Assembly (NCBI GenBank): GCA_014728075.1
Contig: WJMG01000071.1
Coordinates: 1-58,132 of the forward strand
Direction: 5' to 3'
Length of the DNA stretch: 58,132 bases
Origin: Candidatus Omnitrophota bacterium
GTDB lineage: Bacteria > Omnitrophota > Gorgyraeia > Tantalellales > Tantalellaceae
Part shown: positions 1-58,132 of the stretch, in pieces
Layout: every line of letters begins with the position of its first letter
Position numbering within the stretch: the stretch's first letter is position 1
The notes under the pieces: generated by a model
The model's input: the letters and a program-made list of their open reading frames with translations, nothing else
What the model was told of the DNA's origin: nothing
Database searches by the model: none
Made by a program: the position numbers and the translations under genes

Positions 1-2
1 CT

Positions 3-554
3 CCGGGGGGGGTTCCGAGGCACGAGCTGATATTAGCCGTTTACGCCGCCGCGATATGGCTTTACATGGATTTCAGCGGATACTGTGATATGGCTATAGG
101 CGTATCACGGCTTTTCGGATACAGGATAGTCGAGAATTTCGACAGGCCTTTTTTGAAAAAGAACATAGCTCTTTACTGGCGAAGCTGGCATATTTCCGTT
201 TACAGCTGGATAAGGGATTATTTTTATTTTCCCCTCTTTGTTTACAGGGGGAGCAGACCCAAGCTATACGCCGGCATATTCCTTACCATGATGGTGTTCA
301 TGCTGTGGCACGCTCCCACTCCGGGTTTCCTTTTTGCCGGTATATACAACGGGATCGGGCTTGTCGTATGGAAACTTTTCCAGGACCTCAAGGAGAAGCT
401 TCCGTTCGTTGAAAGGATCCTCTCCTGCGGGGCGTTCACCCCTTTCTCGGTTTTCCTTACCTTCAGCTATGTGAGCCTGGGGATAGCTATCGCTTTTCTG
501 GGAGGGGATGCCTCGAACATAAAGGACATATTTCTCAACTTAAGCGGAATTTAA
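3..554 (+). CDS. MBOAT family O-acyltransferase (AlgI/DltB-like), 5'-truncated by window edge
   Basis: Frame is open from nt 3. Motifs YMDFSGYCDMAIG, ENFDRPF, YWRSWHIS, WIRDYFYFPL and MLWH are MBOAT hallmarks. Confidence 0.9.
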   Translation, partial: PGGVPRHELILAVYAAAIWLYMDFSGYCDMAIGVSRLFGYRIVENFDRPFLKKNIALYWRSWHISVYSWIRDYFYFPLFVYRGSRPKLYAGIFLTMMVFMLWHAPTPGFLFAGIYNGIGLVVWKLFQDLKEKLPFVERILSCGAFTPFSVFLTFSYVSLGIAIAFLGGDASNIKDIFLNLSGI

Positions 555-563
555 GCAATGGTC

Positions 564-592
564 TTGAAAATACTTTATTATCATAATATTAT
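564..592 (+). promoter_or_regulatory. Putative sigma70 promoter
   Basis: TTGAAA (564-569), 17 bp spacer, TATTAT (587-592) in an AT-rich gap. Confidence 0.45.
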
Positions 593-651
593 TATATGAA
601 GCGGATCGCATATACCACCGCGCGCTTTTCGCGGGAGTTGAATAACGGAAA

Positions 652-1908
652 ATGAAAATTAAGGGCCCTAAGAAGATATTATTTGACTTTGTCCTTTTTC
701 TGCCGTATTTTATCCTGCTTGTGTTCTTATCAGCCCTGGCGACGAACCTCTATAAGGCCGGAAATGTGGATTACGGCGCCGTGAGGACCGGTGTAAGGGA
801 ATTCCTTCTATCCGACAGGTCCGAAGTACGGGTGGACAGGTCCGCCAGAAAGCTCTTACTTTCTTACAGGTACCTGTTCCCCGGAGGGAAAGGCCCCGAG
901 ACCACCAGAGTCTTGGATTTTGAACCTTCCGGTGATGCCTTTGATATAGTGGTTCTCGGAAGTTCCCCCGTATATTCCGTTTCTCCTCTGGCCGGGGGAG
1001 CGGAAGGTTTCTTCCCGGAAAAACTTGAGAAGGGGTTTAAGGAAAAATTCCCGGAAGAAAAGGTGAGGGTATACAACCTGGGCATGACCTCCGCCGATTC
1101 TTCTGTAATAAGGGGCATAGCCGAAAAGACAGGGGGCGGGAAGGGTATCGATCTCGCGGTTTTCTATTACGGGGGGGGGATGGACCTTGAAACCGCTTAT
1201 TACGCCGCCGGGGTAAAAGAAAAGCATTATATACTTGACCTCATCCCCGGAAAGAGGCCCGTCGGACCGGGCGGCGGGAGCCAGGGATCGTGGGCCGGTA
1301 CGGCCGGGAAATACCTTTCCTGGTTCAACCGTACTTATGTGCAGCCGTATTTTCTGTATTTTTTTCAGAAAGCGGGCCTGCTGGAGCTGCCGTATGCTCC
1401 TTTTGCAGAGATCAATGCCATGATAACGGACGAAATGCTTTCTAACATCAAGGCGGCCGTTTCCGTTTTCCGGGAGAACGGGGTGCCCGTAGTCTTGGTT
1501 TCTCCTCTCAGTAACCTGGAAGCCAGGCCGTACGGTATAAAGGGGGTAACGGACAGGTATTACGAGATGGGCATGTCTTCGGGTGACCCCGGGGAAAGGT
1601 ACATGTACCTTTCCATGGCAAGGGATTCTGAAGCGTTCACCGGAGACCTCGGCCCGAGGTTGAGGATGATCCGCGAACTGCCGTATATTGCGGAGGAGAT
1701 GGGGGAAGATGTTTATTTTTTCGATCTGGCCGCGGAACTGATTCCCGAATGGAAAGGTTTCGGTTACCGGTATTTTTTTGATTACGGGCATATGAAGCCG
1801 GTGTTGCACCGGCTGGTAGCCGAAAAGATATATGTGTATTTGACCGGGAAAGGATTGGCCGCGCGCCCGGGAAAGAAGAAAAAGGATGAGACCGGCGGTA
1901 AATATTAA
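652..1908 (+). CDS. Membrane-anchored SGNH/GDSL-like protein, probable partner of the MBOAT in O-acylation
   Basis: N-terminal TM helix, IVVLGSS block, VYNLG block and C-terminal FFDYGH (DxxH). Adjacent to the MBOAT gene. Confidence 0.6.
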   Translation: MKIKGPKKILFDFVLFLPYFILLVFLSALATNLYKAGNVDYGAVRTGVREFLLSDRSEVRVDRSARKLLLSYRYLFPGGKGPETTRVLDFEPSGDAFDIVVLGSSPVYSVSPLAGGAEGFFPEKLEKGFKEKFPEEKVRVYNLGMTSADSSVIRGIAEKTGGGKGIDLAVFYYGGGMDLETAYYAAGVKEKHYILDLIPGKRPVGPGGGSQGSWAGTAGKYLSWFNRTYVQPYFLYFFQKAGLLELPYAPFAEINAMITDEMLSNIKAAVSVFRENGVPVVLVSPLSNLEARPYGIKGVTDRYYEMGMSSGDPGERYMYLSMARDSEAFTGDLGPRLRMIRELPYIAEEMGEDVYFFDLAAELIPEWKGFGYRYFFDYGHMKPVLHRLVAEKIYVYLTGKGLAARPGKKKKDETGGKY

Positions 1909-1949
1909 ATTTACCGCGGACAGGATTTGAACCCTGACCCGAGGTGAAC

Positions 1950-2099
1950 ATGGAGATACTTAAAGAGCTTTTAGCTTACATCGAAGAGCGCCGGGAGATA
2001 ATGCTTTTGCCCGTTCTCCTGGCCCTTCTTTTCGTTACGGCCGTTATCGTGTCGAACAGGGATGTCGTTCAGGTCCCTTTTGTTTATTCCGGTTTCTGA
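1950..2099 (+). CDS. Small membrane peptide, DUF5989/SxtK-like (49 aa, not in ORF track)
   Basis: GAGGTG RBS, then MEILKELLAYIEERREIMLLPVLLALLFVTAVIVSNRDVVQVPFVYSGF. One TM helix and a PFxYxxF C-terminus typical of this family. Confidence 0.7.
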   Translation: MEILKELLAYIEERREIMLLPVLLALLFVTAVIVSNRDVVQVPFVYSGF

Positions 2100-2110
2100 A
2101 CGGGTAGATC

Positions 2111-4306
2111 ATGATTACTCGAAAAATACATGCAGCGGCGGTTGCCGCAATAGTCTGCGTAAGTTTTCTCCTGTATTTTAAAGCACTGGACAATGGTTTT
2201 GTGTATAACGACCAGCAGATGGTGGGGGAGAATTACTTTATAAAGGACCTTTCGAACATCCGGTATTTTTCCTCCGGAAGATATTTTGAAGGTTCCAGAG
2301 AAAAGACCTACAGGCCTTTTGTGACCCTTACTTTTATGGCCGACCACTTTATCTGGAAAGGTTCTCCGCCCGGCTTCCATTTTACCAACATTCTTTTCCA
2401 CGCCGGTTCCGCCGTTCTGCTCTATTTCATACTGTTCTTACTTCAGGGCGCGCAGGCAGGCGGAAAGCGCCGGTGTTTTATGGTCGCGATTTCGGGCGCG
2501 CTTATTTTTGCCGTTCATCCCGTCGCGACAGAAGGGGTCATGTCGGTCGGGTCGAGGCACGACCTCGTAATGGCGTTTTTTTATCTTGTGTCCTTTTTCT
2601 CGTACCTGGTGTACATCCGCACTGCAAAAAGCAGAAGGGGAGTGCTGGCCCTTTCCTGCGGGGCGTTCCTCGTTTCCCTTTTGTCAAAAGAGATGGCCGC
2701 TACCCTTCCCCTGATGATAGCCGCAGCGGGTATTCTTTTCCGGTCCGCCGGCGGACGCAGCGCGGTGTCATGCCTGAAAGAGGACGGTAAGGAATACGCT
2801 CTTTTTTTCGGGGTTCTCCTTCTCTACATATGGTTACGGTTCTTCGCGATGAGCCACCCCCTGGACTCGGCGGAACAGTATTTTGATAAAGCGTACCTTC
2901 TGGGAGAGAACCTTTACGAGCATGTTCTTACATCACTCAGCATAGTCGGGTATTACATAAGGCTTTTTTTCTTCCCGGCCGGCCTGAGGCTTGAGTATGT
3001 TCCGGAGGCCCGCACGACGCTGTTTTCGGCGGGACCTCTCGCGGCGGCGCTTTCCATCGGCGCTATAATCGCCTTGTGTTTCAGGTTCAGAAGGAAATAT
3101 CCCATGATAGTGTTCGGCTGGTGCTGGGTCCTGATAACGATAGCGCCTGTCTCCAATCTTTTCGTCCGGCTTCTAAGCACCGAGATGTCGGAAAGGTTCC
3201 TTTACCTGCCGCTGGCCGGATTCGCCGTATTCGTTCCCGTGTTGATATACAGGCTGGGGGAAAGGCCGGACGCGCTGAAAAAGCTTTCTCCGGGCACATC
3301 CGGCGCGGTCATGGTGCTCTTCCTGGCCGCGGTTTATTCGGCGGTGACCGTTGACCGTCTCCACGACTGGGAAGACAGTGAGACATTCTGGAAAAAGGAG
3401 ATCGTAAGCGAAGGCCAAAGCGCCAGGGCCCATAATAACATAGCTATGGTATATTTTTACGATAAGAAGTACGAAGAGGCCGTAGCGGAGCTGGAAAAAG
3501 CCCTGAGCATAAAAGATGAGCCGCAGACAAGGGTCAACCTGGCCTATGTTTATATCGAGACGGGCCGCCTGGACAAGGCCCGTGAGGAATTGCGGGCCGC
3601 GCTGGGGAAAGACCCCGAATACGCCCCCGCCTTTTACCACCTTGCCGTTATCAGAAAGAGGAACGGTGAACCGGAGCGTGCCCGCGAACTCCTTGACCGG
3701 GCCATCGCGGCTTACGCAGAGATGAAGGGCAGGCCTTTTCAGGCAGAAACATATAACCTTTCCGCCCTGGTCTGGCACCGTTTGGGTGAATACGATAAGG
3801 CGGTCGAGCATTATACCGAAGCACTGAGGCTTAAGCCGGATTATACCGAAGCGAGGTATCTGCTGGCCAAGACTTACATAGAGACCGGGCGGATGGATGA
3901 GGCCGAGACCGAATATCTTGCTATTCTGCAGGAAGACCCCGGACATATCGACGCCAGGAACAACCTCGCTAATGTTTATTTCGCTCAAGGGCGGGCCGAA
4001 AAGGCGGCGGAAGAGTATCGCAGGATCCTGGAGGAAGTGCCGGGCCATTACAAGGCCCGGAATAATCTCGCCAATATCTATCTCAGCCGGGGTGAATACG
4101 ATAAGGCGATCAGGGAGTATTCCGAGGTGGTCGGCAGCAACCCGAGGAACGCGATAGTCCGTTTCAACCTCGGCCTCGCTTACAGCTCAAAAGGCCTTTA
4201 CCGGAAAGCCGTCAGGGAGTGGAGGAAAGCGCTCGAGATCGACCCTTCTTTTGAGCCTGCGCGCAAGGCCCTGGAAAATATAGGAGCGTCCGAAAGGGGG
4301 GATTGA
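2111..4306 (+). CDS. TMTC-like GT-C membrane glycosyltransferase with C-terminal TPR array
   Basis: YRPFVTLTF, FHFTNILFH, FAVHPVATE, LLSKE and ERFLYLP motifs with many TM helices, followed by about 8 TPR repeats. Confidence 0.85.
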   Translation: MITRKIHAAAVAAIVCVSFLLYFKALDNGFVYNDQQMVGENYFIKDLSNIRYFSSGRYFEGSREKTYRPFVTLTFMADHFIWKGSPPGFHFTNILFHAGSAVLLYFILFLLQGAQAGGKRRCFMVAISGALIFAVHPVATEGVMSVGSRHDLVMAFFYLVSFFSYLVYIRTAKSRRGVLALSCGAFLVSLLSKEMAATLPLMIAAAGILFRSAGGRSAVSCLKEDGKEYALFFGVLLLYIWLRFFAMSHPLDSAEQYFDKAYLLGENLYEHVLTSLSIVGYYIRLFFFPAGLRLEYVPEARTTLFSAGPLAAALSIGAIIALCFRFRRKYPMIVFGWCWVLITIAPVSNLFVRLLSTEMSERFLYLPLAGFAVFVPVLIYRLGERPDALKKLSPGTSGAVMVLFLAAVYSAVTVDRLHDWEDSETFWKKEIVSEGQSARAHNNIAMVYFYDKKYEEAVAELEKALSIKDEPQTRVNLAYVYIETGRLDKAREELRAALGKDPEYAPAFYHLAVIRKRNGEPERARELLDRAIAAYAEMKGRPFQAETYNLSALVWHRLGEYDKAVEHYTEALRLKPDYTEARYLLAKTYIETGRMDEAETEYLAILQEDPGHIDARNNLANVYFAQGRAEKAAEEYRRILEEVPGHYKARNNLANIYLSRGEYDKAIREYSEVVGSNPRNAIVRFNLGLAYSSKGLYRKAVREWRKALEIDPSFEPARKALENIGASERGD

Positions 4307-4319
4307 CCCGGAGTGTCCG

Positions 4320-5348
4320 ATGGATATCATTATCGTGAAAAGAGGTTCTGCCGGGGATGTTCTAAGGACAACATCCATTTTGAGGGCCCTTAAAGACGCG
4401 TACCCGGCGAGTTCCATATACTGGCTTGTTGACGAGGTCAACACCGCGGTCCTGGATAATAATCCCTATCTGAAAAGGCTTTTCCCGTCGGAAAGGAAAT
4501 TGCCCGAAGGGATCGGCTCGAAAAAATTCGACCTGGCGATAAATCTGGATAACGACACGGTTTCCTCCTCATTCACATCAATGCTCAAGGCGCGGGATAA
4601 GAAAGGGTTCGGCCTTGATGCGGAGGGCGAGGTGGTCCCGCTCGACGGGAACGCTTTAAGGTGGCACGAGATGGCGCTTTCGGATGAGCTGAAAAAGAGT
4701 AATACCAGGACATACCACGATATAATACACGAAATAGCCGGGCTCCCGGGTAATTTGAACCGGCCGGTCCTGGCTCTCCGGAGGGAAGCCCTGGAACGAG
4801 CGTCCGAGTTCTACGAAAAAAAAGGCCTTTCGGGGGAAAAAGTAGTAGCCGTTAACCTGGGAGGAGGAGGGCGCTGGGAGAACAAATCCCCTTCCGCGCG
4901 GAAATGGATACTGATAATAAAAGACATGCTCGAAAATACGGGAGCAAAGTGCCTTGTCCTGGGGGGCAGAAAGGAAGAGGATAAGTATTCTTCCGTAACG
5001 GGTTTTTTCGGAGATCGGGTGGCCGGTGCCGGCACCCGCAATTCATTTGCGGAACTTGCCGCCATCATCGGCCTTTCTGACGCGGTAGTTACCGGGGATA
5101 CGCTTGCCCTGCACGCGGCCAACGCGCTGGACAAACATACGGTAGTACTTTTCGGGCCGACTTCCGCCCCGGAGATCGAACTATACGGCAGGGGAACGAA
5201 AATACTGCCGGAGATGGATTGCCTGTGTTGTTACAGGGAAAAGTGCGGCAGGCGGCCCAACTGTATGGACCTTCTTCCGGAATCAACGATAACGGGGGCC
5301 GTTAAAGATGCGCTCGATGAAAACCACGGTAATACTTCCGACATATAA
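4320..5348 (+). CDS. GT9 family glycosyltransferase (heptosyltransferase-like)
   Basis: GDVLRTT, FDLAINLD, VTGDTLALHAA, VVLFGPT and C-terminal CLCC/CM motifs. Confidence 0.85.
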   Translation: MDIIIVKRGSAGDVLRTTSILRALKDAYPASSIYWLVDEVNTAVLDNNPYLKRLFPSERKLPEGIGSKKFDLAINLDNDTVSSSFTSMLKARDKKGFGLDAEGEVVPLDGNALRWHEMALSDELKKSNTRTYHDIIHEIAGLPGNLNRPVLALRREALERASEFYEKKGLSGEKVVAVNLGGGGRWENKSPSARKWILIIKDMLENTGAKCLVLGGRKEEDKYSSVTGFFGDRVAGAGTRNSFAELAAIIGLSDAVVTGDTLALHAANALDKHTVVLFGPTSAPEIELYGRGTKILPEMDCLCCYREKCGRRPNCMDLLPESTITGAVKDALDENHGNTSDI

Positions 5349-6084
5349 CGAGGCCGGGAATATCCGGGATGTCATCAGCCGGATATTCGAACACGCCGGA
5401 AGATCGGACTTAGATATAATAGTGGCCGACGACCGTTCTCCGGACGGAACTGCCGGAATAGTAAGGCAGATCGCTTCCCGCGACAACAGGGTCACACTTC
5501 TCGAAGGAAAGGGGAGAAGAGGGCGCGGCATCGCCGGGAAAAGAGCTTTTGAATACGCTCTTTCCGCGGGGGCTGACATCGTGGTGGAAATGGACGCGGA
5601 CATGTCCCACGATCCTTTGTATATACCCGATATGCTGAATAAGCTGGAGACCTGTGATATCGTGATCGGCTCAAGGTTCATCCCGGGAGGAGCGGACGAG
5701 AGAGGTTCTTTCCTGAGAAGGCTGATAAGCCGGTCGGCGAAATCACTGATCAACCTGACCCTGGGCATAAGAGTATCCGACCCGACTTCGGGATTCAGGT
5801 GTTTTCGAAGAAAAGCTCTGGAACAGCTCGCGCCTTCGACGCTGGTATCGGCCGATCCTTTTATAGTGCTCGAGGTCCTTGACCGGGCGGTTTCAGCGGG
5901 GCTGGTTATCAGGGAAGTGCCCGTGCGTTTCAGGGAAAGAGAAAAAGAAAGGTCGAAACTTACGATGCCCTTGCTTTTGAGGTGTTTGAAAGACCTTTTA
6001 GTGTACAGGTTCTCCGGCGCGTACAGGGAAAAGAAGCGCCGGATTAAGGGTGCGGGGCATCATGTATGGGGGAAAGATGAATGA
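5317..6084 (+). CDS. Polyprenol-phosphate mannose synthase-like GT2 (DPM1-like)
   Basis: ILPTYNEAGNI, DDRSPDGT, EMDADMSHDP, IGSRF and DPTSGFR motifs. Confidence 0.9.
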   Translation: MKTTVILPTYNEAGNIRDVISRIFEHAGRSDLDIIVADDRSPDGTAGIVRQIASRDNRVTLLEGKGRRGRGIAGKRAFEYALSAGADIVVEMDADMSHDPLYIPDMLNKLETCDIVIGSRFIPGGADERGSFLRRLISRSAKSLINLTLGIRVSDPTSGFRCFRRKALEQLAPSTLVSADPFIVLEVLDRAVSAGLVIREVPVRFREREKERSKLTMPLLLRCLKDLLVYRFSGAYREKKRRIKGAGHHVWGKDE

Positions 6085-6289
6085 AATCGGAAAGTTCCTG
6101 GTAGCGGCCGGGCTGGTCATAGCGGGTATAGGCCTCCTTCTGTTCCTGTCCGGAAGGGTGCCCTGGATAGGAAGGCTGCCGGGTGACATCATAGTCAGGA
6201 AAGAAGGCTTCAGGTTCTATTTGCCGCTGACAACATGTCTTTTAATAAGTGTCGTAATATCCTTCGTCTTATGGATAATAAGGAGATAG
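6077..6289 (+). CDS. DUF2905-like small membrane protein
   Basis: GRLPGDI and FYLPLTTCLLIS. This family commonly sits next to spoIID/queA. Confidence 0.85.
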   Translation: MNEIGKFLVAAGLVIAGIGLLLFLSGRVPWIGRLPGDIIVRKEGFRFYLPLTTCLLISVVISFVLWIIRR

Positions 6290-6290
6290 T

Positions 6291-6312
6291 CTGCCGGCGG
6301 AAAGTCCGGCAG
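6291..6312 (+). terminator. GC-rich hairpin, possible terminator or processing site
   Basis: CTGCCGG-CGGAAAGT-CCGGCAG directly after the stop codon, with no U tract. Confidence 0.35.
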
Positions 6313-6347
6313 GTGACGGAAAACGCTCAACAGCCCGGGAGAAGGGG

Positions 6348-7523
6348 ATGCTGTCAAAGATAAAGATCGGTTTCGCTGTGGCCGCTGTATTGCTCGCGGC
6401 GCTTGCTTTTTTTTCTCTGGCGGACCTGGTGCGCGGCCACCGGGCCTCGGCAATGGATGTAAGGGTGCTTATCGTTTCCGGCCGGGGGGAGGCCAGGATA
6501 GGCCCGGGCATACCTTTCAAGGTCACAGACCTTTCCGGCGGTAATGTGCTGATGGAGGACAAAAAACCTTTAAAGTCCATGGCCGTAAGGACCGAGGAGG
6601 GCGATTTGCTGTTCGGAGAACGGCTCTTGCCTTCTGCGGCGGTCAAGCTGACCCCTCTTAAAGGCCAGGGCATAGGGGTAAACGGTGTACTTTACCGCGG
6701 AGATATCATCATCAGGAACAATGATGGCTCCCTTGAATGTATAAACGAGCTGGGTATAGAGGAGTATCTGAGAGGCGTCCTTCCAGAGGAAGTATACGCG
6801 TACTGGCCTTCTTCCGCGCTTAAAGCGCAGGCCATTGCCTCAAGAAGTTTCGCGGCGTACAGAGCCCTGCGCTCCTCGCGCAGGGCTTACGACCTGAGGC
6901 ATGACGCCCGGAGCCAGGTCTACGGGGGAATGAAGGCCGAGAACATGAGGACGACACGGGCGGTCATGGATACTAACGGTAAAGTGCTGTCATATGACGG
7001 GAAAGTCTTTCCGGCGTATTTCAGCGCGTGCTGCGGGGGTTACCGTGAAAGCTCCGCCAGCCTCTGGGGAGAAGAACTTGAGCCGCTCAAGGGAGGAAGA
7101 TGCATATGGTGCAGGTTTTCCCCGGTCTTCAGGTGGCGGGAAGACATCTCTAAGGACTTTATTGCCGGTGAGATGCGGAAGGCCGGTTACGGTGTGGAAC
7201 GGGTAGACTCGTTGAAAGCGTTTGAAAGGGATTCCTCCGGGAGGCCGGCGTATATTGAGATAAGCTCGGCAAAGCGAAAAGTAAAGGTCGGGACCGAAGA
7301 CTTCAGGATAATGGTCGGCCAGGATCTGCTCAAGAGCTCGCTTTTCAGGATGAGAGAAACTGATGACAAGGTCATTTTCCACGGCAGGGGATGGGGACAC
7401 GGTGTGGGTATGTGCCAGTGGGGCGCTTTCGGCATGTCAATGTTCCTGAGGAGCACGGGGAATATACTGAAAACATATTATCCGGGGACGGAGATAGTTG
7501 ATCTGAAGCAGATGTTAAAATAG
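6348..7523 (+). CDS. SpoIID/LytB domain lytic transglycosylase
   Basis: EEYLRGVLPEE, ALKAQAIASRS, SQVYGG and GRGWGHGVGMCQWGA motifs. Confidence 0.92.
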   Translation: MLSKIKIGFAVAAVLLAALAFFSLADLVRGHRASAMDVRVLIVSGRGEARIGPGIPFKVTDLSGGNVLMEDKKPLKSMAVRTEEGDLLFGERLLPSAAVKLTPLKGQGIGVNGVLYRGDIIIRNNDGSLECINELGIEEYLRGVLPEEVYAYWPSSALKAQAIASRSFAAYRALRSSRRAYDLRHDARSQVYGGMKAENMRTTRAVMDTNGKVLSYDGKVFPAYFSACCGGYRESSASLWGEELEPLKGGRCIWCRFSPVFRWREDISKDFIAGEMRKAGYGVERVDSLKAFERDSSGRPAYIEISSAKRKVKVGTEDFRIMVGQDLLKSSLFRMRETDDKVIFHGRGWGHGVGMCQWGAFGMSMFLRSTGNILKTYYPGTEIVDLKQMLK

Positions 7524-7666
7524 TACCGCGTACCGCAATCCGGGATGAAGAATGAAGGATGAGAAATGAGGAGATCGAGTGTGATAGGAAAAGCAAATAC
7601 AAGGATTGCTTATATTTCGTTCTTAATTACTCATTTTTCATTCAGGGTTTTAAGTCTAGATCTAAA
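7524..7666. repeat. Intergenic element of inverted 7-bp tandem repeats (ATGAAGA type)
   Basis: Left arm GATGAAG-AATGAAG-GATGAGA-AATGAGG (~7544-7571). Right arm TTCTTAA-TTACTCA-TTTTTCA-TTC (~7620-7643). Preceded by TACCGCG-TACCGCA. Confidence 0.65.
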
Positions 7667-7690
7667 ATGCCAGTTTAAATTGAGAGCGAC

Positions 7691-8701
7691 ATGAAACTAA
7701 GTGATTTTCAATACGATCTTCCCGGAGATCTTATAGCTCAGAGCCCTCTGGCCGATAGGCCTTCTTCCCGTCTTATGGTGCTTGAAAGGCGTGACAGCAG
7801 GTTTGAAGAGAAGCTCTTCAGGGATATCAAGGAATATCTAGCTCCGGGGGACTGCCTTGTCGTGAACAATACCAGAGTAATGCCTGTCAGGCTCCTGGGG
7901 AAAAGGGCTACCGGGGGAAAAGTAGAGATCTTCCTTCTGGATAACGCTTCCGAAAGGCCGGAGGCCCTGGTAAAGCCTTCGAAGAGGATCAAGCGGGGGG
8001 AGGTCGTATTTCTTGAAGGAGGGGTGAAAGCGAGGGTGCTTGAAAGGTCGAAGAACGGAAGGTTCGTTGAGTTCGACAGGCCCCTGGAGGATGTCCTGGA
8101 ACACGGACATGTGCCTTTGCCGCCGTATATACAAAGGGAGGATGAAGGGGCCGACAAGGAAAGGTACCAGACGGTCTACGCTTCTCGGGAAGGCGCTACG
8201 GCGGCCCCTACGGCGGGACTGCATTTTGACGCTGCTCTTCTGGAAGATATAGAGGAAAAAGGCGTGGAGATCGTAGAGGTGACGCTGCATACCGGCTACG
8301 GCACTTTCGCCCCCGTGAAAGCAGAGGATATTACCGCCCACCAGATGCATTCGGAGTGGTATGAATTGGGCAGGGATTCCGCCGCGGCGATAAACAGGGT
8401 GAAATCTTCCGGGGGAAGGGTATTCTGCGTGGGGACAACATCCGTGAGGGTGCTTGAGTCCTCCTGTGTTGACGGGGGCGTGGTAAGACCTTTCGCGGGA
8501 ACAACAAATCTCTTTATTTATCCGGGTTATGAGTTTAAAATAGTAGACGGACTGGTGACCAATTTCCATCTTCCCGGTTCGACGCTCCTGATGCTGGTGA
8601 GCGCTTTCGCGGGCAGGGAATTCGTGCTGGAGGCCTACGAGGAGGCGGTGAGGAGGCGGTTCAGGTTCTTCTCGTACGGTGACGCGATGTTGATAATCTG
8701 A
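7691..8701 (+). CDS. queA: S-adenosylmethionine:tRNA ribosyltransferase-isomerase
   Basis: PLPPYI, YQTVYA, AAPTAGLHF, VGTTSVR, TNFHLPGSTL and FFSYGDAM motifs. Confidence 0.98.
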   Translation: MKLSDFQYDLPGDLIAQSPLADRPSSRLMVLERRDSRFEEKLFRDIKEYLAPGDCLVVNNTRVMPVRLLGKRATGGKVEIFLLDNASERPEALVKPSKRIKRGEVVFLEGGVKARVLERSKNGRFVEFDRPLEDVLEHGHVPLPPYIQREDEGADKERYQTVYASREGATAAPTAGLHFDAALLEDIEEKGVEIVEVTLHTGYGTFAPVKAEDITAHQMHSEWYELGRDSAAAINRVKSSGGRVFCVGTTSVRVLESSCVDGGVVRPFAGTTNLFIYPGYEFKIVDGLVTNFHLPGSTLLMLVSAFAGREFVLEAYEEAVRRRFRFFSYGDAMLII

Positions 8702-8702
8702 A

Positions 8703-8734
8703 AAGCTTGAAAGGTTAAAGGGTTAAAAGGTCAA
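8703..8734 (+). repeat. Four 8-bp tandem repeats (AAGGTTAA type) directly after queA
   Basis: AAGCTTGA-AAGGTTAA-AGGGTTAA-AAGGTCAA. A similar tract lies at 51583-51614. Confidence 0.65.
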
Positions 8735-8737
8735 AAG

Positions 8738-8831
8738 AGAAGTGTCATCCCCGCAATGGGTTTGAGCGGGGGTCAAGTGAAAATATTTTTACCGGGTTCC
8801 CATCCGGGATTGTAGCGGGGATGACACTTCT
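8738..8831. repeat. REP/REPIN-like palindromic element (GTCATyCCCGC family)
   Basis: Perfect 17-bp inverted repeat AGAAGTGTCATCCCCGC (8738-8754) / GCGGGGATGACACTTCT (8815-8831). The left unit is nearly identical to 50050-50083. Confidence 0.75.
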
Positions 8832-8850
8832 TGATTTGCAAGGAGGAAAG

Positions 8851-9288
8851 ATGAGGAAGATAGTTGTTTTAACACTGGTTTTGGTCGGTTTGTTCTCGGC
8901 AAACGCCCACGCTCTGGCCGTGACGGCAAGGAGCGTGTCCGCCGGGACTTACGAGGACGGCGAATTCGATGCCGGCAACAGCGGGTTTGCCGCCGAATAC
9001 ATTATCGATGAGGCGGACGGCAAGGTCATACTGGACAGGATAATCATGAACGACCGTGAGGGAAAGATAGAGGAAGGCGCGGTTTACGAGATAACGAACG
9101 CGATGGTTTCCGAAGGGCTGTCAGCCCTTATGGTCTCGCGGAACAAGAAAGGCCAGAAGATAGTTACTGCCGTGAGGGAAGGGAGTATGGGGGCGTCTGA
9201 AATACTACTTATAGGCGAGGATTTTTACCAGTTCTGCCGCGCTTTCAACGGAAAATTCTATCTTGAATACGGAGAGGTCGAACGATGA
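8851..9288 (+). CDS. Hypothetical exported protein
   Basis: AGGAGG RBS and a signal peptide MRKIVVLTLVLVGLFSANAHA. The longer ORF start at 8821 lies inside the REP-like element. Confidence 0.7.
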   Translation: MRKIVVLTLVLVGLFSANAHALAVTARSVSAGTYEDGEFDAGNSGFAAEYIIDEADGKVILDRIIMNDREGKIEEGAVYEITNAMVSEGLSALMVSRNKKGQKIVTAVREGSMGASEILLIGEDFYQFCRAFNGKFYLEYGEVER

Positions 9289-9304
9289 ACAAAAGGAAGT
9301 CGTG

Positions 9305-11536
9305 ATGAGGAAAAAGTATAAAATACTCATAATAGGCGCGGGTAAGGGCGGAACGGCCCTTCTCGAACTTTTCAGGGACGATGAGTCGGTAGAGATAGTG
9401 GGCGTGGCCGACCGGGACATGAACGCTCCGGGCATCAAGCTCGCCGAAACCCTGGGGATAGAGGTTTCAGACGATTATACCGGTTTTATGGGCAGAAAAG
9501 CGATCGATGAGATAATAAATGTAACGGGTTCGGACGATGTCCAGAAAGAGCTGATGGCCGATAAACCCGATGAAGTTGATGTCCTTAGCGGGCACGGGTC
9601 CGAATTCCTGTGGAGGCTTGTCGATAAACATAAGGAAGCCGAAGTTGAGTTCGAAAGGCTTAATGAAACCATGTTAAGGCTGGGAGAAGATTTCGACGAG
9701 AACATATCCATTATAACCGAATCCTGCGGTAAAGCCCTGGGAGGCGCGGCCGCTTTTTACAATAAGACCTCCGAAAAAGGTTTATGCACCGCCGCGCAAT
9801 GGCAGGCTCCTTCAGGGTACAGCACGGAGCTTTTTCCGGAAGGCCATCTCTGTTTTTCCATAATGAAAAAGGCGAAAAAGAACGAACTGACCGTTCTTAG
9901 CGACCTCGAAAAGACCGGCTACGCCGAGACCGACCCGGGTATCAGGGATTTCGGATGGAAGGCCTACGCGGGATGTCCCGTATGCTTCGAGAACGAGTGT
10001 ATCGGCAGCCTCTGCGTACTTTTCAGGGAGAGCTCCGAGCTCACGGAAAGGGAAAAACACATGCTGAGGATATTCGCCGATATAATATCCCGCGAAGAGA
10101 AGAGGGCCAAGGCCCTGGGCGACCTCAAAGACAGCGAAGAAAGGTACAGGAAGCTCGTGGAAGGCGTAGAACACCCTATATTCGTACTGGACCGCGAGGG
10201 GAGATACCATTTTATGAACGGTACCGCAAGGCACGCCCTTGGTGTTTTCAAGGGCGAATACATGGGCAGGACGATGTGGGATTTTTTCCCGAAGGAAGTA
10301 GCCGACAGGCAGATGTCTTCCGTAAGAGAGGCAATGGACACAGGGAACAGGCTGATCAGGGAAACGCAGGCGCCGGTGCAGGGCGAGGTCCGGTGGTTCC
10401 AGACGACCCTTCAGCCGCTGTCCGACGCTTCCGGAAATTGTGAAAGGGTCCTGGGGATAGCCATGGATACTACCAAAAGGAAAGCCGCGGAAGCTGCCGT
10501 GGAAAAGACAAAGAATTTTCTCGACAAGATCATAAATTCCGTAGCCGACCCTATCTTCGTCAAGGACAGGGACCACCGGTGGATAGTTCTGAACGACGCG
10601 TACTGCCGGTTCATGGGTTATCCCAGGGAAGATCTTATAGGAAGATCCGACCACGACTATTTTCCCAAGCAGGAGGCGGATGTTTTCTGGGAAAAGGACG
10701 AACTTGTCTTCAGGACAAGGGAGGAGAATATAAACGAGGAAAGATTCACCGATTCCCGGGGGGAGGTCCATACTATAATCACCAAGAAGTCATTGTATGT
10801 GGACGAAGAAGGGCGGGACATACTGGTAGGCATAATAAGGGATATCACCGCTCTGAAGGATTCCCAGGAGGAAATGCAGAAACAGGCCAAGAAGTTCAGC
10901 CTTATATTCGAGAATTCCAAGGACGCGATCCTCTGGGTGGACCCCGATTCCGGAAAGGTGATCAACTGTAACAGGGCCGCGGAAAATCTCCTCGAGAGGG
11001 GCAGGGAAGAGATCGTAGGCGAAAGCTATAAACTGTTTCATCCGACCGAAAAAGGCGACGAATACGAAAAGATCTTCAGGCGCCATGTACAACAGGGCGG
11101 CGAGTCGAGCCTGGAAGGAGAAGTCCTGACCAGTAGCGGACAGGTCAAACATGTCCTGATGAGCTCTACTACCGTTGACCTCGGCGACCAGAAGATAATG
11201 CAGGGGATATTCCACGATATTACGGCAAGAAAGAACATAGAAGCGGAAAAGGAAAGGCAGAGCAGGGCTCTCGATAAGATAAACAGGGAATTGAAATGGA
11301 AGATAGAGGAACTCGAGGCCGCCATGAGCCATATCAAGAAACTGGAGGGGCTCGTACCCATCTGCGCTAACTGCAAGAAAATGAGGTTAGAGGAAAGCGA
11401 TCCGCGGGACCCGGTTTCATGGATATCGATGGAAAAGTATATCAGCGAAAGGACGGAAGCCAGTTTTACCCACGGCCTGTGTCCGGAATGCGTGAAAAAG
11501 ATGTACGGTGACGCTATGAAGAAGAAGGGTAAATGA
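9305..11536 (+). CDS. Cytoplasmic sensor: Rossmann-like N-domain, GAF, 3x PAS, coiled coil and Cys4 (PICxxC...HGLCxxC) tail; no kinase domain
   Basis: ILIIGAGKGG at the N-terminus, a GAF-like segment (AYAGCPV...IGSLCV), three PAS/PAC units ending DTT/DIT, and C-terminal LEGLVPICANCKKMR...THGLCPEC. Confidence 0.8.
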   Translation: MRKKYKILIIGAGKGGTALLELFRDDESVEIVGVADRDMNAPGIKLAETLGIEVSDDYTGFMGRKAIDEIINVTGSDDVQKELMADKPDEVDVLSGHGSEFLWRLVDKHKEAEVEFERLNETMLRLGEDFDENISIITESCGKALGGAAAFYNKTSEKGLCTAAQWQAPSGYSTELFPEGHLCFSIMKKAKKNELTVLSDLEKTGYAETDPGIRDFGWKAYAGCPVCFENECIGSLCVLFRESSELTEREKHMLRIFADIISREEKRAKALGDLKDSEERYRKLVEGVEHPIFVLDREGRYHFMNGTARHALGVFKGEYMGRTMWDFFPKEVADRQMSSVREAMDTGNRLIRETQAPVQGEVRWFQTTLQPLSDASGNCERVLGIAMDTTKRKAAEAAVEKTKNFLDKIINSVADPIFVKDRDHRWIVLNDAYCRFMGYPREDLIGRSDHDYFPKQEADVFWEKDELVFRTREENINEERFTDSRGEVHTIITKKSLYVDEEGRDILVGIIRDITALKDSQEEMQKQAKKFSLIFENSKDAILWVDPDSGKVINCNRAAENLLERGREEIVGESYKLFHPTEKGDEYEKIFRRHVQQGGESSLEGEVLTSSGQVKHVLMSSTTVDLGDQKIMQGIFHDITARKNIEAEKERQSRALDKINRELKWKIEELEAAMSHIKKLEGLVPICANCKKMRLEESDPRDPVSWISMEKYISERTEASFTHGLCPECVKKMYGDAMKKKGK

Positions 11537-11555
11537 ACGGCGGGAACGGAACAAA

Positions 11556-13166
11556 ATGAAAAGTAACGGGAAAAGGCGCCTCTTCTCTTTTCTTTACACG
11601 GCGGGGATAGTATTGTTCCTGGTGGCCGCGGCCGGGGGGTATTTCCTGACCCTCTTTCTCCAGGGTTACGCGAAAGGCGATGTCATGGAGGGAGGTAAGG
11701 CGGCCGTTACGATAATCTCGTCACTTGCCGAGGGTGAGCTCGAGATCGCCCAGAGGGCGGTGGCGTCTATGTCAAGATCGCCTTCCATAGTTGAAATGGT
11801 CCGGTCGCAGGACCCCGCGGGCATTGAAGACGCGAGCCGGGTACTGGACAGGTACAACGCGGCCATGGGCGGTACGGTGGCCTATATAATGGATACGGAG
11901 GGGACCACCATAGCTTCTTCTAACAGGGGAGCGCCCGACAGTTTCGTGGGGAAAAATTACGCTTTCAGGCCTTATTTCAGAGAAGCCATGGAAGGCAAAT
12001 TGGGAGAATATTTCGCCCTTGGCGTAACTTCCGGAAAGAGAGGGTATTACGCCAGCTATCCGGTTTATTCTTCCCGGGAAGAGATCGGGGCAGTAGCCGT
12101 AATAAAGAAGGAACTGGATTTTCTCGAGGAGGAAATAGGCCATTACCCTTTTTGTTTCATGGTGAGCCCGGAAGGCTTGATCTTTCTTTCGAGCCGCAGG
12201 GACATGCTTTTCAAGGCTTTGTGGAAGATCGATCCGCAAGTGGAGGCCCGGCTGCTGGCTTCAAGGCAGTTCGGCAAAGGGCCTTTCCGCCCCGTTTTCC
12301 TTGAACAGCAGCTTCGTTCCGGTGACAGGGTAAAATTCAACGAAAACCTCTTTTTCGTATCAAGGGCTTTCCTGGGCCGGAGAGGCTGGTCCATAGTCAA
12401 GCTTAACCCCGCGGGGCTTGTGGTCCAGTTCCGGTACTTCGGCATTGTAAGTACGCTCCTTCTGGTCTTTCTGATAGCCGGAGGTCTTTTCTTCCTTTTC
12501 AGGATGGATACGGCTTTCCGCCTTATATCACAGAGTGAGGATAAGTTCCACCGGCTTTCGGATGCCGCTTTTGAAGGGATAATAGTCCACAAGAACGGCA
12601 GGATAATCGATACCAACAGGCAGTTCGCTGAGATGGTAGGTTACGATCCCGGTGAGATAATAGGCCGTAATGTTTTCGATTTCATAGACGGGAAGGACGA
12701 GGAGCTGCTTCTCAGGAACACCCATTCCAACTTTGAAAAAAGGTACGAAATAACCGGAAAGAGAAAGGACGGTACTTTTTTCCCGATGGAGATTTGCGGG
12801 AAAACCCTCGAATACGACGGCCAGACACTCAGGGTCGTTTCAATACAGGACATTACCGAAAGAAAAAGGTCAAGAGAGCGGCTCGCCGCCCAGAGGGAGC
12901 TTCTTGACAGGTCCAATAAAGAACTTGAGGTCAAGGTAGAAGAGCTTGAGGAAGCCCTTAGCCATATCAAGAGGCTCGAAGGACTTGTGCCTATCTGCGT
13001 GAGCTGTAAGAAAATGAGGCTGGAGGGGAACGACCCGAAAGACGAAAGGTCCTGGGTGCGTTTGGAGGAATATATATCGAGATCGACCGACGCTGATCTA
13101 ACCCACGGTCTTTGCCCCGAATGCGCTAAAAAGATGCAGGATGATATCCGTAAGATAAAGGATTAG
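11556..13166 (+). CDS. Membrane sensor: dCache (DctB-like), PAS and the same Cys4 tail; no kinase domain
   Basis: Two TM helices flank SFVGKNYAFRPYF...ALGVTSGKRGYY. One PAS follows, then LEGLVPICVSCKKMR...THGLCPEC. Confidence 0.82.
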   Translation: MKSNGKRRLFSFLYTAGIVLFLVAAAGGYFLTLFLQGYAKGDVMEGGKAAVTIISSLAEGELEIAQRAVASMSRSPSIVEMVRSQDPAGIEDASRVLDRYNAAMGGTVAYIMDTEGTTIASSNRGAPDSFVGKNYAFRPYFREAMEGKLGEYFALGVTSGKRGYYASYPVYSSREEIGAVAVIKKELDFLEEEIGHYPFCFMVSPEGLIFLSSRRDMLFKALWKIDPQVEARLLASRQFGKGPFRPVFLEQQLRSGDRVKFNENLFFVSRAFLGRRGWSIVKLNPAGLVVQFRYFGIVSTLLLVFLIAGGLFFLFRMDTAFRLISQSEDKFHRLSDAAFEGIIVHKNGRIIDTNRQFAEMVGYDPGEIIGRNVFDFIDGKDEELLLRNTHSNFEKRYEITGKRKDGTFFPMEICGKTLEYDGQTLRVVSIQDITERKRSRERLAAQRELLDRSNKELEVKVEELEEALSHIKRLEGLVPICVSCKKMRLEGNDPKDERSWVRLEEYISRSTDADLTHGLCPECAKKMQDDIRKIKD

Positions 13167-13174
13167 GCGCCATT

Positions 13175-13540
13175 ATGAGGAAAATATCGGGAATCTGTGC
13201 GGTTATTCTGTTGTTTGCTTCCTTTTCTCTGTTTGTTTCGGCTGACGAAGAGGACGGTGTTCAGATGTATCCCGGAGGGGATTACGGGATCGACCTCGGA
13301 GGAGGATATGAAATGATGCCCGACGGGGAGCTGCTTGCTCCATCCGGGTTCAGGGAAGATTATCAAAATACCAGGTACGGGCCTCTGGCCGGCGAAGGGT
13401 TCGTTGTCTTCCCGGATTTCAGGTTCATTTCCGATAAGAGCAAAAAAAAGGAGAAAGAAGAACCGGCCGAAGAATATATTTTCCATCCCGCTACGACCGA
13501 GACTTCCGGCAGCCTTCTGTGGGGTGTTTCCGGTCCCTGA
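13175..13540 (+). CDS. Hypothetical exported protein
   Basis: Signal-peptide-like N-terminus and an acidic, Gly-rich mature part. Co-oriented with its neighbours. Confidence 0.5.
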   Translation: MRKISGICAVILLFASFSLFVSADEEDGVQMYPGGDYGIDLGGGYEMMPDGELLAPSGFREDYQNTRYGPLAGEGFVVFPDFRFISDKSKKKEKEEPAEEYIFHPATTETSGSLLWGVSGP

Positions 13541-13584
13541 AGCGCCCGTAATGTTATACATTTTCCCGAAAAAGCCCTTTGCCC

Positions 13585-13612
13585 TTGATTTTTTCACATA
13601 ATTAAATATACT
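13585..13612 (+). promoter_or_regulatory. Putative sigma70 promoter of the polysaccharide locus
   Basis: TTGATT, 16 bp spacer, TATACT in an AT-rich gap before the WecA-like gene. Confidence 0.45.
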
Positions 13613-13693
13613 TAATACAAAGAATTTAATATTTTAATATTATCTCAAAGTATCCCGGAAGATCCTCAGGAGAAAGGCGCTGATCTCGAACAC

Positions 13694-14758
13694 ATGTTGC
13701 AATTATTGTTATCCTCGTTTTTACTTTCTATTGTTTTTACCTTTTCGGCTATTTATGTAGCGAAAAAAAAGGCAATACTTGATCGCCCATCCGAAAGGAA
13801 AATACACGAAAAACCTGTTCCGCTGCTCGGGGGGGTTGCCGTTTTTTCGGCTTTCGCCGCGGCCCTTCTGTTGAATTTCAGGTTCTCCGCCGAGCTGAAG
13901 GGAGTATGCATAGCTTCGTTCTTTATCATGGTCTCGGGCCTTTTAGATGACTTGAAAGACACCTCGGCTTCGTTCAGGCTGCTGGTGCAGGTACTTTGCG
14001 CCCTTGTCGTAGTGAAGTCGGGTGTTTTCCTCAGGATCATACCGGCGGATATCCCTTTTCAGTACCTGATTGAGGTTATAGTGACCGTTGTCTGGATAGT
14101 CGGGATAACCAACGCCGTGAACTTCATGGACGGAGCGGACGGTCTGGCCGCGGGCATGGCCTGTATCGTGTCGGCTACCTTTTTCGGCATAGCTTATTTC
14201 ACCGGGCAGGTCTATTTTTCTTTCATCAACCTCGCTCTATTGGGGGCATGTCTCGGATTCCTGGTATTCAACAAAAGGCCGGCGAGAATATTCCTGGGTG
14301 ACGCGGGAAGCAGTTTTCTGGGCTTCAGCCTCGGGGTTTTCGCCGTAATGGGTGAATGGGCGGAAAATAAGCCCATAGTCGCTTTAAGTATACCGCTTAT
14401 AGTGCTTGCTATCCCCATCTTCGATGTCATTTACATAACGGTCGCGAGGATAGGCCGGGGGAAGGTAAAAACTTTCAGGCAGTGGATAGAATATGTGGGA
14501 AAGGACCATCTGCATCACCGTCTCATGTCGCTGGGGTTCAGCCAGGGGCAGACGGTCTTTTTTATATTAAGCCTTAACGCCGCTCTCGCGCTGGGAGCGC
14601 TGGTGCTCAAAGGCGCATCGACTTATCAGGCGGTCTTGCTTCTTTTGCAGTGCGCCTCTTTTCTTCTCATCGTGACCGTGCTCATGCTTGCCGGAAGGAA
14701 TATGGGGGAAAAGAACGGTGTTAACGCGAGCCCTTCCGAAAGGGCGCCGGGAGAGTGA
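13694..14758 (+). CDS. WecA/TagO-like polyprenyl-phosphate HexNAc-1-phosphate transferase (MraY family)
   Basis: RKIHEKPVPLLGG, GLLDD, NAVNFMDGADGLA, IFLGDAGS and HLHHRL motifs. Confidence 0.93.
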   Translation: MLQLLLSSFLLSIVFTFSAIYVAKKKAILDRPSERKIHEKPVPLLGGVAVFSAFAAALLLNFRFSAELKGVCIASFFIMVSGLLDDLKDTSASFRLLVQVLCALVVVKSGVFLRIIPADIPFQYLIEVIVTVVWIVGITNAVNFMDGADGLAAGMACIVSATFFGIAYFTGQVYFSFINLALLGACLGFLVFNKRPARIFLGDAGSSFLGFSLGVFAVMGEWAENKPIVALSIPLIVLAIPIFDVIYITVARIGRGKVKTFRQWIEYVGKDHLHHRLMSLGFSQGQTVFFILSLNAALALGALVLKGASTYQAVLLLLQCASFLLIVTVLMLAGRNMGEKNGVNASPSERAPGE

Positions 14759-14759
14759 G

Positions 14760-15572
14760 ATGGAATTTCTGGGGTACTGGTCGCTTAGCGAAAAACCATT
14801 CGAGAATACATGCGACCCTAAATTCTTTTATTATTCGCCTTTTCACAAGGAAGCGCTCGTCAGGCTTATATATGTGATAAAACAGAACAAGGCCGGGGCG
14901 CTCCTTGCCGGCGACTACGGCACGGGAAAGACAACTATAGCCAACGAGCTTCTCTGCGAGATAGAAGAGAACGAGGATTACCGGAGCGCTTACATAAGCA
15001 ACCCCCTGTTGACTTCCAGGGAGCTGCTCCAGGAGATCAACTTTCAGCTCGGGGGAGGCGACAGCAGGGGCACGAAATTGAAGTTAAGGCGTTCAATAGA
15101 GGACAGGTTCAGAAAGATAGCGGATGAGGGCAACCACCCCATAGTCATCGTCGACGAGGCGCATCTGATAACCCGACGGGATGTGCTGGAGGAACTGAGG
15201 CTGATGATGAACCTTTATTACAAAAACAGCTTTCTGACCAGTATAATCATGATGGGACAGCTGGAGCTCAGGGACATAATAAACGAGATGCCCCAGTTCA
15301 AACAGAGGTTCGCCATGTACTACACCCTCAGGACCCTTGACAGGGAAGAGACGGCGCGTTACATTTCGCACAGGATGCAGGTCGCCGGGGTTTCCCGTTA
15401 TGTGTTTTCGGACGAGGCTCTGGAGCTGATCTTCGAGGCCTCGAGCGGGCGCCCCCGCCAGATAAACAACATATGCGATATGTCGCTGCTGGTAGGGTAC
15501 ATGAAGAACGCCGAACATATAGACGGTAATACGATCAGAGAGGTCGTGAAAGACCTGGGAGAGGAAGTGTGA
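14760..15572 (+). CDS. ExeA/GspA-family AAA ATPase
   Basis: EKPF...DPKFFY, Walker A GDYGTGKTT, Walker B IVIVDEAH, MGQLEL and GRPRQINNICD motifs. Confidence 0.9.
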   Translation: MEFLGYWSLSEKPFENTCDPKFFYYSPFHKEALVRLIYVIKQNKAGALLAGDYGTGKTTIANELLCEIEENEDYRSAYISNPLLTSRELLQEINFQLGGGDSRGTKLKLRRSIEDRFRKIADEGNHPIVIVDEAHLITRRDVLEELRLMMNLYYKNSFLTSIIMMGQLELRDIINEMPQFKQRFAMYYTLRTLDREETARYISHRMQVAGVSRYVFSDEALELIFEASSGRPRQINNICDMSLLVGYMKNAEHIDGNTIREVVKDLGEEV

Positions 15573-16627
15573 TGCTGGAATTCCACAAAGGCTTCGAGGG
15601 CGAGGAGAAACTCGGCGCGCAGGCCGGTAAGGGAAAAGACAAGGGCCGGGAAATATCCGACCTGTCCCTTTCGCCTTATGTCGACGACGCCGTTAGGGGC
15701 AAACCGGTATCCGACCCCGAAAAGGCGCAGGGTCTTTACGACGGGATACTGGCCTATGTCCGGGAGGTCTTTGACAAGGTCCTCGAAGGCAAAGAGGGGG
15801 AGATCGACCACGAGGGCCTGCTGAAAAGAACGGATGAGTATACCGAAAAATTCATGAACATGCCGTCCCCCAGCGACCTTGTTTATCTCGCTTTCAGAAA
15901 CGGAGATTACAGGGACAACTACATTTACACACATTCCGTCAATGTCTGCCTTTTGTGCGTCCGTCTGGCTCTGGGGCTTCACTATTCAAGGGTCAGGATG
16001 GCGGAACTGGTAACGGCGGCGCTCTTCCACGACATCGGGATGATGAAAATACCGGTCCACGACTGGAACAAGGACAGCGAATTAGGCCCTTCCGCTTTTC
16101 AGAAGGTCACCGAGCATCCTCTTCTGGGTGAGGAGATCCTTAAAGAGGTCAAGGGTATGCCCGAGGTAGTGCCGGTGATAGTGGCCCAGCATCAGGAGAA
16201 ACTGGACGGTACGGGTTACCCGAAAGGGCTGCAGAAAGAAGAGATCCATTACATGGCGCGCCTTCTGGGGATAGTTAACAGGTACGAGGCGGAGACCCAC
16301 GATCGGCTCTGGAGAAAAAAGACCCTTCCCGACGCCGCCGTACAGGACATCCTCGACGAGGAAGGGGGGGCTTACGACCAGCACTTCCTAAAAGCTATTT
16401 TGAGGCATATCTCTATATTCCCCGTCGGGAGCTGGGTCCAGATAAGTTCGGGAGAGATAGGTAATGTTATAAAGGTCAACGAAGATACCCCCATGCGCCC
16501 GGTGATAAATGTCGTGTTTTCAAGGGACAGGAAAAAGCTTGAGGACCATCGTGTCCTGGACCTTTCCAAACAGCTTTTGATACATGTGGAGCGTTGTGTC
16601 GACGAGGACACTCTGGAAGGGGTCTGA
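15569..16627 (+). CDS. HD-GYP domain protein, probably degenerate
   Basis: THSVNV, FHDIG, EHP and DGTGYPKGL are present. HHE is replaced by HQE, and the D...RPYR region reads NRYEAETHDRLWR. Confidence 0.85.
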   Translation: MMLEFHKGFEGEEKLGAQAGKGKDKGREISDLSLSPYVDDAVRGKPVSDPEKAQGLYDGILAYVREVFDKVLEGKEGEIDHEGLLKRTDEYTEKFMNMPSPSDLVYLAFRNGDYRDNYIYTHSVNVCLLCVRLALGLHYSRVRMAELVTAALFHDIGMMKIPVHDWNKDSELGPSAFQKVTEHPLLGEEILKEVKGMPEVVPVIVAQHQEKLDGTGYPKGLQKEEIHYMARLLGIVNRYEAETHDRLWRKKTLPDAAVQDILDEEGGAYDQHFLKAILRHISIFPVGSWVQISSGEIGNVIKVNEDTPMRPVINVVFSRDRKKLEDHRVLDLSKQLLIHVERCVDEDTLEGV

Positions 16628-16655
16628 CAGGCTAAACACATCAAGAGGTGAAAAA

Positions 16656-17435
16656 ATGTCCAACACATCCTGCGCGAAGAAGTTGATAGCCGTAATTCTC
16701 GTGTTCGCGGCCGCCGTTCAACTTTCCGGCTGCATGAGGTTCAAAGCCCCCAGGGCCAGGCTCGACAGGGATGTCTATTCTCCGAAACAGGCCATAAAAG
16801 AAGGAGGGCAGTACCTGATCGGGCCCCGTGACGAACTTCAGGTCTCCGTATGGCGCTGCCCGGAACTGGAAAGGGTGGTCGTAGTAAGGCCGGAAGACGG
16901 GAAGGTGTCTTTACCTCTCATCGGCGATGTGATGGCCAGGGGAAGGACCCCTAAGGAACTCGCCGAGGCTATAAGCGGAAAGATGGCCTATTATGTCAAG
17001 GAACCCAGGATCGCCGTGGGTGTCAAAAAAATGGGCGAGAAAAAAGTTTTCATAATGGGGCAGGTCCTTTCCCAGGGCTCTTACAGACTGGAAAGGAACG
17101 ACAGGATAATTGACCTGGTTACGCGGGCGGGCGGGTTTACCGATAACGCGGTCCCGTCCTGCATACATATCGTAAGAGGGGACTACGATGATCCCAAAAT
17201 AGTCAGAGCTAACCTCGACAGGCTGATACACAGGGCCGACATATCACAGAATGTCTATCTGATGGAGGGCGATATCGTTTATGTTCCGGAGACCGAGATC
17301 GAGAACCTCAACTACGCGCTCAGGAAGGTCTTCCCGTCCCTGTTCTTCGCCGAGAAACTCGCGGACCTTAAACAGAATATCATGAGCGGAGGATACGACT
17401 GGCACGAGGTCTGGAACAAGGTCGGGAAAAACTGA
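16656..17435 (+). CDS. wza: Polysaccharide export lipoprotein (Wza/SLBB)
   Basis: Lipobox LSGC, YLIGPRDELQVSVW, VRPEDGKVSLPLIG, AGGF and GDIVYVP motifs. Confidence 0.88.
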   Translation: MSNTSCAKKLIAVILVFAAAVQLSGCMRFKAPRARLDRDVYSPKQAIKEGGQYLIGPRDELQVSVWRCPELERVVVVRPEDGKVSLPLIGDVMARGRTPKELAEAISGKMAYYVKEPRIAVGVKKMGEKKVFIMGQVLSQGSYRLERNDRIIDLVTRAGGFTDNAVPSCIHIVRGDYDDPKIVRANLDRLIHRADISQNVYLMEGDIVYVPETEIENLNYALRKVFPSLFFAEKLADLKQNIMSGGYDWHEVWNKVGKN

Positions 17436-17464
17436 AGAGCCGTCGCAAAATATAAGGATCTGAC

Positions 17465-19456
17465 ATGGCCGAATACGAATTGAATTTGTGGGATTACTGG
17501 CGCATAGTATACAAGAGAAAGTGGATAATTATCACCATCTTTCTGGCTTCTCTTCTTAGTTCCTATCTTTTCGTCGAAAAGGTCGATCCCATATACAGGT
17601 CTACAGTGACCCTGTACATAAACACTACCCGGACACCGGTAGCCGAGATCACAGGTTCGGGCGTTACCTTCTGGGGAGGGGGCTCGCAGAGCATTTCCAC
17701 CCAGCTTGAACTGATAAAGAGCTTTAAGGTCCTTAAAAGGGTCGCCGAAAGGCTGGGTATGGTGACCGGGGACAGTTCCGACGGAGAGATCCAGCGGGCT
17801 GTGAGCTCCCTGAAAGGCAGGATAACCGTAAGCAGGGACGACCAGGCAACGGAGCTTTTCGACATAAGCGCCATAAGCGAGAAACCCGGGAAGGCGAAAG
17901 AGATAGCCGATGTTACCGCCAGGGTGTTCATCGAGAAAAGGTGGGAAGATAAAATAAGGGAGGCCCGGAATACCAAGGAGTTCATACAGGAACAGCTGAG
18001 GAAGCTGGATGCGAGGACCACGGAGATCAGACAGAAACTGGCCGCCGTGGGAGTGGAACCGGCCGATCCTTCCGTGCCGGGCATTGAAGTGGACCTTCTC
18101 GCGCGGCTAGAGCACCTCAAACTTGAGTTGAGGAACCTGCAAACCAGATTTACCGAGAACTATCCGGGCATCATCGCTTTAAAGGAACAGATCAAAGCGG
18201 TCCGTGAACAGATAGGTTACACGCCGGGGGAAACGGAGCAGAAGGAGGAAACGGCTTCCGGGGATGTCCGTAAAGGCATCATAGACGCGGAAAGGCTTTC
18301 CAACGAGCTTGAGATCAATAAAAAGCTCTACGCTTTGCTCAAGGAAAGGTACGAAAGGGCCCTTATACTGGAGGCATCAAAATCCAGCGATGTCGAGATA
18401 GTCAATCCGGCCGTCGAGGCCTCTTCCGCTTTCACCGGGCAGGGTAAGGCCAATTTTTACATGGCGGGTGTCATAGGCCTGATCCTTGGGCTTGTGGCCG
18501 CGTTTGTCGCGGAAAGCCTCGATACATCCATAGGTACCATCGAGGATGTGGAAGAATATCTGAGGATCCCCGTTCTGGGCGTGATCCCCCAGATAGACAT
18601 TGATAAGAAGGAAGAAAGGGATTTCTGGAAAAGACCGCCGTCCCGGGAACACCGCAAGGAGTACGATGACATGGTCGCCCGCCTGGTGACCCAGCTGAAA
18701 CCTAAATCTCCCGTGGCGGAGGCTTACAGGAACCTGCAGACATACATAAAATTCTCGGGGCTTGACAAAGTAGGCAACTGCCTTATGATCACGAGCGCGA
18801 GCAGCAAAGAGGGAAAAACGATCACCTCCCTGAATTCGGCCCTTTCAATGGCCCAGATGGGATATAAGGTCCTGCTCATCGACGCCGACCTGAGAAAGCC
18901 GTCCATCCATAAGATCTTCGGCATCGAAAGGGAGGTCGGCCTGACCGAGGCGGTCCTGGGTACCTTCAAGGTCGATGATGTCGTGAAGACCATGGACGAT
19001 ATCATGCTGGGCAACCTCAGATCCAGCATGATCATGAAAACCTACGGCATGGAAAACCTGAATATAATCACTTCCGGGCATCTTCCCACTAATTCGACCG
19101 AGATCCTGGGGTCGCAGAACATGTCTGAGTTCATAAAAGAAGTGAAAAGCAAGTTCCAGGTAGTGTTGTTCGATACCGCTCCGGTGCTACCGGTAACCGA
19201 TCCCTGTGTCCTCGGTTCAAAAGTCGACGGCGTGGTCATAGTATATAAGTCCGGCCGTATCTCACGGAGCGCCCTCAAGAGAAGCAAACTCCAGATCGAG
19301 AACGCCAAAGGCCGCCCTATAGGTGTTGTCCTGAACAGTATGCGGGCTTCGGATATGAAGTTCGGTTCTCCCTTTTACTATTATTACCAGAAATACTACG
19401 GGGAAGAGGAACAGGGTAATAAGGGGCCTTCTTCCGGCAGAACGGCGGTTTCTTGA
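17465..19456 (+). CDS. wzc: Polysaccharide co-polymerase / tyrosine autokinase
   Basis: Wzz-type N-terminus, AEAYRNL, ITSASSKEGKT, LLIDADLRKP, FDTAP and a C-terminal Tyr cluster FYYYYQKYY. Confidence 0.93.
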   Translation: MAEYELNLWDYWRIVYKRKWIIITIFLASLLSSYLFVEKVDPIYRSTVTLYINTTRTPVAEITGSGVTFWGGGSQSISTQLELIKSFKVLKRVAERLGMVTGDSSDGEIQRAVSSLKGRITVSRDDQATELFDISAISEKPGKAKEIADVTARVFIEKRWEDKIREARNTKEFIQEQLRKLDARTTEIRQKLAAVGVEPADPSVPGIEVDLLARLEHLKLELRNLQTRFTENYPGIIALKEQIKAVREQIGYTPGETEQKEETASGDVRKGIIDAERLSNELEINKKLYALLKERYERALILEASKSSDVEIVNPAVEASSAFTGQGKANFYMAGVIGLILGLVAAFVAESLDTSIGTIEDVEEYLRIPVLGVIPQIDIDKKEERDFWKRPPSREHRKEYDDMVARLVTQLKPKSPVAEAYRNLQTYIKFSGLDKVGNCLMITSASSKEGKTITSLNSALSMAQMGYKVLLIDADLRKPSIHKIFGIEREVGLTEAVLGTFKVDDVVKTMDDIMLGNLRSSMIMKTYGMENLNIITSGHLPTNSTEILGSQNMSEFIKEVKSKFQVVLFDTAPVLPVTDPCVLGSKVDGVVIVYKSGRISRSALKRSKLQIENAKGRPIGVVLNSMRASDMKFGSPFYYYYQKYYGEEEQGNKGPSSGRTAVS

Positions 19457-19491
19457 GCGGATAGTTTTGCGGGAAAATCTAGGAGGCCGTT

Positions 19492-20892
19492 ATCGGTGTT
19501 TCGCTGCAAAAGACAAATTACCGCGTAGTAGTCACATTTTTTTTCGCGCTGGTGGCTGCGGTGGTCTCATCCAGGATAATATCCGGTATGGCGGATATAT
19601 CCACCGCGGCGGTGATAGTGGCTTCGATAGTTTTCGCTCTGGCCACTTTTGTCGACATCAATGTCGGACTGATAGCGATATTGCTTTCGATGCTTCTTTC
19701 CCCCGAACTTGAACTCGGCCAGGCCGGCGGCAGAGCGGTCGTCATCAGGGCCGAGGACCTCCTTCTCATAATAGTATCGTTCACCTGGCTGGCTAAAATG
19801 GCGGTCCGCAAAGGCACTCCTTTCGTGCGCCACAGCCCTCTCAATGTCCCGATCGCGCTTTACACGGCCATACTCTGTTTTTCCACGGCTAAAGGCATAA
19901 TGATGGGGGATGTATACGCGCTAAAGGGAATGTTCTATGTGTTCAAGCTGATAGAGTATTTCATCCTTTACTTTATCGTCATTAACCATGTTACGAGGGA
20001 GAGACAGGTAAAGCTGTTTTTGATAGTGCTTTTTTTCACCAGTATAGTAGTTGCAATTTACGGCATCACGCACCTCGGTTCGGTCGAGAGGATATCGGCG
20101 CCCTTCGAGGGCGAGGGAGAGCCCAACACCCTGGGCGGGTACATGCTCTTTATCATTTCGCTCGTCGCCGGTCTGATATACCACTACAGGAGCAAAAGGC
20201 TTCTTCTTGTCCTGATGTTCATCTTCCTCATACCGACCTTTGTTTTTACTTTGTCCAGGGCTTCGTACCTGGGGATGTTCGCCGCGCTTTTCGCCTTCGC
20301 CGGGCTCTCCAGGGACAAAAGGATAATCAACGCGAGCCTGGTGCTTCTTCTGCTTTTCATGGGCGCGGTGGTTTTCGGTCCGCCGGTATTAAAGGACAGG
20401 GTGATAGGGGCTTTCAAGCCCGAGGAGAGCCAGTCGCTGAAAAAGGTCGGGGCTATATCCCTGGGCCCTTCACCCGCCGCCAGAATAGAGTCCTGGCAGA
20501 ACCTTATACAAAAGAGGTTTCCCAAACGGCCGCTTCTGGGTTGGGGCGTTACGGGGACCGAGTTCCTGGACAGCCAGTATTTTCTCGTTCTCGGAGAAAC
20601 GGGAATAGTGGGTTTAGGCGCTTTTCTATGGCTTATGTGGTCTGTATGGAAGGGGGCGCTGTATTCTTACCGGCATGTTGAAAAGCCTCTGTATAAAGGG
20701 TTGAGCATGGGGTTCATGGTCGGTTTTTCGGGGCTTCTCCTGCACGCGGTAGGCTCGAATACTTTTATCATCATCAGAATTGCCGAACCGTTCTGGTTCT
20801 TCGCGGCTATAGTGCTTAAACTGGTGGATATTGAGCACGGTACCGCCGTTCTCAAGGATAAGGTGCCTTCTTACATGAAGGGGAGGGCATAG
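19492..20892 (+). CDS. O-antigen ligase/polymerase family (Wzy-like); start uncertain (ATC 19492 or GTG 19552)
   Basis: About 12 TM helices, EPNTLGGY, TLSRASYL, RPLLGWG and DSQYFLVLGETGIVGL motifs. Confidence 0.82.
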   Translation: MGVSLQKTNYRVVVTFFFALVAAVVSSRIISGMADISTAAVIVASIVFALATFVDINVGLIAILLSMLLSPELELGQAGGRAVVIRAEDLLLIIVSFTWLAKMAVRKGTPFVRHSPLNVPIALYTAILCFSTAKGIMMGDVYALKGMFYVFKLIEYFILYFIVINHVTRERQVKLFLIVLFFTSIVVAIYGITHLGSVERISAPFEGEGEPNTLGGYMLFIISLVAGLIYHYRSKRLLLVLMFIFLIPTFVFTLSRASYLGMFAALFAFAGLSRDKRIINASLVLLLLFMGAVVFGPPVLKDRVIGAFKPEESQSLKKVGAISLGPSPAARIESWQNLIQKRFPKRPLLGWGVTGTEFLDSQYFLVLGETGIVGLGAFLWLMWSVWKGALYSYRHVEKPLYKGLSMGFMVGFSGLLLHAVGSNTFIIIRIAEPFWFFAAIVLKLVDIEHGTAVLKDKVPSYMKGRA

Positions 20893-20911
20893 TATCAAGG
20901 CAGGAGGTGAG

Positions 20912-21029
20912 AGGCTATAGGCGCTAGGCTAAAGGATATAGGCCACGAAAAGCGAACAGCGTACAGGCTACAGCGTATAGAATCGTTTATCCGGCTTAAT
21001 AAGCGCTAAACGCTGTACGCTACACGCTA
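20912..21029. repeat. Intergenic element of inverted 7-bp tandem repeats (AGGCTAT/AGCGTAC type)
   Basis: AGGCTAT-AGGCGCT-AGGCTAA-AGGATAT-AGGCCAC, then AGCGAAC-AGCGTAC-AGGCTAC-AGCGTAT, paired with GCTAAAC-GCTGTAC-GCTACAC-GCTA. Confidence 0.7.
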
Positions 21030-21051
21030 ATAATAGGTGGACTGATCTATT

Positions 21052-22557
21052 ATGACCGAAAAATACTTTGATAAAGACCTCGAAATGCAGGAAAGGGAGA
21101 AGGACGCCGCGCTTGCGAGCCGTACGGTCAAAGGGGGAGTGTGGGTTTTCGCCCTTAAGGCTGTCCAGCGGGGATTGGGACTGGTGCGTACGATTATCCT
21201 CGCCCGGATCTTGTCGCCGTCGGATTTCGGGCTCATGGGTATCGCCGTCCTGGCCATAAATACGCTTGAGACTTTCTCGAAGACAGGCTTCGAGCAGGCG
21301 CTTATCCGGAAAAAGGAGGATCCCGGGGAATATCTCGATACTGCCTGGACGGTCCAGCTCGTGAGGGCATTGGCCCTTTTTCTTCTGTTGTTCCTGGGGG
21401 CTCCTTTAGTGGCGTTTTTTTTCGACGCCCCGCGGGCAACATCGATAATCAGGGTTCTGGCATTCATAGAGCTTTTTACCGGGCTGAAGAATATCGGCGT
21501 AGTGTATTTTCAGAAGGATCTTCGTTTCAATAAAAGTTTTTTCATGGAATCCACCGGCCTTGGCGCTAATATATTCGTTTCGATACTGCTCGCTTTCGTT
21601 TTGAGGGATGTCAGGGCCCTGATATACGGATCCCTTGCGGGAGCGGCCGCGACCTGTATCATGTCCTACGCACTTCACCCGTACAGGCCGGCCGTAAAGT
21701 TCAGCGGTAAACAGTTCAGGGAGCTTTTCTATTTCGGGAAATGGCTCTTCGGTTCCAGTATTATTATTTTTCTGATAACACAGGGTGATGATGCCTTCGT
21801 GGGAAGGTTTCTGGGGATAACCGCGCTGGGCCTTTACCAGATGGCTTATCATCTGTCGAACGCTCCGGCAACCGAGGTCAGCCATGTCGTCTCCAGAGTG
21901 CTTTTTCCGGTATATTCGAAGATGCAGAACGATATTAAAAGGATGGCTAAGGCGTATAAAGATGTTCTTTTTGCGGTATCCGTTATCGTTCTGCCTCTCG
22001 CAACGGGTCTTTTTCTGGCGGCGGGGGATTTTACGCGCCTTTTCCTGGGGCAGAAATGGATGCCTATGGTCCCCGCGATGAAGGTGCTTTGTTTTTTCGG
22101 GCTTTCAAGGGCCCTGGGCTCAACGGTGAGCCCTCTTTTTTACGGTCTGGGCCGTCCGAAAATAGAGACCCAGTTCTCCGCGGTTCAGCTTTTGATCCTG
22201 GTGATTATAATTTACCCGCTGGCCTCCTGGAAAGGCATAGTGGGTATTTCGTGGGCCGTTCTTCTGTCTCACCTGTGCATTACCGGAGTGTATCTTTTAA
22301 AGGCATCAAGATTACTTGATGTCGGCCCGGGGGAGATCTTTTCCGTGCTTAAGCCTGTTTTTCTCCCTCTGGGCATGTTCGTTGCCTCCGTTGCCGCGGG
22401 TCTGTATTTTTTCTCCGGCTATGCGGGATTCCTTCTCACGGTGTTTTTGGCATCGGCCTTGTACATGGTCGTTTTAAAAAGGACCGATGATCTGGCAGCT
22501 TCCAGATTAGGCAGGATAGCCGCCGCTTCAGGATTTTCAAAAAAAGGACCGGTATAA
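21052..22557 (+). CDS. wzx: Wzx-type flippase (WzxC/PST family)
   Basis: ILARILSPSDFGLMG, LGLYQMAY and VLFPVYSKMQ motifs with 12-14 TM helices. Confidence 0.9.
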   Translation: MTEKYFDKDLEMQEREKDAALASRTVKGGVWVFALKAVQRGLGLVRTIILARILSPSDFGLMGIAVLAINTLETFSKTGFEQALIRKKEDPGEYLDTAWTVQLVRALALFLLLFLGAPLVAFFFDAPRATSIIRVLAFIELFTGLKNIGVVYFQKDLRFNKSFFMESTGLGANIFVSILLAFVLRDVRALIYGSLAGAAATCIMSYALHPYRPAVKFSGKQFRELFYFGKWLFGSSIIIFLITQGDDAFVGRFLGITALGLYQMAYHLSNAPATEVSHVVSRVLFPVYSKMQNDIKRMAKAYKDVLFAVSVIVLPLATGLFLAAGDFTRLFLGQKWMPMVPAMKVLCFFGLSRALGSTVSPLFYGLGRPKIETQFSAVQLLILVIIIYPLASWKGIVGISWAVLLSHLCITGVYLLKASRLLDVGPGEIFSVLKPVFLPLGMFVASVAAGLYFFSGYAGFLLTVFLASALYMVVLKRTDDLAASRLGRIAAASGFSKKGPV

Positions 22558-23270
22558 TGATCGAAGAAGACACAAAATGGGAAAAGTACGGTGAAAGCAG
22601 GTTGTTGTCGAGGAACAAGCTTCTTTACATACACCACAGGATAGCAACGGAGTCTTTTCTGGATCATTTTAAAAAAGTGGACACGGCCAGTAAGGTCCTG
22701 GATGTGGGATGCGGGGACGGGCTTTACCTTGAGCTTTTGCGCGACCTCGGCTTTTCTAACGCGGAAGGGATAGATCCCGGAGCGTCGATGGTGTCTACAT
22801 CCAAAGGCAAGAACCTTAATGTCCGTCAGGGTTACCTTTCCGATATTAGCGGGGCAGAAGAGTACGATGTTGTTTACATGATGGATGTGCTGGAGCACAT
22901 TCCCGATGTGCCCGGCGCCCTGGCGGCCGTTAACCGTATCTTAAGGCCCGGGGGAGAGTTCGTTCTTAATATACCGATATGCGATTCGCTGAGGTCAAGG
23001 TGGCGCCGTTTTTTCGGAAAAGAGACGAGGTCAGGACAGGTCCTTAGCTACGACGAGACGCATCTGCACGCTTTTACCAAAGTAAAGCTGGAAGAACTTT
23101 TAAAGCAGGCGGGTTTCGAGGTAATAACCTCAAAAAGGATAAACGACCCCATGCCTTTTTCCGGATGGCTTTTTTCTTTTTCTCCAAAGCTTGCCGAAAT
23201 GGTCCAGAAGATAAGTTTCGGGGGCAGAATGGGTGATTTTCTTTTCACGGTGGCCCGGAGGACCGGATGA
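22557..23270 (+). CDS. Class I SAM-dependent methyltransferase
   Basis: VLDVGCGDG, DVLEHIPD and ILRPGG motifs. Confidence 0.9.
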   Translation: MIEEDTKWEKYGESRLLSRNKLLYIHHRIATESFLDHFKKVDTASKVLDVGCGDGLYLELLRDLGFSNAEGIDPGASMVSTSKGKNLNVRQGYLSDISGAEEYDVVYMMDVLEHIPDVPGALAAVNRILRPGGEFVLNIPICDSLRSRWRRFFGKETRSGQVLSYDETHLHAFTKVKLEELLKQAGFEVITSKRINDPMPFSGWLFSFSPKLAEMVQKISFGGRMGDFLFTVARRTG

Positions 23271-24430
23271 ACATATTAATGCTGGCTTACGAATTCAGGC
23301 CGGATCTGGGCGGGATAGCGGATTATAGCCACAATCTTGCCCGCGGGATCAGCCTCAAGGGGCACTCGGTCATGGTTGCTTGCGGGTCAGAGTGCGCTAA
23401 AGGCCCGTACAGGACAGTTTCCGTTAAAAGCCCGGCTTCAAGAAGCCCGCTGGCCTATGTCAGAAGCTTTTTTTATTTCCTGCGGCTTATAAGGGATAAC
23501 AGTATAGACGCGGTGTTCTTGAGCTATCTTTCCTATTACCACAGCGGCCCCTACCTGCTCATGCTGGCCTGTCTTGCGGCGGGCAGGCCTCTTTACCTTT
23601 TCGTTTACGCCCTGGAACTTGATGACGGAGGAAGATCCAAAAAAAAGATAAAAAGATGGATGGCTTTTAATTTTGCCCGCAAGATATTCGCCATAAGCGA
23701 ATATACCCGTAAACTCGCGGGAAGGTTCACTAACGGGAAAAAGGAAATAGTCATCGCCCGACCCTGCGTAGATATTGCCATGCTTGAGGAGGCAGCTGAA
23801 CAGGCCCGGCAGATGATCAGCGAAAGGTATTCTCTCCGGGGCAAAAAGGTGCTGCTAACCCTCGGGAGGCTGGTTGAGCGCAAGGGAATGGATTCGGTGA
23901 TCCGTGTGATGCCGGAGCTTGTGAAAAGATTTCCGGAACTTATCTACATCGTAGCAGGGGAGGGCCCCGAGCGGGATAGTTTGCGGAGTATGGTTTCCCG
24001 CCTCGGGATGGAAGACCATGTTATTTTTACGGGGGTCGTTACGGAAAAAGAGAAAAAAGGCCTTTTAAAGTCATGCGATGTTTTTGTGATGCCCTGCAGA
24101 GGACTTTCCGACTATGATGCAGAGGGCTTCGGTATAGTTTTCGCCGAAGCCGCTGTTTTCAACAAGCCATCGGTAGCCGGCAGGAGCGGAGGCGCCCCGG
24201 AGGTGGTCCTGGACGGTATTTCCGGTTTCACGGTCGATCCTTTGGATCCGGAACAGCTTGCGGAAAAACTCTTGTTCCTTCTGGGGAACCCCCGGAAAGC
24301 CCGCGCTATGGGAGCCCGGGGAAGACTGTTCGTGGAGCGCCGGCTGACCCCGGAGAGTTTGTCGGAAAGCGTACTGTCTGCCCTGCAGGGACAGACAGTA
24401 AAGCGTGAAAAGGATCGATTTTGTTTTTGA
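23267..24430 (+). CDS. GT4 glycosyltransferase (PimB-like)
   Basis: GRLVERKG, EGFGIVFAEA and GRSGGAPEVV motifs. Confidence 0.92.
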   Translation: MNILMLAYEFRPDLGGIADYSHNLARGISLKGHSVMVACGSECAKGPYRTVSVKSPASRSPLAYVRSFFYFLRLIRDNSIDAVFLSYLSYYHSGPYLLMLACLAAGRPLYLFVYALELDDGGRSKKKIKRWMAFNFARKIFAISEYTRKLAGRFTNGKKEIVIARPCVDIAMLEEAAEQARQMISERYSLRGKKVLLTLGRLVERKGMDSVIRVMPELVKRFPELIYIVAGEGPERDSLRSMVSRLGMEDHVIFTGVVTEKEKKGLLKSCDVFVMPCRGLSDYDAEGFGIVFAEAAVFNKPSVAGRSGGAPEVVLDGISGFTVDPLDPEQLAEKLLFLLGNPRKARAMGARGRLFVERRLTPESLSESVLSALQGQTVKREKDRFCF

Positions 24431-24493
24431 CCGTTTTTGAGCATTTGACGCGAGATGCCCCGTGCGATAAGCCGCATCGGGAGGAGGCCTGCA

Positions 24494-25435
24494 GTGATTG
24501 AAATTAGTCTGTGCGTCCCTACATACAACAGGAAGGATATACTCGCGGAAATGCTTGACGCCCTGGAGGAACAGACTTATCCGCGGGAAAAATACCAGAT
24601 CGTGATCGCGGACGACGCGTCCACCGACGGTACGCCCGAAATGGTCAAGGGCCGTGTGAGGAGCTCGGAATGCGCGATAAAATACATACGGCACGCTCGC
24701 AACTCGGGGGTAGCGGCAGCGCGCAACACGACAGTAAGGAATGCGGACGGCAGGGTCCTTCTGTTCCTGGACGATGACAGCCTTGCGGACAATAAACTGG
24801 TCGAGACCCACATGAACGCTCATGCGGAGAGGGGGTTCCGGGATATCGCGGTGCTTGGCGTGGATGCGGGGAGGCTCGAGGCTGAGCCCGGCCCTTTCGG
24901 GAGATATATTGAAAGGCGCGCGGAAAATTTCTCCGGGAAGATAGACGAATATATAAGCAATGGTGACGAAAGGGCTTGTTTCGGGTTCGTTACGATGAAC
25001 CTTTCGGTGAAAAGAGAGCTCCTGTCCGGGGGGTATGTTTTTGATGAACGGTTCAAGTATTGCGAAGATACGGACCTGGGCTACCGGCTGATGAGACGGG
25101 GTGTAAAACTCGTAAGGGAAAAGAGAGCAAAAGTCTTTAATTACCATCCCCTCGTACTCGAGGATTACGCCGGGCTGTACCGGGCAAGGGGCTATTACTC
25201 CGCTCTTCTGGAGAAAAAACACCCGGGCATCAGAGAAGCGGAACTTTTCCCGTTCAGAAGAGGGCGAAGCCCTCTTGATGCCGTGTATCCGCTTGTCGGC
25301 AAAGCGGTAAGTATTATGGACTATGCTCTGCAGGTGCCCTTTCCCGAGTGGTTGTATGAAAGGATACTTTACTTTTATTTCGATAGCGGAAGGCGGAAAG
25401 CTTTAAGGATACGGGACGATGAGAAACGGAGATAA
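24494..25435 (+). CDS. GT2 glycosyltransferase
   Basis: GGAGG RBS before a GTG start. VPTYNR, DDASTDGT, LFLDDD and EDTDLGYRL motifs. Confidence 0.9.
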   Translation: MIEISLCVPTYNRKDILAEMLDALEEQTYPREKYQIVIADDASTDGTPEMVKGRVRSSECAIKYIRHARNSGVAAARNTTVRNADGRVLLFLDDDSLADNKLVETHMNAHAERGFRDIAVLGVDAGRLEAEPGPFGRYIERRAENFSGKIDEYISNGDERACFGFVTMNLSVKRELLSGGYVFDERFKYCEDTDLGYRLMRRGVKLVREKRAKVFNYHPLVLEDYAGLYRARGYYSALLEKKHPGIREAELFPFRRGRSPLDAVYPLVGKAVSIMDYALQVPFPEWLYERILYFYFDSGRRKALRIRDDEKRR

Positions 25436-26426
25436 GCAAAAGGTAAGCGTAATAATAGCCGTACACGACGGTGAGCCGTACATTAAGGAATCACTGGACA
25501 GCGCCCTGGGGCAAAGTTACGGGGATATAGAGGTAGTAGTGGTCGACGACGGGTCCGGGGACTCAACGGGTGATCTCCTTAAAGCCGTGTCGGAGCGCGA
25601 CCAAAGGGTAAAAGTAGTGTCGAATCCCGGGAGGAAAGGGATCGCCTTCTCCCGCAATGCCGGTATATCCGTCTCTACGGGCAGGTACATCGCGGTTCTG
25701 GATTCGGATGACAGGGCTCTGCCTGAAAGGATAAAACGCCAGGTGGATTTTCTTGAACGGAACCCATCAATAGACGGCGTAGGGAGCGAATTCACATATA
25801 TAGACGAGACGGGGAAGAAAATAGAAGTGCTGAAGCCCCCGGTCAAAAGCAGGGTTAGCGCCGAAGATATTCTCGATGATCCCATGTGCCTCGTTCACGG
25901 GACCCTGACCGCGAAAAGGGAATGTTTCGAAGCGTGCGGGGGATATCGCGAAGAATTTGACAGGGCGGTGGACTACGACCTTTTACTTCGTATGACGGAA
26001 ACTTTCAAACTTGCCAATCTGGAAGAGCCTCAGACAGAGGTCAGGATCTCTCTCTCCAGCGGGACTTTCCGTTACCGTTCGGCCCAGATTAGATACGCCG
26101 AGATAGCCCGAAAACTAGCCGTTCAGAGACGGACGCGGGGCTCGGACATCATACAGAGGAACGAGAAGCAGGCGTTCCTGAGGCTGAAGAAGAAGATTTT
26201 CGGAAGCAAAGAACTGACCTCGCGGATAGAGGTGTCCTCGAATTACCGTTACTGGGCCCACAGAATGTACCACAGGGGTCCGATAGGATACTCGCGCCGT
26301 TTGGTGTTAGCTGCTCTGGGGCAATGCCCCTTTAATATAAAAGCATGGGGATTTATGGTCTTTTTGTTCTCTCCCGTATGGATACGGAGAACCCTGACCC
26401 GGGTAAAAAGGAGATTTGTTCGATAG
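25419..26426 (+). CDS. GT2 glycosyltransferase
   Basis: VSVIIAVHD, VDDGSGD, AVLDSDD and DYDLLLR motifs. Confidence 0.9.
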   Translation: MRNGDKQKVSVIIAVHDGEPYIKESLDSALGQSYGDIEVVVVDDGSGDSTGDLLKAVSERDQRVKVVSNPGRKGIAFSRNAGISVSTGRYIAVLDSDDRALPERIKRQVDFLERNPSIDGVGSEFTYIDETGKKIEVLKPPVKSRVSAEDILDDPMCLVHGTLTAKRECFEACGGYREEFDRAVDYDLLLRMTETFKLANLEEPQTEVRISLSSGTFRYRSAQIRYAEIARKLAVQRRTRGSDIIQRNEKQAFLRLKKKIFGSKELTSRIEVSSNYRYWAHRMYHRGPIGYSRRLVLAALGQCPFNIKAWGFMVFLFSPVWIRRTLTRVKRRFVR

Positions 26427-26464
26427 ATCCCCGCTATTTCCTCGCGGAACGGAGGACGGCGGAC

Positions 26465-27247
26465 ATGAATGGAGAGTTTGACAGAGTATGGGATAAATGG
26501 CGTGAGGTCGATGTGGGCGAAATGGTCAAGGAACATCGTGACGCCAGGGAACGCTACATAGACGCTATGGAACGATACATCACGGGCGGCTCGAAAACGC
26601 TCGAGGTCGGGTGCGGATCAGCCATCGATTCTTACATCGTCGCTTCCGAAACAGGCGCGGATGCTTACGGCGTGGATATTTCCGAAGAGGCTTTAACGGT
26701 AGCGAGAAAAGCCGGCAAACACTTTCCCGTTGAGGTCAAGCTGAGCCGTGGGGACGCAATGGACCTGGCATACGGAGATGAGATGTTCGATATCGTCTTC
26801 AGCCAGGGTGTCCTCGAGCACCTGCCCGACGAGGGTAAAGCTCTGGAGGAACAGCTCCGTGTGCTTAAGCAAGGGGGGGTTCTTGTGGTCAATGTCCCTC
26901 AGAAGTACACGGCTTATACACTTTACAAGCATATCAAGTCCTCGCGGGGGGAATGGGAGTGGGGTGATGAGAAGGAATATTCCGCTTTTGAGCTTCAACG
27001 CTTCGCGGATACTCTGCGGCTTAAAGTGCTTGAAAGGTTCGGATATGGATACTGGCGCTCTCCTTTCGAGCCCGTTTTCGTTATGAGGACGCTCAACCTT
27101 AAGGCGGCGAAGATACCCTTCGCGCGTCGATGCCCGGGCGGGGCGAAACTCTCCCGGGCATGGGACGGAATGTGGTCGGGACTGGAAAAGGGCGCCGGAC
27201 ATTTTTTCATGAAGAACATAGTTTACATATACCGGAAACCGATATGA
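26465..27247 (+). CDS. Class I SAM-dependent methyltransferase
   Basis: LEVGCGS, FSQGVLEH and RVLKQGG motifs. Confidence 0.88.
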   Translation: MNGEFDRVWDKWREVDVGEMVKEHRDARERYIDAMERYITGGSKTLEVGCGSAIDSYIVASETGADAYGVDISEEALTVARKAGKHFPVEVKLSRGDAMDLAYGDEMFDIVFSQGVLEHLPDEGKALEEQLRVLKQGGVLVVNVPQKYTAYTLYKHIKSSRGEWEWGDEKEYSAFELQRFADTLRLKVLERFGYGYWRSPFEPVFVMRTLNLKAAKIPFARRCPGGAKLSRAWDGMWSGLEKGAGHFFMKNIVYIYRKPI

Positions 27248-28422
27248 GGATACTATTCGTGAACATGTACCCGGGGGACTCGGGCGGAGTGGAATACTAT
27301 ATAACCGCTCTGGCCCGCAAACTGGGCGAAATGGGGCATTTTTGCTCCATGGTCCACGGGGGCGGCGTTCCGGGAGATACCGTTTTCAGGGAGTGCCGCG
27401 CGGTGCCGGAGCTCTGGCGGCACGAACTGGTCTTCGCGACGGGAACGCGTGAAAAACTCGACGCTGTAATGGAAGAGCTGGCCCCGGACATAGTGTACCT
27501 GCACAACATAGAGAATGCCGGCGCTATAAGGTATTTTGCCGGCCGGTCCCCTTCCGTTAAATTCGTCCACGGATATAAATCCGTTGATCCCGACGGAAAG
27601 ATGCTTCTGTACGGACCGCTCGAAGCCAACAGGGCGCCTCTTTCGCCTTCCTGTTTTATCAGGGCTTTCACCAGAAAAAGTATGCCGAGGTCCCCGGTGA
27701 AAGCGGTCAAGGCGTACTTGAGGGCGTCTTCCGCCCTGAAAGCCTCATCGGAGCTGCCCGCCATAATAGCGGCGTCGGGGCACATGAAGCAGGTTCTGGC
27801 GGATAACGGACTGGAAGAGGAGAGAATATCGGTGATACCCTATTTTACAGATCTTTCGGGGGTCGAAACCCGCTCGGGCTGCAGCGGGCCGCTTCTTTTC
27901 GCCGGACGCCTTGCTGAGGGTAAGGGCCTCGATGTGCTTCTGGAAGTCTTGTCCCTGATCGAAGGGGATGTGTCCCTGGATGTTGTCGGGGACGGTCCCG
28001 AAAAACGCGAATTCAGCGAAAGGTCCCGGGAAATGGGTCTTTCCGGAAGGGTCAGATGCCACGGCTGGTCGGATCACTTTCTTATGGGTTCGTTTTACGA
28101 CAGGTGTTCTCTCCTGGTCCTTCCTTCCGTGTGGCCGGAACCCTTCGGTATCTGTGGAATAGAGGCGGCGGTCCGCGGGAAGCCCGCCGTAGCTTTCGAT
28201 GTAGGCGGGGTATCGGACTGGCTGATAGACGGGGAAACCGGATTTCTGATCGAGCCGTACAACAGGAAAAAGATGGCCGAAAAGATATTCCTTCTTCTTT
28301 CGGACCCCGGCCTGAGGAAGGCGATGGGTGAGCGCGCCCGCGAAAAAGCTTTGGAGAAATATGCGCCCTCTAAACACATAGAGAGGCTGATGGGGGTGTT
28401 CAGGGAGGTAGTAGGCAGTTAG
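27244..28422 (+). CDS. GT4 glycosyltransferase
   Basis: FAGRLAEGKG, PSVWPEPFGICGIEA and DGETGFL motifs. Confidence 0.92.
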   Translation: MRILFVNMYPGDSGGVEYYITALARKLGEMGHFCSMVHGGGVPGDTVFRECRAVPELWRHELVFATGTREKLDAVMEELAPDIVYLHNIENAGAIRYFAGRSPSVKFVHGYKSVDPDGKMLLYGPLEANRAPLSPSCFIRAFTRKSMPRSPVKAVKAYLRASSALKASSELPAIIAASGHMKQVLADNGLEEERISVIPYFTDLSGVETRSGCSGPLLFAGRLAEGKGLDVLLEVLSLIEGDVSLDVVGDGPEKREFSERSREMGLSGRVRCHGWSDHFLMGSFYDRCSLLVLPSVWPEPFGICGIEAAVRGKPAVAFDVGGVSDWLIDGETGFLIEPYNRKKMAEKIFLLLSDPGLRKAMGERAREKALEKYAPSKHIERLMGVFREVVGS

Positions 28423-28425
28423 TTA

Positions 28426-28556
28426 TAAGTAAAAAGTAAAAAGGCAAAAGTAAAAAGGAAATGTGCTTTCTGGAATTTATGTAATTAATTGTCTTTTGCA
28501 AAATAATATTCCAGATTTTCCTCTATTTTTAACTTTTTACTTTTAACTTTTTCCTT
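28426..28556 (-). repeat. AAAAGTA-heptamer inverted-arm element, copy 1 (opposite orientation to copies 2-4)
   Basis: TAAGTAAAAAGTAAAAAGGCAAAAGTAAAAAGG ... TATTTTTAACTTTTTACTTTTAACTTTTTCCTT. Both arms are reverse complements of the arms of the 39491 and 40314 copies. Confidence 0.85.
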
Positions 28557-28578
28557 AAAGGTTTTTGAAGAGGTACAC

Positions 28579-29724
28579 ATGAAGATCTGCATGATATTTT
28601 CGGATTATTCCCCGGGCAGGGAGGCCGACGGGATAGGGGACTATACCCGCATACTCGTCGAGACTCTCAGGAGCAGGGGGCACGATGTCAGGGTAGTCAC
28701 CTCTTCCCGGTATACAGGCTGGGACAGAAAAGTCGTGAGGATAAGTCACGGCAGGTGGGGGATCAGGGAGCTCCGAAAGGTGGCCGCTTACATAAAAAAA
28801 GGCGGTTTCGACGCGGTACATCTCCAATATACCCCCGTTTCTTACGGTTTCGGCGTTGCCTTCAAGCTGCTTCCGCTTCTGGTCAGGCTGTATTCCCGGA
28901 AGACATGTTTTGTCACCACCTTCCATACTTTTGTCGGCGGCAGGTGGGTGTCTAAGGTCAATGCCGTGTTATTGTCCGCTTTCAGCCACAGGATCATCGC
29001 TACCAACGACGAGATAATTTACCTGATCGATAAATGGCTGGAGGCGTTCAAGAAAAAGACCGCTCTCATCCCCATAGGGGCCAATATAGGGCCGTCCGAC
29101 ATGTCCAGGGAAGAAGCCAGGAAAAAACTGGAACTCGAATACGGTATAAAAAGCGGAGCCGTGGTAATGGTAAATTTCGGTTTCTGTTACCCCGGTAAAG
29201 GTATCGAAAATATAATTAAAACCGTGAAGAACCTTTCCGGGAGGGAGAATTATTACATCATAATGATGGGGGCGGTCAGGGAACAGGACGCCGATTACAG
29301 GCGCGGGATACAGAACCTGATACGGATGAACGGGCTTGACGGGAACTTTGTGTGGATACCGGAAGTCGACTCCGAAAAGGCGGCGGATGTCCTGATGGGA
29401 TCGGACATTTTTATAGCTCCTTACGATGAGGGCATATCCATAAGGCGGGGGTCTTTGATGGCCGCGCTCGTGAACGGTCTTCCGGTAGTGAGCACCGCGC
29501 CCCGGGTCCCTATGCCTTATTTTAAAAGCGGTGAGAATGTCATCCTCGCCGAGAGAGGAAAGGTCCCGGGACTGGTTTCGGCTGTCGAGAGGCTTTCGGT
29601 TGACAGGGACTTAAGGAAAAAGATCTCGAAGAACGCCCGGGAACTAGCGAAACATTTTGACTGGGATCTTATAGCGGAGGAGACGGAGAAGGTGTACATG
29701 GAGGGTATAGGGCGAAGGACATAG
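28579..29724 (+). CDS. GT4-like glycosyltransferase
   Basis: DGIGDYT, FGFCYPGKG and RGSLMAALVNGLPVV motifs. Confidence 0.85.
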   Translation: MKICMIFSDYSPGREADGIGDYTRILVETLRSRGHDVRVVTSSRYTGWDRKVVRISHGRWGIRELRKVAAYIKKGGFDAVHLQYTPVSYGFGVAFKLLPLLVRLYSRKTCFVTTFHTFVGGRWVSKVNAVLLSAFSHRIIATNDEIIYLIDKWLEAFKKKTALIPIGANIGPSDMSREEARKKLELEYGIKSGAVVMVNFGFCYPGKGIENIIKTVKNLSGRENYYIIMMGAVREQDADYRRGIQNLIRMNGLDGNFVWIPEVDSEKAADVLMGSDIFIAPYDEGISIRRGSLMAALVNGLPVVSTAPRVPMPYFKSGENVILAERGKVPGLVSAVERLSVDRDLRKKISKNARELAKHFDWDLIAEETEKVYMEGIGRRT

Positions 29725-29740
29725 GATGCGGGTTCGTTCT

Positions 29741-29830
29741 GCGCATCGCGTACCGCGTACCGCAGAAAGGCATCGTTTCGGAAAAAGTTTTTTCGTGAAA
29801 CGCGATACGCGGGTCGCGGTACTCGGTACG
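29741..29830. repeat. Intergenic element of inverted 7-bp tandem repeats (CGCGTAC type)
   Basis: GCGCATC-GCGTACC-GCGTACC-GCA ... CGCGATA-CGCGGGT-CGCGGTA-CTCGGTA-CG. Confidence 0.7.
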
Positions 29831-29837
29831 AAGGATT

Positions 29838-30989
29838 ATGGGACCGATCGAAATCATACGATACATAGCGAAACAGATCATAGAGAGCGTCGAGTATATG
29901 CTTTTAAGGGTCTTATTGCGCAGGCCTTCCGGGAGGCGCGGCGGGGAACCGCAAAGGATCCTTATAGTCCAGCTTAACTCCATGGGGGATGTGATAATGT
30001 CTTCCGCCGCGGTGGAGGCGGTTAGGGACAGGTTCCCGGAAAAAGAAATATACATGGCGGTGCTTCCGTCGACCAAAGAGCTTTTGGATGACGATCCGGA
30101 TATTGACGGTATTTTTGTATGCGGGAACAGGTTCTGGCGCGATATTTCCCGGTTCCGGGACTCTGTAAAAGAGATAAAACGCATGCGGGAGAAGAGATTC
30201 TCCCTCTGCGTGGACCTGGGGGGGACTTTCGGGTCGATGGCGCTTTCCCTGCTGTCCGGATCGTCAAGCGTAACTGGCCCTTTAAGGGGTTTCAGGTACG
30301 GTCTTTTCCGCTCCGACACATCGCTGTTCTTCAACAAAGCGGTCAAACAGCGCGAAAAGCACATTATCAGGAGATACAACGAATTGGTGGGATCTTTGGG
30401 ATGTATCCCGCGGAGCGAAGAAGAGAAGATATATTTTCCCGGGGAGAAAAAAGCAGAGGCCCGTAAGTTCATGGAAGACGCAGGACTGGAGCGAGAAGGT
30501 TTTTTTATCGTGCATCCGGGCGCCAAGTGGCCGCCAAAGAGGTGGCCCGAGGATAATTTCGCGCAGCTGATAAGCTCCGCGCGGTCCAGGGCCGTGCTGG
30601 TGGGGGCGGGATATGACCGGGACTCCCTTGAAAGGATAAAGGCCGCCAGCGGGAGAAGCGACGCCGTGGTCGCCTGCGGCCTTCCTCTTCCTTCGGTAGC
30701 GGGCCTGATAGAGAACTCCTCCTTTTTCGTCGGCAACGATTCCTCCCTTTCGCACATGTGCGCCGCGCTCGGCGGCAGGGGAGTGGTCCTTTTCGGTCCG
30801 ACCGACCCCGGGGTCAGCCGCCCGCTTTCAGAGGATCTCCGTGTTCTGCACGACAGGATATCCTGCTGGCCGTGTACCCTTTATTACAGGAAGGACAGGT
30901 GCGAAAGAGGGGATAATCTTTGCCTGAAGGGTATAACCCCCGAAAGGGTCCTGGAAAGCCTGCGGGAAATTACTGGAGGTGTCCGATGA
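29838..30989 (+). CDS. GT9 family glycosyltransferase
   Basis: SMGDVIM, HPGAKWPPKRWP, VGNDSSLSH, LFGPTDP and CWPC motifs. Confidence 0.9.
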   Translation: MGPIEIIRYIAKQIIESVEYMLLRVLLRRPSGRRGGEPQRILIVQLNSMGDVIMSSAAVEAVRDRFPEKEIYMAVLPSTKELLDDDPDIDGIFVCGNRFWRDISRFRDSVKEIKRMREKRFSLCVDLGGTFGSMALSLLSGSSSVTGPLRGFRYGLFRSDTSLFFNKAVKQREKHIIRRYNELVGSLGCIPRSEEEKIYFPGEKKAEARKFMEDAGLEREGFFIVHPGAKWPPKRWPEDNFAQLISSARSRAVLVGAGYDRDSLERIKAASGRSDAVVACGLPLPSVAGLIENSSFFVGNDSSLSHMCAALGGRGVVLFGPTDPGVSRPLSEDLRVLHDRISCWPCTLYYRKDRCERGDNLCLKGITPERVLESLREITGGVR

Positions 30990-32437
30990 GCAGGGGTCTC
31001 AAGGTCTTCTTTACCGCCTGGAGCGTATATCTTTTCTTTATTTACATTTATCCCCAGTCTATTTCAGGCCAGATGGTGGACCTCGGCATGTCACTGGTCG
31101 ATAACGCGAACACTTATCTCCGTTATTCCGCCGGGTTCAAGGATGTTTCTTTCTTCCGCGGGAATTTTCTCTCGGGGCATTTTCCCGGCGCGGCGGTGCC
31201 GGCGGCGGCGCTTTACGCTCTGGCCAAACCGTTTGTGCAGGGGTTGTCGGGAGCGGACAGCTTTCTGGTGATGAACGCGCTCTCCTGCGTCTTCATAGCT
31301 TCGGTGATGGGAGGCGTGACCGCGTCGCTGGTCTATCGTTTCGCCAGGCGAACGGACCTCGGCGGCAGGGCGGCCGTTCTTACGGCCTTTATTCTCGCTT
31401 TCGGGACCATCAGTTTCGGTTATTCCCTGGCACTTTACAAGGTCACACAGGTGTCTTTGTGCATGTTCTCGGCGTTCTATCTCATCTTCAGGGAAACGGA
31501 CAACGGCAGAAACGGCCCCTTCGCGTATTTCGCCGCCGGCGTACTTACAGGCGCGGGCGTGGCCACGCATCCCGTTTACGCGATTATCGGGGCCGTTATC
31601 GTTCTTTACGCCGTTTCAAAGGCGGGGGTCGGCAGGGGGCTCTTATGTCTTACGGGCGCGGTCTTGCCGCTTTTACTTCTCGCCTTTTATCTTAAAATTT
31701 CCTTTGGTTCTTACATAGCCGACCCTTACGCTTTCAGGGCGGATGCCGTCGAATATCCGTATGAACTCACTTATCCGAGATTGAGCAACTTTTTCTATCT
31801 GCTTTTCGGTTTAAAGGAAGGTTTTTTTATTTACATGCCCGTGCTTCTTTTCGCTTTTCCGGGGGTTGTCCGGGCCTGGAAAGGGGGGGTGTACCGCAAA
31901 GAGGCAGCGGCTGTCATGTTGATGCTCCTGGCGGTTACCCTCTTTTTTTCGGGATATGTCTTCAAGTCCGATCCCGGCAGGGTCGTAAGCGCCCACGATG
32001 CCGGTATACCTTCACGCTTTCTCGAGCCTTTATGCCCGTTCCTAGCCGTTATTGCGGGTTTCGGGTTCTCCCGCGCGCGCAAACGGGTGTTCTGCTCTTT
32101 ATCGGCCGTCAGCGTGTTTTTTTCCTATCTGGCGGCGCAGGCCGGTTTTCTTCCGGGAAAGGGAGGTACCCAGCTGGTGTATTCGGTTAAGGTCTTTCTA
32201 AGCAGTTTCGGCGTTCCGGTGCTTTTTTCCGAAACGCTTCCCGGCGTCCTGGGGATCGGCACCTTTCACACTTACCTGGCGGAAGCCCGGAATACTCTGG
32301 GAGAGCTGCTTGCCCCCGGCAACGGGGAGCTGCTGCTCCGTCTTCTAACTAACCAGATGATATTTGTCTTTCTTTTCGCGTCCATGTTCGCGGGCGCGGT
32401 GTATCTCTTGAGGCTTATGTGGAGGACCGGGCGATGA
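30986..32437 (+). CDS. Polytopic membrane protein, probable GT-C glycosyltransferase
   Basis: About 12 TM helices, AFGTISFGYS, GFFIYMP and PSRFLEP motifs, inside the glycan locus. Confidence 0.6.
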   Translation: MSRGLKVFFTAWSVYLFFIYIYPQSISGQMVDLGMSLVDNANTYLRYSAGFKDVSFFRGNFLSGHFPGAAVPAAALYALAKPFVQGLSGADSFLVMNALSCVFIASVMGGVTASLVYRFARRTDLGGRAAVLTAFILAFGTISFGYSLALYKVTQVSLCMFSAFYLIFRETDNGRNGPFAYFAAGVLTGAGVATHPVYAIIGAVIVLYAVSKAGVGRGLLCLTGAVLPLLLLAFYLKISFGSYIADPYAFRADAVEYPYELTYPRLSNFFYLLFGLKEGFFIYMPVLLFAFPGVVRAWKGGVYRKEAAAVMLMLLAVTLFFSGYVFKSDPGRVVSAHDAGIPSRFLEPLCPFLAVIAGFGFSRARKRVFCSLSAVSVFFSYLAAQAGFLPGKGGTQLVYSVKVFLSSFGVPVLFSETLPGVLGIGTFHTYLAEARNTLGELLAPGNGELLLRLLTNQMIFVFLFASMFAGAVYLLRLMWRTGR

Positions 32438-33891
32438 TCGCGTTCAAAGAAAAAAAGCTGTTAGATATCCCCTCTTTCAGGATATTTCTTGTGCTCGCCG
32501 CTGTTCTGGCGGTCTACTGGAAAGGGATGAACTATTTTTTCGAAGGCGATGACTACTCCTGGCTCAAACTCGCCTCGGTGACCGAAAACCCGATCAGGTT
32601 CTTTGACCCTTTCTACAAACCTTTATGGTACGAAACACATTTTTTCCGTCCTGTTCCCAGGGCGGTTTTCGATCTGGTGCATGGTCTTGCCGGTATGGAA
32701 CCGTTCCCGTACCATCTGATGAACCTTTTTCTTCACATGGCCAATGTGGCGCTTCTTTACCGTTTTGTCAGGTCTCTGTCAAATGACGGATCTGCCGCCA
32801 TTGTGGCGGTGCTTATCTTCGCGTTCCACTTTGAGCATTTCGCCGGTGTAATATGGATAGCTAATCTACATTCGCTGGTGATGGTGTCTTTCGGGCTGTT
32901 GATGCTTACGAACTGGAGCGTATACCTGAGAAATGGCGGTAAAAGGGCATATTCCGGATCTATGCTGTTCTTTCTGCTCGCGGGTCTTTCCAAAGAGGTC
33001 TCGGTAGCCAGCCTTTTGCTCCTGGCCGCGGCTATGGAGTTGATCTTTTTCCCGGACGGGGAAAACAGGTTTTCCGTCCGGGAGTTTGCCCGCAAATATA
33101 TTCCCATGGTGCTTATTGCCCTGTTGGTCTTCGGGTTGTTCTACGCGCACAGGTATCCTTTTGAGGCGCGGTTCGGTTACGGGTTCAAGCCGGATCCTCT
33201 AGGATGGATGGCGACCGCCCTTCGCATGCTGCAGCTTCTTATAGTGGAGACCTATACTCCCAGACCCCTGAAAGCGTTCATTTCGCTTGTTTTTGTAGCG
33301 GTCCTGATATTCAGCTTTTTCACTTTCAGGAACAGGGAAAGGGAGATGGACAGGTTCATTCTTTTCGGGGCCGTCTGGATCTCCCTCAATGCCGTTATCA
33401 TATCTTTTCTGGCTCCGGCGGCCGCGCATTACTGTTATTACATGTCCATAGGGCTGGGCCTTTTTCTGGGAGGTATAGCCTCGGCTTTCAGCGGGAGAAA
33501 GGAAGGTATGAAAGAGCTGGGTATCACGGTTCTAGCCGTTCTTCTCTTGTTCTCGGCATGGAAGATGCGGCAAAAAATGGAGGCGGTATATTCGGGGAAA
33601 TGGTACAGAAGCCTTATCTCTCAAATGCAGGAGCATCTGCCGACAGTTGCCGATGGGCAGAGCGTAACTTTTATTGCCGACAGGGATGACCCTCATTTTT
33701 TCGAGTACCGACTGAACGGGCTGAGGAACCCTCTTGAGTTGCATTACGGCAAAACACTTGATATAAAGGTATATAACCGCGAAAAGTATAAAGCGTCCGG
33801 TCCAGGGGAGGGGATTTCAGGGCCGGCCTTTTCGGCGGAGAGCGATATCCGGAAAGATCGGTTGGTGATCGAGCCCCTCGAGGAGAGATGA
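32434..33891 (+). CDS. Polytopic membrane protein, GT-C/PMT-like
   Basis: FEGDDY loop, FFRPV, YHLMNLFLH, FAFH and LSKE, as in the TMTC-like protein but without TPRs. Confidence 0.7.
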   Translation: MIAFKEKKLLDIPSFRIFLVLAAVLAVYWKGMNYFFEGDDYSWLKLASVTENPIRFFDPFYKPLWYETHFFRPVPRAVFDLVHGLAGMEPFPYHLMNLFLHMANVALLYRFVRSLSNDGSAAIVAVLIFAFHFEHFAGVIWIANLHSLVMVSFGLLMLTNWSVYLRNGGKRAYSGSMLFFLLAGLSKEVSVASLLLLAAAMELIFFPDGENRFSVREFARKYIPMVLIALLVFGLFYAHRYPFEARFGYGFKPDPLGWMATALRMLQLLIVETYTPRPLKAFISLVFVAVLIFSFFTFRNREREMDRFILFGAVWISLNAVIISFLAPAAAHYCYYMSIGLGLFLGGIASAFSGRKEGMKELGITVLAVLLLFSAWKMRQKMEAVYSGKWYRSLISQMQEHLPTVADGQSVTFIADRDDPHFFEYRLNGLRNPLELHYGKTLDIKVYNREKYKASGPGEGISGPAFSAESDIRKDRLVIEPLEER

Positions 33892-33892
33892 A

Positions 33893-35008
33893 ATGATAAA
33901 AATAGCCTATGTCCTTAACAGGAAGGATGTTTTCAGCGGAGGCGAGATAAGCCTGCTCGAGCTTCTGGCCAGGATCGACAGGACCCAGTTCGAGCCCCTG
34001 GCCGTATGCCCCGGAGAAGGGCAGATGTCACGCAGGATACGGGACATGGGAATGGAAACGCTTGTTCTGGAACTCCCCCCCGTAAAGAGCTGGAACCTGA
34101 TGCGTACCAGGAATACGATATTGGAACTCCGGGAGATCATACGCGGCAAAGGTGTGAGCATCGTTCACGGTAACGGTTCAAGGGCCCAGTTCTATTCTTC
34201 GTGCGCCGTCCGCGGGACCGGTGCCTCACTCGTCTGGCATGTCAGGGAGTCCAAGAAGGATGTGAGATTATACGACCGGTTCCTGATGAGGAGCGCGGAC
34301 AGGGTGATCTTCGTTTCGGAAAAAGCCGCGCGCGACCGTTTCTCGGACAGGGAACTGGACAAGAGAAAGACCAGTATTGTTTATAACGGCGTTGATACGG
34401 AGAGACTGGTCAGGGACAAGGCCGGGGGAGAGAAGACCCGCCGTAAGTTCGGGATCGGTGAGAAAGATGTCCTGCTGGGCATAGTGGCCCTTATAGAACC
34501 TTTAAAAGGCCACGATATACTTCTGCAGGCACTTGCGCTTTTAAGGAAAAAAGAGCCGGGCGTCAAATTGCTCGTAAACGGTAAGACGGTGAATGAAAGG
34601 TTCCGGAAGGCGCTGGAGAAGGCCGTTGCGGAAACCGGCCTGGAAGGGGCGGTCATTTTCGGCGGATACGAGGAAGATATCACGAATGTGCTGTCCGCTC
34701 TGGACATTTTCGTCCTTCCTTCCAGGCGTGAGGGCTTTTCAAGGGCCCTCATCGAAGCTATGTCCTGTTCACTGCCCGTAGTAGCGAGTTCCGTGGGGGG
34801 TAATATGGAGGCCGTTAAGGACCGGGTTTCCGGCCTGCTTGTGCCCTACGGAGACCCTGAGGCCCTGGCGGAAGCCCTGCTGGAACTCGTTTCCGATCCG
34901 GGGGCGGCTCGGGAAATGGGGGCGAAGGGACGGAAACGCGCGGAAGAGCTTTTCAGCATCGAACAGCATGTGGCGCATGTGCAGAATTTGTATTATAAAC
35001 TTAAGTGA
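33893..35008 (+). CDS. GT4 glycosyltransferase
   Basis: SGGE, VYNGVD, KGH and PSRREGFSRALIEAM motifs. Confidence 0.92.
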   Translation: MIKIAYVLNRKDVFSGGEISLLELLARIDRTQFEPLAVCPGEGQMSRRIRDMGMETLVLELPPVKSWNLMRTRNTILELREIIRGKGVSIVHGNGSRAQFYSSCAVRGTGASLVWHVRESKKDVRLYDRFLMRSADRVIFVSEKAARDRFSDRELDKRKTSIVYNGVDTERLVRDKAGGEKTRRKFGIGEKDVLLGIVALIEPLKGHDILLQALALLRKKEPGVKLLVNGKTVNERFRKALEKAVAETGLEGAVIFGGYEEDITNVLSALDIFVLPSRREGFSRALIEAMSCSLPVVASSVGGNMEAVKDRVSGLLVPYGDPEALAEALLELVSDPGAAREMGAKGRKRAEELFSIEQHVAHVQNLYYKLK

Positions 35009-35017
35009 ACAAAAGGG

Positions 35018-35093
35018 CCGGTAACGGGTTACGGGTAGCAGGTTTCGGGGTATGGTTTAGCCCGATGCCGGGCACCTGAGACCCGGCACCTGA
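35018..35093. repeat. Intergenic element of inverted 7-bp tandem repeats (CGGGT../..ACCCG type)
   Basis: CCGGTAA-CGGGTTA-CGGGTAG-CAGGTTT-CGGGGT ... GCCCGAT-GCCGGGC-ACCTGAG-ACCCGGC-ACCTGA. Confidence 0.65.
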
Positions 35094-35098
35094 TAATT

Positions 35099-37363
35099 AT
35101 GAAGATAGGCGTTGATGTAAGGGAATTCAGGAAAGGGGTTTTTACGGGGATAAGAAACCTGCTTAAGGACTTTCTTTTCAACGCCGATACCATGTCGCAC
35201 GGCTTCGTTCTGTTTGCCGACAGTCAGACGGATCTGGAGGCCCTTCCGGAGAACATGGAAAAGGTGGTCCTGGAATGCCGTTCCGTTTTTCTGTGGGACC
35301 AGGTTGTCCTGCCGCGAGCCCTGGAGAGGCAAGGCGTGGATGTCTTCTTTTCTCCTTATCCAAAGACGCCCTTAAGAAGGGTATGCCCGTTCGTTAACAT
35401 GATATGTGATGTGATACCGCTGGCGGTACCGAAATACAGCGGTTTGAAAGGTGTTCTGGAAAAGGCGCACTTCATCCTTGTTTCGGGAATATGCGGCCGG
35501 CGTTCCTCGGCGACAATAACCATTTCCGAGGATGCCCGGATGAGGATCACCCGAATATTCGGCCTTCCGCTTTCCAGGGTAGGGGTCGTACATCCTTCCG
35601 TGCAGCGGGGCTCCGCGTGTCAACAGCGGGCATATGGAAAATACGGCTTGAAGAAAGGTAAATACATCCTTTATCTGGGTAATTTCAAACCTCATAAGAA
35701 CCTGGAGAGGCTTTTAAAGGCATATTACCTGCTGCCCTCGGGGCTCAGGAGCGAATACGCCCTTTTGCTGGCCGGCGGCGAAGGCAAAGATTTCGATCGC
35801 ATAAAAAAAAGGACCGGAGAGTTCGGGAGAGAAGGTAATGTGGTCATCGCCGGGACCGTGGACGAGCAAGATAGATGTTCACTGGTAAAAGATGCCGGGG
35901 TGTTCGTTTTTCCGTCTTTGTGCGAAGGGTTCGGACTTCCTCCTCTGGAAGCCCTCGCGGAGGGCGTGCCCGCCGCCGTATCCAACCTGTCCCCAATGAC
36001 CGAGGTGCTGGGGCCCGGCGCGGTGTATTTCGACCCGTACGATCCCGTGGATATATCGAAAAAACTCGTTTCGCTTCTGACGAACGGCGATCTACGGTCT
36101 TCCTGCGCTAGAGCGGGCATGAAAAGAGCGCAGCGTTATTCCCCGAAAACCACGGCCCGGGATCTGACGAATCTGCTCGTGGATACGGGGCTGGGAAAGA
36201 TATTGTGTGTGAGCAGCGAATTCCCGCCCCTGAAAGGGGGGATCTCGACCATGGTATATAACCTCTGGACCAGACTGCCTTCCAGGAGAGTGATAATACT
36301 TACGGCGCGGCCCGGAGAGGAGAAGGAAAACACTGTTCTTTTTTCGCCCGAGCTCGTGCGCGAGCCCTATCCTCTCGGAGGCGATACTCTTTCCAGGATA
36401 AGAAGGACCTTTTTCCTCGTATGCGAGATATACAGGCTGTCTTTGAAAAGGAATGTGAGAATGGTCCACGCTGCCCAGGTAATGTCCGCGGGTATAGCGG
36501 CCTTAATGCTCAAGATGCTCAAGGGGTTCCCCTATGTGGTTTATGTCTATTCCGCGGATATGCTCGAGTTCGGCGGGAACCCTTTTCTGAGGCCTTTGCT
36601 TTCACGGGTGCTCGGGAAAGCGGATTCGATAATATCCTGCAGTGAATTCGCGAAAGACCTCGTGGTGAATAAATATCCGGGATACCGCGGTAAGATCACG
36701 GTGCTTACCCCCGGTGTGGATACCTCACGGTTCGGGCCGGAGTGGTCCGCTCCCGGAATAAGGTCCAGGTACGGTATACCGGTGGAAAATAAAGTGGTCC
36801 TGAGCGTATCCAGGCTTTCCCTGAGGAAGGGCCACGATACGGTCATAGAAGCGTTAAGCCTCATAAAGGATGAACTTGAAAAAGTCACATACACCGTTAT
36901 CGGGGAAGGCGAACAGAGACAAAACCTTGAAAAGCTGGCCCGGGAAAAGGGACTGGCGGATAAGATAGTCTTCGCGGGTCCCGTTCCCGAGGAAGAACTC
37001 GTGTATTTTTACACGGATTGTGATATTTTTATACTGCTGCCCAGATATGTCAGGGAAACGGGCAGCGTGGAGGGTTTCGGCGCGGTTTTTCTGGAAGCGA
37101 ATGCCTGCGGGAAACCGGTGATCGCCGCCAGCAGCGGTGGTGTTCCCGAGGCGGTGATCGACGGGGAAACCGGTATTCTGGTCGAACCGGAGGACGCCTC
37201 AGGAGCGGCTGAGGCCCTTAAAAGGCTTCTCGGGGACCGGGATCTCGCCCGTAAGATGGGGATGGCCGGCAGAGAAAGGGTCTTAAGGGATTTTGACTGG
37301 TCTGCCCGGGCGGAAAAGCTTTGGGATATGGTCCGCGAAGTGGAGAGACGGAAGAAGAGATAG
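35099..37363 (+). CDS. Tandem GT4-GT4 fusion glycosyltransferase
   Basis: Two complete GT4 modules. First: KPHKN and EGFGLPPLEA. Second: SSEFPPLKGGI, RKGHD and EGFGAVFLEA. Confidence 0.9.
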   Translation: MKIGVDVREFRKGVFTGIRNLLKDFLFNADTMSHGFVLFADSQTDLEALPENMEKVVLECRSVFLWDQVVLPRALERQGVDVFFSPYPKTPLRRVCPFVNMICDVIPLAVPKYSGLKGVLEKAHFILVSGICGRRSSATITISEDARMRITRIFGLPLSRVGVVHPSVQRGSACQQRAYGKYGLKKGKYILYLGNFKPHKNLERLLKAYYLLPSGLRSEYALLLAGGEGKDFDRIKKRTGEFGREGNVVIAGTVDEQDRCSLVKDAGVFVFPSLCEGFGLPPLEALAEGVPAAVSNLSPMTEVLGPGAVYFDPYDPVDISKKLVSLLTNGDLRSSCARAGMKRAQRYSPKTTARDLTNLLVDTGLGKILCVSSEFPPLKGGISTMVYNLWTRLPSRRVIILTARPGEEKENTVLFSPELVREPYPLGGDTLSRIRRTFFLVCEIYRLSLKRNVRMVHAAQVMSAGIAALMLKMLKGFPYVVYVYSADMLEFGGNPFLRPLLSRVLGKADSIISCSEFAKDLVVNKYPGYRGKITVLTPGVDTSRFGPEWSAPGIRSRYGIPVENKVVLSVSRLSLRKGHDTVIEALSLIKDELEKVTYTVIGEGEQRQNLEKLAREKGLADKIVFAGPVPEEELVYFYTDCDIFILLPRYVRETGSVEGFGAVFLEANACGKPVIAASSGGVPEAVIDGETGILVEPEDASGAAEALKRLLGDRDLARKMGMAGRERVLRDFDWSARAEKLWDMVREVERRKKR

Positions 37364-37423
37364 CGTACAGGGGAGAAGGAACAGTCTAAAAGCTATATAG
37401 GGAAAAACTTGAAAGGCCAGGGA

Positions 37424-37503
37424 AGATTTAGACTGAGATTTAGATTTAGCAGGCCTTCGGTCTGGATCTTTTACTCGATCTCAATCTGAATCTCGGTCTA
37501 AAC
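37424..37503. repeat. Intergenic element of inverted 6-bp tandem repeats (AGATTT type)
   Basis: AGATTT-AGACTG-AGATTT-AGATTT ... ATCTCA-ATCTGA-ATCTCG-GTCTAA, with an internal CAGGC-CTTCG-GTCTG hairpin. Confidence 0.7.
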
Positions 37504-37507
37504 TATC

Positions 37508-38671
37508 ATGGAACAACTTAAAATACTGCACGCTATAACAAGACTGGACAAAGGCGGATCCGCTTTTAATACGCTTTTGAGCGCTATGGGATCGGCCCAA
37601 CGGGGTTATTTAGTGGACCTTTTGTACGGGGCCACGACCGATACGGACCCGGACCTCCTTGCCAGGGTGGAAGCTTCCGGTGTACATCTTCTCGAGGAGA
37701 AGGAACTGGTGCGTGATATCTGTTTCGCGAAGGATCTCAAAGCTTATTCCCGCATCAAAAAGGTCATCCGTACGGGCAAATACGATGTGGTGCACGCGCA
37801 CTCCTCAAAGGCCGGTTTTCTGGCGAGGCTGGCCGCGCGGAAATGCAGGGTTAAATGCGTTGTTTATACGCCCCACGGCCATGTTTTCTACGGTTACTTT
37901 TCAAGGTTCCTTTCGCTTTTTTCACTCGCGCTTGAACGCTTCGCCGCGGGGTATTGCGACAGGATAATAGGACTTACGGGATCCGAGTGCCGTGAATGGC
38001 TGAGATTCGGTGTCGGCGCTCCGGAAATGTTCCGCGTGGTGCCGAGCGGCCTTGAGTTCGACAGGATCGCGCAGAGGAAGAGGAACACCGCGTCCTGGAA
38101 AACCCGGTACGGGATAGGAGAAGCGCAAAAGATCATAGGGGCCGTTGGCAGGTTCGTGGACATAAAGGGTTTCGAGTATTTTATAAGGGCCGCCATAGAC
38201 CAGCTTTCGAAAAGGGACGATGTCGTCTTCGTTCTTGTCGGCGACGGGCCGATGAAGAGTGATTACATCCGGATGGTGGCCGGTTCCGGTCATCCCGACA
38301 GGATAAAGATACTTCCCTGGCAGGACAATGTAGATGAAGCCATAAGTTCTTTTGATGTTTTCGTGATGCCCTCCCTGAACGAGGGCATGGGCAGGGTGCT
38401 TATAGAGGCGATGTTCTTCGGGAAACCGGTCATAGCCAGCAGAGTGGGAGGCGTGCCGTCGATACTCGAAGGGGGCTGCGGCATACTCGTGTCCCCCGGG
38501 AACCCGTACGAGATCTCCGGGGCGATCGACAGGTTCCTGGAAGATCCGGCCATGGCCGCCGAAACGGCTTCAAAGGGCAAGCAAAAAGCGCTCACCGAGT
38601 ATTCGGCGGATAACATGGTCGAGAAACTGGAGGAAGTGTACAGGGAAGTGCTGGAGGAAAAGAGCAAGTAA
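37508..38671 (+). CDS. GT4 glycosyltransferase
   Basis: ITRLDKGG, HAHSSKAG, YTPHGHVF and PSLNEGMGRVLIEAM motifs. Confidence 0.93.
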   Translation: MEQLKILHAITRLDKGGSAFNTLLSAMGSAQRGYLVDLLYGATTDTDPDLLARVEASGVHLLEEKELVRDICFAKDLKAYSRIKKVIRTGKYDVVHAHSSKAGFLARLAARKCRVKCVVYTPHGHVFYGYFSRFLSLFSLALERFAAGYCDRIIGLTGSECREWLRFGVGAPEMFRVVPSGLEFDRIAQRKRNTASWKTRYGIGEAQKIIGAVGRFVDIKGFEYFIRAAIDQLSKRDDVVFVLVGDGPMKSDYIRMVAGSGHPDRIKILPWQDNVDEAISSFDVFVMPSLNEGMGRVLIEAMFFGKPVIASRVGGVPSILEGGCGILVSPGNPYEISGAIDRFLEDPAMAAETASKGKQKALTEYSADNMVEKLEEVYREVLEEKSK

Positions 38672-38786
38672 AAAGTAGAAAGTAAAAAACATAGGAAGTG
38701 TCTTTATATGCATGGGGACGAAGTAAACAGGATATTCCAGAAAATACATATTCTTTTTACTTTTGCCTTTTTACTTTTTACTTAAA
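38666..38786 (+). repeat. AAAAGTA-heptamer inverted-arm element, copy 2
   Basis: AAGTAAAAAGTAGAAAGTAAAAA ... CTTTTTACTTTTGCCTTTTTACTTTTTACTTAAA. The left arm overlaps the stop codon of the upstream GT4. Confidence 0.85.
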
Positions 38787-38797
38787 ATGTAGGTTTA

Positions 38798-39490
38798 GTG
38801 GAGAATATGAAGATCGCAATACATCAACCTCAATATATGCCATGGCTCGGTTATTTTGACAAGATGGACCGGGCCGATGTTTTCGTCGTTCTTGACGATG
38901 TGCAGTTCAAGAAGAACGAATGGCAGAACAGGAACAGGATAAGGACCGCCGATTCCTGGCAGTGGATGACCGTTCCCGTGATACACCATTTCGGCCAGAC
39001 GATCAGCAGCGCGGCCATAGACAATCATTCTAACTGGAAGAAAAAGCATTTAAAGGCGCTGGAGTCCAATTACGCCCGTGCCTGTTTTTACGATGAGCAC
39101 ATGCCCTTTTTCAGGGAGATCTATTCGCGGGAATGGACTTCACTCTGCGAGCTTAATTGTTGTATAATAGACAGAATAAAGGCGTTAGTCGGGATAACGG
39201 CCGATACGCTGCGAAGCTCGTCCATGGAGATAACAGGTTCGAGTACGCGAAGACTGGCGGATATATGCCTCGCCCTGGAAGCCGATACTTATATTTCCGG
39301 AGCGGGGGGAAGGGATTACCTTGACCTTTCTCTTTTTGAAGAGGCCGGGATAAAGGTCGAGTTCCAGGAATACAGGCACCCGGTCTACGAACAGGTCTTT
39401 GAGGGGTTTTTCCCTTACATGTCAGCGGTAGATCTTTTGTTCTGTAAGGGGCCGGAGAGCCTGGAGATCATCAGGAGCGGGAGGAAGTAA
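38798..39490 (+). CDS. wbqC: WbqC family protein
   Basis: AIHQPQYMPWLGYFDK, DDVQF, WQNRNRI, YISGAGG and MSAVDLLF motifs. Confidence 0.93.
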   Translation: MENMKIAIHQPQYMPWLGYFDKMDRADVFVVLDDVQFKKNEWQNRNRIRTADSWQWMTVPVIHHFGQTISSAAIDNHSNWKKKHLKALESNYARACFYDEHMPFFREIYSREWTSLCELNCCIIDRIKALVGITADTLRSSSMEITGSSTRRLADICLALEADTYISGAGGRDYLDLSLFEEAGIKVEFQEYRHPVYEQVFEGFFPYMSAVDLLFCKGPESLEIIRSGRK

Positions 39491-39691
39491 CCGGCTTCGC
39501 CGGAAGGAAAAAGTTAAAAGTAAAAAGTTAAAAATATACGAGTTTGCTTTATGCTATGGAAAGTCCAGAGGCGTGAAAACAAGAATTATGATATTGTCCC
39601 AAAAGACACATTACCTTTTTACTTTTGCCTTTTTACTTTTTACTTAAATAAGCGGAATTCATAGTTTAGTTTTAAAACATAGGAGTCTACG
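39491..39691 (+). repeat. About 200-bp direct repeat A, containing AAAAGTA element copy 3 and the RBS
   Basis: Matches 40314-40511 with 8 mismatches over the first 180 nt (manual alignment). Confidence 0.92.
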
Positions 39692-40312
39692 ATGAAAATT
39701 TTAGCAATAGGCGCGCATCCGGACGATATAGAGTACGGCTGCGGAGGGACGCTCCTTAAAATGAAAAAAGAACACGGTGCCGAAATAAGGTTTTTCGTCG
39801 CTTCGTGCGGTATCGTCGCCGGGAGCGCCGAGGTCAGGAAGAAAGAGCAGCAGGCGGCGGCCGACATACTGGGCGCCTCGCGGGTATACTGGGGCGGCCT
39901 TCCCGATACGGAAATAACACTGTGCAAGGACCTCGTAACACAGCTCGAGAAGATAATAGGGGAATACGGTCCCGATGTGATATTCGTTAACTATCCCGAT
40001 GATACTCATCAGGACCACAGGAACCTGGCAGAGGGTGTTATGGTCGCTACAAGGTACTGCAGGAAGGTGCTTTACTATGAGGATTATACTTCCAGGAAAT
40101 ACGAGCCTCACATCTTCGTGGACATAGGCGATGTCCTGGAGCAAAAAGTGGAGCTTTTGAAATGCCACAGGTCCCAGGTGGAAAGGGATTATCCTACGGA
40201 TCTCGATATAGTCGAAAGTGTCCACGCGGTCGCTAATTACCGGGGTTTCCAGGCAAAGGTCAAGTACGCGGAAAGTTTCCACGCGTTGAGATATCTTTTG
40301 GATAAAGTTTAA
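39692..40312 (+). CDS. PIG-L/LmbE family N-deacetylase
   Basis: AIGAHPDDIEYG, DTHQDH and HRSQ motifs. Confidence 0.93.
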   Translation: MKILAIGAHPDDIEYGCGGTLLKMKKEHGAEIRFFVASCGIVAGSAEVRKKEQQAAADILGASRVYWGGLPDTEITLCKDLVTQLEKIIGEYGPDVIFVNYPDDTHQDHRNLAEGVMVATRYCRKVLYYEDYTSRKYEPHIFVDIGDVLEQKVELLKCHRSQVERDYPTDLDIVESVHAVANYRGFQAKVKYAESFHALRYLLDKV

Positions 40313-40313
40313 A

Positions 40314-40511
40314 CCGGCTTCACCGGGAGGAAAAAGTTAAAAGTAAAAAGTTAAAAATATACGATTTTACTTTATGTTATGGAAAATCCAGGGGCGTGAA
40401 AACAAGAATTATAATATTGTCCCAAAAGACACATTACCTTTTTACTTTTGCCTTTTTACTTTTTACTTAAATAAGCGGAATTCATAGTTTAGTTTAAAAC
40501 AAGGAGTTTAC
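40314..40511 (+). repeat. About 200-bp direct repeat B, containing AAAAGTA element copy 4 and the RBS
   Basis: Near-identical to 39491-39691, offset by 823 bp. Confidence 0.92.
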
Positions 40512-41558
40512 ATGTCACAAAAAACAATTCCGCACTCCAGGCCGACGCTTGGCCAGGAAGAATTAAGAGCCGCCGCGAAGGTTATAGAATCAGGGCATAT
40601 CGCACAGGGCCCGAAAGTCAGCGAGTTCGAGGAAGCTCTGGCTGCTTTTCTGGGCGTTAAGGGCGCGGTCGTCACGAATTCCGGGTCGAGCGCCATGCAC
40701 CTGGCTTTAATGTCGCTCGGGCTTTCCGCCGGGGATGAGGTCGTTATGCCGTCTTTCGTCTGCACGGCCCCTCTCAACGCCGCCTACCAGGCGGGGCTCG
40801 GTCCGAGGGTATGCGATATAGAGGAGGAGAGTCTGAATGTATCCGCGGGTACTGTTTCAGAAGTCCTCGAGGATGCCGTCAAGGCCGCCGTTGTGCCTCA
40901 CATGTTCGGCAATGTCGCCGATGTGGAGGACATAGAGGACCTCGGCCTGACCGTTATAGAGGATTGCGCGCACGCTCTCGGGGCCCTTTACGGCGAAAAG
41001 AAAGCGGGGTCCTGCGGGAAGATGGGAATACTCTCGTTTTACGCCAATAAAATGATGGCCTGCGGCGAGGGCGGCGCGGTCGTGTCTGACGACGAGAACT
41101 TGCTCCGTTTCGTTTCGGACCGCAGGGATTACGACGAGAGAGGAGATTACCGCCCCAGGTACAATTACAAGATGACCGATATCCAGGCGGCGATAGGCCT
41201 TGAACAGCTGAAGAAACTTCCCGGGTTCGTCGAAAGGCGAAAAGAGATCGCTTCCCGGTACAGCGAAGCTTTCGCGGAGACCGGGGCCGTTCTGCCCGGT
41301 GTGGAGTTCGACCATGTTTACTACAGGTATGTTATTCTGGTTAAAAAGGACCTGGCGCAGGTCCTGAAAGAACTTGAGGTGAAAGGCGTGAAATGCGCCC
41401 GTCCCGTGCATTCGCCGCTCCACCGCGCCCTTGAGCTGAGGTCCGGTTTCCGAGTTACGGATAAGGTCTATTCCGGCGCCCTTTCCGTCCCGATATATCC
41501 TTCTTTGACCGATGAGGAGCAGGAGAAGGTCATCGAGGCGGTGATATCAAGCCTCTAG
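40512..41558 (+). CDS. DegT/DnrJ/EryC1/StrS PLP-dependent sugar aminotransferase
   Basis: NSGSSAMHLAL, IEDCAHALG, SFYANK (PLP lysine), GEGG and YNYKMTDIQAAIG motifs. Confidence 0.94.
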   Translation: MSQKTIPHSRPTLGQEELRAAAKVIESGHIAQGPKVSEFEEALAAFLGVKGAVVTNSGSSAMHLALMSLGLSAGDEVVMPSFVCTAPLNAAYQAGLGPRVCDIEEESLNVSAGTVSEVLEDAVKAAVVPHMFGNVADVEDIEDLGLTVIEDCAHALGALYGEKKAGSCGKMGILSFYANKMMACGEGGAVVSDDENLLRFVSDRRDYDERGDYRPRYNYKMTDIQAAIGLEQLKKLPGFVERRKEIASRYSEAFAETGAVLPGVEFDHVYYRYVILVKKDLAQVLKELEVKGVKCARPVHSPLHRALELRSGFRVTDKVYSGALSVPIYPSLTDEEQEKVIEAVISSL

Positions 41559-41600
41559 ACGATATTTTGTCAACAGACCACAGTCGACAGACCATGTATT

Positions 41601-41641
41601 TTTTACTTGCCCCCGCTGAAACCCGTCGCGGGAATGACAAC
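41601..41641 (-). repeat. REP-like unit (GTCATyCCCGC family)
   Basis: TTTTACTTGCCCCCGCTGAAACCCGTCGCGGGAATGACAAC. Its reverse complement resembles 50048-50083 and 8743-8776. Confidence 0.7.
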
Positions 41642-41705
41642 TTTTTACTGGTGCACTGGTGCTCTTGTGATCTGGTGTACCAATAAGTGGCCCGTGGCCT
41701 TAATC

Positions 41706-41996
41706 TCTGCGGTCCGCGGTTCGCGATACGCGGTGCTAAGCTCCTAGACCTAAACCTAGACCTTTCTTTTGGCCTCTGTTATAATAATAGGTCCAGAAGA
41801 CGGTGTATCAATCTCTTTTATTTATAGTTATTTATCGCTAAAATATGGGTATCTTTATATCGATCACCCATATTTAAATTGTAAATGTAATACTTGCAAA
41901 GGTTTGAATAAAGCGTCTGCGGAACGCGGTTCGCGATGCGCGGTGCGAAGTTACGGGACCTAAACCTGTACCTTTGCCTTTCCCTCTGTTATAATA
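41706..41996 (+). repeat. 81-bp imperfect direct repeat (41706-41786 and 41916-41996), each copy ending in an extended -10 box
   Basis: 66 of 81 positions identical at a 210-bp offset. Each copy has CGCGGTT/CGCGATA heptamers, ACCTAA hexamers and TGTTATAAT. Confidence 0.8.
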
Positions 41997-42042
41997 TTCA
42001 TTATAATATATTGGCTAAGTAAAATAAGGATTTCAGAGTATT

Positions 42043-42771
42043 ATGCAAAGCGACCTCAACGATATCCTCGACTGCAAGAATAGAAAACTCGACATTAACG
42101 GTAATTGCCTTGAGATGCTTGATACCTGCCGGGCGATGTGCTGTGGTATGTTCAATATAGATATCACCCCCGGGGAACGGATTTCCGGCAAATACGAATA
42201 TGAGGCTTTTTGCCTTATCAGTGGCAGGGTGTGCGAAGACGAAAGCTCCGCCTGTCCGAATCGCAAGTACAGGCTCAAAAAGAGGTCCGACGGTTATTGC
42301 GTCCACCTTGACGAAGACAGCCGCAAATGTTCTATATATGAAGACCGGCCTCAGGCATGCAGGGATTTCAACTGCAAAGGAGGATGGAAGATAGGATTTG
42401 ATTTTTCCGAAGCTGACAGAAAACTTGAGATGAAACTGGAAGAACTGAGCGATGACATGGTCTTTATGCTGAATCCCCTGATAGGGGTGAAGGGTGTTTT
42501 TTATTCAGAGGCCAGGCAAGAGGTGTCCTATCAGTTCAGACCTGTAAGGGGGTGTTTTGATACTATAGAAAAGGAAAAGATCCGGGAGGCGGGTCTGAAT
42601 TCTAAAGTCCTCGCCGATATTATCGGAAGTTTCGACGGTAACAGGACTTTGGGTGAGGTCTTTGGGGCTCTGTCCGATACGCAGGTTTCCAGGGAAGCTG
42701 TGGACAGGGTCGTGTGGAGTCTTTTGAAATGTTCTATAATAGTTTTCAAGCACCCCGGAGGTATGGCATGA
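42043..42771 (+). CDS. YkgJ/FliB-like Cys-cluster protein with a C-terminal PqqD/RRE-like winged helix
   Basis: CxxxxxxCRAMCC and CVHLD...CSIYEDRPQACRDFNC. The C-terminus FDGNRTLGEV...VDRVVWSLLKCSII resembles an RRE. Confidence 0.75.
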   Translation: MQSDLNDILDCKNRKLDINGNCLEMLDTCRAMCCGMFNIDITPGERISGKYEYEAFCLISGRVCEDESSACPNRKYRLKKRSDGYCVHLDEDSRKCSIYEDRPQACRDFNCKGGWKIGFDFSEADRKLEMKLEELSDDMVFMLNPLIGVKGVFYSEARQEVSYQFRPVRGCFDTIEKEKIREAGLNSKVLADIIGSFDGNRTLGEVFGALSDTQVSREAVDRVVWSLLKCSIIVFKHPGGMA

Positions 42772-43883
42772 AGCGCAGGATAGCTTTCCCCGAGCAGGTA
42801 GATATAGCTCTCACCGGTAAGTGCAATCTAAGGTGTAAGCACTGCAATACCACAGAGACCTGGGATGGCAGGGACGAGCTTTCTTTTGGAGAGGTGAAGG
42901 ACCTTCTCGATCAGCTGAAAGAACAGAAAATATTCCGTCTCGACCTTTTCGGAGGAGAACCTTTTTATCATCCCAGGTTCTTCAAGTACCTTGAACTTAT
43001 AAACAGGTACCCGATGAGGGTCACTATCCTTACCAACGGTACGCTTATAGACGAAGAAGCGGTAAGGCATCTCAAAAAACTCAGGTTTCTCGCCATAATC
43101 CAGATAAGTATAGACGGCTCGAAACCCGAAATTCACGATTGGCAGAGGGGCGAAGGCTCGTTTGAGAAAGCCATGAGGGGTGTAAGGCTCCTGTTGAGCA
43201 ACGGTGTGCCGGTTACAATAAAGGCGATCCTGAACTCCCATAACTACACCGATCTTGATAATATGGTTGAGCTTGCCAGGGGACTGGGGCTGCCCGGAAT
43301 GCATTTCGGAGATGCCGTGGAATGCGGTAAGGCCGCTGTTTATTCGGACCAGATGAGTTTTGAGTCAGAGGCGCACCGCAAGATCATGGAAAATGTTTTC
43401 GAGGTCAAGAAGAAGTATCCGGGGTTTGAGATCGGAGGTACTCTCGGCCAAAAAATAGATATGTTAAAAGACTTTTATAAGCAGGGCCCCGGGAGCGGGA
43501 CAAGAGGCGTTTTTTCGACCTGTCCGGCAGGGCACAGCACTTTGTCTATACGGTCTGACGGTAAGGTGGTGCCGTGTTCCGCTTTCTGGACATTGATATG
43601 CGGGGATGTCAGAAAGAGTTCACTGAAGGATATATGGGAGAATTCGGAAATGCTGAACAGGATAAGGGATCTTTCGGACGATAAGCTGGCACAGCATTGT
43701 TCGGATTGCGGTAAATGTGACTACATGAGCCATTGTAACGGCGGATGCAGGGCCGCGGCCTATTATATGTCAAATAATGACCTCCGGGGAATAGATCCTT
43801 CTACCTGTCTTGTTTTTTCGAATATGACAGGGACAAGGATCCCCCGGGAAAAAGTGCTTTCCGGGGAGAAGGGTAATAAATGA
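42768..43883 (+). CDS. scmE: Radical SAM/SPASM peptide maturase, SynChlorMet ScmE-like
   Basis: CNLRCKHC, GGEP and QISIDG. SPASM region CPAG...DGKVVPC...CGKCDYMSHCNGGC. Confidence 0.8.
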   Translation: MKRRIAFPEQVDIALTGKCNLRCKHCNTTETWDGRDELSFGEVKDLLDQLKEQKIFRLDLFGGEPFYHPRFFKYLELINRYPMRVTILTNGTLIDEEAVRHLKKLRFLAIIQISIDGSKPEIHDWQRGEGSFEKAMRGVRLLLSNGVPVTIKAILNSHNYTDLDNMVELARGLGLPGMHFGDAVECGKAAVYSDQMSFESEAHRKIMENVFEVKKKYPGFEIGGTLGQKIDMLKDFYKQGPGSGTRGVFSTCPAGHSTLSIRSDGKVVPCSAFWTLICGDVRKSSLKDIWENSEMLNRIRDLSDDKLAQHCSDCGKCDYMSHCNGGCRAAAYYMSNNDLRGIDPSTCLVFSNMTGTRIPREKVLSGEKGNK

Positions 43884-45010
43884 GTTTTTGTGACCGGTCT
43901 CAAAGAAGTGAAAACAGGACAGGAGACTTTCCCCTGGGAACGCTTTATGTAAACCCTACCCGATACTGTAATTTAAGGTGCCGTCACTGCTGGATAGCGC
44001 CTCCTGTAAGGGAAGAACTCGTTCCCGGTACTGAAGAGATGTCCATGGACGAAATAACAGCTATAGCGGAAGCGGCTAAAGAGGCGGGGCTGGGCAGCAT
44101 AAAACTTACGGGAGGAGAGCCTCTTTTAAGAAAAGATATAGGGGAGCTCTTGAGTTACTGCGTTTCCTCCGATATAAGTGTTTTTATGGAGACTAACGGC
44201 ACGCTTGTGTCTCGGGATGTCGCCCGCATGCTGGCTGATAACAATGTATCTCAGGTATCCGTAAGCCTGGACAGTATGTTCCCGGAAGTGCATGATCGGC
44301 TTCGAGGAAAGAAAGGCGCTTTTGAGAGATCCGTTTCGGGTATAAAGAACCTTATAGCTTCAGGAATACGACCGCAGGTCATCTTAAGCCTCTATAGGGA
44401 GAATCTGCGGGGGTTTGAGAGGTTCCTTGATTTTATGGAAGACCTGGGGGTTAACGATGTCAAGGTCAATATCATAACCCCGATGGGAAGGGGGCATGAC
44501 CTTCAGGAGAAAGGGATGGCCCCTGTTCTTGAAGAGGTCCTTGAGTTTTACCGACGGACGGAAAAAATGAGGAATAACTTTCGCGGTAACTGCGGGGTGG
44601 ATGTTCCTCCCGCTTTTCAGAAGGTGGAAGATATTAAGAAAAGGGGATGCCGTGTGTGCGGGATAAAGAGCATACTGGGCATACTCCCGAACGGTGATGT
44701 TTCTATATGCGGGGTAGGGTTTATGGAACGGGATATGATCATGGGTAATGTGAGAAAGGCTCCCGGGAAGATAAAGGATATCTGGAAGAACGACCCGATA
44801 GTCCGTTTTATAAGGGAGAAACTGCCTGAAGAGCTTGAAGGGGTTTGCGGCATCTGTGTATTCAGGAAAGTCTGCCTGGGGGGATGCAGGGCGGAGGTAT
44901 GGTACAACAATCATGACCTCAAGTCCCCGTTCTGGTTCTGTCAGAAAGCTTACGATAAGGGTCTGTTCCCTTCAACGAGACTTATGCCCGAGGAATTGAG
45001 AGTTCGATGA
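43880..45010 (+). CDS. scmF: Radical SAM/SPASM peptide maturase, SynChlorMet ScmF-like
   Basis: CNLRCRHCWIAP and KLTGGEP. SPASM region CRVCGIKSILG...ICGVG, CGICVFRKVCLGGC and PFWFCQKAYDKGLFPSTR. Confidence 0.87.
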   Translation: MSFCDRSQRSENRTGDFPLGTLYVNPTRYCNLRCRHCWIAPPVREELVPGTEEMSMDEITAIAEAAKEAGLGSIKLTGGEPLLRKDIGELLSYCVSSDISVFMETNGTLVSRDVARMLADNNVSQVSVSLDSMFPEVHDRLRGKKGAFERSVSGIKNLIASGIRPQVILSLYRENLRGFERFLDFMEDLGVNDVKVNIITPMGRGHDLQEKGMAPVLEEVLEFYRRTEKMRNNFRGNCGVDVPPAFQKVEDIKKRGCRVCGIKSILGILPNGDVSICGVGFMERDMIMGNVRKAPGKIKDIWKNDPIVRFIREKLPEELEGVCGICVFRKVCLGGCRAEVWYNNHDLKSPFWFCQKAYDKGLFPSTRLMPEELRVR

Positions 45011-45783
45011 AAAGTTTTGTTCTCGAAAATTTCGGAATAAGATGCGGGGTAAATCTTGTAAATTCCGACGAAGAGGTCCCTTTTAAAACTGCCGCGGCGT
45101 ACGGCTGTTCTGATGTTGATATATATGTTTACAGAAAGAACAGCGTGCTTCCTGATGAAATAAAAGAAAAATACCGCCGGCCGTTCTTTGAGGCTTTTGA
45201 TTACGGGGAAAAGAGCGCTTTTTGTCTCGCGGATAATTCAGTGCCGTTTGATTTTCTTCTGGGCTTTGAGTTCAATGAGTCTATCATGGCTTTTCAGAAT
45301 TCCCTGGACCTTGTATTCTTTCACGCGGCGTGCGTTGTAAAGGATGGCAGCGCCTTTCTTTTCGCCGCGCCGAGTGGCGGCGGAAAGAGCACTATAGCAT
45401 TGCTTGCCGAGAGGAACGGATTAGAGGTTCTGGACGACGATTCCTGTGTGATCAGGAAAGACAAGGGTGTGTATTTTGTTCAGTCTTTTCCGGTCGATGT
45501 TCTTGATCCTTCCGCGGAAAAGGGGTACAGGGTCGAAAAGGTATTTTTTCTCGAGAAGTCAGACAAGAACAACTTAAAGAGCATTTCGCGTCTGACAGCT
45601 CTTATGAGATCCATGTCCGAGGCAAACGATCTTTATCCGTGGCAATACCCCGTTTCTGAAAGAATGTCTGCCAGGAAAAGGATATTTTGCTTTTTGGATG
45701 AAATGCTCAAGACAGTACCTTTCAATGTCCTGGAATTCAGTATAGATGAGGGAATTTTTTCATGTTCAGGGATATTCTCTTAA
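45007..45783 (+). CDS. HPr-kinase-like P-loop protein (ScmC-like)
   Basis: FHAACV, APSGGGKST and VLDDD form the HprK-type catalytic core. Confidence 0.75.
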   Translation: MKSFVLENFGIRCGVNLVNSDEEVPFKTAAAYGCSDVDIYVYRKNSVLPDEIKEKYRRPFFEAFDYGEKSAFCLADNSVPFDFLLGFEFNESIMAFQNSLDLVFFHAACVVKDGSAFLFAAPSGGGKSTIALLAERNGLEVLDDDSCVIRKDKGVYFVQSFPVDVLDPSAEKGYRVEKVFFLEKSDKNNLKSISRLTALMRSMSEANDLYPWQYPVSERMSARKRIFCFLDEMLKTVPFNVLEFSIDEGIFSCSGIFS

Positions 45784-47498
45784 ATGTTAAATACCGGATA
45801 AATGACCTTAGGCCCCTCATGGGGGATGTAAAGGTCATATTCTTGTATTCTTCGCGTCTTTTGGCGAAATACAAAAAAGACCTGATGAAGATATCGTTGC
45901 TGAAAGGCCTGACTTTTCCGATAGGGATAGCCGGAATTTATATGACAAAGAATGTTCTGGATAAAGGTATCTTTGCCGGGGATTTCAGGGTTTTTCTCTT
46001 TCTTACGGTCCTTGTTCTTCTGGCCTACACTTTATTGCATGCTCTTTCCTATGTTGTGGAGAAATTCACCGCGAAAGTAAGAACGGCTTTTTCCGTAGAT
46101 GTAAACCGTGACCTGGCCCGGAGGCTTTTCGGGATGAATTATCTCGAGATAAGGAAGATGACATCTTCCGAGAACGCTTTCTTCCTGGGGTATGATTACG
46201 GGAATATCGAAGCTCTTATGTTCGGGGAGATCCCGTCGCTTATTTCAGTTCTGAAAATACCGGTTATTTTTGTTCTATCCGCGGTTATGAGCCTGCCGCT
46301 TACGCTTCTTGTTCTCCTGGCCGTTCCGTCGCTTGTGGTACACCTCTTATGGGCCGCAAAGCGCAGAGAGGTCTACAGGACCGAAGAGATCGAAAAGGTA
46401 AGGAGATACAATTCGTCCCTTCACGACCTCTTTCTTAACCTGAAACTCATTAAAAGCTCCGGAAAAGAGGACTGGGCCCTGTCCAGGGTAATGTCATTTT
46501 TCAGGGATAAGGTCAGGTTCTCGATGAAAACAGACCTTCTTTCCCGTAAAGCGCATTATATCGGCAGTGTTTTTATGCGCGTTAATACGTCTGTTTTCTG
46601 GATTTTCGGGGGGTATCTTATTATCAGGGGCAGTTTGACCTTCGGTTCTTTCAGCGCTGTTCTGATGTACATGGCGGTTCTCCTCGGGGAGATGGAGAAA
46701 GTAAGCAACGCGGTGCAGAGCCTTAACGAGGAAAAAGTATCTATCGCAAGATGTTCTTCTTTTATTAAAGAGATGTGTATTGCCGGAAAAGAGCGGCAAA
46801 AAGTGTTCGATGAAGGTATGTTTGAAAAGGGGCTGGAGTTCAGGGAAGTTTCTTTCGGCTATGAAGCGGGGAAACCCGTTCTTGAAGGTGTTTCTCTTTT
46901 TATCCCCCCGGCAGGCTGGTCCTTGATAAAAGGAGCTTCCGGCATAGGTAAGACGACGCTCTTAAGCCTTATTGTCAGGCTTTTTGAACCCTGGAAAGGC
47001 GAGATACTCGCGGGCGGAACAGATGTGGCACGAATAGATAAGGATGTTTTTTATAGAAATGTGTCTATCGTTCAGCAGGAGTCGTACATACTTAACGATA
47101 CCCTTGCCCGGAACATTTTTCTGGGAAACTCGTTTGACGACAGAGAGATGGAGAAGGTCCTGATGTGCGCGGGGTTAAGCGGGTTCGCGGAAGAACTTCC
47201 GGAAGGGTATGATACGATGCTTGAAGAGTCGGGAGCGGATCTTTCGGGCGGACAGCGGCAGCGTATATCAATAGCCAGGGCTTTAGCCGGAGGGCCTAAA
47301 GTCCTTGTGCTGGACGAAGCGACCTCTTTTGTGGATCCCGGAAAAGAAGAAGAGATCTTCGGTAAGATAAGGACAAGTTTTCCCGATATCCAGGTCATAT
47401 TCGTTACTCACAGGGAAACGGCCCGTAAGTACGCCGATCATGTTTTTGTTATGGAGAACGGCGCTGTTCTCAGCGAAAAAGAGAATGTTCAAATATAA
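45762..47498 (+). CDS. ABC exporter (TMD+NBD), no C39 peptidase domain
   Basis: N-terminal TM helices, GASGIGKTT, LSGGQRQR, VLDEAT and VTHR motifs. Confidence 0.93.
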   Translation: MFRDILLNVKYRINDLRPLMGDVKVIFLYSSRLLAKYKKDLMKISLLKGLTFPIGIAGIYMTKNVLDKGIFAGDFRVFLFLTVLVLLAYTLLHALSYVVEKFTAKVRTAFSVDVNRDLARRLFGMNYLEIRKMTSSENAFFLGYDYGNIEALMFGEIPSLISVLKIPVIFVLSAVMSLPLTLLVLLAVPSLVVHLLWAAKRREVYRTEEIEKVRRYNSSLHDLFLNLKLIKSSGKEDWALSRVMSFFRDKVRFSMKTDLLSRKAHYIGSVFMRVNTSVFWIFGGYLIIRGSLTFGSFSAVLMYMAVLLGEMEKVSNAVQSLNEEKVSIARCSSFIKEMCIAGKERQKVFDEGMFEKGLEFREVSFGYEAGKPVLEGVSLFIPPAGWSLIKGASGIGKTTLLSLIVRLFEPWKGEILAGGTDVARIDKDVFYRNVSIVQQESYILNDTLARNIFLGNSFDDREMEKVLMCAGLSGFAEELPEGYDTMLEESGADLSGGQRQRISIARALAGGPKVLVLDEATSFVDPGKEEEIFGKIRTSFPDIQVIFVTHRETARKYADHVFVMENGAVLSEKENVQI

Positions 47499-47509
47499 GG
47501 AGAGTTATT

Positions 47510-47782
47510 ATGGAAAGAAAATGTCCATTACGGAATCCGGATGTTGTTGTCAGAAAAGAGAAGGATGAGGCGCTGCTCTTCGATCCTTCCGACGGGAATA
47601 TGATGTGTATGAATTCAACCGGTATCTTTGTCTGGGATGAGTGCGACGGGAAGAGTTCCGCCGAAGAGATATCCCGGAAGATAGAGGAAGAGTTCGAGGT
47701 TTCTTCCGAAGTCGCGGAAAAGGATTGCCGGTCTTTTCTTGAAGAGCTGGAAAAGTCCGGATTTATAGGGTATGCTTTTTGA
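47510..47782 (+). CDS. PqqD family RiPP recognition element (ScmD-like)
   Basis: RNPDVVVRKE, ALLFDP, MNSTGIFVWDECDG and FLEELEKSGFI. Confidence 0.92.
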   Translation: MERKCPLRNPDVVVRKEKDEALLFDPSDGNMMCMNSTGIFVWDECDGKSSAEEISRKIEEEFEVSSEVAEKDCRSFLEELEKSGFIGYAF

Positions 47783-47795
47783 TCGGGAGGAAATT

Positions 47796-48092
47796 ATGGC
47801 TAAAAAGAAGAAAAAATACGAAGCGCCTATGGTATTCGATCTTGCAAACGTAGGCAGGGGCGCCCAGGCCCAGAGCTGCTCGTCTGGGCGTAATGCTAAC
47901 GCGTCATGTAAGGCCGGAAGAAGGGCGGGAAGTTTATGCAATGTAGGCTCTCAGGCCCTCTCCAGCTGTTCTAACGGCCCGGATCATGTGCCCGGAACCG
48001 ACTGTAAATCAGGCCCCAGCGCGTTGGGTAAGAAATGCTGGGGCGGAGGATACGCGGTAGGGCAGTGTAAAACGGGCGGACTGAAGGTATAG
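47796..48092 (+). CDS. RiPP precursor peptide (98 aa): YxxP leader plus seven CxxG repeats
   Basis: GGGAGG RBS. Leader KKKYEAPMVFDL. Cys at 28, 38, 48, 58, 70, 81 and 91, each in CxxG. Lies directly after PqqD. Confidence 0.88.
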   Translation: MAKKKKKYEAPMVFDLANVGRGAQAQSCSSGRNANASCKAGRRAGSLCNVGSQALSSCSNGPDHVPGTDCKSGPSALGKKCWGGGYAVGQCKTGGLKV

Positions 48093-48107
48093 TTGACGGC
48101 GGCTTAT

Positions 48108-48857
48108 ATGAGATTTACTGTTGAGGGCCAGAGCATGCGTCCTTTTCTGAGGGATCTGGATGTTTGTGTTTCCGAAAAAGTTTCTCCCGCAAAGATCTTC
48201 CCGGGAGACCTTGTCCTTTATGACAGCGAAGTCAGCGCTGAAGTTATTGTTCACAGGATCATTAAGATAGATAAAAGAAAGTCCGTTGCCTTTATAAAAG
48301 GCGATAACGAGCCCGGCATGGACGCGGCAGACAGGGTCCCGCTTGAGGATATTATGGGGAAGGTGCTGTTCGTGGAAAGGGGCTCGAGGGTTTTTGATCT
48401 CAATAAAAGATGGCGGAAGATCTGTGCCGGTATTATCGCTTTTCTTTCTCTCCGCGACCTTACGCCCCTTGTCGCTCAGAGAAGGTTCCTGAGCCCTCTT
48501 GTTCTTGCTGTTTCCGGGAACGGATTATATAAAATTTTCAGGGAGCGGTTTTACGCAAAGCTTCAATTCTGCTGCGTAAAAAAGGAAGGATATTATAAAG
48601 TTTTTTCATATCTGGGAAGAAGCATGAATGCTGAAGCTTTCCTGCAGCAATATTCTGAGGGGCATGTTACAGTCTCGTCATATATAAAATACCGCGACAG
48701 GAACAGCGGTTTCGCTAGGATATTTCTTGAGAAGATATTGAAAGTAGTGGACGAGAAATACGGAAAGGATTCTTGTGTTCATATACTTGAGGGGGAATTC
48801 AAGGAATTGATCTCCGGGTGCAAGGAAGTTGCTTCTTCCGAAAGGGTCTATTTATGA
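48108..48857 (+). CDS. S26/S24 signal-peptidase-like protein, soluble (alternative TTG start at 48093)
   Basis: GQSMRPFL (catalytic Ser), GDLVLY, VIVHRII and IKGDN. No N-terminal TM anchor. Confidence 0.8.
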   Translation: MRFTVEGQSMRPFLRDLDVCVSEKVSPAKIFPGDLVLYDSEVSAEVIVHRIIKIDKRKSVAFIKGDNEPGMDAADRVPLEDIMGKVLFVERGSRVFDLNKRWRKICAGIIAFLSLRDLTPLVAQRRFLSPLVLAVSGNGLYKIFRERFYAKLQFCCVKKEGYYKVFSYLGRSMNAEAFLQQYSEGHVTVSSYIKYRDRNSGFARIFLEKILKVVDEKYGKDSCVHILEGEFKELISGCKEVASSERVYL

Positions 48858-49948
48858 GCTCTCTCGCCCTAAATGCTTTTGAGGGAAAAGAGTTCTCTCC
48901 GGAAGAGGAGATAGTTTCTATCTGCGCGAGACAAAAATTGACCGAGCAGGATAAGCAAAATTATCGTTCTATTGCCGCATCCGGAAATATCGACTGGGAC
49001 AAGGTTTTAGGTGTCTCGGAGGAGAATCAGGTCACGCCTCTTGTTTACCGCAATCTGCAGGTCTTAAAGGGGTTTCCCGATAAGATCTTCATGTCTTTAA
49101 GGGAAAGCGCGGCCCGTACTATGGCGCGTAATACGCTTATATTATCGCGCATGGAAAAGTTTAGCCGCAAAGAGGACGCTCTTTTCCTGAAGGGGTTTCC
49201 TTTTGCTGTGGATGTCTATGAGGATCCTTCGTTGAGGGAGTTTTCCGATGTTGATGTTCTTGTCAGGGATATGGACGCGTTCGGACGGGTTCTTTCCGAA
49301 GAGGGTTTTCATCCTGACGATAACGAAGAGGATGACGGATACAGGTCTCAAAGGACATATGCCGATAAAGACGGTCTGGTGATAGATGCTCATGTGGATG
49401 CGATAGGGCGGAGGCTTCACAGTGAGATGACAGGTCTTGGCGAAGGCATGTGGGAAGGTGCCAGGCATCTTGAATACGGCGGCCTCAAGTTGAAGACGCC
49501 GGACCTGGAACACACTCTTATTTTTCAAGCGGTCCACCTTGCCATGCACCACGGTTTTTCAGGTCTAAAATGGTTAGTTGACATAAATGAGTTCGTAAGA
49601 AGATACGAGAACGAGATAGACTGGGAAAGGTTGTTAGAGCTTTGCTCGAAATATAAGGTCAAGAGGCCGGTTTATTATACGCTGTTGTTTACGCGAGATC
49701 TGTTCGATACGCCTGTCCCCGAAAAGGTGCTGGACAGGTTCTCCCGGGTGAGGAGGCCTCTGGACAGGTGGCTTTTCCGTAAGATTAAAAATAGTTTCGG
49801 GACAGATTATCTGGCCGAACTATTTATGTTCGATACGATAGCGGATACCGTGAAGTTCGTTTTCTTGAGCTTTGTAAAATATCCGGGACACTTTCTGTGT
49901 TTCGGGAGAATAGCGGGGAAAGTAGTCAGGGCGGCAGTAAGTAAATAG
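48854..49948 (+). CDS. Nucleotidyltransferase family protein (type found with lasso/PqqD clusters)
   Basis: LFLKG, LREFSDVDVLV, IDAH, HLAMHHG, LKWLVDI and IDW motifs. Confidence 0.85.
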   Translation: MSSLALNAFEGKEFSPEEEIVSICARQKLTEQDKQNYRSIAASGNIDWDKVLGVSEENQVTPLVYRNLQVLKGFPDKIFMSLRESAARTMARNTLILSRMEKFSRKEDALFLKGFPFAVDVYEDPSLREFSDVDVLVRDMDAFGRVLSEEGFHPDDNEEDDGYRSQRTYADKDGLVIDAHVDAIGRRLHSEMTGLGEGMWEGARHLEYGGLKLKTPDLEHTLIFQAVHLAMHHGFSGLKWLVDINEFVRRYENEIDWERLLELCSKYKVKRPVYYTLLFTRDLFDTPVPEKVLDRFSRVRRPLDRWLFRKIKNSFGTDYLAELFMFDTIADTVKFVFLSFVKYPGHFLCFGRIAGKVVRAAVSK

Positions 49949-49971
49949 CGAACAGGGGGGATATCACTTAC

Positions 49972-50083
49972 TTTTACTTGATTCCCGCTTTCGCGGGAAT
50001 GACATTTTTTATTTTCACTTTTATGCTTTAAAAAAATAAAAGTAGAAGTTGTCATCCCCGCAATGGGTTTGAGCGGGGATCAA
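49972..50083. repeat. Pair of REP-like units around an AT-rich spacer (REPIN-like)
   Basis: TTGATTCCCGCTTTCGCGGGAATGACA (49978-50004) and TGTCATCCCCGCAATGGGTTTGAGCGGGGATCAA (50050-50083). Confidence 0.78.
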
Positions 50084-50106
50084 ACAAGAATAAGTTAGGC
50101 GGTTAG

Positions 50107-50694
50107 ATGGCTATGAATGAGGACTTATCGCATAACAACACGATGAAAAGAATGCTCTGGTGGGGAGCTATAACTCTCTATCTGGGGGTGGTGTATTCCA
50201 CTTTATCCATCGGCCCCGATATCTGGGACGGCATTAACGCGGCGCTGGGAGGTAAGGCCCTCGGAGTGCTTTACCTTCTGGCGATACTGGCCCTTGTCGC
50301 GGTAGTTTATTACATGGAGGAGATAAAAAAGGAGAAGAGGCCGCTTAACTATATGATCTTCTTTTTCCTGGCGGGACTTTTCTTTTTTATAATCTCTCTC
50401 CACGGCCATCCCGCGGAGAAGGTCCACATGGCGGAATACGGTCTCCTGGCCGTACTTGTATACAACGCGCTTAAGCTGGACATGGGACGGTACGACAGCC
50501 GGCTGTATATCCTGGGCGGCCTGATCTGTTCTCTGGCGGGCCTTGTAGATGAAATAATACAGTGGTATCTTCCCAACAGGTATTTTGACTGGCGGGATGT
50601 GGGCTTTAATGTAGCCGGCGCCCTGATAGCGCTGGCAATTATAAGGTTCAACATACTTAAGGGGCCGGAGAAGCGACCCGAGAGCGATTTTTGA
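50107..50694 (+). CDS. VanZ family membrane protein
   Basis: EKVHMAEYGLL, DEIIQWYLPNRYFDWRDVGFN and TM helices. Confidence 0.88.
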   Translation: MAMNEDLSHNNTMKRMLWWGAITLYLGVVYSTLSIGPDIWDGINAALGGKALGVLYLLAILALVAVVYYMEEIKKEKRPLNYMIFFFLAGLFFFIISLHGHPAEKVHMAEYGLLAVLVYNALKLDMGRYDSRLYILGGLICSLAGLVDEIIQWYLPNRYFDWRDVGFNVAGALIALAIIRFNILKGPEKRPESDF

Positions 50695-50744
50695 TGTAAG
50701 ATACCGTATATCCTTGCCTTATGGCGTGAAAAACAAGGTATTTC

Positions 50745-50774
50745 TTTACAAAAGGTACTTTGTAATGCTAAAAT
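50745..50774 (+). promoter_or_regulatory. Putative sigma70 promoter with an overlapping 7-6-7 palindrome
   Basis: TTTACA, 18 bp spacer, TG-C-TAAAAT. TTACAAA-N6-TTTGTAA lies at 50746-50765. Confidence 0.45.
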
Positions 50775-50830
50775 ACCATATCTTTTATTAACAGAATATT
50801 AACAGATCAAGATAAAGGTGCTTTGCCGAA

Positions 50831-51211
50831 ATGAACAAAGTCATTCTCGCTATTGACGATAACAGGGATTTCCTGGAGACTTTGAAGGATATACTGGAAC
50901 ACGAAGGCTACCGGGCGGTCCTTTTGACCGATCCTACCAAAACGGAAGAATATATAGAGAATTATTCGCCGGACCTTATAATACTCGATATCTTCATGCC
51001 AAAAAGGACCGGGTTCAATATACTGGAAGACCTTTCGGATAACGGCATGCACGAAGACATACCGAAGATATTCCTTACCTGCCTCGATAACCACATCGAA
51101 AAGATGACCGCCAGAGCCAGGGGCGCGTGTGAATATCTGACCAAACCTTTCGAGCCGGAAGAGCTTATAGAGGTGATAAGGGAATGCCTGGAAGGACAGA
51201 AGCAAAGGTAA
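50831..51211 (+). CDS. Single-domain response regulator (CheY-like)
   Basis: AIDDN, ILDIFMP, FLT and YLTKPF motifs. Confidence 0.93.
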   Translation: MNKVILAIDDNRDFLETLKDILEHEGYRAVLLTDPTKTEEYIENYSPDLIILDIFMPKRTGFNILEDLSDNGMHEDIPKIFLTCLDNHIEKMTARARGACEYLTKPFEPEELIEVIRECLEGQKQR

Positions 51212-51216
51212 GCGAT

Positions 51217-51579
51217 ATGGCCCGAGCGAAAAAAATAGTGATCGCGGACGATAACAGGGAGATGTGCGACCTGGTACAGGATATCTTTTCCGAGAACGGA
51301 TACGAGGTCGATTGTGTCCATAACGGATACGAGCTGATGTCCTACCTGGAGAACAATTCCCCTTCGGTGATAATACTGGACCTTATGATGCCGGAGAAGG
51401 ACGGCATATCGGTGCTGGGCTCCCTGAAACAGCTTTCGCCTTATTCCAGGATAATAATCTACACCGGCTACCAGGAATACGAGAAAAGCGTCTACGCCAG
51501 GGCGGTCGACAGGTTCCTGGTCAAGGGCAAGAGCATAGAGGAGCTCATAGAGGCCGTAGATGAGCTGGCGGTAGCGTAA
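51217..51579 (+). CDS. Single-domain response regulator
   Basis: IADDN, ILDLMMPEKDG, YTG and FLVK motifs. Confidence 0.92.
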   Translation: MARAKKIVIADDNREMCDLVQDIFSENGYEVDCVHNGYELMSYLENNSPSVIILDLMMPEKDGISVLGSLKQLSPYSRIIIYTGYQEYEKSVYARAVDRFLVKGKSIEELIEAVDELAVA

Positions 51580-51582
51580 GGT

Positions 51583-51614
51583 CAGGCTAAAGCGTTAAAA
51601 GGTTCAAGGGTTAA
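51583..51614 (+). repeat. Four 8-bp tandem repeats (AAGGTTAA type) upstream of tgt
   Basis: CAGGCTAA-AGCGTTAA-AAGGTTCA-AGGGTTAA, the same type and orientation as 8703-8734. Confidence 0.6.
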
Positions 51615-51667
51615 AGGTAATAGGGGGCGCGAGTCTTGCGTTCCCTAATTTTTTATAACCGCTTCTA

Positions 51668-51708
51668 TTTTACATTCCGGGACCGTATTGCGGTCCCGGA
51701 ATGTAAAA
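51668..51708. repeat. Perfect 18-bp inverted repeat just upstream of the tgt RBS
   Basis: TTTTACATTCCGGGACCG-TATTG-CGGTCCCGGAATGTAAAA. Confidence 0.8.
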
Positions 51709-51721
51709 CGGTTAGAGGGCC

Positions 51722-52840
51722 ATGAAATTCACTATAGAACACAGAGACAAGGATACAAAAGCCAGGTGCGGGACGATGACGACCTGTCATGGTGAGGTGT
51801 CGACGCCTGTTTTCATGCCTGTTGCCACGCAGGCGGGGGTTAAGGGTATAACCCCGGACGAGCTCAGGGACTGCCGGGTCGAGATGATCATTTCCAACGC
51901 CTACCATCTTTATCTGAGGCCCGGAGAAGAGATAATTTCCAATGCCGGCGGCCTGCACAGGTTCATGGGCTGGGACGGGGTCATAACCACCGACAGCGGC
52001 GGTTTTCAGGTCTTCAGCCTGGCGGAGCTGCGCAAGATAAAAGAGGAAGGGGTGGAGTTCCGCTCGCATGTGGACGGTTCGTATCATTTTTTCTCGCCCG
52101 AGAGCGTGGTCGATTTCCAGCACGCGATAGGGAGCGACATACTCATGCCTCTTGACGAATGTGTGCATTACCCCGCCGCAAGGGACTATGTGGAGGATTC
52201 AGTGGGCCTTACCACCCGCTGGGCGGAGAGGTCGAAAGAGAGGTTCCTGCAGAAAGAGGGCAGGTCCGCTCTTTTCGGTATAGTCCAGGGAAGCACATAC
52301 AGGGACCTCAGGAAGCGGTCGGTCGAGGAGCTTGCCGCCCTGGACATGGACGGTTATTCCCTAGGGGGCATAGGGGTAGGGGAACCGGTCGAGCTTATAC
52401 ACGAGATAACCGATCATACGGCTTCACTTCTGCCGGAAGACAAAGTACGCTATCTTATGGGCGTGGGCAGTCCCCCTGAAGTCCTCGAAGCTGTTTCTTC
52501 GGGCATAGACATGTTCGACTGCGTGGTGCCCACCAGGAACGGAAGGAACGGCCAGGCGTTCACCTTTGACGGTGAGCTGCAGCTCAGGAACGCCCCTTTC
52601 AAGGACGATTTCGCTCCCATAGAGGAGGGTTGCGGGTGCTATGCCTGCCGGAACCATACGAGGGGTTATATAAGGCACCTCTTCAACGCTTCCGAGATGC
52701 TTGCCCCGCGTCTTATATCCCTGCATAATATCTGTTTTTATTCCAGGTTGACGGAACTCGCCAGGCAAGCGGTCAGGCAGGGAAGGTTCGCCGAATTCAA
52801 GAAAGAGTTCGTCTCGAGGTATTCCGCCGGGAAAAAATAG
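51722..52840 (+). CDS. tgt: tRNA-guanine transglycosylase
   Basis: TPVFMPVAT, NAYHLYLRPG, TDSGGFQVFSL, DMFDCVVPTR and CGCYAC zinc site. Confidence 0.98.
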   Translation: MKFTIEHRDKDTKARCGTMTTCHGEVSTPVFMPVATQAGVKGITPDELRDCRVEMIISNAYHLYLRPGEEIISNAGGLHRFMGWDGVITTDSGGFQVFSLAELRKIKEEGVEFRSHVDGSYHFFSPESVVDFQHAIGSDILMPLDECVHYPAARDYVEDSVGLTTRWAERSKERFLQKEGRSALFGIVQGSTYRDLRKRSVEELAALDMDGYSLGGIGVGEPVELIHEITDHTASLLPEDKVRYLMGVGSPPEVLEAVSSGIDMFDCVVPTRNGRNGQAFTFDGELQLRNAPFKDDFAPIEEGCGCYACRNHTRGYIRHLFNASEMLAPRLISLHNICFYSRLTELARQAVRQGRFAEFKKEFVSRYSAGKK

Positions 52841-52849
52841 AGAGCGGAT

Positions 52850-52877
52850 TTGCCTTGTAAATAAATATAAGTATAAT
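52850..52877 (+). promoter_or_regulatory. Putative sigma70 promoter of yajC-secDF
   Basis: TTGCCT, 16 bp spacer, TATAAT. Confidence 0.5.
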
Positions 52878-52971
52878 TAATACTGTTTAATCGTGTGTTA
52901 GTGAGGTCCCTGGCCCGCCGGAGGACGGCACCCTGTGGCGGCCGGACAGACAAAAGTAAAGGAGAGATATT

Positions 52972-53310
52972 ATGTTAACGCTTGCGTTCGCTCAGGAAGC
53001 GGGAGCCGGCGCCCCCGCGCAGGGCAGTCCGATAATGAGCCTTCTTCCTATCGCGCTTATTTTCATTATTTTTTATTTCCTTCTTATCCGCCCGCAGAAA
53101 AAAGCCCAGAAAGAACACGCCGATATGATCCAGGCGCTGAAAAAGAACGACGAGGTCGTTACTTCCGGGGGTATACACGGGACCATAGTGAACATCCAGG
53201 AGGGAGCGGTGACCCTGCGGGTCGACGACAATACCAGGATAAAGGTCCAGAGAAGTTCCATCTCTAAAGTGAAGAAATCAAGGGAAGACGGTTCCCAAAA
53301 GGAAGGATAA
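52972..53310 (+). CDS. yajC: Preprotein translocase subunit YajC
   Basis: FYFLLIRPQKK and DEVVTSGGIHG motifs, between tgt and secD. Confidence 0.96.
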   Translation: MLTLAFAQEAGAGAPAQGSPIMSLLPIALIFIIFYFLLIRPQKKAQKEHADMIQALKKNDEVVTSGGIHGTIVNIQEGAVTLRVDDNTRIKVQRSSISKVKKSREDGSQKEG

Positions 53311-53316
53311 AGAGCT

Positions 53317-55545
53317 ATGTGGAAAAAACTCAAATGGGAAAGTGTTCTTGTTGTCGCGATCGTGGGCCTCGCCCTATGGGCCGCTTACCCTCCGCTCGAT
53401 ATCACCAATAACGAGGGGGAGGTCGTAAAGGAAGGTAAGATCAACCTCGGTCTTGATCTGCAGGGAGGCATGCACATGGTCCTGCAGGTAGATACCTCGG
53501 GCCTTACCCAGAACGAGGCGAAGGACGCCCCCCAGAGGGCGCTGGAGGTCATAAGGAACAGGATAGACCAGTTCGGGGTAATGGAGCCTGTTATCCAGCT
53601 GCAGGGCGATAAAAGGATAATAGTCCAGCTTCCCGGGGTGACCGACAGGGAACGCGCGAAGGAAATAATCGGCCGTACGGCCCACCTCGAGTTCAAGCTG
53701 GTCTCGGATGACCCCGAACTTCTGAAAAAGGCCATGGACGGCGAGGCGGTGGAAGGCTATACGCTGAAATATAACGAGACCAGGGATGGCAAGCAGGAAG
53801 CCCTTCTCGTGGAGGACGAAGCCGTTCTTACGGGCGACATGCTGGTTGACGCGACCACGGAATTCAGCCAGCAGGGGTTCGGCCAGCCTTATGTCTCGCT
53901 TGAGCTCAACTCCCAGGGAGGTGACATTTTCGCCTCGGTCACCGGAGGCAATGTCGGTAAAAGACTTGCCGTTGTGCTTGACGATGAGGTGTACACCGCC
54001 CCGGTGATAAGAGAGAGGATCCCGTCCGGCCGGGCCCAGATAACGGGTAATTTCTCGGTCCAGGAGGCCAAGGACATAGCGCTTATCCTCCGCGCGGGTG
54101 CGCTGCCGGCTCCCGTAGAGGTCCTGGAAGAACGCAGCGTCGGCCCGGCTCTGGGCCGGGACTCGGTCGAGAAAGGCATAAAGGCCATATTGTACGGCGG
54201 TATAGCCGTCCTTCTTTTCATGGCGGCGTATTATCTTTTCGCCGGGCTTATAGCGGATCTGGCCCTGGTGATGAACCTTGTACTTATCACGGGTGCCCTG
54301 GCGTATTTCAAGGCGACGCTGACCCTTCCCGGTATAGCGGGCCTTGTCCTTACCATCGGTATGTCCGTTGACGCGAATGTCCTTATTTTTGAAAGGATAC
54401 GCGAGGAGTCCAGGCTAGGCAAAAGCTTGAGGGCCGCCATCTCCGCCGGGTACGACAAGGCTCTGTGGACCATACTTGACGCCAATGTAACGACGCTCAT
54501 AACCGCGCTGATACTCTTCCAGTTCGGGACCGGCCCGGTAAGGGGCTTTGCCACGACCCTGAGCATAGGTATACTTTCGAGTATGTTCACCGCGCTGGTC
54601 GTCACGCGGCTTATACTGAACATGATAACCCTGGCGAATCAGAAGCTGGAGAAGCTTCCCATGCTGCAGTTCTTCAAGCAGCCGAACATACCTTTTGTGA
54701 AGTTCCGCAAGATAGCCTACATATTCTCGGTACTCGTGATCGCGGGGGGTATGTTCTTCTTCCTTCAGCGGGGAGAAAGGAATTACGGGATAGATTTCAC
54801 CGGCGGTACTCTGCAGCAGTTCAGGTTCGAGGAAAAGGTCTCGGTGGACGAGATCAGGGGCGTACTCTCCGATATAGGCCTGGGAGAAGCTTCCATACAG
54901 CAGTTCGGCGAAGGCGGCAGGGAGATAATCGTAAGATCTTTCAGCGAAAAGACCGACGCCATAATCGACGGGCTCGGGGGCAGGTTCGGCGAAGGTTCCT
55001 TTGATGTGATGCGGGTCGAGGAGGTGGGTCCGGCCGTCGGGGCGGACCTCAGGGAAGCGGCCATTAAGGCGTTCATATTCGCCATGATAGGTATATGTAT
55101 CTACATTTCTTTCCGGTTCGAGCTCAGGTTCGCCATAACCGCTATAATAGCGCTTCTTCATGACCTCCTTGTCAGCCTGGGCATGATAGCGCTTACGGGA
55201 AGGGAGATATCGCTGCCGGTGATCGCGGCGCTCTTGACCATAGTAGGTTATTCCATCAACGATACGATAGTGCTCTTTGACCGGATCAGGGAAGACAGAA
55301 AATACATGAGGAAAGCCACTCCTTCTGAGATAATCAACCTGAGCATAAACCAGACCCTTTCCAGGACGGTCCTCACTTCGCTTACCACCCTTATCGTGGT
55401 AGTGGGGCTGTTCCTGTTCGGCGGAAAGGTGATAAACGATTTTTCGTTCGTCCTCATGATAGGTGTCCTTGTCGGTACCTATTCCTCGATCTTCATAGCC
55501 AGTCCGCTTCTGATAGACTGGCCCTCTAAACGGACGAAACGGTAA
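53317..55545 (+). CDS. secDF: Fused protein translocase SecDF
   Basis: LGLDLQGG, TLTLPGIAG and DANVLIFERIREE (SecD), then GIDFTGG and GYSINDTIVLFDRIRE (SecF). Confidence 0.96.
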   Translation: MWKKLKWESVLVVAIVGLALWAAYPPLDITNNEGEVVKEGKINLGLDLQGGMHMVLQVDTSGLTQNEAKDAPQRALEVIRNRIDQFGVMEPVIQLQGDKRIIVQLPGVTDRERAKEIIGRTAHLEFKLVSDDPELLKKAMDGEAVEGYTLKYNETRDGKQEALLVEDEAVLTGDMLVDATTEFSQQGFGQPYVSLELNSQGGDIFASVTGGNVGKRLAVVLDDEVYTAPVIRERIPSGRAQITGNFSVQEAKDIALILRAGALPAPVEVLEERSVGPALGRDSVEKGIKAILYGGIAVLLFMAAYYLFAGLIADLALVMNLVLITGALAYFKATLTLPGIAGLVLTIGMSVDANVLIFERIREESRLGKSLRAAISAGYDKALWTILDANVTTLITALILFQFGTGPVRGFATTLSIGILSSMFTALVVTRLILNMITLANQKLEKLPMLQFFKQPNIPFVKFRKIAYIFSVLVIAGGMFFFLQRGERNYGIDFTGGTLQQFRFEEKVSVDEIRGVLSDIGLGEASIQQFGEGGREIIVRSFSEKTDAIIDGLGGRFGEGSFDVMRVEEVGPAVGADLREAAIKAFIFAMIGICIYISFRFELRFAITAIIALLHDLLVSLGMIALTGREISLPVIAALLTIVGYSINDTIVLFDRIREDRKYMRKATPSEIINLSINQTLSRTVLTSLTTLIVVVGLFLFGGKVINDFSFVLMIGVLVGTYSSIFIASPLLIDWPSKRTKR

Positions 55546-55556
55546 TATCCTCTTTT

Positions 55557-55591
55557 CGCGCCAGGCCCTTTAAGGGCCCGGCGCGTATTTT
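55557..55591 (+). terminator. Probable intrinsic terminator after secDF
   Basis: CGCGCCAGGCCCTT/AAGGGCCCGGCGCG hairpin followed by TATTTT. Confidence 0.55.
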
Positions 55592-55603
55592 CTCAGGTGG
55601 AAA

Positions 55604-56494
55604 ATGGCTCTGGCGAGAGTTGATAATTACAAACTGGGCGAGAAGAACGCTTTTCTCGGCATTATAGGGAATGTGTTCCTTTTTGCCGTCAAGCTCGCGG
55701 CCGGGATCGCGGGAAGGTCCCAGGCGATGATAGCCGACGCCTTCCACACCGCGAGCGATTCGGCGACGAGCCTCGGGGTATTGATAGGTTTTAAAATAGC
55801 TTCCCGGCCCGCGGACGACCATCACCCGTACGGCCACGGCAGGGCTGAATCGATAATGGCGAAGCTCGTTGCCATCGTTTTGATAGGCGTCGGCCTCGGT
55901 ATCGCGTACAGTTCCGCCAGAGTGCTCGTTTCCGGAGAATTTGAGGCCCCGGGGCGCATTGCGCTCATTGTGGCCGTTATAAGCATTGTCGTAAAGGAGC
56001 TGGTCTACCGCCGGGTGGTATCCGCCGGCAAGTCCATAGGAAGTTCTTCCCTGAAGGCCGACGCTTACCATCACCGGAGCGACGCTATCTCTTCCGTAGC
56101 CGCTCTGGCGGGCATAGCCGCCGCCAGGATGGGTAAACCGTTCATGGACCCCCTCGCGGGTATAATAGTGGCCGGTTTCGTGGTGAAGATGGGCATCGAG
56201 GCTTTCCACGAGGCATACGACGAGCTTATGGACGCTGCTCCTCCCGATGAGCTCAGGAAGAAGATCACGGATATCACGCTTACGGCCGAAGGGGTATTGA
56301 CCGTCAAGAAAGTCATGGTGAGGAAAGCCGGTATAGACCTTTATCCCGAGATCACTATAGGGGTAGATGGCGAGAAAAAGGTAAAAGAGGGTCACCTGGT
56401 GACGATGAAAGTGAAGCAGGAACTTTGCAGGAGGATGAATAATCTCAAGGACATAGTTGTCCATGTGGAACCGGTAAAGGTGAACGGAAGATGA
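55604..56494 (+). CDS. Cation diffusion facilitator (FieF-like)
   Basis: SQAMIADAFHTASD, HPYGHGRAE, ADAYHHRSD and VHVEP motifs. Confidence 0.93.
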   Translation: MALARVDNYKLGEKNAFLGIIGNVFLFAVKLAAGIAGRSQAMIADAFHTASDSATSLGVLIGFKIASRPADDHHPYGHGRAESIMAKLVAIVLIGVGLGIAYSSARVLVSGEFEAPGRIALIVAVISIVVKELVYRRVVSAGKSIGSSSLKADAYHHRSDAISSVAALAGIAAARMGKPFMDPLAGIIVAGFVVKMGIEAFHEAYDELMDAAPPDELRKKITDITLTAEGVLTVKKVMVRKAGIDLYPEITIGVDGEKKVKEGHLVTMKVKQELCRRMNNLKDIVVHVEPVKVNGR

Positions 56495-58132
56495 AGACGG
56501 TGTGGAAAACAAAGGAAACCGACCTCAGGCTGCAGAAGAGCCTCTGCGGGGCGCTGGGGGTCACGCCTTTTTTCGCGCAGCTTCTCGTGAACAGGGATAT
56601 CAGGACGCCCGAAGACGCCCAGGCTTTCCTTTTCGGGGGGCTTTCCTGCTGTCACGACCCCTTCCTGATGAAAGACATGGACAAGGCCGTGAACAGGATA
56701 AAAGAGGCCGTCAGGAAAAATGAAAAGATACTTGTTTACGGGGACTACGATGTTGACGGTGTGACCTCTACCGCTCTTCTTTCATATGTTCTGGATGAGA
56801 TGGGGGCGGACCACGAGACTTACATACCCAACAGGCTTGAGGACGGATACGGGTTGAACATAAGGGCGGTGGCGCTGGCCAGGGACCACGGGGTCAAGCT
56901 TCTGGTAACGGTCGATTGCGGGATAAACTCCGTGCGGGAGGTGGAGACCGCCAAAGGATACGGTATTGATGTAATAATAACAGACCATCACGAGGTCAAG
57001 GACGGGCAGAGGCCTCCCGCGGACGCTATAGTGGACCCGCACCAGCCGGAATGCGGGTACCCGTACAAGTTCCTGGCCGGAGTGGGCGTTGTTTACAAAC
57101 TCGGGCAGGCGCTTCTGGGTTCCAGGGAGGCGGTGGACAGGCACCTGGACCTGGTGGCTCTCGGGACCATAAGCGATGTGGCGCCGCAGAACGGGGAGAA
57201 CAGGATACTCACCAGGTTCGGCCTGAAAACCCTGAAAAATACCTCAAAACCCGGCCTGAAGGCCCTGATGGAAGTAGCTTCCGTAGATCCGGAGAAAATG
57301 ACCTGCCGGGACATAGGGTTCAGGATGGGGCCGAGAATAAACGCCATGGGCAGGGTAGGTTCGGCCAATTTCGCCCTTGAGCTTATGATGTGCTCCGATC
57401 CGGAGCGGGCGCGGGAACTGGCGTCGATGCTGGACGAGGAGAACAGGAACAGGCAGAAAATAGAAAGGAATATACTGAAACAGGCGCTCTCCAGGGTCGA
57501 GAACGAGGTGGACCCGGATTCCGCGAGGGCTATCGTGCTCGCGGACGAAGCCTGGCATCCCGGCGTGATAGGCATAGTCGCTTCAAGGATCACCGAACAG
57601 TACAACCTGCCGACCATACTTTTCGCGCTTGACGGAGATTCCGGAAAAGGCTCCGGGAGGGCTCCGGACGGTTTCGACCTGTTCGAGGCCGTTCTTAAGG
57701 CGGAAGAGCATCTGGTGGATTTCGGCGGGCACGAAGGCGCCTGCGGTGTGAAGATAAAGGCCTCCAAAGTAGCCGATTTCAGGGAAGCCCTCAACCGTTC
57801 GGCGGCCGAAGTGTCAGCCGGAGAGCCGGTCTCGGAGCTGAACATAGATATAAGCGTGCCCTTTGCGCACATAGGGGTAAAGCTTATAAAAGAGCTGGAC
57901 CTTCTTATGCCTTTCGGCCCCGGTAACGCGGAACCGGTGCTGGCTACTAGGGGCCTTAAAGTGAAGAATTCACCGGGTACGATAAAAAGCCGCGCTACCG
58001 GAAAGAGCATAGGGTTCAAGTTCTTCGCCTCCTGCGGCGCCATGACCTGCCAGGCGATAACCTTCAAAAAAGACAAGTTCGCAAGGCCGTCCAAAGGAGA
58101 TGTGATAGACCTGGCGTATACACCTTCCATTA
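56491..58132 (+). CDS. recJ: Single-stranded-DNA exonuclease RecJ, 3'-truncated (absent from ORF track because no stop falls in the window)
   Basis: Read manually from ATG 56491: HDPFLMKDM, YGDYDVDG, YIPNRLEDGYG, TVDCG, TDHH, LAGVGV, PRINAMGR, GSGR and FGGH motifs. Confidence 0.95.
   Translation, partial: MKTVWKTKETDLRLQKSLCGALGVTPFFAQLLVNRDIRTPEDAQAFLFGGLSCCHDPFLMKDMDKAVNRIKEAVRKNEKILVYGDYDVDGVTSTALLSYVLDEMGADHETYIPNRLEDGYGLNIRAVALARDHGVKLLVTVDCGINSVREVETAKGYGIDVIITDHHEVKDGQRPPADAIVDPHQPECGYPYKFLAGVGVVYKLGQALLGSREAVDRHLDLVALGTISDVAPQNGENRILTRFGLKTLKNTSKPGLKALMEVASVDPEKMTCRDIGFRMGPRINAMGRVGSANFALELMMCSDPERARELASMLDEENRNRQKIERNILKQALSRVENEVDPDSARAIVLADEAWHPGVIGIVASRITEQYNLPTILFALDGDSGKGSGRAPDGFDLFEAVLKAEEHLVDFGGHEGACGVKIKASKVADFREALNRSAAEVSAGEPVSELNIDISVPFAHIGVKLIKELDLLMPFGPGNAEPVLATRGLKVKNSPGTIKSRATGKSIGFKFFASCGAMTCQAITFKKDKFARPSKGDVIDLAYTPSI

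Follow-up and report, generated by a model that had tools for sequence, protein, structure and literature searches.

REP sequences are single palindromes of 20–40 nt with a conserved end that flank their own RAYT, and the foldback transposons of Drosophila, which are eukaryotic, kilobase-sized and moved by known or suspected transposases, have long inverted arms of short tandem repeats, unequal in length, around a variable center. In Geobacter metallireducens, sets of three to five tandem 7–9-mers, paired on opposite strands at a variable distance, were described as intergenic, multi-copy "putative global regulator binding sites" of classes 1–3, with a putative function (Aklujkar et al. 2009, PMC2700814). 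Cyanobacterial STRR heptamers and the TAACTGA repeats of the Beggiatoaceae also lie in intergenic regions near gene ends, with a dominant period of 7 nt (PMC4679880; 10.1101/2022.06.06.494920), the latter repeats comprising 169 direct sets and one indirect set (MacGregor 2015, PMC4679880). MITEs (Correia, Chunjie, Nezha) and BOX elements, 80–250 nt long, have terminal inverted repeats and stable predicted RNA folds and are tolerated inside operons, and the middle module of BOX is tandemly repeated (PMC10969869, PMC3184786).

We analyzed repeat-built intergenic elements in a window of 58,132 nt from a Candidatus Omnitrophota bacterium, and across the 2.1-Mb genome to which it belongs, whose assembly is 94% complete and fragmented at repeats and whose genes were called crudely, as the longest ORFs of at least 100 aa. 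The genome contains 297 period-7 arrays, compared with 54 after a third-order Markov shuffle of the whole genome, and 218 of the 297 fall in the non-coding ~11% of the sequence. An array consists of about four degenerate units of 6–8 nt, mostly 7 nt (median 3.9 units per array). Inverted pairing is the favored arrangement: of 369 arrays, 113 are accompanied by an inverted one within 300 nt and 37 have a direct partner, while a reverse-only control gave 14. These pairs, about one-third of the arrays, enclose a variable core between inverted arms, with spacers of 1–234 nt between the paired arrays, and are predicted to form imperfect hairpins of 60–150 nt; the genome-wide pipeline, which overlooked two foldbacks of the window (29741–29832 and 35018–35092), collected at least 82 such paired, hairpin-forming elements, located a median of 19 nt past a stop codon and 35 nt before the next start. 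The genome holds 163 unit types, 99 of which occur once, and families reach 23 arrays; the same design recurs with unrelated units in other genera of the class, bearing out the view of the first-pass annotation that the architecture is constant while the sequence is not. The annotation had also placed the elements mostly in the variable glycan locus, but short-unit arrays occur in 219 of 969 intergenic regions genome-wide (23%, of all kinds). A restriction to glycan loci was not supported; the crude local enrichment (7 of 14 intergenic regions versus 212 of 955; Fisher p 0.02) is post hoc, the window having been chosen on account of these elements. The fillers are a genome-wide and lineage-wide non-coding class, which we call short-tandem-repeat-armed foldbacks.

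The architecture matches that of the G. metallireducens sites by layout only, since no sequence is shared: the account of those sites gives few classes, with the units GTTGCTYN, TCTCCGTS and MTYCTGA (PMC2700814), whereas the far more diverse units here belong to another phylum. STRR and TAACTGA arrays, as portrayed in the sources cited above, are mainly direct and built from one or few units, in contrast to the inverted pairs and very diverse units of this genome. REP, BIME and REPIN elements are, like the foldbacks, intergenic, hairpin-forming mosaics of multi-copy modules, and RAYT-like genes are present here too. However, the REP unit is an imperfect palindrome of 20–40 nt, whereas the arms here are arrays of mostly non-palindromic 6–8-mers, and REPs flank a cognate RAYT, whereas the RAYT-like genes of this genome (contigs C3 and C66) have different palindromes next to them. 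Of the fixed terminal repeats, target-site duplications and related insertion sequence that characterize MITEs, none was found here, the duplications having been looked for by eye around about eight copies, and arms of tandem 6–8-mers are not among the MITE and BOX features described in PMC10969869 and PMC3184786. The likeness to the Drosophila foldback transposons is one of architecture only. CRISPR arrays have direct repeats of 24–48 nt and unique spacers of similar length, whereas contiguous 6–8-nt units with an inverted partner array are found here. attC sites, as imperfect inverted repeats at gene 3′ ends with a conserved structure rather than sequence, resemble the foldbacks but are gathered in one array, whereas the elements here are genome-wide, in conserved synteny and without an integron integrase. 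Tested criterion by criterion, the elements fall outside the CRISPR, attC and REP definitions, as had been claimed. An integron system was rejected, as no integron integrase was found in the 94%-complete assembly, where the integron-integrase models scored far below their cut-offs and the only two PF00589 matches were XerD (376.8 bits, cut-off 329.6) and XerC (338.3 bits, cut-off 335.15), and as none of the 82 paired elements had both attC core motifs (RYYYAAC...GTTRRRY) within 35 nt of its ends. A search of Rfam 15 with the whole window, on both strands, gave no match at the gathering score.

Each site named in the first-pass annotation was read individually and carries the units noted there, which TRF lists too, and the half-arms reported at 7524, 8703, 41572, 41715, 41925 and 51583 are likewise present by sequence reading and TRF. 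Between a SpoIID-like gene and queA (7524..7650; sequence reading, TRF, RNA fold), a CGCGTAC-type half-arm (7524–7537) precedes an ATGARRA foldback with units at 7543–7571 and their reverse complement at ~7620–7647, and none of 200 shuffles was as stable as its RNA fold (−36.9 kcal/mol, z −3.89). Right behind the queA stop codon, an unpaired AAAGGTT-type array (8701–8737) is followed by an imperfect hairpin of ~95 nt, GTGTCATCCCCGC...GCGGGGATGACAC (8701..8840, plus strand; sequence reading, TRF, fold z −3.91), the core of which was found again by BLAST at 50038–50083 and on other contigs. The gap between the Wzy-like and Wzx-like genes (20905..21035; sequence reading, TRF) holds an AGGCTAT array (20912–43) and an AGCGTAC foldback with units at 20951–78 and the reverse-complement arm at 21000–30. 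Three more foldbacks were recognized by sequence reading and folding next to GT4 genes: one with AAAAGTA arms between two GT4 genes (28426..28556, z −4.22), whose core is 78% identical by BLAST to that of a multi-copy family (family A); one with CGCGTAC arms in a GT4/GT9 gap (29741..29832, −40.8 kcal/mol, z −3.29); and one with CGGGTWN arms in the gap between a GT4 and a double-GT4 gene (35018..35092, z −3.93).

Further along the window, an AGATYT-armed foldback with a GCC-YTC-GGC core hairpin lies at 37424..37503 (sequence reading, fold z −4.10), and an AAAAGTA-armed foldback fills the GT4-WbqC junction (38658..38786; sequence reading, fold z −3.88). The entire WbqC-PIG-L intergenic region (39490..39690, plus strand; sequence reading, BLAST, fold z −3.68) consists of a small GC hairpin, an AAAAGTA-armed foldback and a leader with the ribosome-binding site, and a second copy of it, 94.5% identical by BLAST, fills the PIG-L-DegT junction (40313..40511, plus strand; BLAST, fold), each copy covering the full intergenic region. 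At 41565..41700 (plus strand; sequence reading, TRF, BLAST, fold), an ACAGACC-type array, a CCCGC...GCGGG hairpin and a GGTGCNCT array form an element related to a longer dispersed one on contigs C68 and C6. Two direct copies follow within 41706..41996 (plus strand; sequence reading, BLAST): 41706–41786 and 41916–41996 are 81% identical, each with a GCGGTNC array, a CCTARA array and TGTTATAAT, and the arrays of this stretch have no inverted partner. A consensus scan also gave a promoter-like match at 41757–41785. Past a response-regulator gene, an unpaired AAAGGTT-type array (51583–51617) is followed by two hairpins, one GC-rich with a T-run and the other perfect over ~19 bp (51583..51720, plus strand; sequence reading, TRF), with an RNA fold of −63.6 kcal/mol (z −6.66). 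Among the RNA folds of the 14 window regions, nine reach z ≤ −3.3, with 0–1 of 200 shuffles equally stable. The other five comprise 20905..21035 as a whole (z −0.82), where the inner hairpin alone is predicted, 40313..40511 (z −2.19), 41565..41700 (z −2.02) and the half-arm regions at 41700 and 41905, which are unstructured (z +0.23 and −1.26).

Some families have multiplied in this genome only. The AGATYT family has 22 matches here, 17 of which were listed as copies, and none in 40 relatives, and family A has at least four internal copies and up to eight at contig ends, at 93–98% identity, with a flanking GGTGCTC array that differs among otherwise near-identical copies. Where arms are common to several elements, BLAST showed the cores to differ, and 16 candidate indels of whole modules were identified between paralogous intergenic regions.

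Eleven relatives, from different genera and none of them a strain of the same species, share the gene order GT4-WbqC-PIG-L-DegT; the junction gaps given for them are approximate. WbqC and PIG-L overlap in eight of these 11 relatives and are separated by 201 nt here, and in two genomes (G032 and G002) the WbqC-PIG-L junction is filled with unrelated arrays. The PIG-L-DegT gap is 5–36 nt in four of 10 relatives and 112–547 nt in the other six. Inverted-partner arrays were present in seven of 20 relatives (first 20-kb samples) and, over all samples taken, in 14 of 23 genomes. With the gene order kept, most junctions overlapping and the fillers unrelated, the foldbacks are insertions or expansions into intact operons and not cassette borders; as judged from these comparisons, they were added to once tight or overlapping operon junctions and left the gene order untouched.

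The elements are polar. Of 70 elements, 66 have the purine-richer arm on the 5′ side, as do 38 of 42 unit families, and the 3′ arms are pyrimidine/C-rich; left arms have 11% C, and right arms have 11% G and 44% T. Unpaired arrays beside stop codons are purine-rich in the sense of the gene (41 versus 11), and arrays near start codons are weakly pyrimidine-rich (22 versus 16). In the relatives, G exceeds C in the 5′ arm in 30 cases versus 11, but a purine polarity of this arm is indistinct there (24 versus 17). The sense transcript folds better than the antisense one (34 versus 21, p 0.017), a difference that GC skew could also yield. The lengths of the two arms are barely correlated (r 0.20, p 0.22), and an arm's own partner pairs with it no better than do the partner arms of other members of its family; these two results therefore lend no support to fine-scale selection for pairing. 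Rho is present in the genome. RNase III, which bears on the RNA-processing hairpins that the first-pass annotation put forward as a candidate role, was not found in it and was found in five of 40 relatives, by a search that detected the enzyme in eight of 14 known genomes used as a control. No inverted arrays occurred in 20–80-kb samples of six other genomes without RNase III (G008, G011, G017, G020, G024 and G027), and G007 has many despite a 177-aa RNase III-like gene. As these genomes are not independent of one another, the comparison suggests at most a weak link between RNase III and the foldbacks.

Several explanations for these elements were weighed. Selected RNA elements of the REP/BIME kind, whose stem-loops would block 3′–5′ exonucleases, attenuate or terminate transcription both ways and set the expression of cistrons, could account for the placement of the elements after a stop codon and ahead of the following ribosome-binding site, the strong hairpins predicted in the window, the way in which unpaired arrays are oriented to the adjoining gene and the more stable sense fold, and the pyrimidine/U-rich 3′ arm found in both transcripts recalls a bidirectional terminator. 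We nevertheless hold this possibility to be unlikely, if worth serious thought: the A/T-rich families do have U-rich 3′ arms, but the paired elements lie at six convergent, eight divergent and 56 tandem junctions, against 113, 137 and 597 in the background, which gives no enrichment at terminator sites (6/70 versus 113/847 for convergent junctions), and canonical terminators with a GC hairpin and a T-run are separate from them, for example at 51620–51650. A consensus scan gave 32, not above the 24.7 ± 5.4 of shuffles. In addition, the AGATYT family is oriented four times in sense and seven times in antisense, the arms do not co-vary, and such a function would be dispensable because the corresponding junctions overlap or are short in most relatives. 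A role in the DNA itself, as arrays bound by IHF/HU or global regulators, was proposed for G. metallireducens, and the layout here fits the class 1–3 sites outlined there (PMC2700814); unit sequence is also kept within a family while the arms do not co-vary. However, 163 unit types are too many for specific binding proteins in a genome of this size, units at the same junction are entirely different between genera, and the gene-relative orientation of unpaired arrays implicates the transcript more than the duplex, which makes protein binding highly improbable.

Mobility is suggested by the dispersed families of near-identical copies, inside which contigs break, by the one family private to this genome, by the combination of common arms with different cores and by the presence or absence of whole modules. 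The elements could then be miniature mobile elements of the MITE/REPIN type, with repeat-built arms (imperfect inverted repeats) as terminal inverted repeats, moved as single-stranded hairpins by a Y1 (RAYT-like) or other enzyme; the genome has two RAYT-like genes, and members of this gene family occur in 35 of the group's 41 genomes. We consider this reading doubtful, as the RAYT genes on C3 and C66 are bordered by palindromes of their own, CCTATCCSGGATAGG and GTACCSGGTAC (51 copies), and not by short-unit arrays, and one relative (G029) has arrays and no Y1 match. The assembly yielded no rve, DDE_Tnp_1 or TnpB gene, and the one IS110 and two Y1 genes that might represent a parent insertion sequence are not flanked by these arms, although a parent could be unassembled because the assembly is fragmented at repeats. 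Flanks of about eight AGATYT copies, inspected by eye, had no direct repeats of shared length, the element ends being fuzzy because unit number varies in the arms, and the many unit types that occur once fit local birth better than transposition. The proposal of the first-pass annotation that the arms are recombination or insertion sites bounding single-gene cassettes has in its favor the single genes flanked by elements on each side at 37.5–41.6 kb, the position of PIG-L between two near-identical 200-nt copies and the often-variable kind of the glycan locus. The window encodes no recombinase, as the annotation had stated, although the genome has genes for XerC, XerD, two Y1 transposases of the RAYT-like type and an IS110 transposase. 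The proposal is largely refuted and has hardly any probability left: XerC and XerD score below the integron-integrase cut-offs; elements are found in intergenic regions of every kind; and no arms enclosing small ORFs turned up when partner arms were sought up to 300 nt apart. Gene gain or loss at the arms, which related genomes were expected to reveal, was not seen in the 11 relatives, where the four-gene order is intact and the junctions, overlapping in most, are empty (overlapping or short) or differently filled, so that synteny is not broken at the arms.

The explanation we favor, and to which we give an even chance, is that the foldbacks are slippage-built, self-folding intercistronic fillers that are tolerated as hairpins, with a presumed role at the RNA level. 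The pattern of the repeats suggests that slipped-strand copying builds and resizes the arrays and that the second arm arises by inverted duplication around a small core hairpin. Whole modules would then spread between intergenic regions by recombination or through a putative hairpin-recognizing enzyme. Each element would be transcribed along with its operon, and its G/purine-rich, C-poor 5′ arm would emerge first and base-pair immediately with the C/pyrimidine-rich 3′ arm. Folded away as a hairpin in this manner, the insertion would keep the upstream stop codon near the following ribosome-binding site, and the hairpin may hide the C-rich arm from Rho. Tolerance of such hairpins might follow from the absence of the double-strand-specific RNase III in most of the lineage. 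If this explanation is true, the conserved architecture would be a shape passed by selection instead of a site that a dedicated system recognizes.

Short-repeat units were present as described at every site named by the first-pass annotation, all of which were read and scored with Tandem Repeats Finder (TRF, score ≥30). When 14 regions were folded as RNA, nine gave z ≤ −3.3, with only 0–1 of 200 dinucleotide shuffles folding equally well; the copy at 40323 (z −2.19) and the region at 41565 (z −2.02) gave smaller values. Region 20905–21035 reached a z of only −0.82 because its inner hairpin alone forms, and two 'half-arm' regions, with unpaired arrays at 41700 (z +0.23) and 41905 (z −1.26), were unstructured.

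The genome carrying these elements (G000; 2,103,215 bases, 93 contigs, 51.6% G+C) is rated 94% complete, and the window is the whole of its contig C62 (58,132 bases). By QueA, no relative exceeded 60% identity in genome contigs, 61% in metagenome contigs or 64% among the relatives of the same class, the best named matches being a 'Candidatus Omnitrophota' genome (60%) and two 'uncultured Planctomycetia' genomes (59% and 55%), so that the organism probably belongs to Omnitrophota. The top QueA identity among 30 relatives was 64%, each of them representing a separate genus. Almost all genes of the window lie on the + strand: queA and then a polysaccharide locus (about 13.7–41.6 kb), encoding a GT4-family initiating transferase, Wza/Wzc-like, Wzy-like and Wzx-like proteins, many GT2, GT4 and GT9 enzymes, WbqC, PIG-L and DegT, are followed by a radical-SAM/SPASM-PqqD-ABC cluster (42–50 kb; 42043–49948) and by tgt, yajC and secDF. 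Two 81-nt direct copies (41706–41786 and 41916–41996) stand upstream of this cluster. An extended −10-like box, TGTTATAAT, closes each copy, and a CCTARA array gives a −35-like hexamer; by these motifs, the copies may be tandem promoter modules made of short-repeat arrays.

The elements had been placed mostly in the glycan locus, a restriction that the census does not bear out: at least one array was found in 219 of the 969 intergenic regions of ≥40 nt, 'intergenic' here resting on our own crude gene calls, which let small genes in and put some on the wrong strand. Arrays are somewhat more frequent in the glycan locus, where 7 of 14 crude intergenic regions have one, than elsewhere (212 of 955; Fisher p 0.02), by a post hoc comparison in which some 'regions' are gene-call artefacts. 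Genome-wide, TRF returned 1,015 arrays after merging of overlapping rows. The commonest period was 7, with 297 arrays, 218 of them within the ~11% of the genome outside the gene calls; when each contig was shuffled by a third-order Markov model, the genome as a whole gave 54 period-7 arrays. Periods 6 and 8 contributed 59 and 74 intergenic arrays. Together, the 369 intergenic arrays of period 6, 7, 8 or 14 have a median of 3.9 units and fall into 163 unit types, 99 of which occur once; 4.3% of intergenic bases lie within arrays. Single-linkage merging of the unit types was uninformative, as most chained into one cluster.

Of the 369 arrays, 113 have an inverted partner no more than 300 nt away (local alignment score ≥20), compared to 37 with a direct partner, 14 in a reverse-only control and 47 in a complement-only control, the last inflated by shared composition. 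Merging of the arms left 82 paired elements, a lower bound, since the pipeline recovered seven of those in the window but overlooked two others, at 29741 and 35018. The paired elements start a median of 19 nt past the stop codon and finish a median of 35 nt short of the next start. Of the 70 flanked by two called genes, 56 separate co-directional, 8 divergent and 6 convergent genes, against 597, 137 and 113 for all intergenic regions; they are therefore not concentrated at junctions that require a terminator and are present where none is needed. A canonical-looking terminator (GC-rich stem, T-run), followed by a perfect ~19-bp hairpin, lies just upstream of tgt (51620–51708), so ordinary terminators coexist with the repeat-armed elements. 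A promoter/terminator consensus scan did not rise above its own shuffles.

The conserved operon around WbqC allowed filled and empty junctions to be compared. WbqC homologues were found in 20 of the 40 relatives, and the order (GT4–)WbqC–PIG-L–DegT was kept in all 11 loci fetched. With start codons in the relatives placed by a simple rule, so that gap lengths are approximate, the WbqC and PIG-L genes share 4 or 1 nt in 8 of 11 (G007, G011, G015, G004, G013, G009, G014 and G005) and are 52 nt apart in G027; arrays whose units are unrelated to those of this genome occupy the gap in G032 (232 nt) and G002 (139 nt), and in this genome a 201-nt element does so. The PIG-L–DegT gap measures 5–36 nt in four relatives, 112–547 nt in six and 199 nt in this genome. 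The six long gaps hold short-unit arrays in G007, G015, G032 and G002, a plain long hairpin in G013 and, in G009 (locus L217), three tandem copies of a 44-nt unit instead of 6–8-mers, which means that the same site takes other repeat kinds. GT4 and WbqC overlap in G005 and are separated by repeat-armed fillers in G007 and G013. From the overlapping or short junctions in relatives and the unrelated fillers, it follows that the elements are additions to once-tight junctions, with gene order untouched; before filling, these junctions were probably translationally coupled. Fillers arose independently in several genera, in at least three at the same conserved junction and with unrelated units. As a separate observation, WbqC-like domains also occur within open frames of 2,988 to 5,154 codons (G000:C32:48891–49637, and on G014:C69, G033:C20 and G017:C6), giant proteins that carry the sugar-modifying domain.

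The foldback design is common to the lineage, and the unit sequences are not. In 20-kb samples from 20 relatives, 87 arrays of period 6–8 or 14 were found, 15 of which, spread over 7 of these genomes, had an inverted partner (control 5); once further sequence was added, 14 of 23 genomes had at least one inverted array, the samples from relatives then spanning 6–100 kb per genome. Arms seen in relatives include ATAGTCC, GTCGTTA, ATAGCGT, CGTATCG, AGTCCAT and GCCGGTTG. Arrays of unrelated units lie directly 3′ of the queA stop codon in this genome and in G002, G013, G029 and G019, of 22 relatives inspected by eye. The AGATYT-armed element of the window (37424–37503) was matched 22 times by BLAST within its own genome (19 matches ≥60 nt, the query counted) and not once in the 40 relatives.

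Elements have also spread within the genome: 226 of the 969 intergenic regions contain ≥50 nt that match a second such region, and one linked network takes in 181 of the 226. The AAAAGTA-armed family A sits inside a ~230-nt composite repeat; it has four or more internal copies, with up to eight others cut by contig ends (93–98% identity); several contigs terminate within it, and as the assembly breaks at repeats, copy numbers are minimum estimates. The AAAAGTA-armed elements at the WbqC–PIG-L (39490–39690) and PIG-L–DegT (40313–40511) junctions are 94.5% identical from the last base of the stop codon to one base before the next start, so each copy carries its own leader and ribosome-binding site. 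AAAAGTA arms are paired with at least three to four different cores, and 16 candidate whole-module differences of 42–352 nt were found between paralogous composite regions. A GGTGCTC array beside near-identical family A copies varies in length and sequence, as expected from slippage. A second dispersed hairpin family, with the core GTCATCCCCGC...GCGGGGATGAC, occurs at 8738–8832 and 50038–50083 of the window and on at least six other contigs. Intergenic chains of 500–600 nt with at least six different short-unit arrays and foldbacks, in series or nested, were seen at C12:1–620, C38:3100–3610 and C38:6240–6745, and these recur as composite repeats on several contigs.

The arms are also polar. 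In 66 of 70 elements, and in 38 of 42 unit families, purines are more frequent in the 5′ arm than in the 3′ arm; C makes up 11% of left arms and G 11% of right arms. Given the inverted-repeat layout, the bias reads the same on either strand. Unpaired arrays, read in the sense of the gene, were purine-rich in 41 cases and pyrimidine-rich in 11 beside stop codons, and 16 and 22 beside start codons. Background composition outside the arrays (54% purine after stops versus 51–52% at 21–60 nt before starts) was considered as the cause and is too weak. With both arms of each element counted in the relatives, 24 arms followed the 5′-arm purine rule versus 17 that did not, leaving the rule unclear there, and the 5′-arm excess of G over C was 30 versus 11.

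We are confident in reading the elements as non-coding inserts that slippage has built, that fold on themselves and that were added at otherwise intact operon junctions, shared across the lineage and with some amplification inside each genome. The main idea of the first-pass annotation, that the arms bound single-gene cassettes, is scarcely tenable. Filled and empty sites do exist, but the item gained or lost is a non-coding element, not a gene, and the four-gene order is unbroken at the arms across the 11 loci of relatives. The window encodes no recombinase, as had been noted; an AAA_22 ATPase inside the polysaccharide locus (14688–15572) has weak similarity to TniB (E 1e-6) and is not a recombinase. 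By NCBIfam cut-offs, the two tyrosine recombinases of the genome are XerD and XerC, neither qualifying as an integron integrase, and no such integrase was found in this 94%-complete genome. The earlier view that the elements do not fit attC is borne out, core motifs being present in none of the 82 paired elements, and the window has no Rfam match. MITE- or REPIN-type transposition, which the dispersed copies might suggest, is decidedly unlikely. Bacterial MITEs, as reviews describe them, have fixed terminal repeats, target duplications and very stable RNA folds (PMC10969869, PMC3184786). By eye, no flanking target duplication was seen in about eight AGATYT-family copies, whose ends are fuzzy since unit number varies between arms. 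No rve, DDE_Tnp_1 or TnpB genes were found in the genome, which has one IS110 gene and two Y1 transposases matching the REP-associated (RAYT) model at 80.6 bits (cut-off 80) and 61.2 bits. These RAYT-like genes (G000:C3:558–1229, locus L194; G000:C66:49109–49597, locus L193 1462–1950) have a conserved upstream stretch in common, and each has its own palindrome on both sides, 17-nt arrays of CCTATCCSGGATAGG (TACCTATCCCGGATAGG) for one and GTACCSGGTAC for the other. Across the genome, GTACCSGGTAC was counted 51 times against ~1 expected, often in REPIN-like doublets with a spacing of 23 nt. No short-unit arrays lie beside the RAYT-like genes, and their palindromes are absent from the window. Across genomes, Y1 transposases and arrays showed no evident relation. 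In relative G016, one 142-codon Y1 (IS200-like) transposase is present in 15 copies or more, all scored identically and mostly at one distance from contig ends, which looks like a recent burst.

A selected, REP-like function of the RNA is unlikely. The sense transcript of the 56 co-directional elements folds better in 34 and worse in 21 (Wilcoxon p 0.017), an excess for which the strong GC skew of the genome could be the source. Arm lengths correlated weakly (r 0.20, p 0.22, 38 elements), and arms paired with their own partners no better than with partner arms taken from elsewhere in their family; arm pairing stems from both arms sharing one unit family. The AGATYT family lies in sense orientation in 4 and antisense in 7 of 17 pattern hits. 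An RNA-specific 'UUCG tetraloop' was rejected for its core, which is a GCC-YTC-GGC triloop hairpin found in both orientations relative to genes. In their published descriptions, Correia elements are cleaved by RNase III and the BOX element is modular (PMC10969869, PMC3184786). Protein-binding arrays, as proposed for Geobacter, are highly improbable here. The nearest architecture described is that of Geobacter metallireducens: opposite-strand site pairs, each of 3–5 tandem 7–9-mers at variable distance, annotated as putative global-regulator sites without any test (PMC2700814). The heptamer arrays of Beggiatoaceae and cyanobacteria mostly repeat a single unit, or a small number of units, in direct orientation, and their role is speculative (PMC4679880; 10.1101/2022.06.06.494920). 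Full-text literature searches listed no account of such repeats in Omnitrophota, and one listing had no paper naming that phylum at all.

How additions to operon junctions would be tolerated can be proposed tentatively, as possible rather than probable, from hairpin form, Rho-hiding arm order and lack of RNase III. Selection would let the hairpin form through: a self-pairing insert would hold the stop codon near the next start site and not interfere with neighbouring RNA. With the G-rich arm first and the C-rich arm second, the C-rich, G-poor stretch that attracts Rho would be paired once made, and without RNase III long duplexes would escape cleavage. A Rho gene is present. A search for RNase III (PF00636 and PF14622) gave no match in this 94%-complete genome and a match in only 5 of the 40 relatives (G007, G021, G028, G038 and G040), compared to 8 of 14 control genomes; if almost the whole lineage had lost rnc, that would be unusual for bacteria. 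Among the five RNase III-positive genomes, inverted arrays per 10 kb number 0.62 in G007 and 0–0.15 in the other four, against 0–1.75 in RNase III-negative genomes, several of which have none. This is a weak trend among non-independent genomes, and the link is at most permissive. Origin and mechanism taken together, blending our confidence in each, stand evenly poised between acceptance and doubt.

The elements resemble the foldback elements of Drosophila. An unlikely but far-reaching reading is that a lineage-specific process builds new hairpins de novo: slippage would reiterate units and snap-back or template switching would mirror them, possibly with help from Y1 enzymes, while RNase III loss would enable spread and Rho surveillance of untranslated RNA would impose the G-first polarity. 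If true, the lineage would hold a prokaryotic counterpart of eukaryotic foldback elements.

In practice, the elements break assemblies of such genomes and can mislead annotation as CRISPR-like, attC-like or small-RNA-like features. REP, BIME and MITE hairpins and the heptamer arrays of cyanobacteria and Geobacter have been known for decades, their origin and function unsettled, and this lineage fuses both features, hairpin-forming repeats and heptamer arrays, in one design. One conserved operon junction, overlapping in most genera and filled independently in at least three with unrelated units, offers a natural experiment that makes the birth of elements, the dominance of seven-nucleotide units and the polarity constraint testable, and likewise whether RNase III loss or Rho surveillance decides which genomes gather long intercistronic hairpins.

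Follow-up and report, generated by a model that had tools for sequence, protein, structure and literature searches.

A seven-unit cysteine-repeat precursor in an operon combining SynChlorMet-type radical SAM genes with LPP-type genes in an uncultured Omnitrophota bacterium

The window analysed here, a 58,132-nucleotide stretch of DNA from an uncultured Omnitrophota bacterium, carries an operon-like run of nine genes (42043–49948) in which neighbours overlap or lie at most 15 nt apart (Table 1). Judged from its gene content, this operon merges SynChlorMet's two radical SAM genes with the set of kinase, leader binder, peptidase, transferase and exporter genes known from the linear polyphosphorylated peptides (LPP), which Popov et al. 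(Nat Commun 2026; PMC13381572) described from Bacillota. What is new is the combination of two radical SAM enzymes with this recently described kinase, peptidase and exporter set in one peptide-modifying operon, in an uncultured Omnitrophota. The substrate would be a 98-residue peptide with seven C-x-x-G units, and it is very probable that this is a real precursor in a hybrid operon. To the whole maturation course proposed below (hybrid operon, modification of each unit by radical SAM enzymes, phosphorylation, leader cleavage and export) I assign a probability of about 0.55.

Table 1. Positions of the operon genes, the parts of the precursor and flanking features in the window.
Feature	Position	Strand	Basis
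WbqC-like, PIG-L-family deacetylase and DegT-type aminotransferase genes	38798..41558	+	Pfam and NCBIfam matches
CxxCxxCC (PF03692) Cys-rich protein, first operon gene	42043..42771	+	PF03692, 26.5 bits (cut-off 23)
ScmE-like radical SAM/SPASM enzyme	42768..43883	+	TIGR04250, 218.7 bits, best NCBIfam match (cut-off 400)
ScmF-like radical SAM/SPASM enzyme	43880..45010	+	TIGR04251, 313.7 bits (cut-off 400)
ScmC-like P-loop protein, HprK/PEPCK fold, putative peptide kinase	45007..45783	+	TIGR04249, 40.6 bits (cut-off 125)
ABC exporter, fused permease and ATPase, MsbA/type I secretion-like	45762..47498	+	Pfam ABC_membrane and ABC_tran
Discrete leader-binding protein, PqqD/RRE family, ScmD-like	47510..47782	+	Pfam PqqD, 67.5 bits
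Ribosome-binding site GGGAGG of the precursor	47785..47790	+	Sequence reading; ATG 47796 begins 5 nt on
Precursor ORF	47796..48092	+	98-residue peptide (translation)
Precursor leader, residues 1–25	47796..47870	+	Y8-E-A-P11-M-V13
Precursor core, seven C-x-x-G units, with stop codon	47871..48092	+	Cys 28, 38, 48, 58, 70, 81, 91
Archaeal-type signal-peptidase-I-like protein, putative leader peptidase	48108..48857	+	TIGR02228 sigpep_I_arch, 53.9 bits (cut-off 51.85)
PF14907 (NTP_transf_5) nucleotidyltransferase-like protein	48854..49948	+	Pfam, 159.6 bits
Terminator-like hairpin, 8 pairs and T-run	49981..50000	+	3' of the last operon gene; consensus match only
VanZ-family membrane protein, possibly associated	50107..50694	+	Pfam VanZ, 39.5 bits

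The precursor and its peptide family

The translation agrees exactly with the 98-residue peptide reported in the first-pass annotation, and the pattern described there is reproduced in full: seven CxxG motifs (7/7) at cysteine spacings of 10, 10, 10, 12, 11 and 10, with five of the motifs reading CxxGxxA (C28, C38, C48, C70 and C81). This pattern is far above chance. When the 73-residue core was shuffled 200000 times, all seven cysteines were followed by glycine at +3 in one shuffle, and all spacings fell between 10 and 12 in none. Among 757 open stretches of at least 40 aa in the window, the runner-up (ORF 27924–28328) has four CxxG motifs; it is Arg/Gly-rich, off-frame and irregularly spaced, and was rejected as a second precursor. 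The whole genome holds one copy of the precursor.

The frame is a real gene under purifying selection. Between the precursor and its orthologue in locus L032, differences at the three codon positions number 27, 25 and 60, with pN 0.273 and pS 0.749; the orthologous peptide is 60% identical and retains all seven cysteines and all seven glycines. An open frame arising by chance might be suspected from the shortness of the ORF and from its reaching no Pfam or NCBIfam cut-off, but is hardly conceivable given the ribosome-binding site, the purifying selection, the motif statistics, and homologues in 17 of the 401 genomes of the Omnitrophota phylum as well as in many other phyla. Tandem Repeats Finder (minimum score 30) detected no DNA-level repeat in 47700–48200, so the periodicity is a property of the protein motif and not of a recent DNA duplication.

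Exhaustive HMMER searching returned 28 matches at E<=1e-3 among 1.84 billion representatives, whereas a word-indexed search with the precursor gave a single relative. Most of these matches (25/28) are peptides of 66–101 aa with the same leader and 3–7 CxxG units, and the family as a whole combines a K-Y-E-x-P leader with 2–9 CxxGxxA units, in numbers of both parities. Across 152 units from 27 members, Cys is present in 100%, Gly at +3 in 97% and Ala at +6 in 64%, the +6 position being Pro in 14% and otherwise variable; together with the missing DNA repeat, this bears out the earlier claim of selection on the motif. In the core, only Cys and Gly+3 are invariant, and no Ser or Thr is. Of 125 intervals between cysteines, 90 have a spacing of 10, and the unit length ranges from 9 to 15, yet the C-to-G distance stays fixed; this constancy, and the variable repeat number of both parities, suggest that the units are independent of each other. 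Some units at other loci (L083, L101, L107 and L109) have Gly at +4, in the form C-x-P-[TNS]-G. The most conserved leader feature is the pair Y8 and P11, invariant in 27/27 sequences, and the distance from Tyr to the first Cys is 19–24 residues. In the first unit, C+2 (S30 in this precursor) is serine in 17/27 members, against 20/121 later units, and position 27 is serine, as here, in two of the eight precursors aligned from the peptide's own subfamily.

At E<=1, the ScmA model TIGR04252 matches 19 of the family's 27 members (the best at 2.9e-6), and its 35-bit cut-off is reached by none; the precursor itself scores 12.3 bits (E 0.15). Among the 80 best ScmF-relative loci, the family HMM finds precursor-like ORFs in 56, and an ScmE-like gene is present in 71. 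Where ScmF reaches its cut-off, in loci of Chlorobium, Syntrophobacteraceae and Methanogenium (canonical ScmF at 591, 511 and 539 bits), the HMM likewise finds the small ORFs adjacent to it. By these profile scores, the family appears to grade into ScmA, the catalogued precursor of the SynChlorMet cassette. The first-pass annotation had suggested comparing repeat number among small ORFs near ScmE/ScmF homologues; over the family members and these precursor-like ORFs it runs from 2 to 9. ScmF relatives were present in at least 567 of the 600 genome stretches checked, at loci spanning Omnitrophota, Desulfobacterota, Chloroflexota, Acidobacteriota, Chlorobium and methanogens.

The first-pass annotation had argued that an odd cysteine count and strict periodicity favour either one enzyme-made ring per repeat or a metal-binding solenoid over simple disulfides. 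Obligatory pairing is indeed unlikely, as the CxxG count is odd in 14/27 family members and the Cys count in 42/71 precursor-like ORFs. The solenoid found no support: AlphaFold2, run on a 31-row alignment, gave a mean pLDDT of 43.2 with the core below 50, a pTM of 0.15 and no secondary structure, and a self-folding solenoid was set aside as unsupported. This model is of the unmodified precursor, and would remain compatible with folding after modification. A single ring per repeat, installed by an enzyme, would fit the data. An ordinary secreted peptide stabilised by disulfides, its neighbouring enzymes being unrelated, would account for the richness in cysteine and for the adjacent exporter and signal-peptidase-like genes. 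It is nonetheless very improbable: the cysteines number seven, the leader is K-rich with a YxxP motif and is without a hydrophobic signal sequence, the adjacent peptidase is without an N-terminal membrane anchor, and in several phyla the peptide gene stays in strict synteny with those for the RRE and the radical SAM enzymes.

The operon and its relation to known systems

The order ScmE, ScmF, ScmC, ABC exporter, PqqD, precursor, peptidase, PF14907 is kept in six genomes of the same family, within contig reach, while more distant Omnitrophota have the same genes in different orders. That the peptide gene adjoins ScmE/ScmF homologues and a PqqD-type protein agrees with the precursor role first proposed for it. 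The first gene of the run encodes a CxxCxxCC protein with homologues at the same position in L032 and L034; it has no NCBIfam match, and its last 102 aa do not resemble the PqqD protein. Between 41400 and 51000, neither terminator-like sites (12, against a mean of 10.6 in shuffles) nor promoter-like sites (11 against 11.1) are in excess.

The ScmE-like ORF was listed from GTG 42714, but orthologue alignments begin about 19 residues downstream, and the start is likely ATG 42768, overlapping the upstream stop codon. The protein has Pfam Radical_SAM and SPASM domains with the motifs CxxxCxxC and CxxCx5Cx3C; among solved structures it is closest to SkfB (53.6 bits) and anSME (52.9 bits), and it also matches the NCBIfam models SbtM (78.4 bits) and PapB of the ranthipeptides (91.5 bits). 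The ScmF-like protein carries both Fe-S motifs (CxxxCxxC and SPASM) as well, with cytosylglucuronate decarboxylase (59 bits) and SuiB (52.7 bits) as its best solved relatives. The best non-Scm NCBIfam matches of the pair are WgkB, heme and mycofactocin enzymes. Both proteins are only remotely similar to characterised enzymes, and of their best solved relatives anSME, SuiB and cytosylglucuronate decarboxylase do not form thioethers. Both start directly at the radical SAM domain, and are therefore without a leader-binding domain of their own.

The canonical content of the SynChlorMet cassette, given in part by NCBIfam descriptions, is the gene set that the window also has: two radical SAM genes of the SPASM class, a homologue of PqqD, an ScmC-type protein and a small Cys-repeat peptide. 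All five window proteins have the matching Scm model as their best or only match, at scores that lie below the cut-offs (12.3/35, 40.6/125, 58.7/100, 218.7/400 and 313.7/400 for ScmA, ScmC, ScmD, ScmE and ScmF, respectively; the ScmD model is TIGR04248). The ScmA model comprises 49 positions, whereas the window peptide has 98 residues in which seven units are found, and beyond the cassette the window operon has genes for an exporter, a signal-peptidase-like protein, PF14907, the CxxCxxCC protein and VanZ. Literature searches on the cassette (its name, the five accessions, ScmE/ScmF) found no relevant paper, and searches on the chemistry of ScmA-type Cys-repeat peptides found none.

The discrete leader binder offers the first link to LPP. 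A profile built from 11 RRE sequences matches lasso TbiB1 (2e-8), LppB (9x8z_B, 4.9e-8), PbaB1 (7e-7) and TfuB1 (1e-4), against only 0.14 for PqqD itself; by profile comparison, the window's PqqD-type protein is closest to the B1-type leader binders of lasso peptides and LPP. Solved complexes of such binders hold a YxxPxV-type leader motif (PMC13381572). The first-pass annotation had recognised YxxP as an RRE-binding leader motif, and both the invariance of Y8 and P11 and the likeness of the adjacent binder to the lasso/LPP B1 type speak for this assignment. A complex prediction with leader residues 1–38 and the PqqD protein scored 0.43, against 0.01 for the best of three controls, with runs agreeing in at least 91% of contacts and a partner pLDDT of at least 54. 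Of 80 solved complexes, 58 pass the mark passed here, as do 2 of 110 mismatched pairs, and the passing scores of 0.60 or less comprise 7 of the 80 solved complexes and both mismatches. Since similar complexes are already solved, the pass may reflect model memory, and the prediction lends weak support to leader binding.

The gene downstream of the precursor, listed from TTG 48093, encodes a signal-peptidase-like protein that is extended by a C-terminal domain of some 140 aa and whose candidate catalytic residues are S9 (GQSM), H49 (VHRI) and D66, D72 or D75. Orthologues follow the precursor in the six same-family loci; a homologue search with the protein returned the query alone. Atlas structure rows for it name S24/S26 peptidases, as leads only. 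The precursor is probably cleaved between residues 23 and 25, where the leader/core junction in its own subfamily reads [A/V]-x-A-[Q/A]. A-x-A was rejected as a family-wide cleavage motif, as the junction varies across 89 precursors, and no clean link between junction type and detected peptidase genes was seen among these. In the LPP system, LppA has its Tyr at -16 relative to the cleavage site, and LppS cleavage uses F-3/E-2/T-1, not A-x-A (PMC13381572).

The ScmC-like sequence matches NCBIfam HprK-related kinase A at 28.3 bits, and PF27840 is annotated in 8/8 of its homologues. H106, G126, K127 and T129, corresponding to the P-loop and a histidine, are invariant in 17 sequences. Searched by sequence against solved structures, it matched nothing below E 0.6, and a fold search was needed: its AlphaFold2 model (pLDDT 89.5, pTM 0.86) is matched by Foldseek to PEPCK, with a TM by query of 0.41–0.51, and to the HPr kinase/phosphatases 1knx and 1ko7 at E 4e-6 to 5e-5. 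The exporter has LssB, HlyB and MsbA types as its best NCBIfam matches; alignments begin at about profile position 130–170, which indicates that it is without an N-terminal peptidase part. The PF14907 ORF was listed from GTG 48818, with orthologue alignments beginning 8–12 residues downstream, and its start is likely ATG 48854, overlapping the upstream stop.

In gene content, the kinase, RRE, exporter, signal-peptidase-like protein and PF14907 resemble the LPP core gene set (PMC13381572). Likened by class, the HprK/PEPCK-fold protein, PF14907 and the ABC exporter are putative counterparts of the HprK-like kinase, NTP transferase and MsbA-like exporter of LPP clusters. Both systems include a signal peptidase I homologue of the archaeal type (above the TIGR02228 cut-off in the window) and a discrete lasso/LPP-type RRE paired with a leader of the form [Y/W]xxPx[L/V/I/F/A], and both are found beside polysaccharide genes (PMC13381572). 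They also differ. The extended LPP leader YxxPxVLxHQxIxFETxxS is absent here, where the leader continues F-D-L-A-N-V-G-R-G-A. The published LPP product is linear and primarily phosphorylated, whereas the window operon has two radical SAM enzymes; the words radical SAM, rSAM and SPASM are absent from the main text of the LPP paper. Finally, the clusters in that description are from Bacillota only (PMC13381572), whereas the host here belongs to the Omnitrophota and the core is a Cys repeat.

The lasso peptides paeninodin and pseudomycoidin share the YxxPxL-type leader, B1-type RRE, HprK-like kinase and nucleotidyltransferase (PMC8498205, PMC10368454), and HprK homologues with a nucleotidyltransferase phosphorylate and glycosylate lasso peptides (PMC8498205). 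No lasso cyclase (macrolactam synthetase C) or B2 cysteine protease was found by Pfam and NCBIfam in the ten ORFs from 42043 to 50694, however, and the window's peptide family has no conserved Ser at the C-terminus.

Several flanking genes recur with the cassette. The WbqC, PIG-L and DegT genes adjoin Scm-like cassettes in L032, L033, L034 and L036 and in the Desulfobacterota loci L054 and L078; in L129, WbqC and PIG-L only are found, downstream of the cassette. These genes are possibly a sugar module tied to it. The VanZ gene is syntenic in L034, L036 and L037. As a further lead only, the Atlas has a cluster of S24-peptidase/VanZ fusions.

Proposed maturation and alternatives

Maturation would begin with the discrete PqqD-type protein binding the leader through Y8-x-x-P11-x-V13, as homology to B1-type binders suggests. 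The two radical SAM/SPASM enzymes would then modify the seven C-x-x-G units independently. It is rather probable that the cysteines are the targets of these enzymes and that each unit is acted on by itself; the odds of a thioether of any kind being formed on the precursor are slightly short of even.

Within this course, the most likely reaction would join the Cys sulfur to the alpha-carbon of Gly+3, producing a string of small unnested thioether rings. The precedent is streptosactin, a type 2 sactipeptide in which CxxS/CxxG units are closed as unnested four-residue rings by one radical SAM/SPASM enzyme, GggB forming S-C-alpha rings between Cys25 and Ser28 and between Cys31 and Gly34 (PMC8172795, PMC9389541). 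In streptosactin one enzyme makes two rings, against two enzymes and seven units here, and the likeness lies in the substrate motif only. What the window shows of the traits of sactipeptides and ranthipeptides at large is the enzyme class and the conserved Cys. We may infer the ring chemistry from this one precedent and from the invariance of Cys and Gly, but Gly+3 could be conserved for a turn rather than as the acceptor, and the Cys-to-Gly(+3) ring as such is a tentative and somewhat unlikely assignment.

The enzymes may also act on Cys without producing a sactionine within the unit. The product could then be a thioether to Ala+6 or to a beta or gamma carbon, as in ranthipeptides, a link between units, a thiooxazole rearrangement of the SbtM type or formylglycine of the anSME type. 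In favour of this, Ala+6 ranks third in conservation, the ScmE-like protein counts anSME among its closest solved relatives and SbtM and PapB among its NCBIfam matches, and two different enzymes could form two kinds of bond. In the ranthipeptide freyrasin (PapA/PapB), one beta-carbon thioether per repeat is formed by a single enzyme on repeated CxxxD motifs; the likeness of PapB to the window enzyme, as of the other enzymes named, is at the superfamily level only. Position +6 is variable and can be Pro, against the near-constant Gly+3, and links between units are hard to fit to units of varying length in which the C-to-G distance is constant. I consider a product of this kind unlikely.

After ring formation, or whatever change the radical SAM pair makes, the HprK/PEPCK-fold ScmC-like kinase would phosphorylate a core serine, by analogy to LppK, which adds several phosphates to core Ser3 (PMC13381572), and to the phosphorylated lasso peptides. 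The best candidate is S30, although it does not appear to be a fixed position in the family, being Ser in only 17 of the 27 members. The PF14907 protein may lengthen the phosphate, by analogy to LppN, possibly with a sugar supplied through the WbqC, PIG-L and DegT genes; in the published LPP system LppN showed no activity (PMC13381572).

A second reading takes this step to be the defining one: serine (poly)phosphorylation and extension would make an LPP-like product, the cysteines staying free thiols for metal binding or for reaction after export, and the radical SAM enzymes acting elsewhere, for instance in epimerisation. The operon does have what resembles the LPP core set of kinase, RRE, peptidase, NTP-transferase and exporter, and the first unit shows an excess of Ser at C+2. 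It is Cys and Gly+3, however, and not any Ser or Thr, that are invariant in the core, ScmA-like peptides co-occur with ScmE/ScmF (of the best ScmF loci, 71/80 have the ScmE-like gene and 56/80 the precursor-like ORF), and no predicted fold places the thiols for a metal (pLDDT 43.2). Phosphorylation as the defining modification is thus improbable, and I retain per-unit modification of the cysteines, with phosphorylation as one of its later steps.

To complete this course, the signal-peptidase-like protein would cut the leader 2–5 residues before Cys28, with the substrate presented by the leader binder, as LppS cleavage requires the RRE (PMC13381572). The ABC transporter would then export the product.

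Implications

Taken to its furthest, the gene content would predict a hybrid product bearing as many as seven four-residue thioether rings between Cys and Gly, each independent of the others, with polyphosphorylation and perhaps an amino sugar added through the WbqC, PIG-L and DegT genes, before trimming by the signal-peptidase-like protein and ABC export. All of this together is quite unlikely to be right in every part.

The locus connects an orphan radical SAM system with the LPP machinery characterised in 2026, and this link gives testable roles to four otherwise opaque genes, those of the kinase, leader peptidase, NTP transferase and exporter. The operon is compact, with nine genes and a substrate of seven units, and lends itself well to heterologous reconstitution; the CxxG units would serve as internal replicates of one reaction. 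Cys-repeat peptides of the ScmA type are widespread, and the operon suggests that LPP-like processing extends beyond Bacillota. If the furthest reading, that of the hybrid product, is true, the SynChlorMet peptides, widespread in anaerobes, and the LPPs of Bacillota would be the ends of one large family linked to cell-surface polysaccharide loci.

The precursor gene and its CxxG units

Translation of the precursor ORF is identical, letter for letter, to the 98-residue peptide of the first-pass annotation, and a GGGAGG ribosome-binding site ends 5 nt 5' of its ATG. The seven cysteines, at positions 28, 38, 48, 58, 70, 81 and 91, each begin a C-x-x-G motif; the spacings of 10, 10, 10, 12, 11 and 10 residues and the five C-x-x-G-x-x-A units among the seven, both reported in that annotation, were recovered unchanged. 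When the 73-residue core was shuffled 200000 times, seven of seven CxxG arose once, and spacings all within 10–12 residues never. No second comparable CxxG stretch was found among the open stretches of the window, the runner-up having four CxxG. That runner-up, considered as a second precursor, was rejected on account of its off-frame, Arg/Gly-rich translation. Tandem Repeats Finder detected no DNA repeat beneath the precursor ORF, and the periodicity is therefore maintained at the protein level.

The closest relative, a database protein (P0002, 60% identity) annotated at source as hypothetical and assigned there to 'Candidatus Tantalella remota' (Omnitrophota), retains all seven Cys and all seven Gly. 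In a codon alignment with the orthologue from locus L032, differences number 27, 25 and 60 at codon positions 1, 2 and 3 (pN 0.273, pS 0.749), and four more pairs show the same pattern. HMMER, run exhaustively against 1.84 billion representatives, gave 28 matches (E ≤ 1e-3). Of these, 25 are peptides of 66–101 aa with a common K-rich N-terminus. Left out were P0006 and P0007, long low-complexity repeat proteins, and P0005 (149 aa), in which residues 1–59 are precursor-like, with a leader and three units, and the remainder is a different, longer sequence; the last could represent a fusion, or a reading-frame error from metagenome assembly. Y8 and P11 are invariant in the family peptides, which contain three to seven units. 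Judged from these alignments, the precursor ORF is a conserved gene.

Across 152 units from 27 peptides, Cys is present in 100%, Gly at +3 in 97%, Ala at +6 in 64% and Pro at +6 in 14%, and successive Cys lie 10 residues apart in 90 of 125 intervals (range 9 to 15). In precursor-like ORFs of four loci (L083, L101, L107 and L109), C-x-P-[TNS]-G units, with Gly at +4 and not +3, share peptides with ordinary C-x-x-G units.

The operon and its relation to known cassettes

The precursor belongs to a same-strand gene run whose neighbours overlap or lie at most 15 nt apart; after it come a terminator-like hairpin and then a VanZ-family gene. Both radical SAM proteins possess the CxxxCxxC and SPASM CxxCx5-6Cx3C motifs, and start straight at the radical SAM domain; they are therefore without a leader-binding domain of their own, which agrees with the presence of a separate PqqD protein. 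An additional C-terminal domain (approximately residues 110–249), without Pfam match, is present in the signal-peptidase-like protein, whose nearest neighbours in a protein atlas are peptidase-GNAT, peptidase-VanZ and peptidase-PF14907 fusion clusters, which at scores of 0.79–0.86 and TM of 0.43–0.60 are leads only.

Features of the window and of related loci
Feature	Sequence	Position	Match or remark
Same-strand gene run	window	42043-49948	includes precursor
Gene 1, CxxCxxCC-domain protein	window		PF03692
Gene 2, radical SAM/SPASM enzyme	window		best NCBIfam match ScmE, 218.7 bits
Gene 3, radical SAM/SPASM enzyme	window		best NCBIfam match ScmF, 313.7 bits
Gene 4, ScmC-like protein	window		best match ScmC, 40.6 bits; next HprK-related kinase A
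Gene 5, ABC exporter	window		without peptidase domain
Gene 6, PqqD-family protein	window		90 residues; best match ScmD, 58.7 bits
Gene 7, precursor	window	47796-48092 (+)	
Gene 8, signal-peptidase-like	window	48108-48857	N-terminal half above TIGR02228 (archaeal-type signal peptidase I) cut-off, 53.9 vs 51.85 bits
Gene 9, PF14907 protein	window		'NTP_transf_5'
Rejected precursor candidate	window	27924-28328	four CxxG
WbqC/PIG-L/DegT genes	window	38798-41558	
WbqC/PIG-L/DegT genes	L054	513-2908	
WbqC/PIG-L/DegT genes	L078	870-3249	
WbqC/PIG-L genes	L129	3419-5712	
Response-regulator-like ORFs and transglycosylase-like gene	window	50831-51579, 51722-52840	
Tandem precursor paralogues	L037	2080-2785	genome G351
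ScmF-like/methyltransferase fusion	L040	7394-9916	841 residues
B12-binding radical SAM enzyme	L054	3244-4725	Desulfobacteraceae

Among 401 genomes sampled from the phylum, the peptide-family profile matches 17, counting G000, and in the window's own family it matches six of 25 other genomes. In these six the order, read as far as contigs extend, is ScmE, ScmF, ScmC, ABC, PqqD, precursor, peptidase, PF14907, then VanZ, with the CxxCxxCC gene found upstream in two. Four more distant genomes possess the same genes in rearranged order, with precursors of 3 to 8 units. The two tandem paralogues of L037 have eight units each, and contig 36 of the Omnitrophota genome G140 carries five precursor-like matches.

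A search of species-representative genomes with an alignment of ScmF-like proteins gave at least 567 relatives among at least 600 pattern matches. The best 80 of these come from Omnitrophota, Desulfobacterota and other 'delta proteobacteria', Margulisiibacteriota, Aminicenantes/Acidobacteriota, Chloroflexota, Nitrospirota, Planctomycetota, Verrucomicrobiota, Bacteroidota, Chlorobium and several methanogens. In the flanking sequence fetched for the 80 loci, BLASTP with the window proteins (E ≤ 1e-4), which undercounts divergent families, identified a ScmE-like gene at 71, a PqqD gene at 68, a ScmC-like gene at 46, an ABC exporter at 32, a PF14907 gene at 27 and a signal-peptidase-like gene at 20; the peptide-family HMM (E ≤ 1e-3) matches one or more ORFs at 56, for 71 ORFs in total. 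These contain 0 (1 ORF), 2 (8), 3 (11), 4 (15), 5 (17), 6 (8), 7 (5), 8 (4) or 9 (2) CxxG. Such a comparison of repeat number beside ScmE/ScmF homologues had been proposed in the first-pass annotation, and it places seven at the long end, not as a unique case. In the L040 fusion, next to which lies a precursor-like ORF, a ScmF-like radical SAM/SPASM protein carries a C-terminal SAM-dependent methyltransferase domain. The B12-binding enzyme of L054 lies between the PqqD gene and the ScmF-like gene, suggesting a further tailoring step in some cassettes.

The ScmA model of the SynChlorMet cassette (TIGR04252, 49 positions) has 19 of 27 family members among its matches at E ≤ 1, the best of them at 2.9e-6, but reaches the window's peptide only at E 0.15 (12.3 bits, under the cut-off of 35). 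The window's peptide-family HMM in turn detects small ORFs beside canonical ScmF genes. ScmF scores are 591 bits for Chlorobium, 511 for Syntrophobacteraceae and 539 for Methanogenium, while the window's protein and that of another Omnitrophota locus (304 bits) fall under the cut-off of 400. The window is thus outside all five equivalog families by curated cut-offs, but by gene content and best matches its cassette is a relative. From profile comparison, the peptide belongs to the ScmA line as a divergent and longer form, and its cassette to an Omnitrophota branch. No published work on the SynChlorMet cassette was found by name or by its five accessions, nor was relevant literature on ScmE/ScmF, or on CxxG with radical SAM.

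The other relevant system is that of the linear polyphosphorylated peptides (LPPs), reported from Bacillota, and described as restricted to them, in a 2026 paper (PMC13381572). There, precursors have YxxPxV in the leader, clusters lie within capsular polysaccharide loci, and deletion of LppN caused no change; the terms radical SAM, rSAM and SPASM are absent from the main text of the paper, which draws on 199 neighbourhoods (PMC13381572). Likened by description, the window's ScmC-like, ABC, PqqD, precursor, peptidase and PF14907 genes would provide the same six functions. A PqqD profile, built from the window protein and ten orthologues and compared with solved chains, matches lasso TbiB1 (E 2e-8), LppB (9x8z_B, 4.9e-8), PbaB1 (9x90_B, 7e-7), TfuB1 (1e-4) and PqqD proper (0.14). 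The ScmC-like protein has an invariant His and a P-loop Gly-Lys-x-Thr/Ser (17 sequences); its AlphaFold2 model (pLDDT 89.5, pTM 0.86) is nearest to PEP carboxykinases and HPr kinase/phosphatases (E 4e-6 to 5e-5), with modest TM-scores, 0.27–0.51 by query. In the peptidase, candidate residues are Ser9 (G-Q-S-M), His49 (V-H-R) and Asp66/72/75, the Ser-to-His distance being 40 residues, versus 39 from S29 to H68 in LppS (PMC13381572). Gene order and these matches link the precursor to two complete radical SAM/SPASM enzymes and a predicted leader binder of lasso/LPP type, and also to a kinase-fold protein, a signal-peptidase-type protein, PF14907 and an exporter.

Polysaccharide genes beside the cassette

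Immediately upstream of the operon are genes for a GT4 glycosyltransferase, a WbqC-like protein, a PIG-L-family deacetylase and a DegT-type sugar aminotransferase. The WbqC, PIG-L, DegT trio is syntenic in all four related Omnitrophota loci that extend far enough, which, taken alone, could simply reflect gene order kept by descent, as tgt and two response-regulator genes are conserved on the opposite side too. These downstream genes, two adjacent single-domain response-regulator-like ORFs and a tRNA-guanine transglycosylase-like gene, named from BLAST to orthologues and reading of translations, are syntenic with the cassette in L034 and L036; the neighbourhood conservation is therefore partly plain genome synteny. 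The same trio, at 42–48% identity and on the same strand, lies directly upstream of Scm-like cassettes in the Desulfobacterota loci L054 and L078 (in L078 a PF00953 phosphoglycosyl transferase separates it from the cassette), and in another Omnitrophota genome (L129) PIG-L and WbqC are downstream of the PF14907 gene. WbqC matches number two per genome, one of them beside the cassette, in four of four genomes checked. Sugar genes accompany the cassette at only 6 of 97 loci, or 7 if L129, which spans more of the L049 contig, is counted. The linkage looks like more than chance, and recalls the polysaccharide-locus setting of LPP clusters (PMC13381572).

Proposed maturation of the peptide

In the proposed pathway, the PqqD protein would first bind the leader through Y8 and P11. 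Complex prediction with precursor residues 1–38 scored 0.43, where the best of three controls scored 0.01, and is weak support: of 80 solved complexes 58 passed the mark, as did 2 of 110 mismatches, and the passes at 0.60 or lower comprise only 7 of the 80 solved complexes and both of those mismatches. Contacts are shared between runs to at least 91% (partner pLDDT at least 54); given similar solved complexes, the pass may reflect structures memorised by the predictor.

The radical SAM pair would then modify the C-x-x-G units singly, as precursors have 2 to 9 units, odd and even alike, and the C-to-G distance stays constant across units of differing length. With such counts, a disulfide peptide is very improbable. 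A self-folding form of the metal-binding solenoid raised in the first-pass annotation gains no support from structure prediction (pLDDT 43.2). Within each unit, a thioether from Cys-S to Gly-C-alpha is favoured, because Cys and Gly+3 are the sole invariant core positions and streptosactin provides a precedent by analogy, GggB closing Cys25-Ser28 and Cys31-Gly34 (PMC8172795, PMC9389541). The radical SAM enzymes are themselves no guide to the chemistry, their nearest characterised relatives being remote and chemically mixed. A different radical SAM reaction centred on Cys (linkage to Ala+6, beta/gamma-carbon thioethers, thiooxazole or formylglycine) is rather unlikely.

Alongside the favoured thioether, the ScmC-like kinase would phosphorylate the core, modelled on LppK, which adds one to four phosphates to core Ser3 (PMC13381572). 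At C+2, the first unit has Ser in 17 and Thr in 2 of 27 peptides, and later units have Ser in 20 of 121; as the sequences share descent, this enrichment is a hint at S30 as a candidate site. A phosphorylation-centred product with its thiols left free is improbable.

The signal-peptidase-like protein would next cut off the leader. LppS does so only with LppB presenting it, and cleaves unphosphorylated precursor poorly (PMC13381572). Precursors of the window's own subfamily have [A/V]-x-A-[Q/A]-x-C at the junction, which is A-x-A-like and would place the cut after A25; Tyr at -16, as in LppA, would place it after A23, and LppS depends on F-3/E-2/T-1, not A-x-A (PMC13381572). As the two readings differ and the junction varies across 89 precursors, the predicted cut is placed only within residues 23–26. 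The ABC transporter would finally export the product.

What the first-pass annotation observed is thus confirmed, and its interpretation partly supported. From profile and gene-content evidence, the precursor ORF is a new, long variant of ScmA, a catalogued putative precursor, and the operon joins the SynChlorMet radical SAM pair to a predicted LPP-type processing set, a combination not found in print. The product chemistry of the seven-unit peptide is directly testable by experiment.
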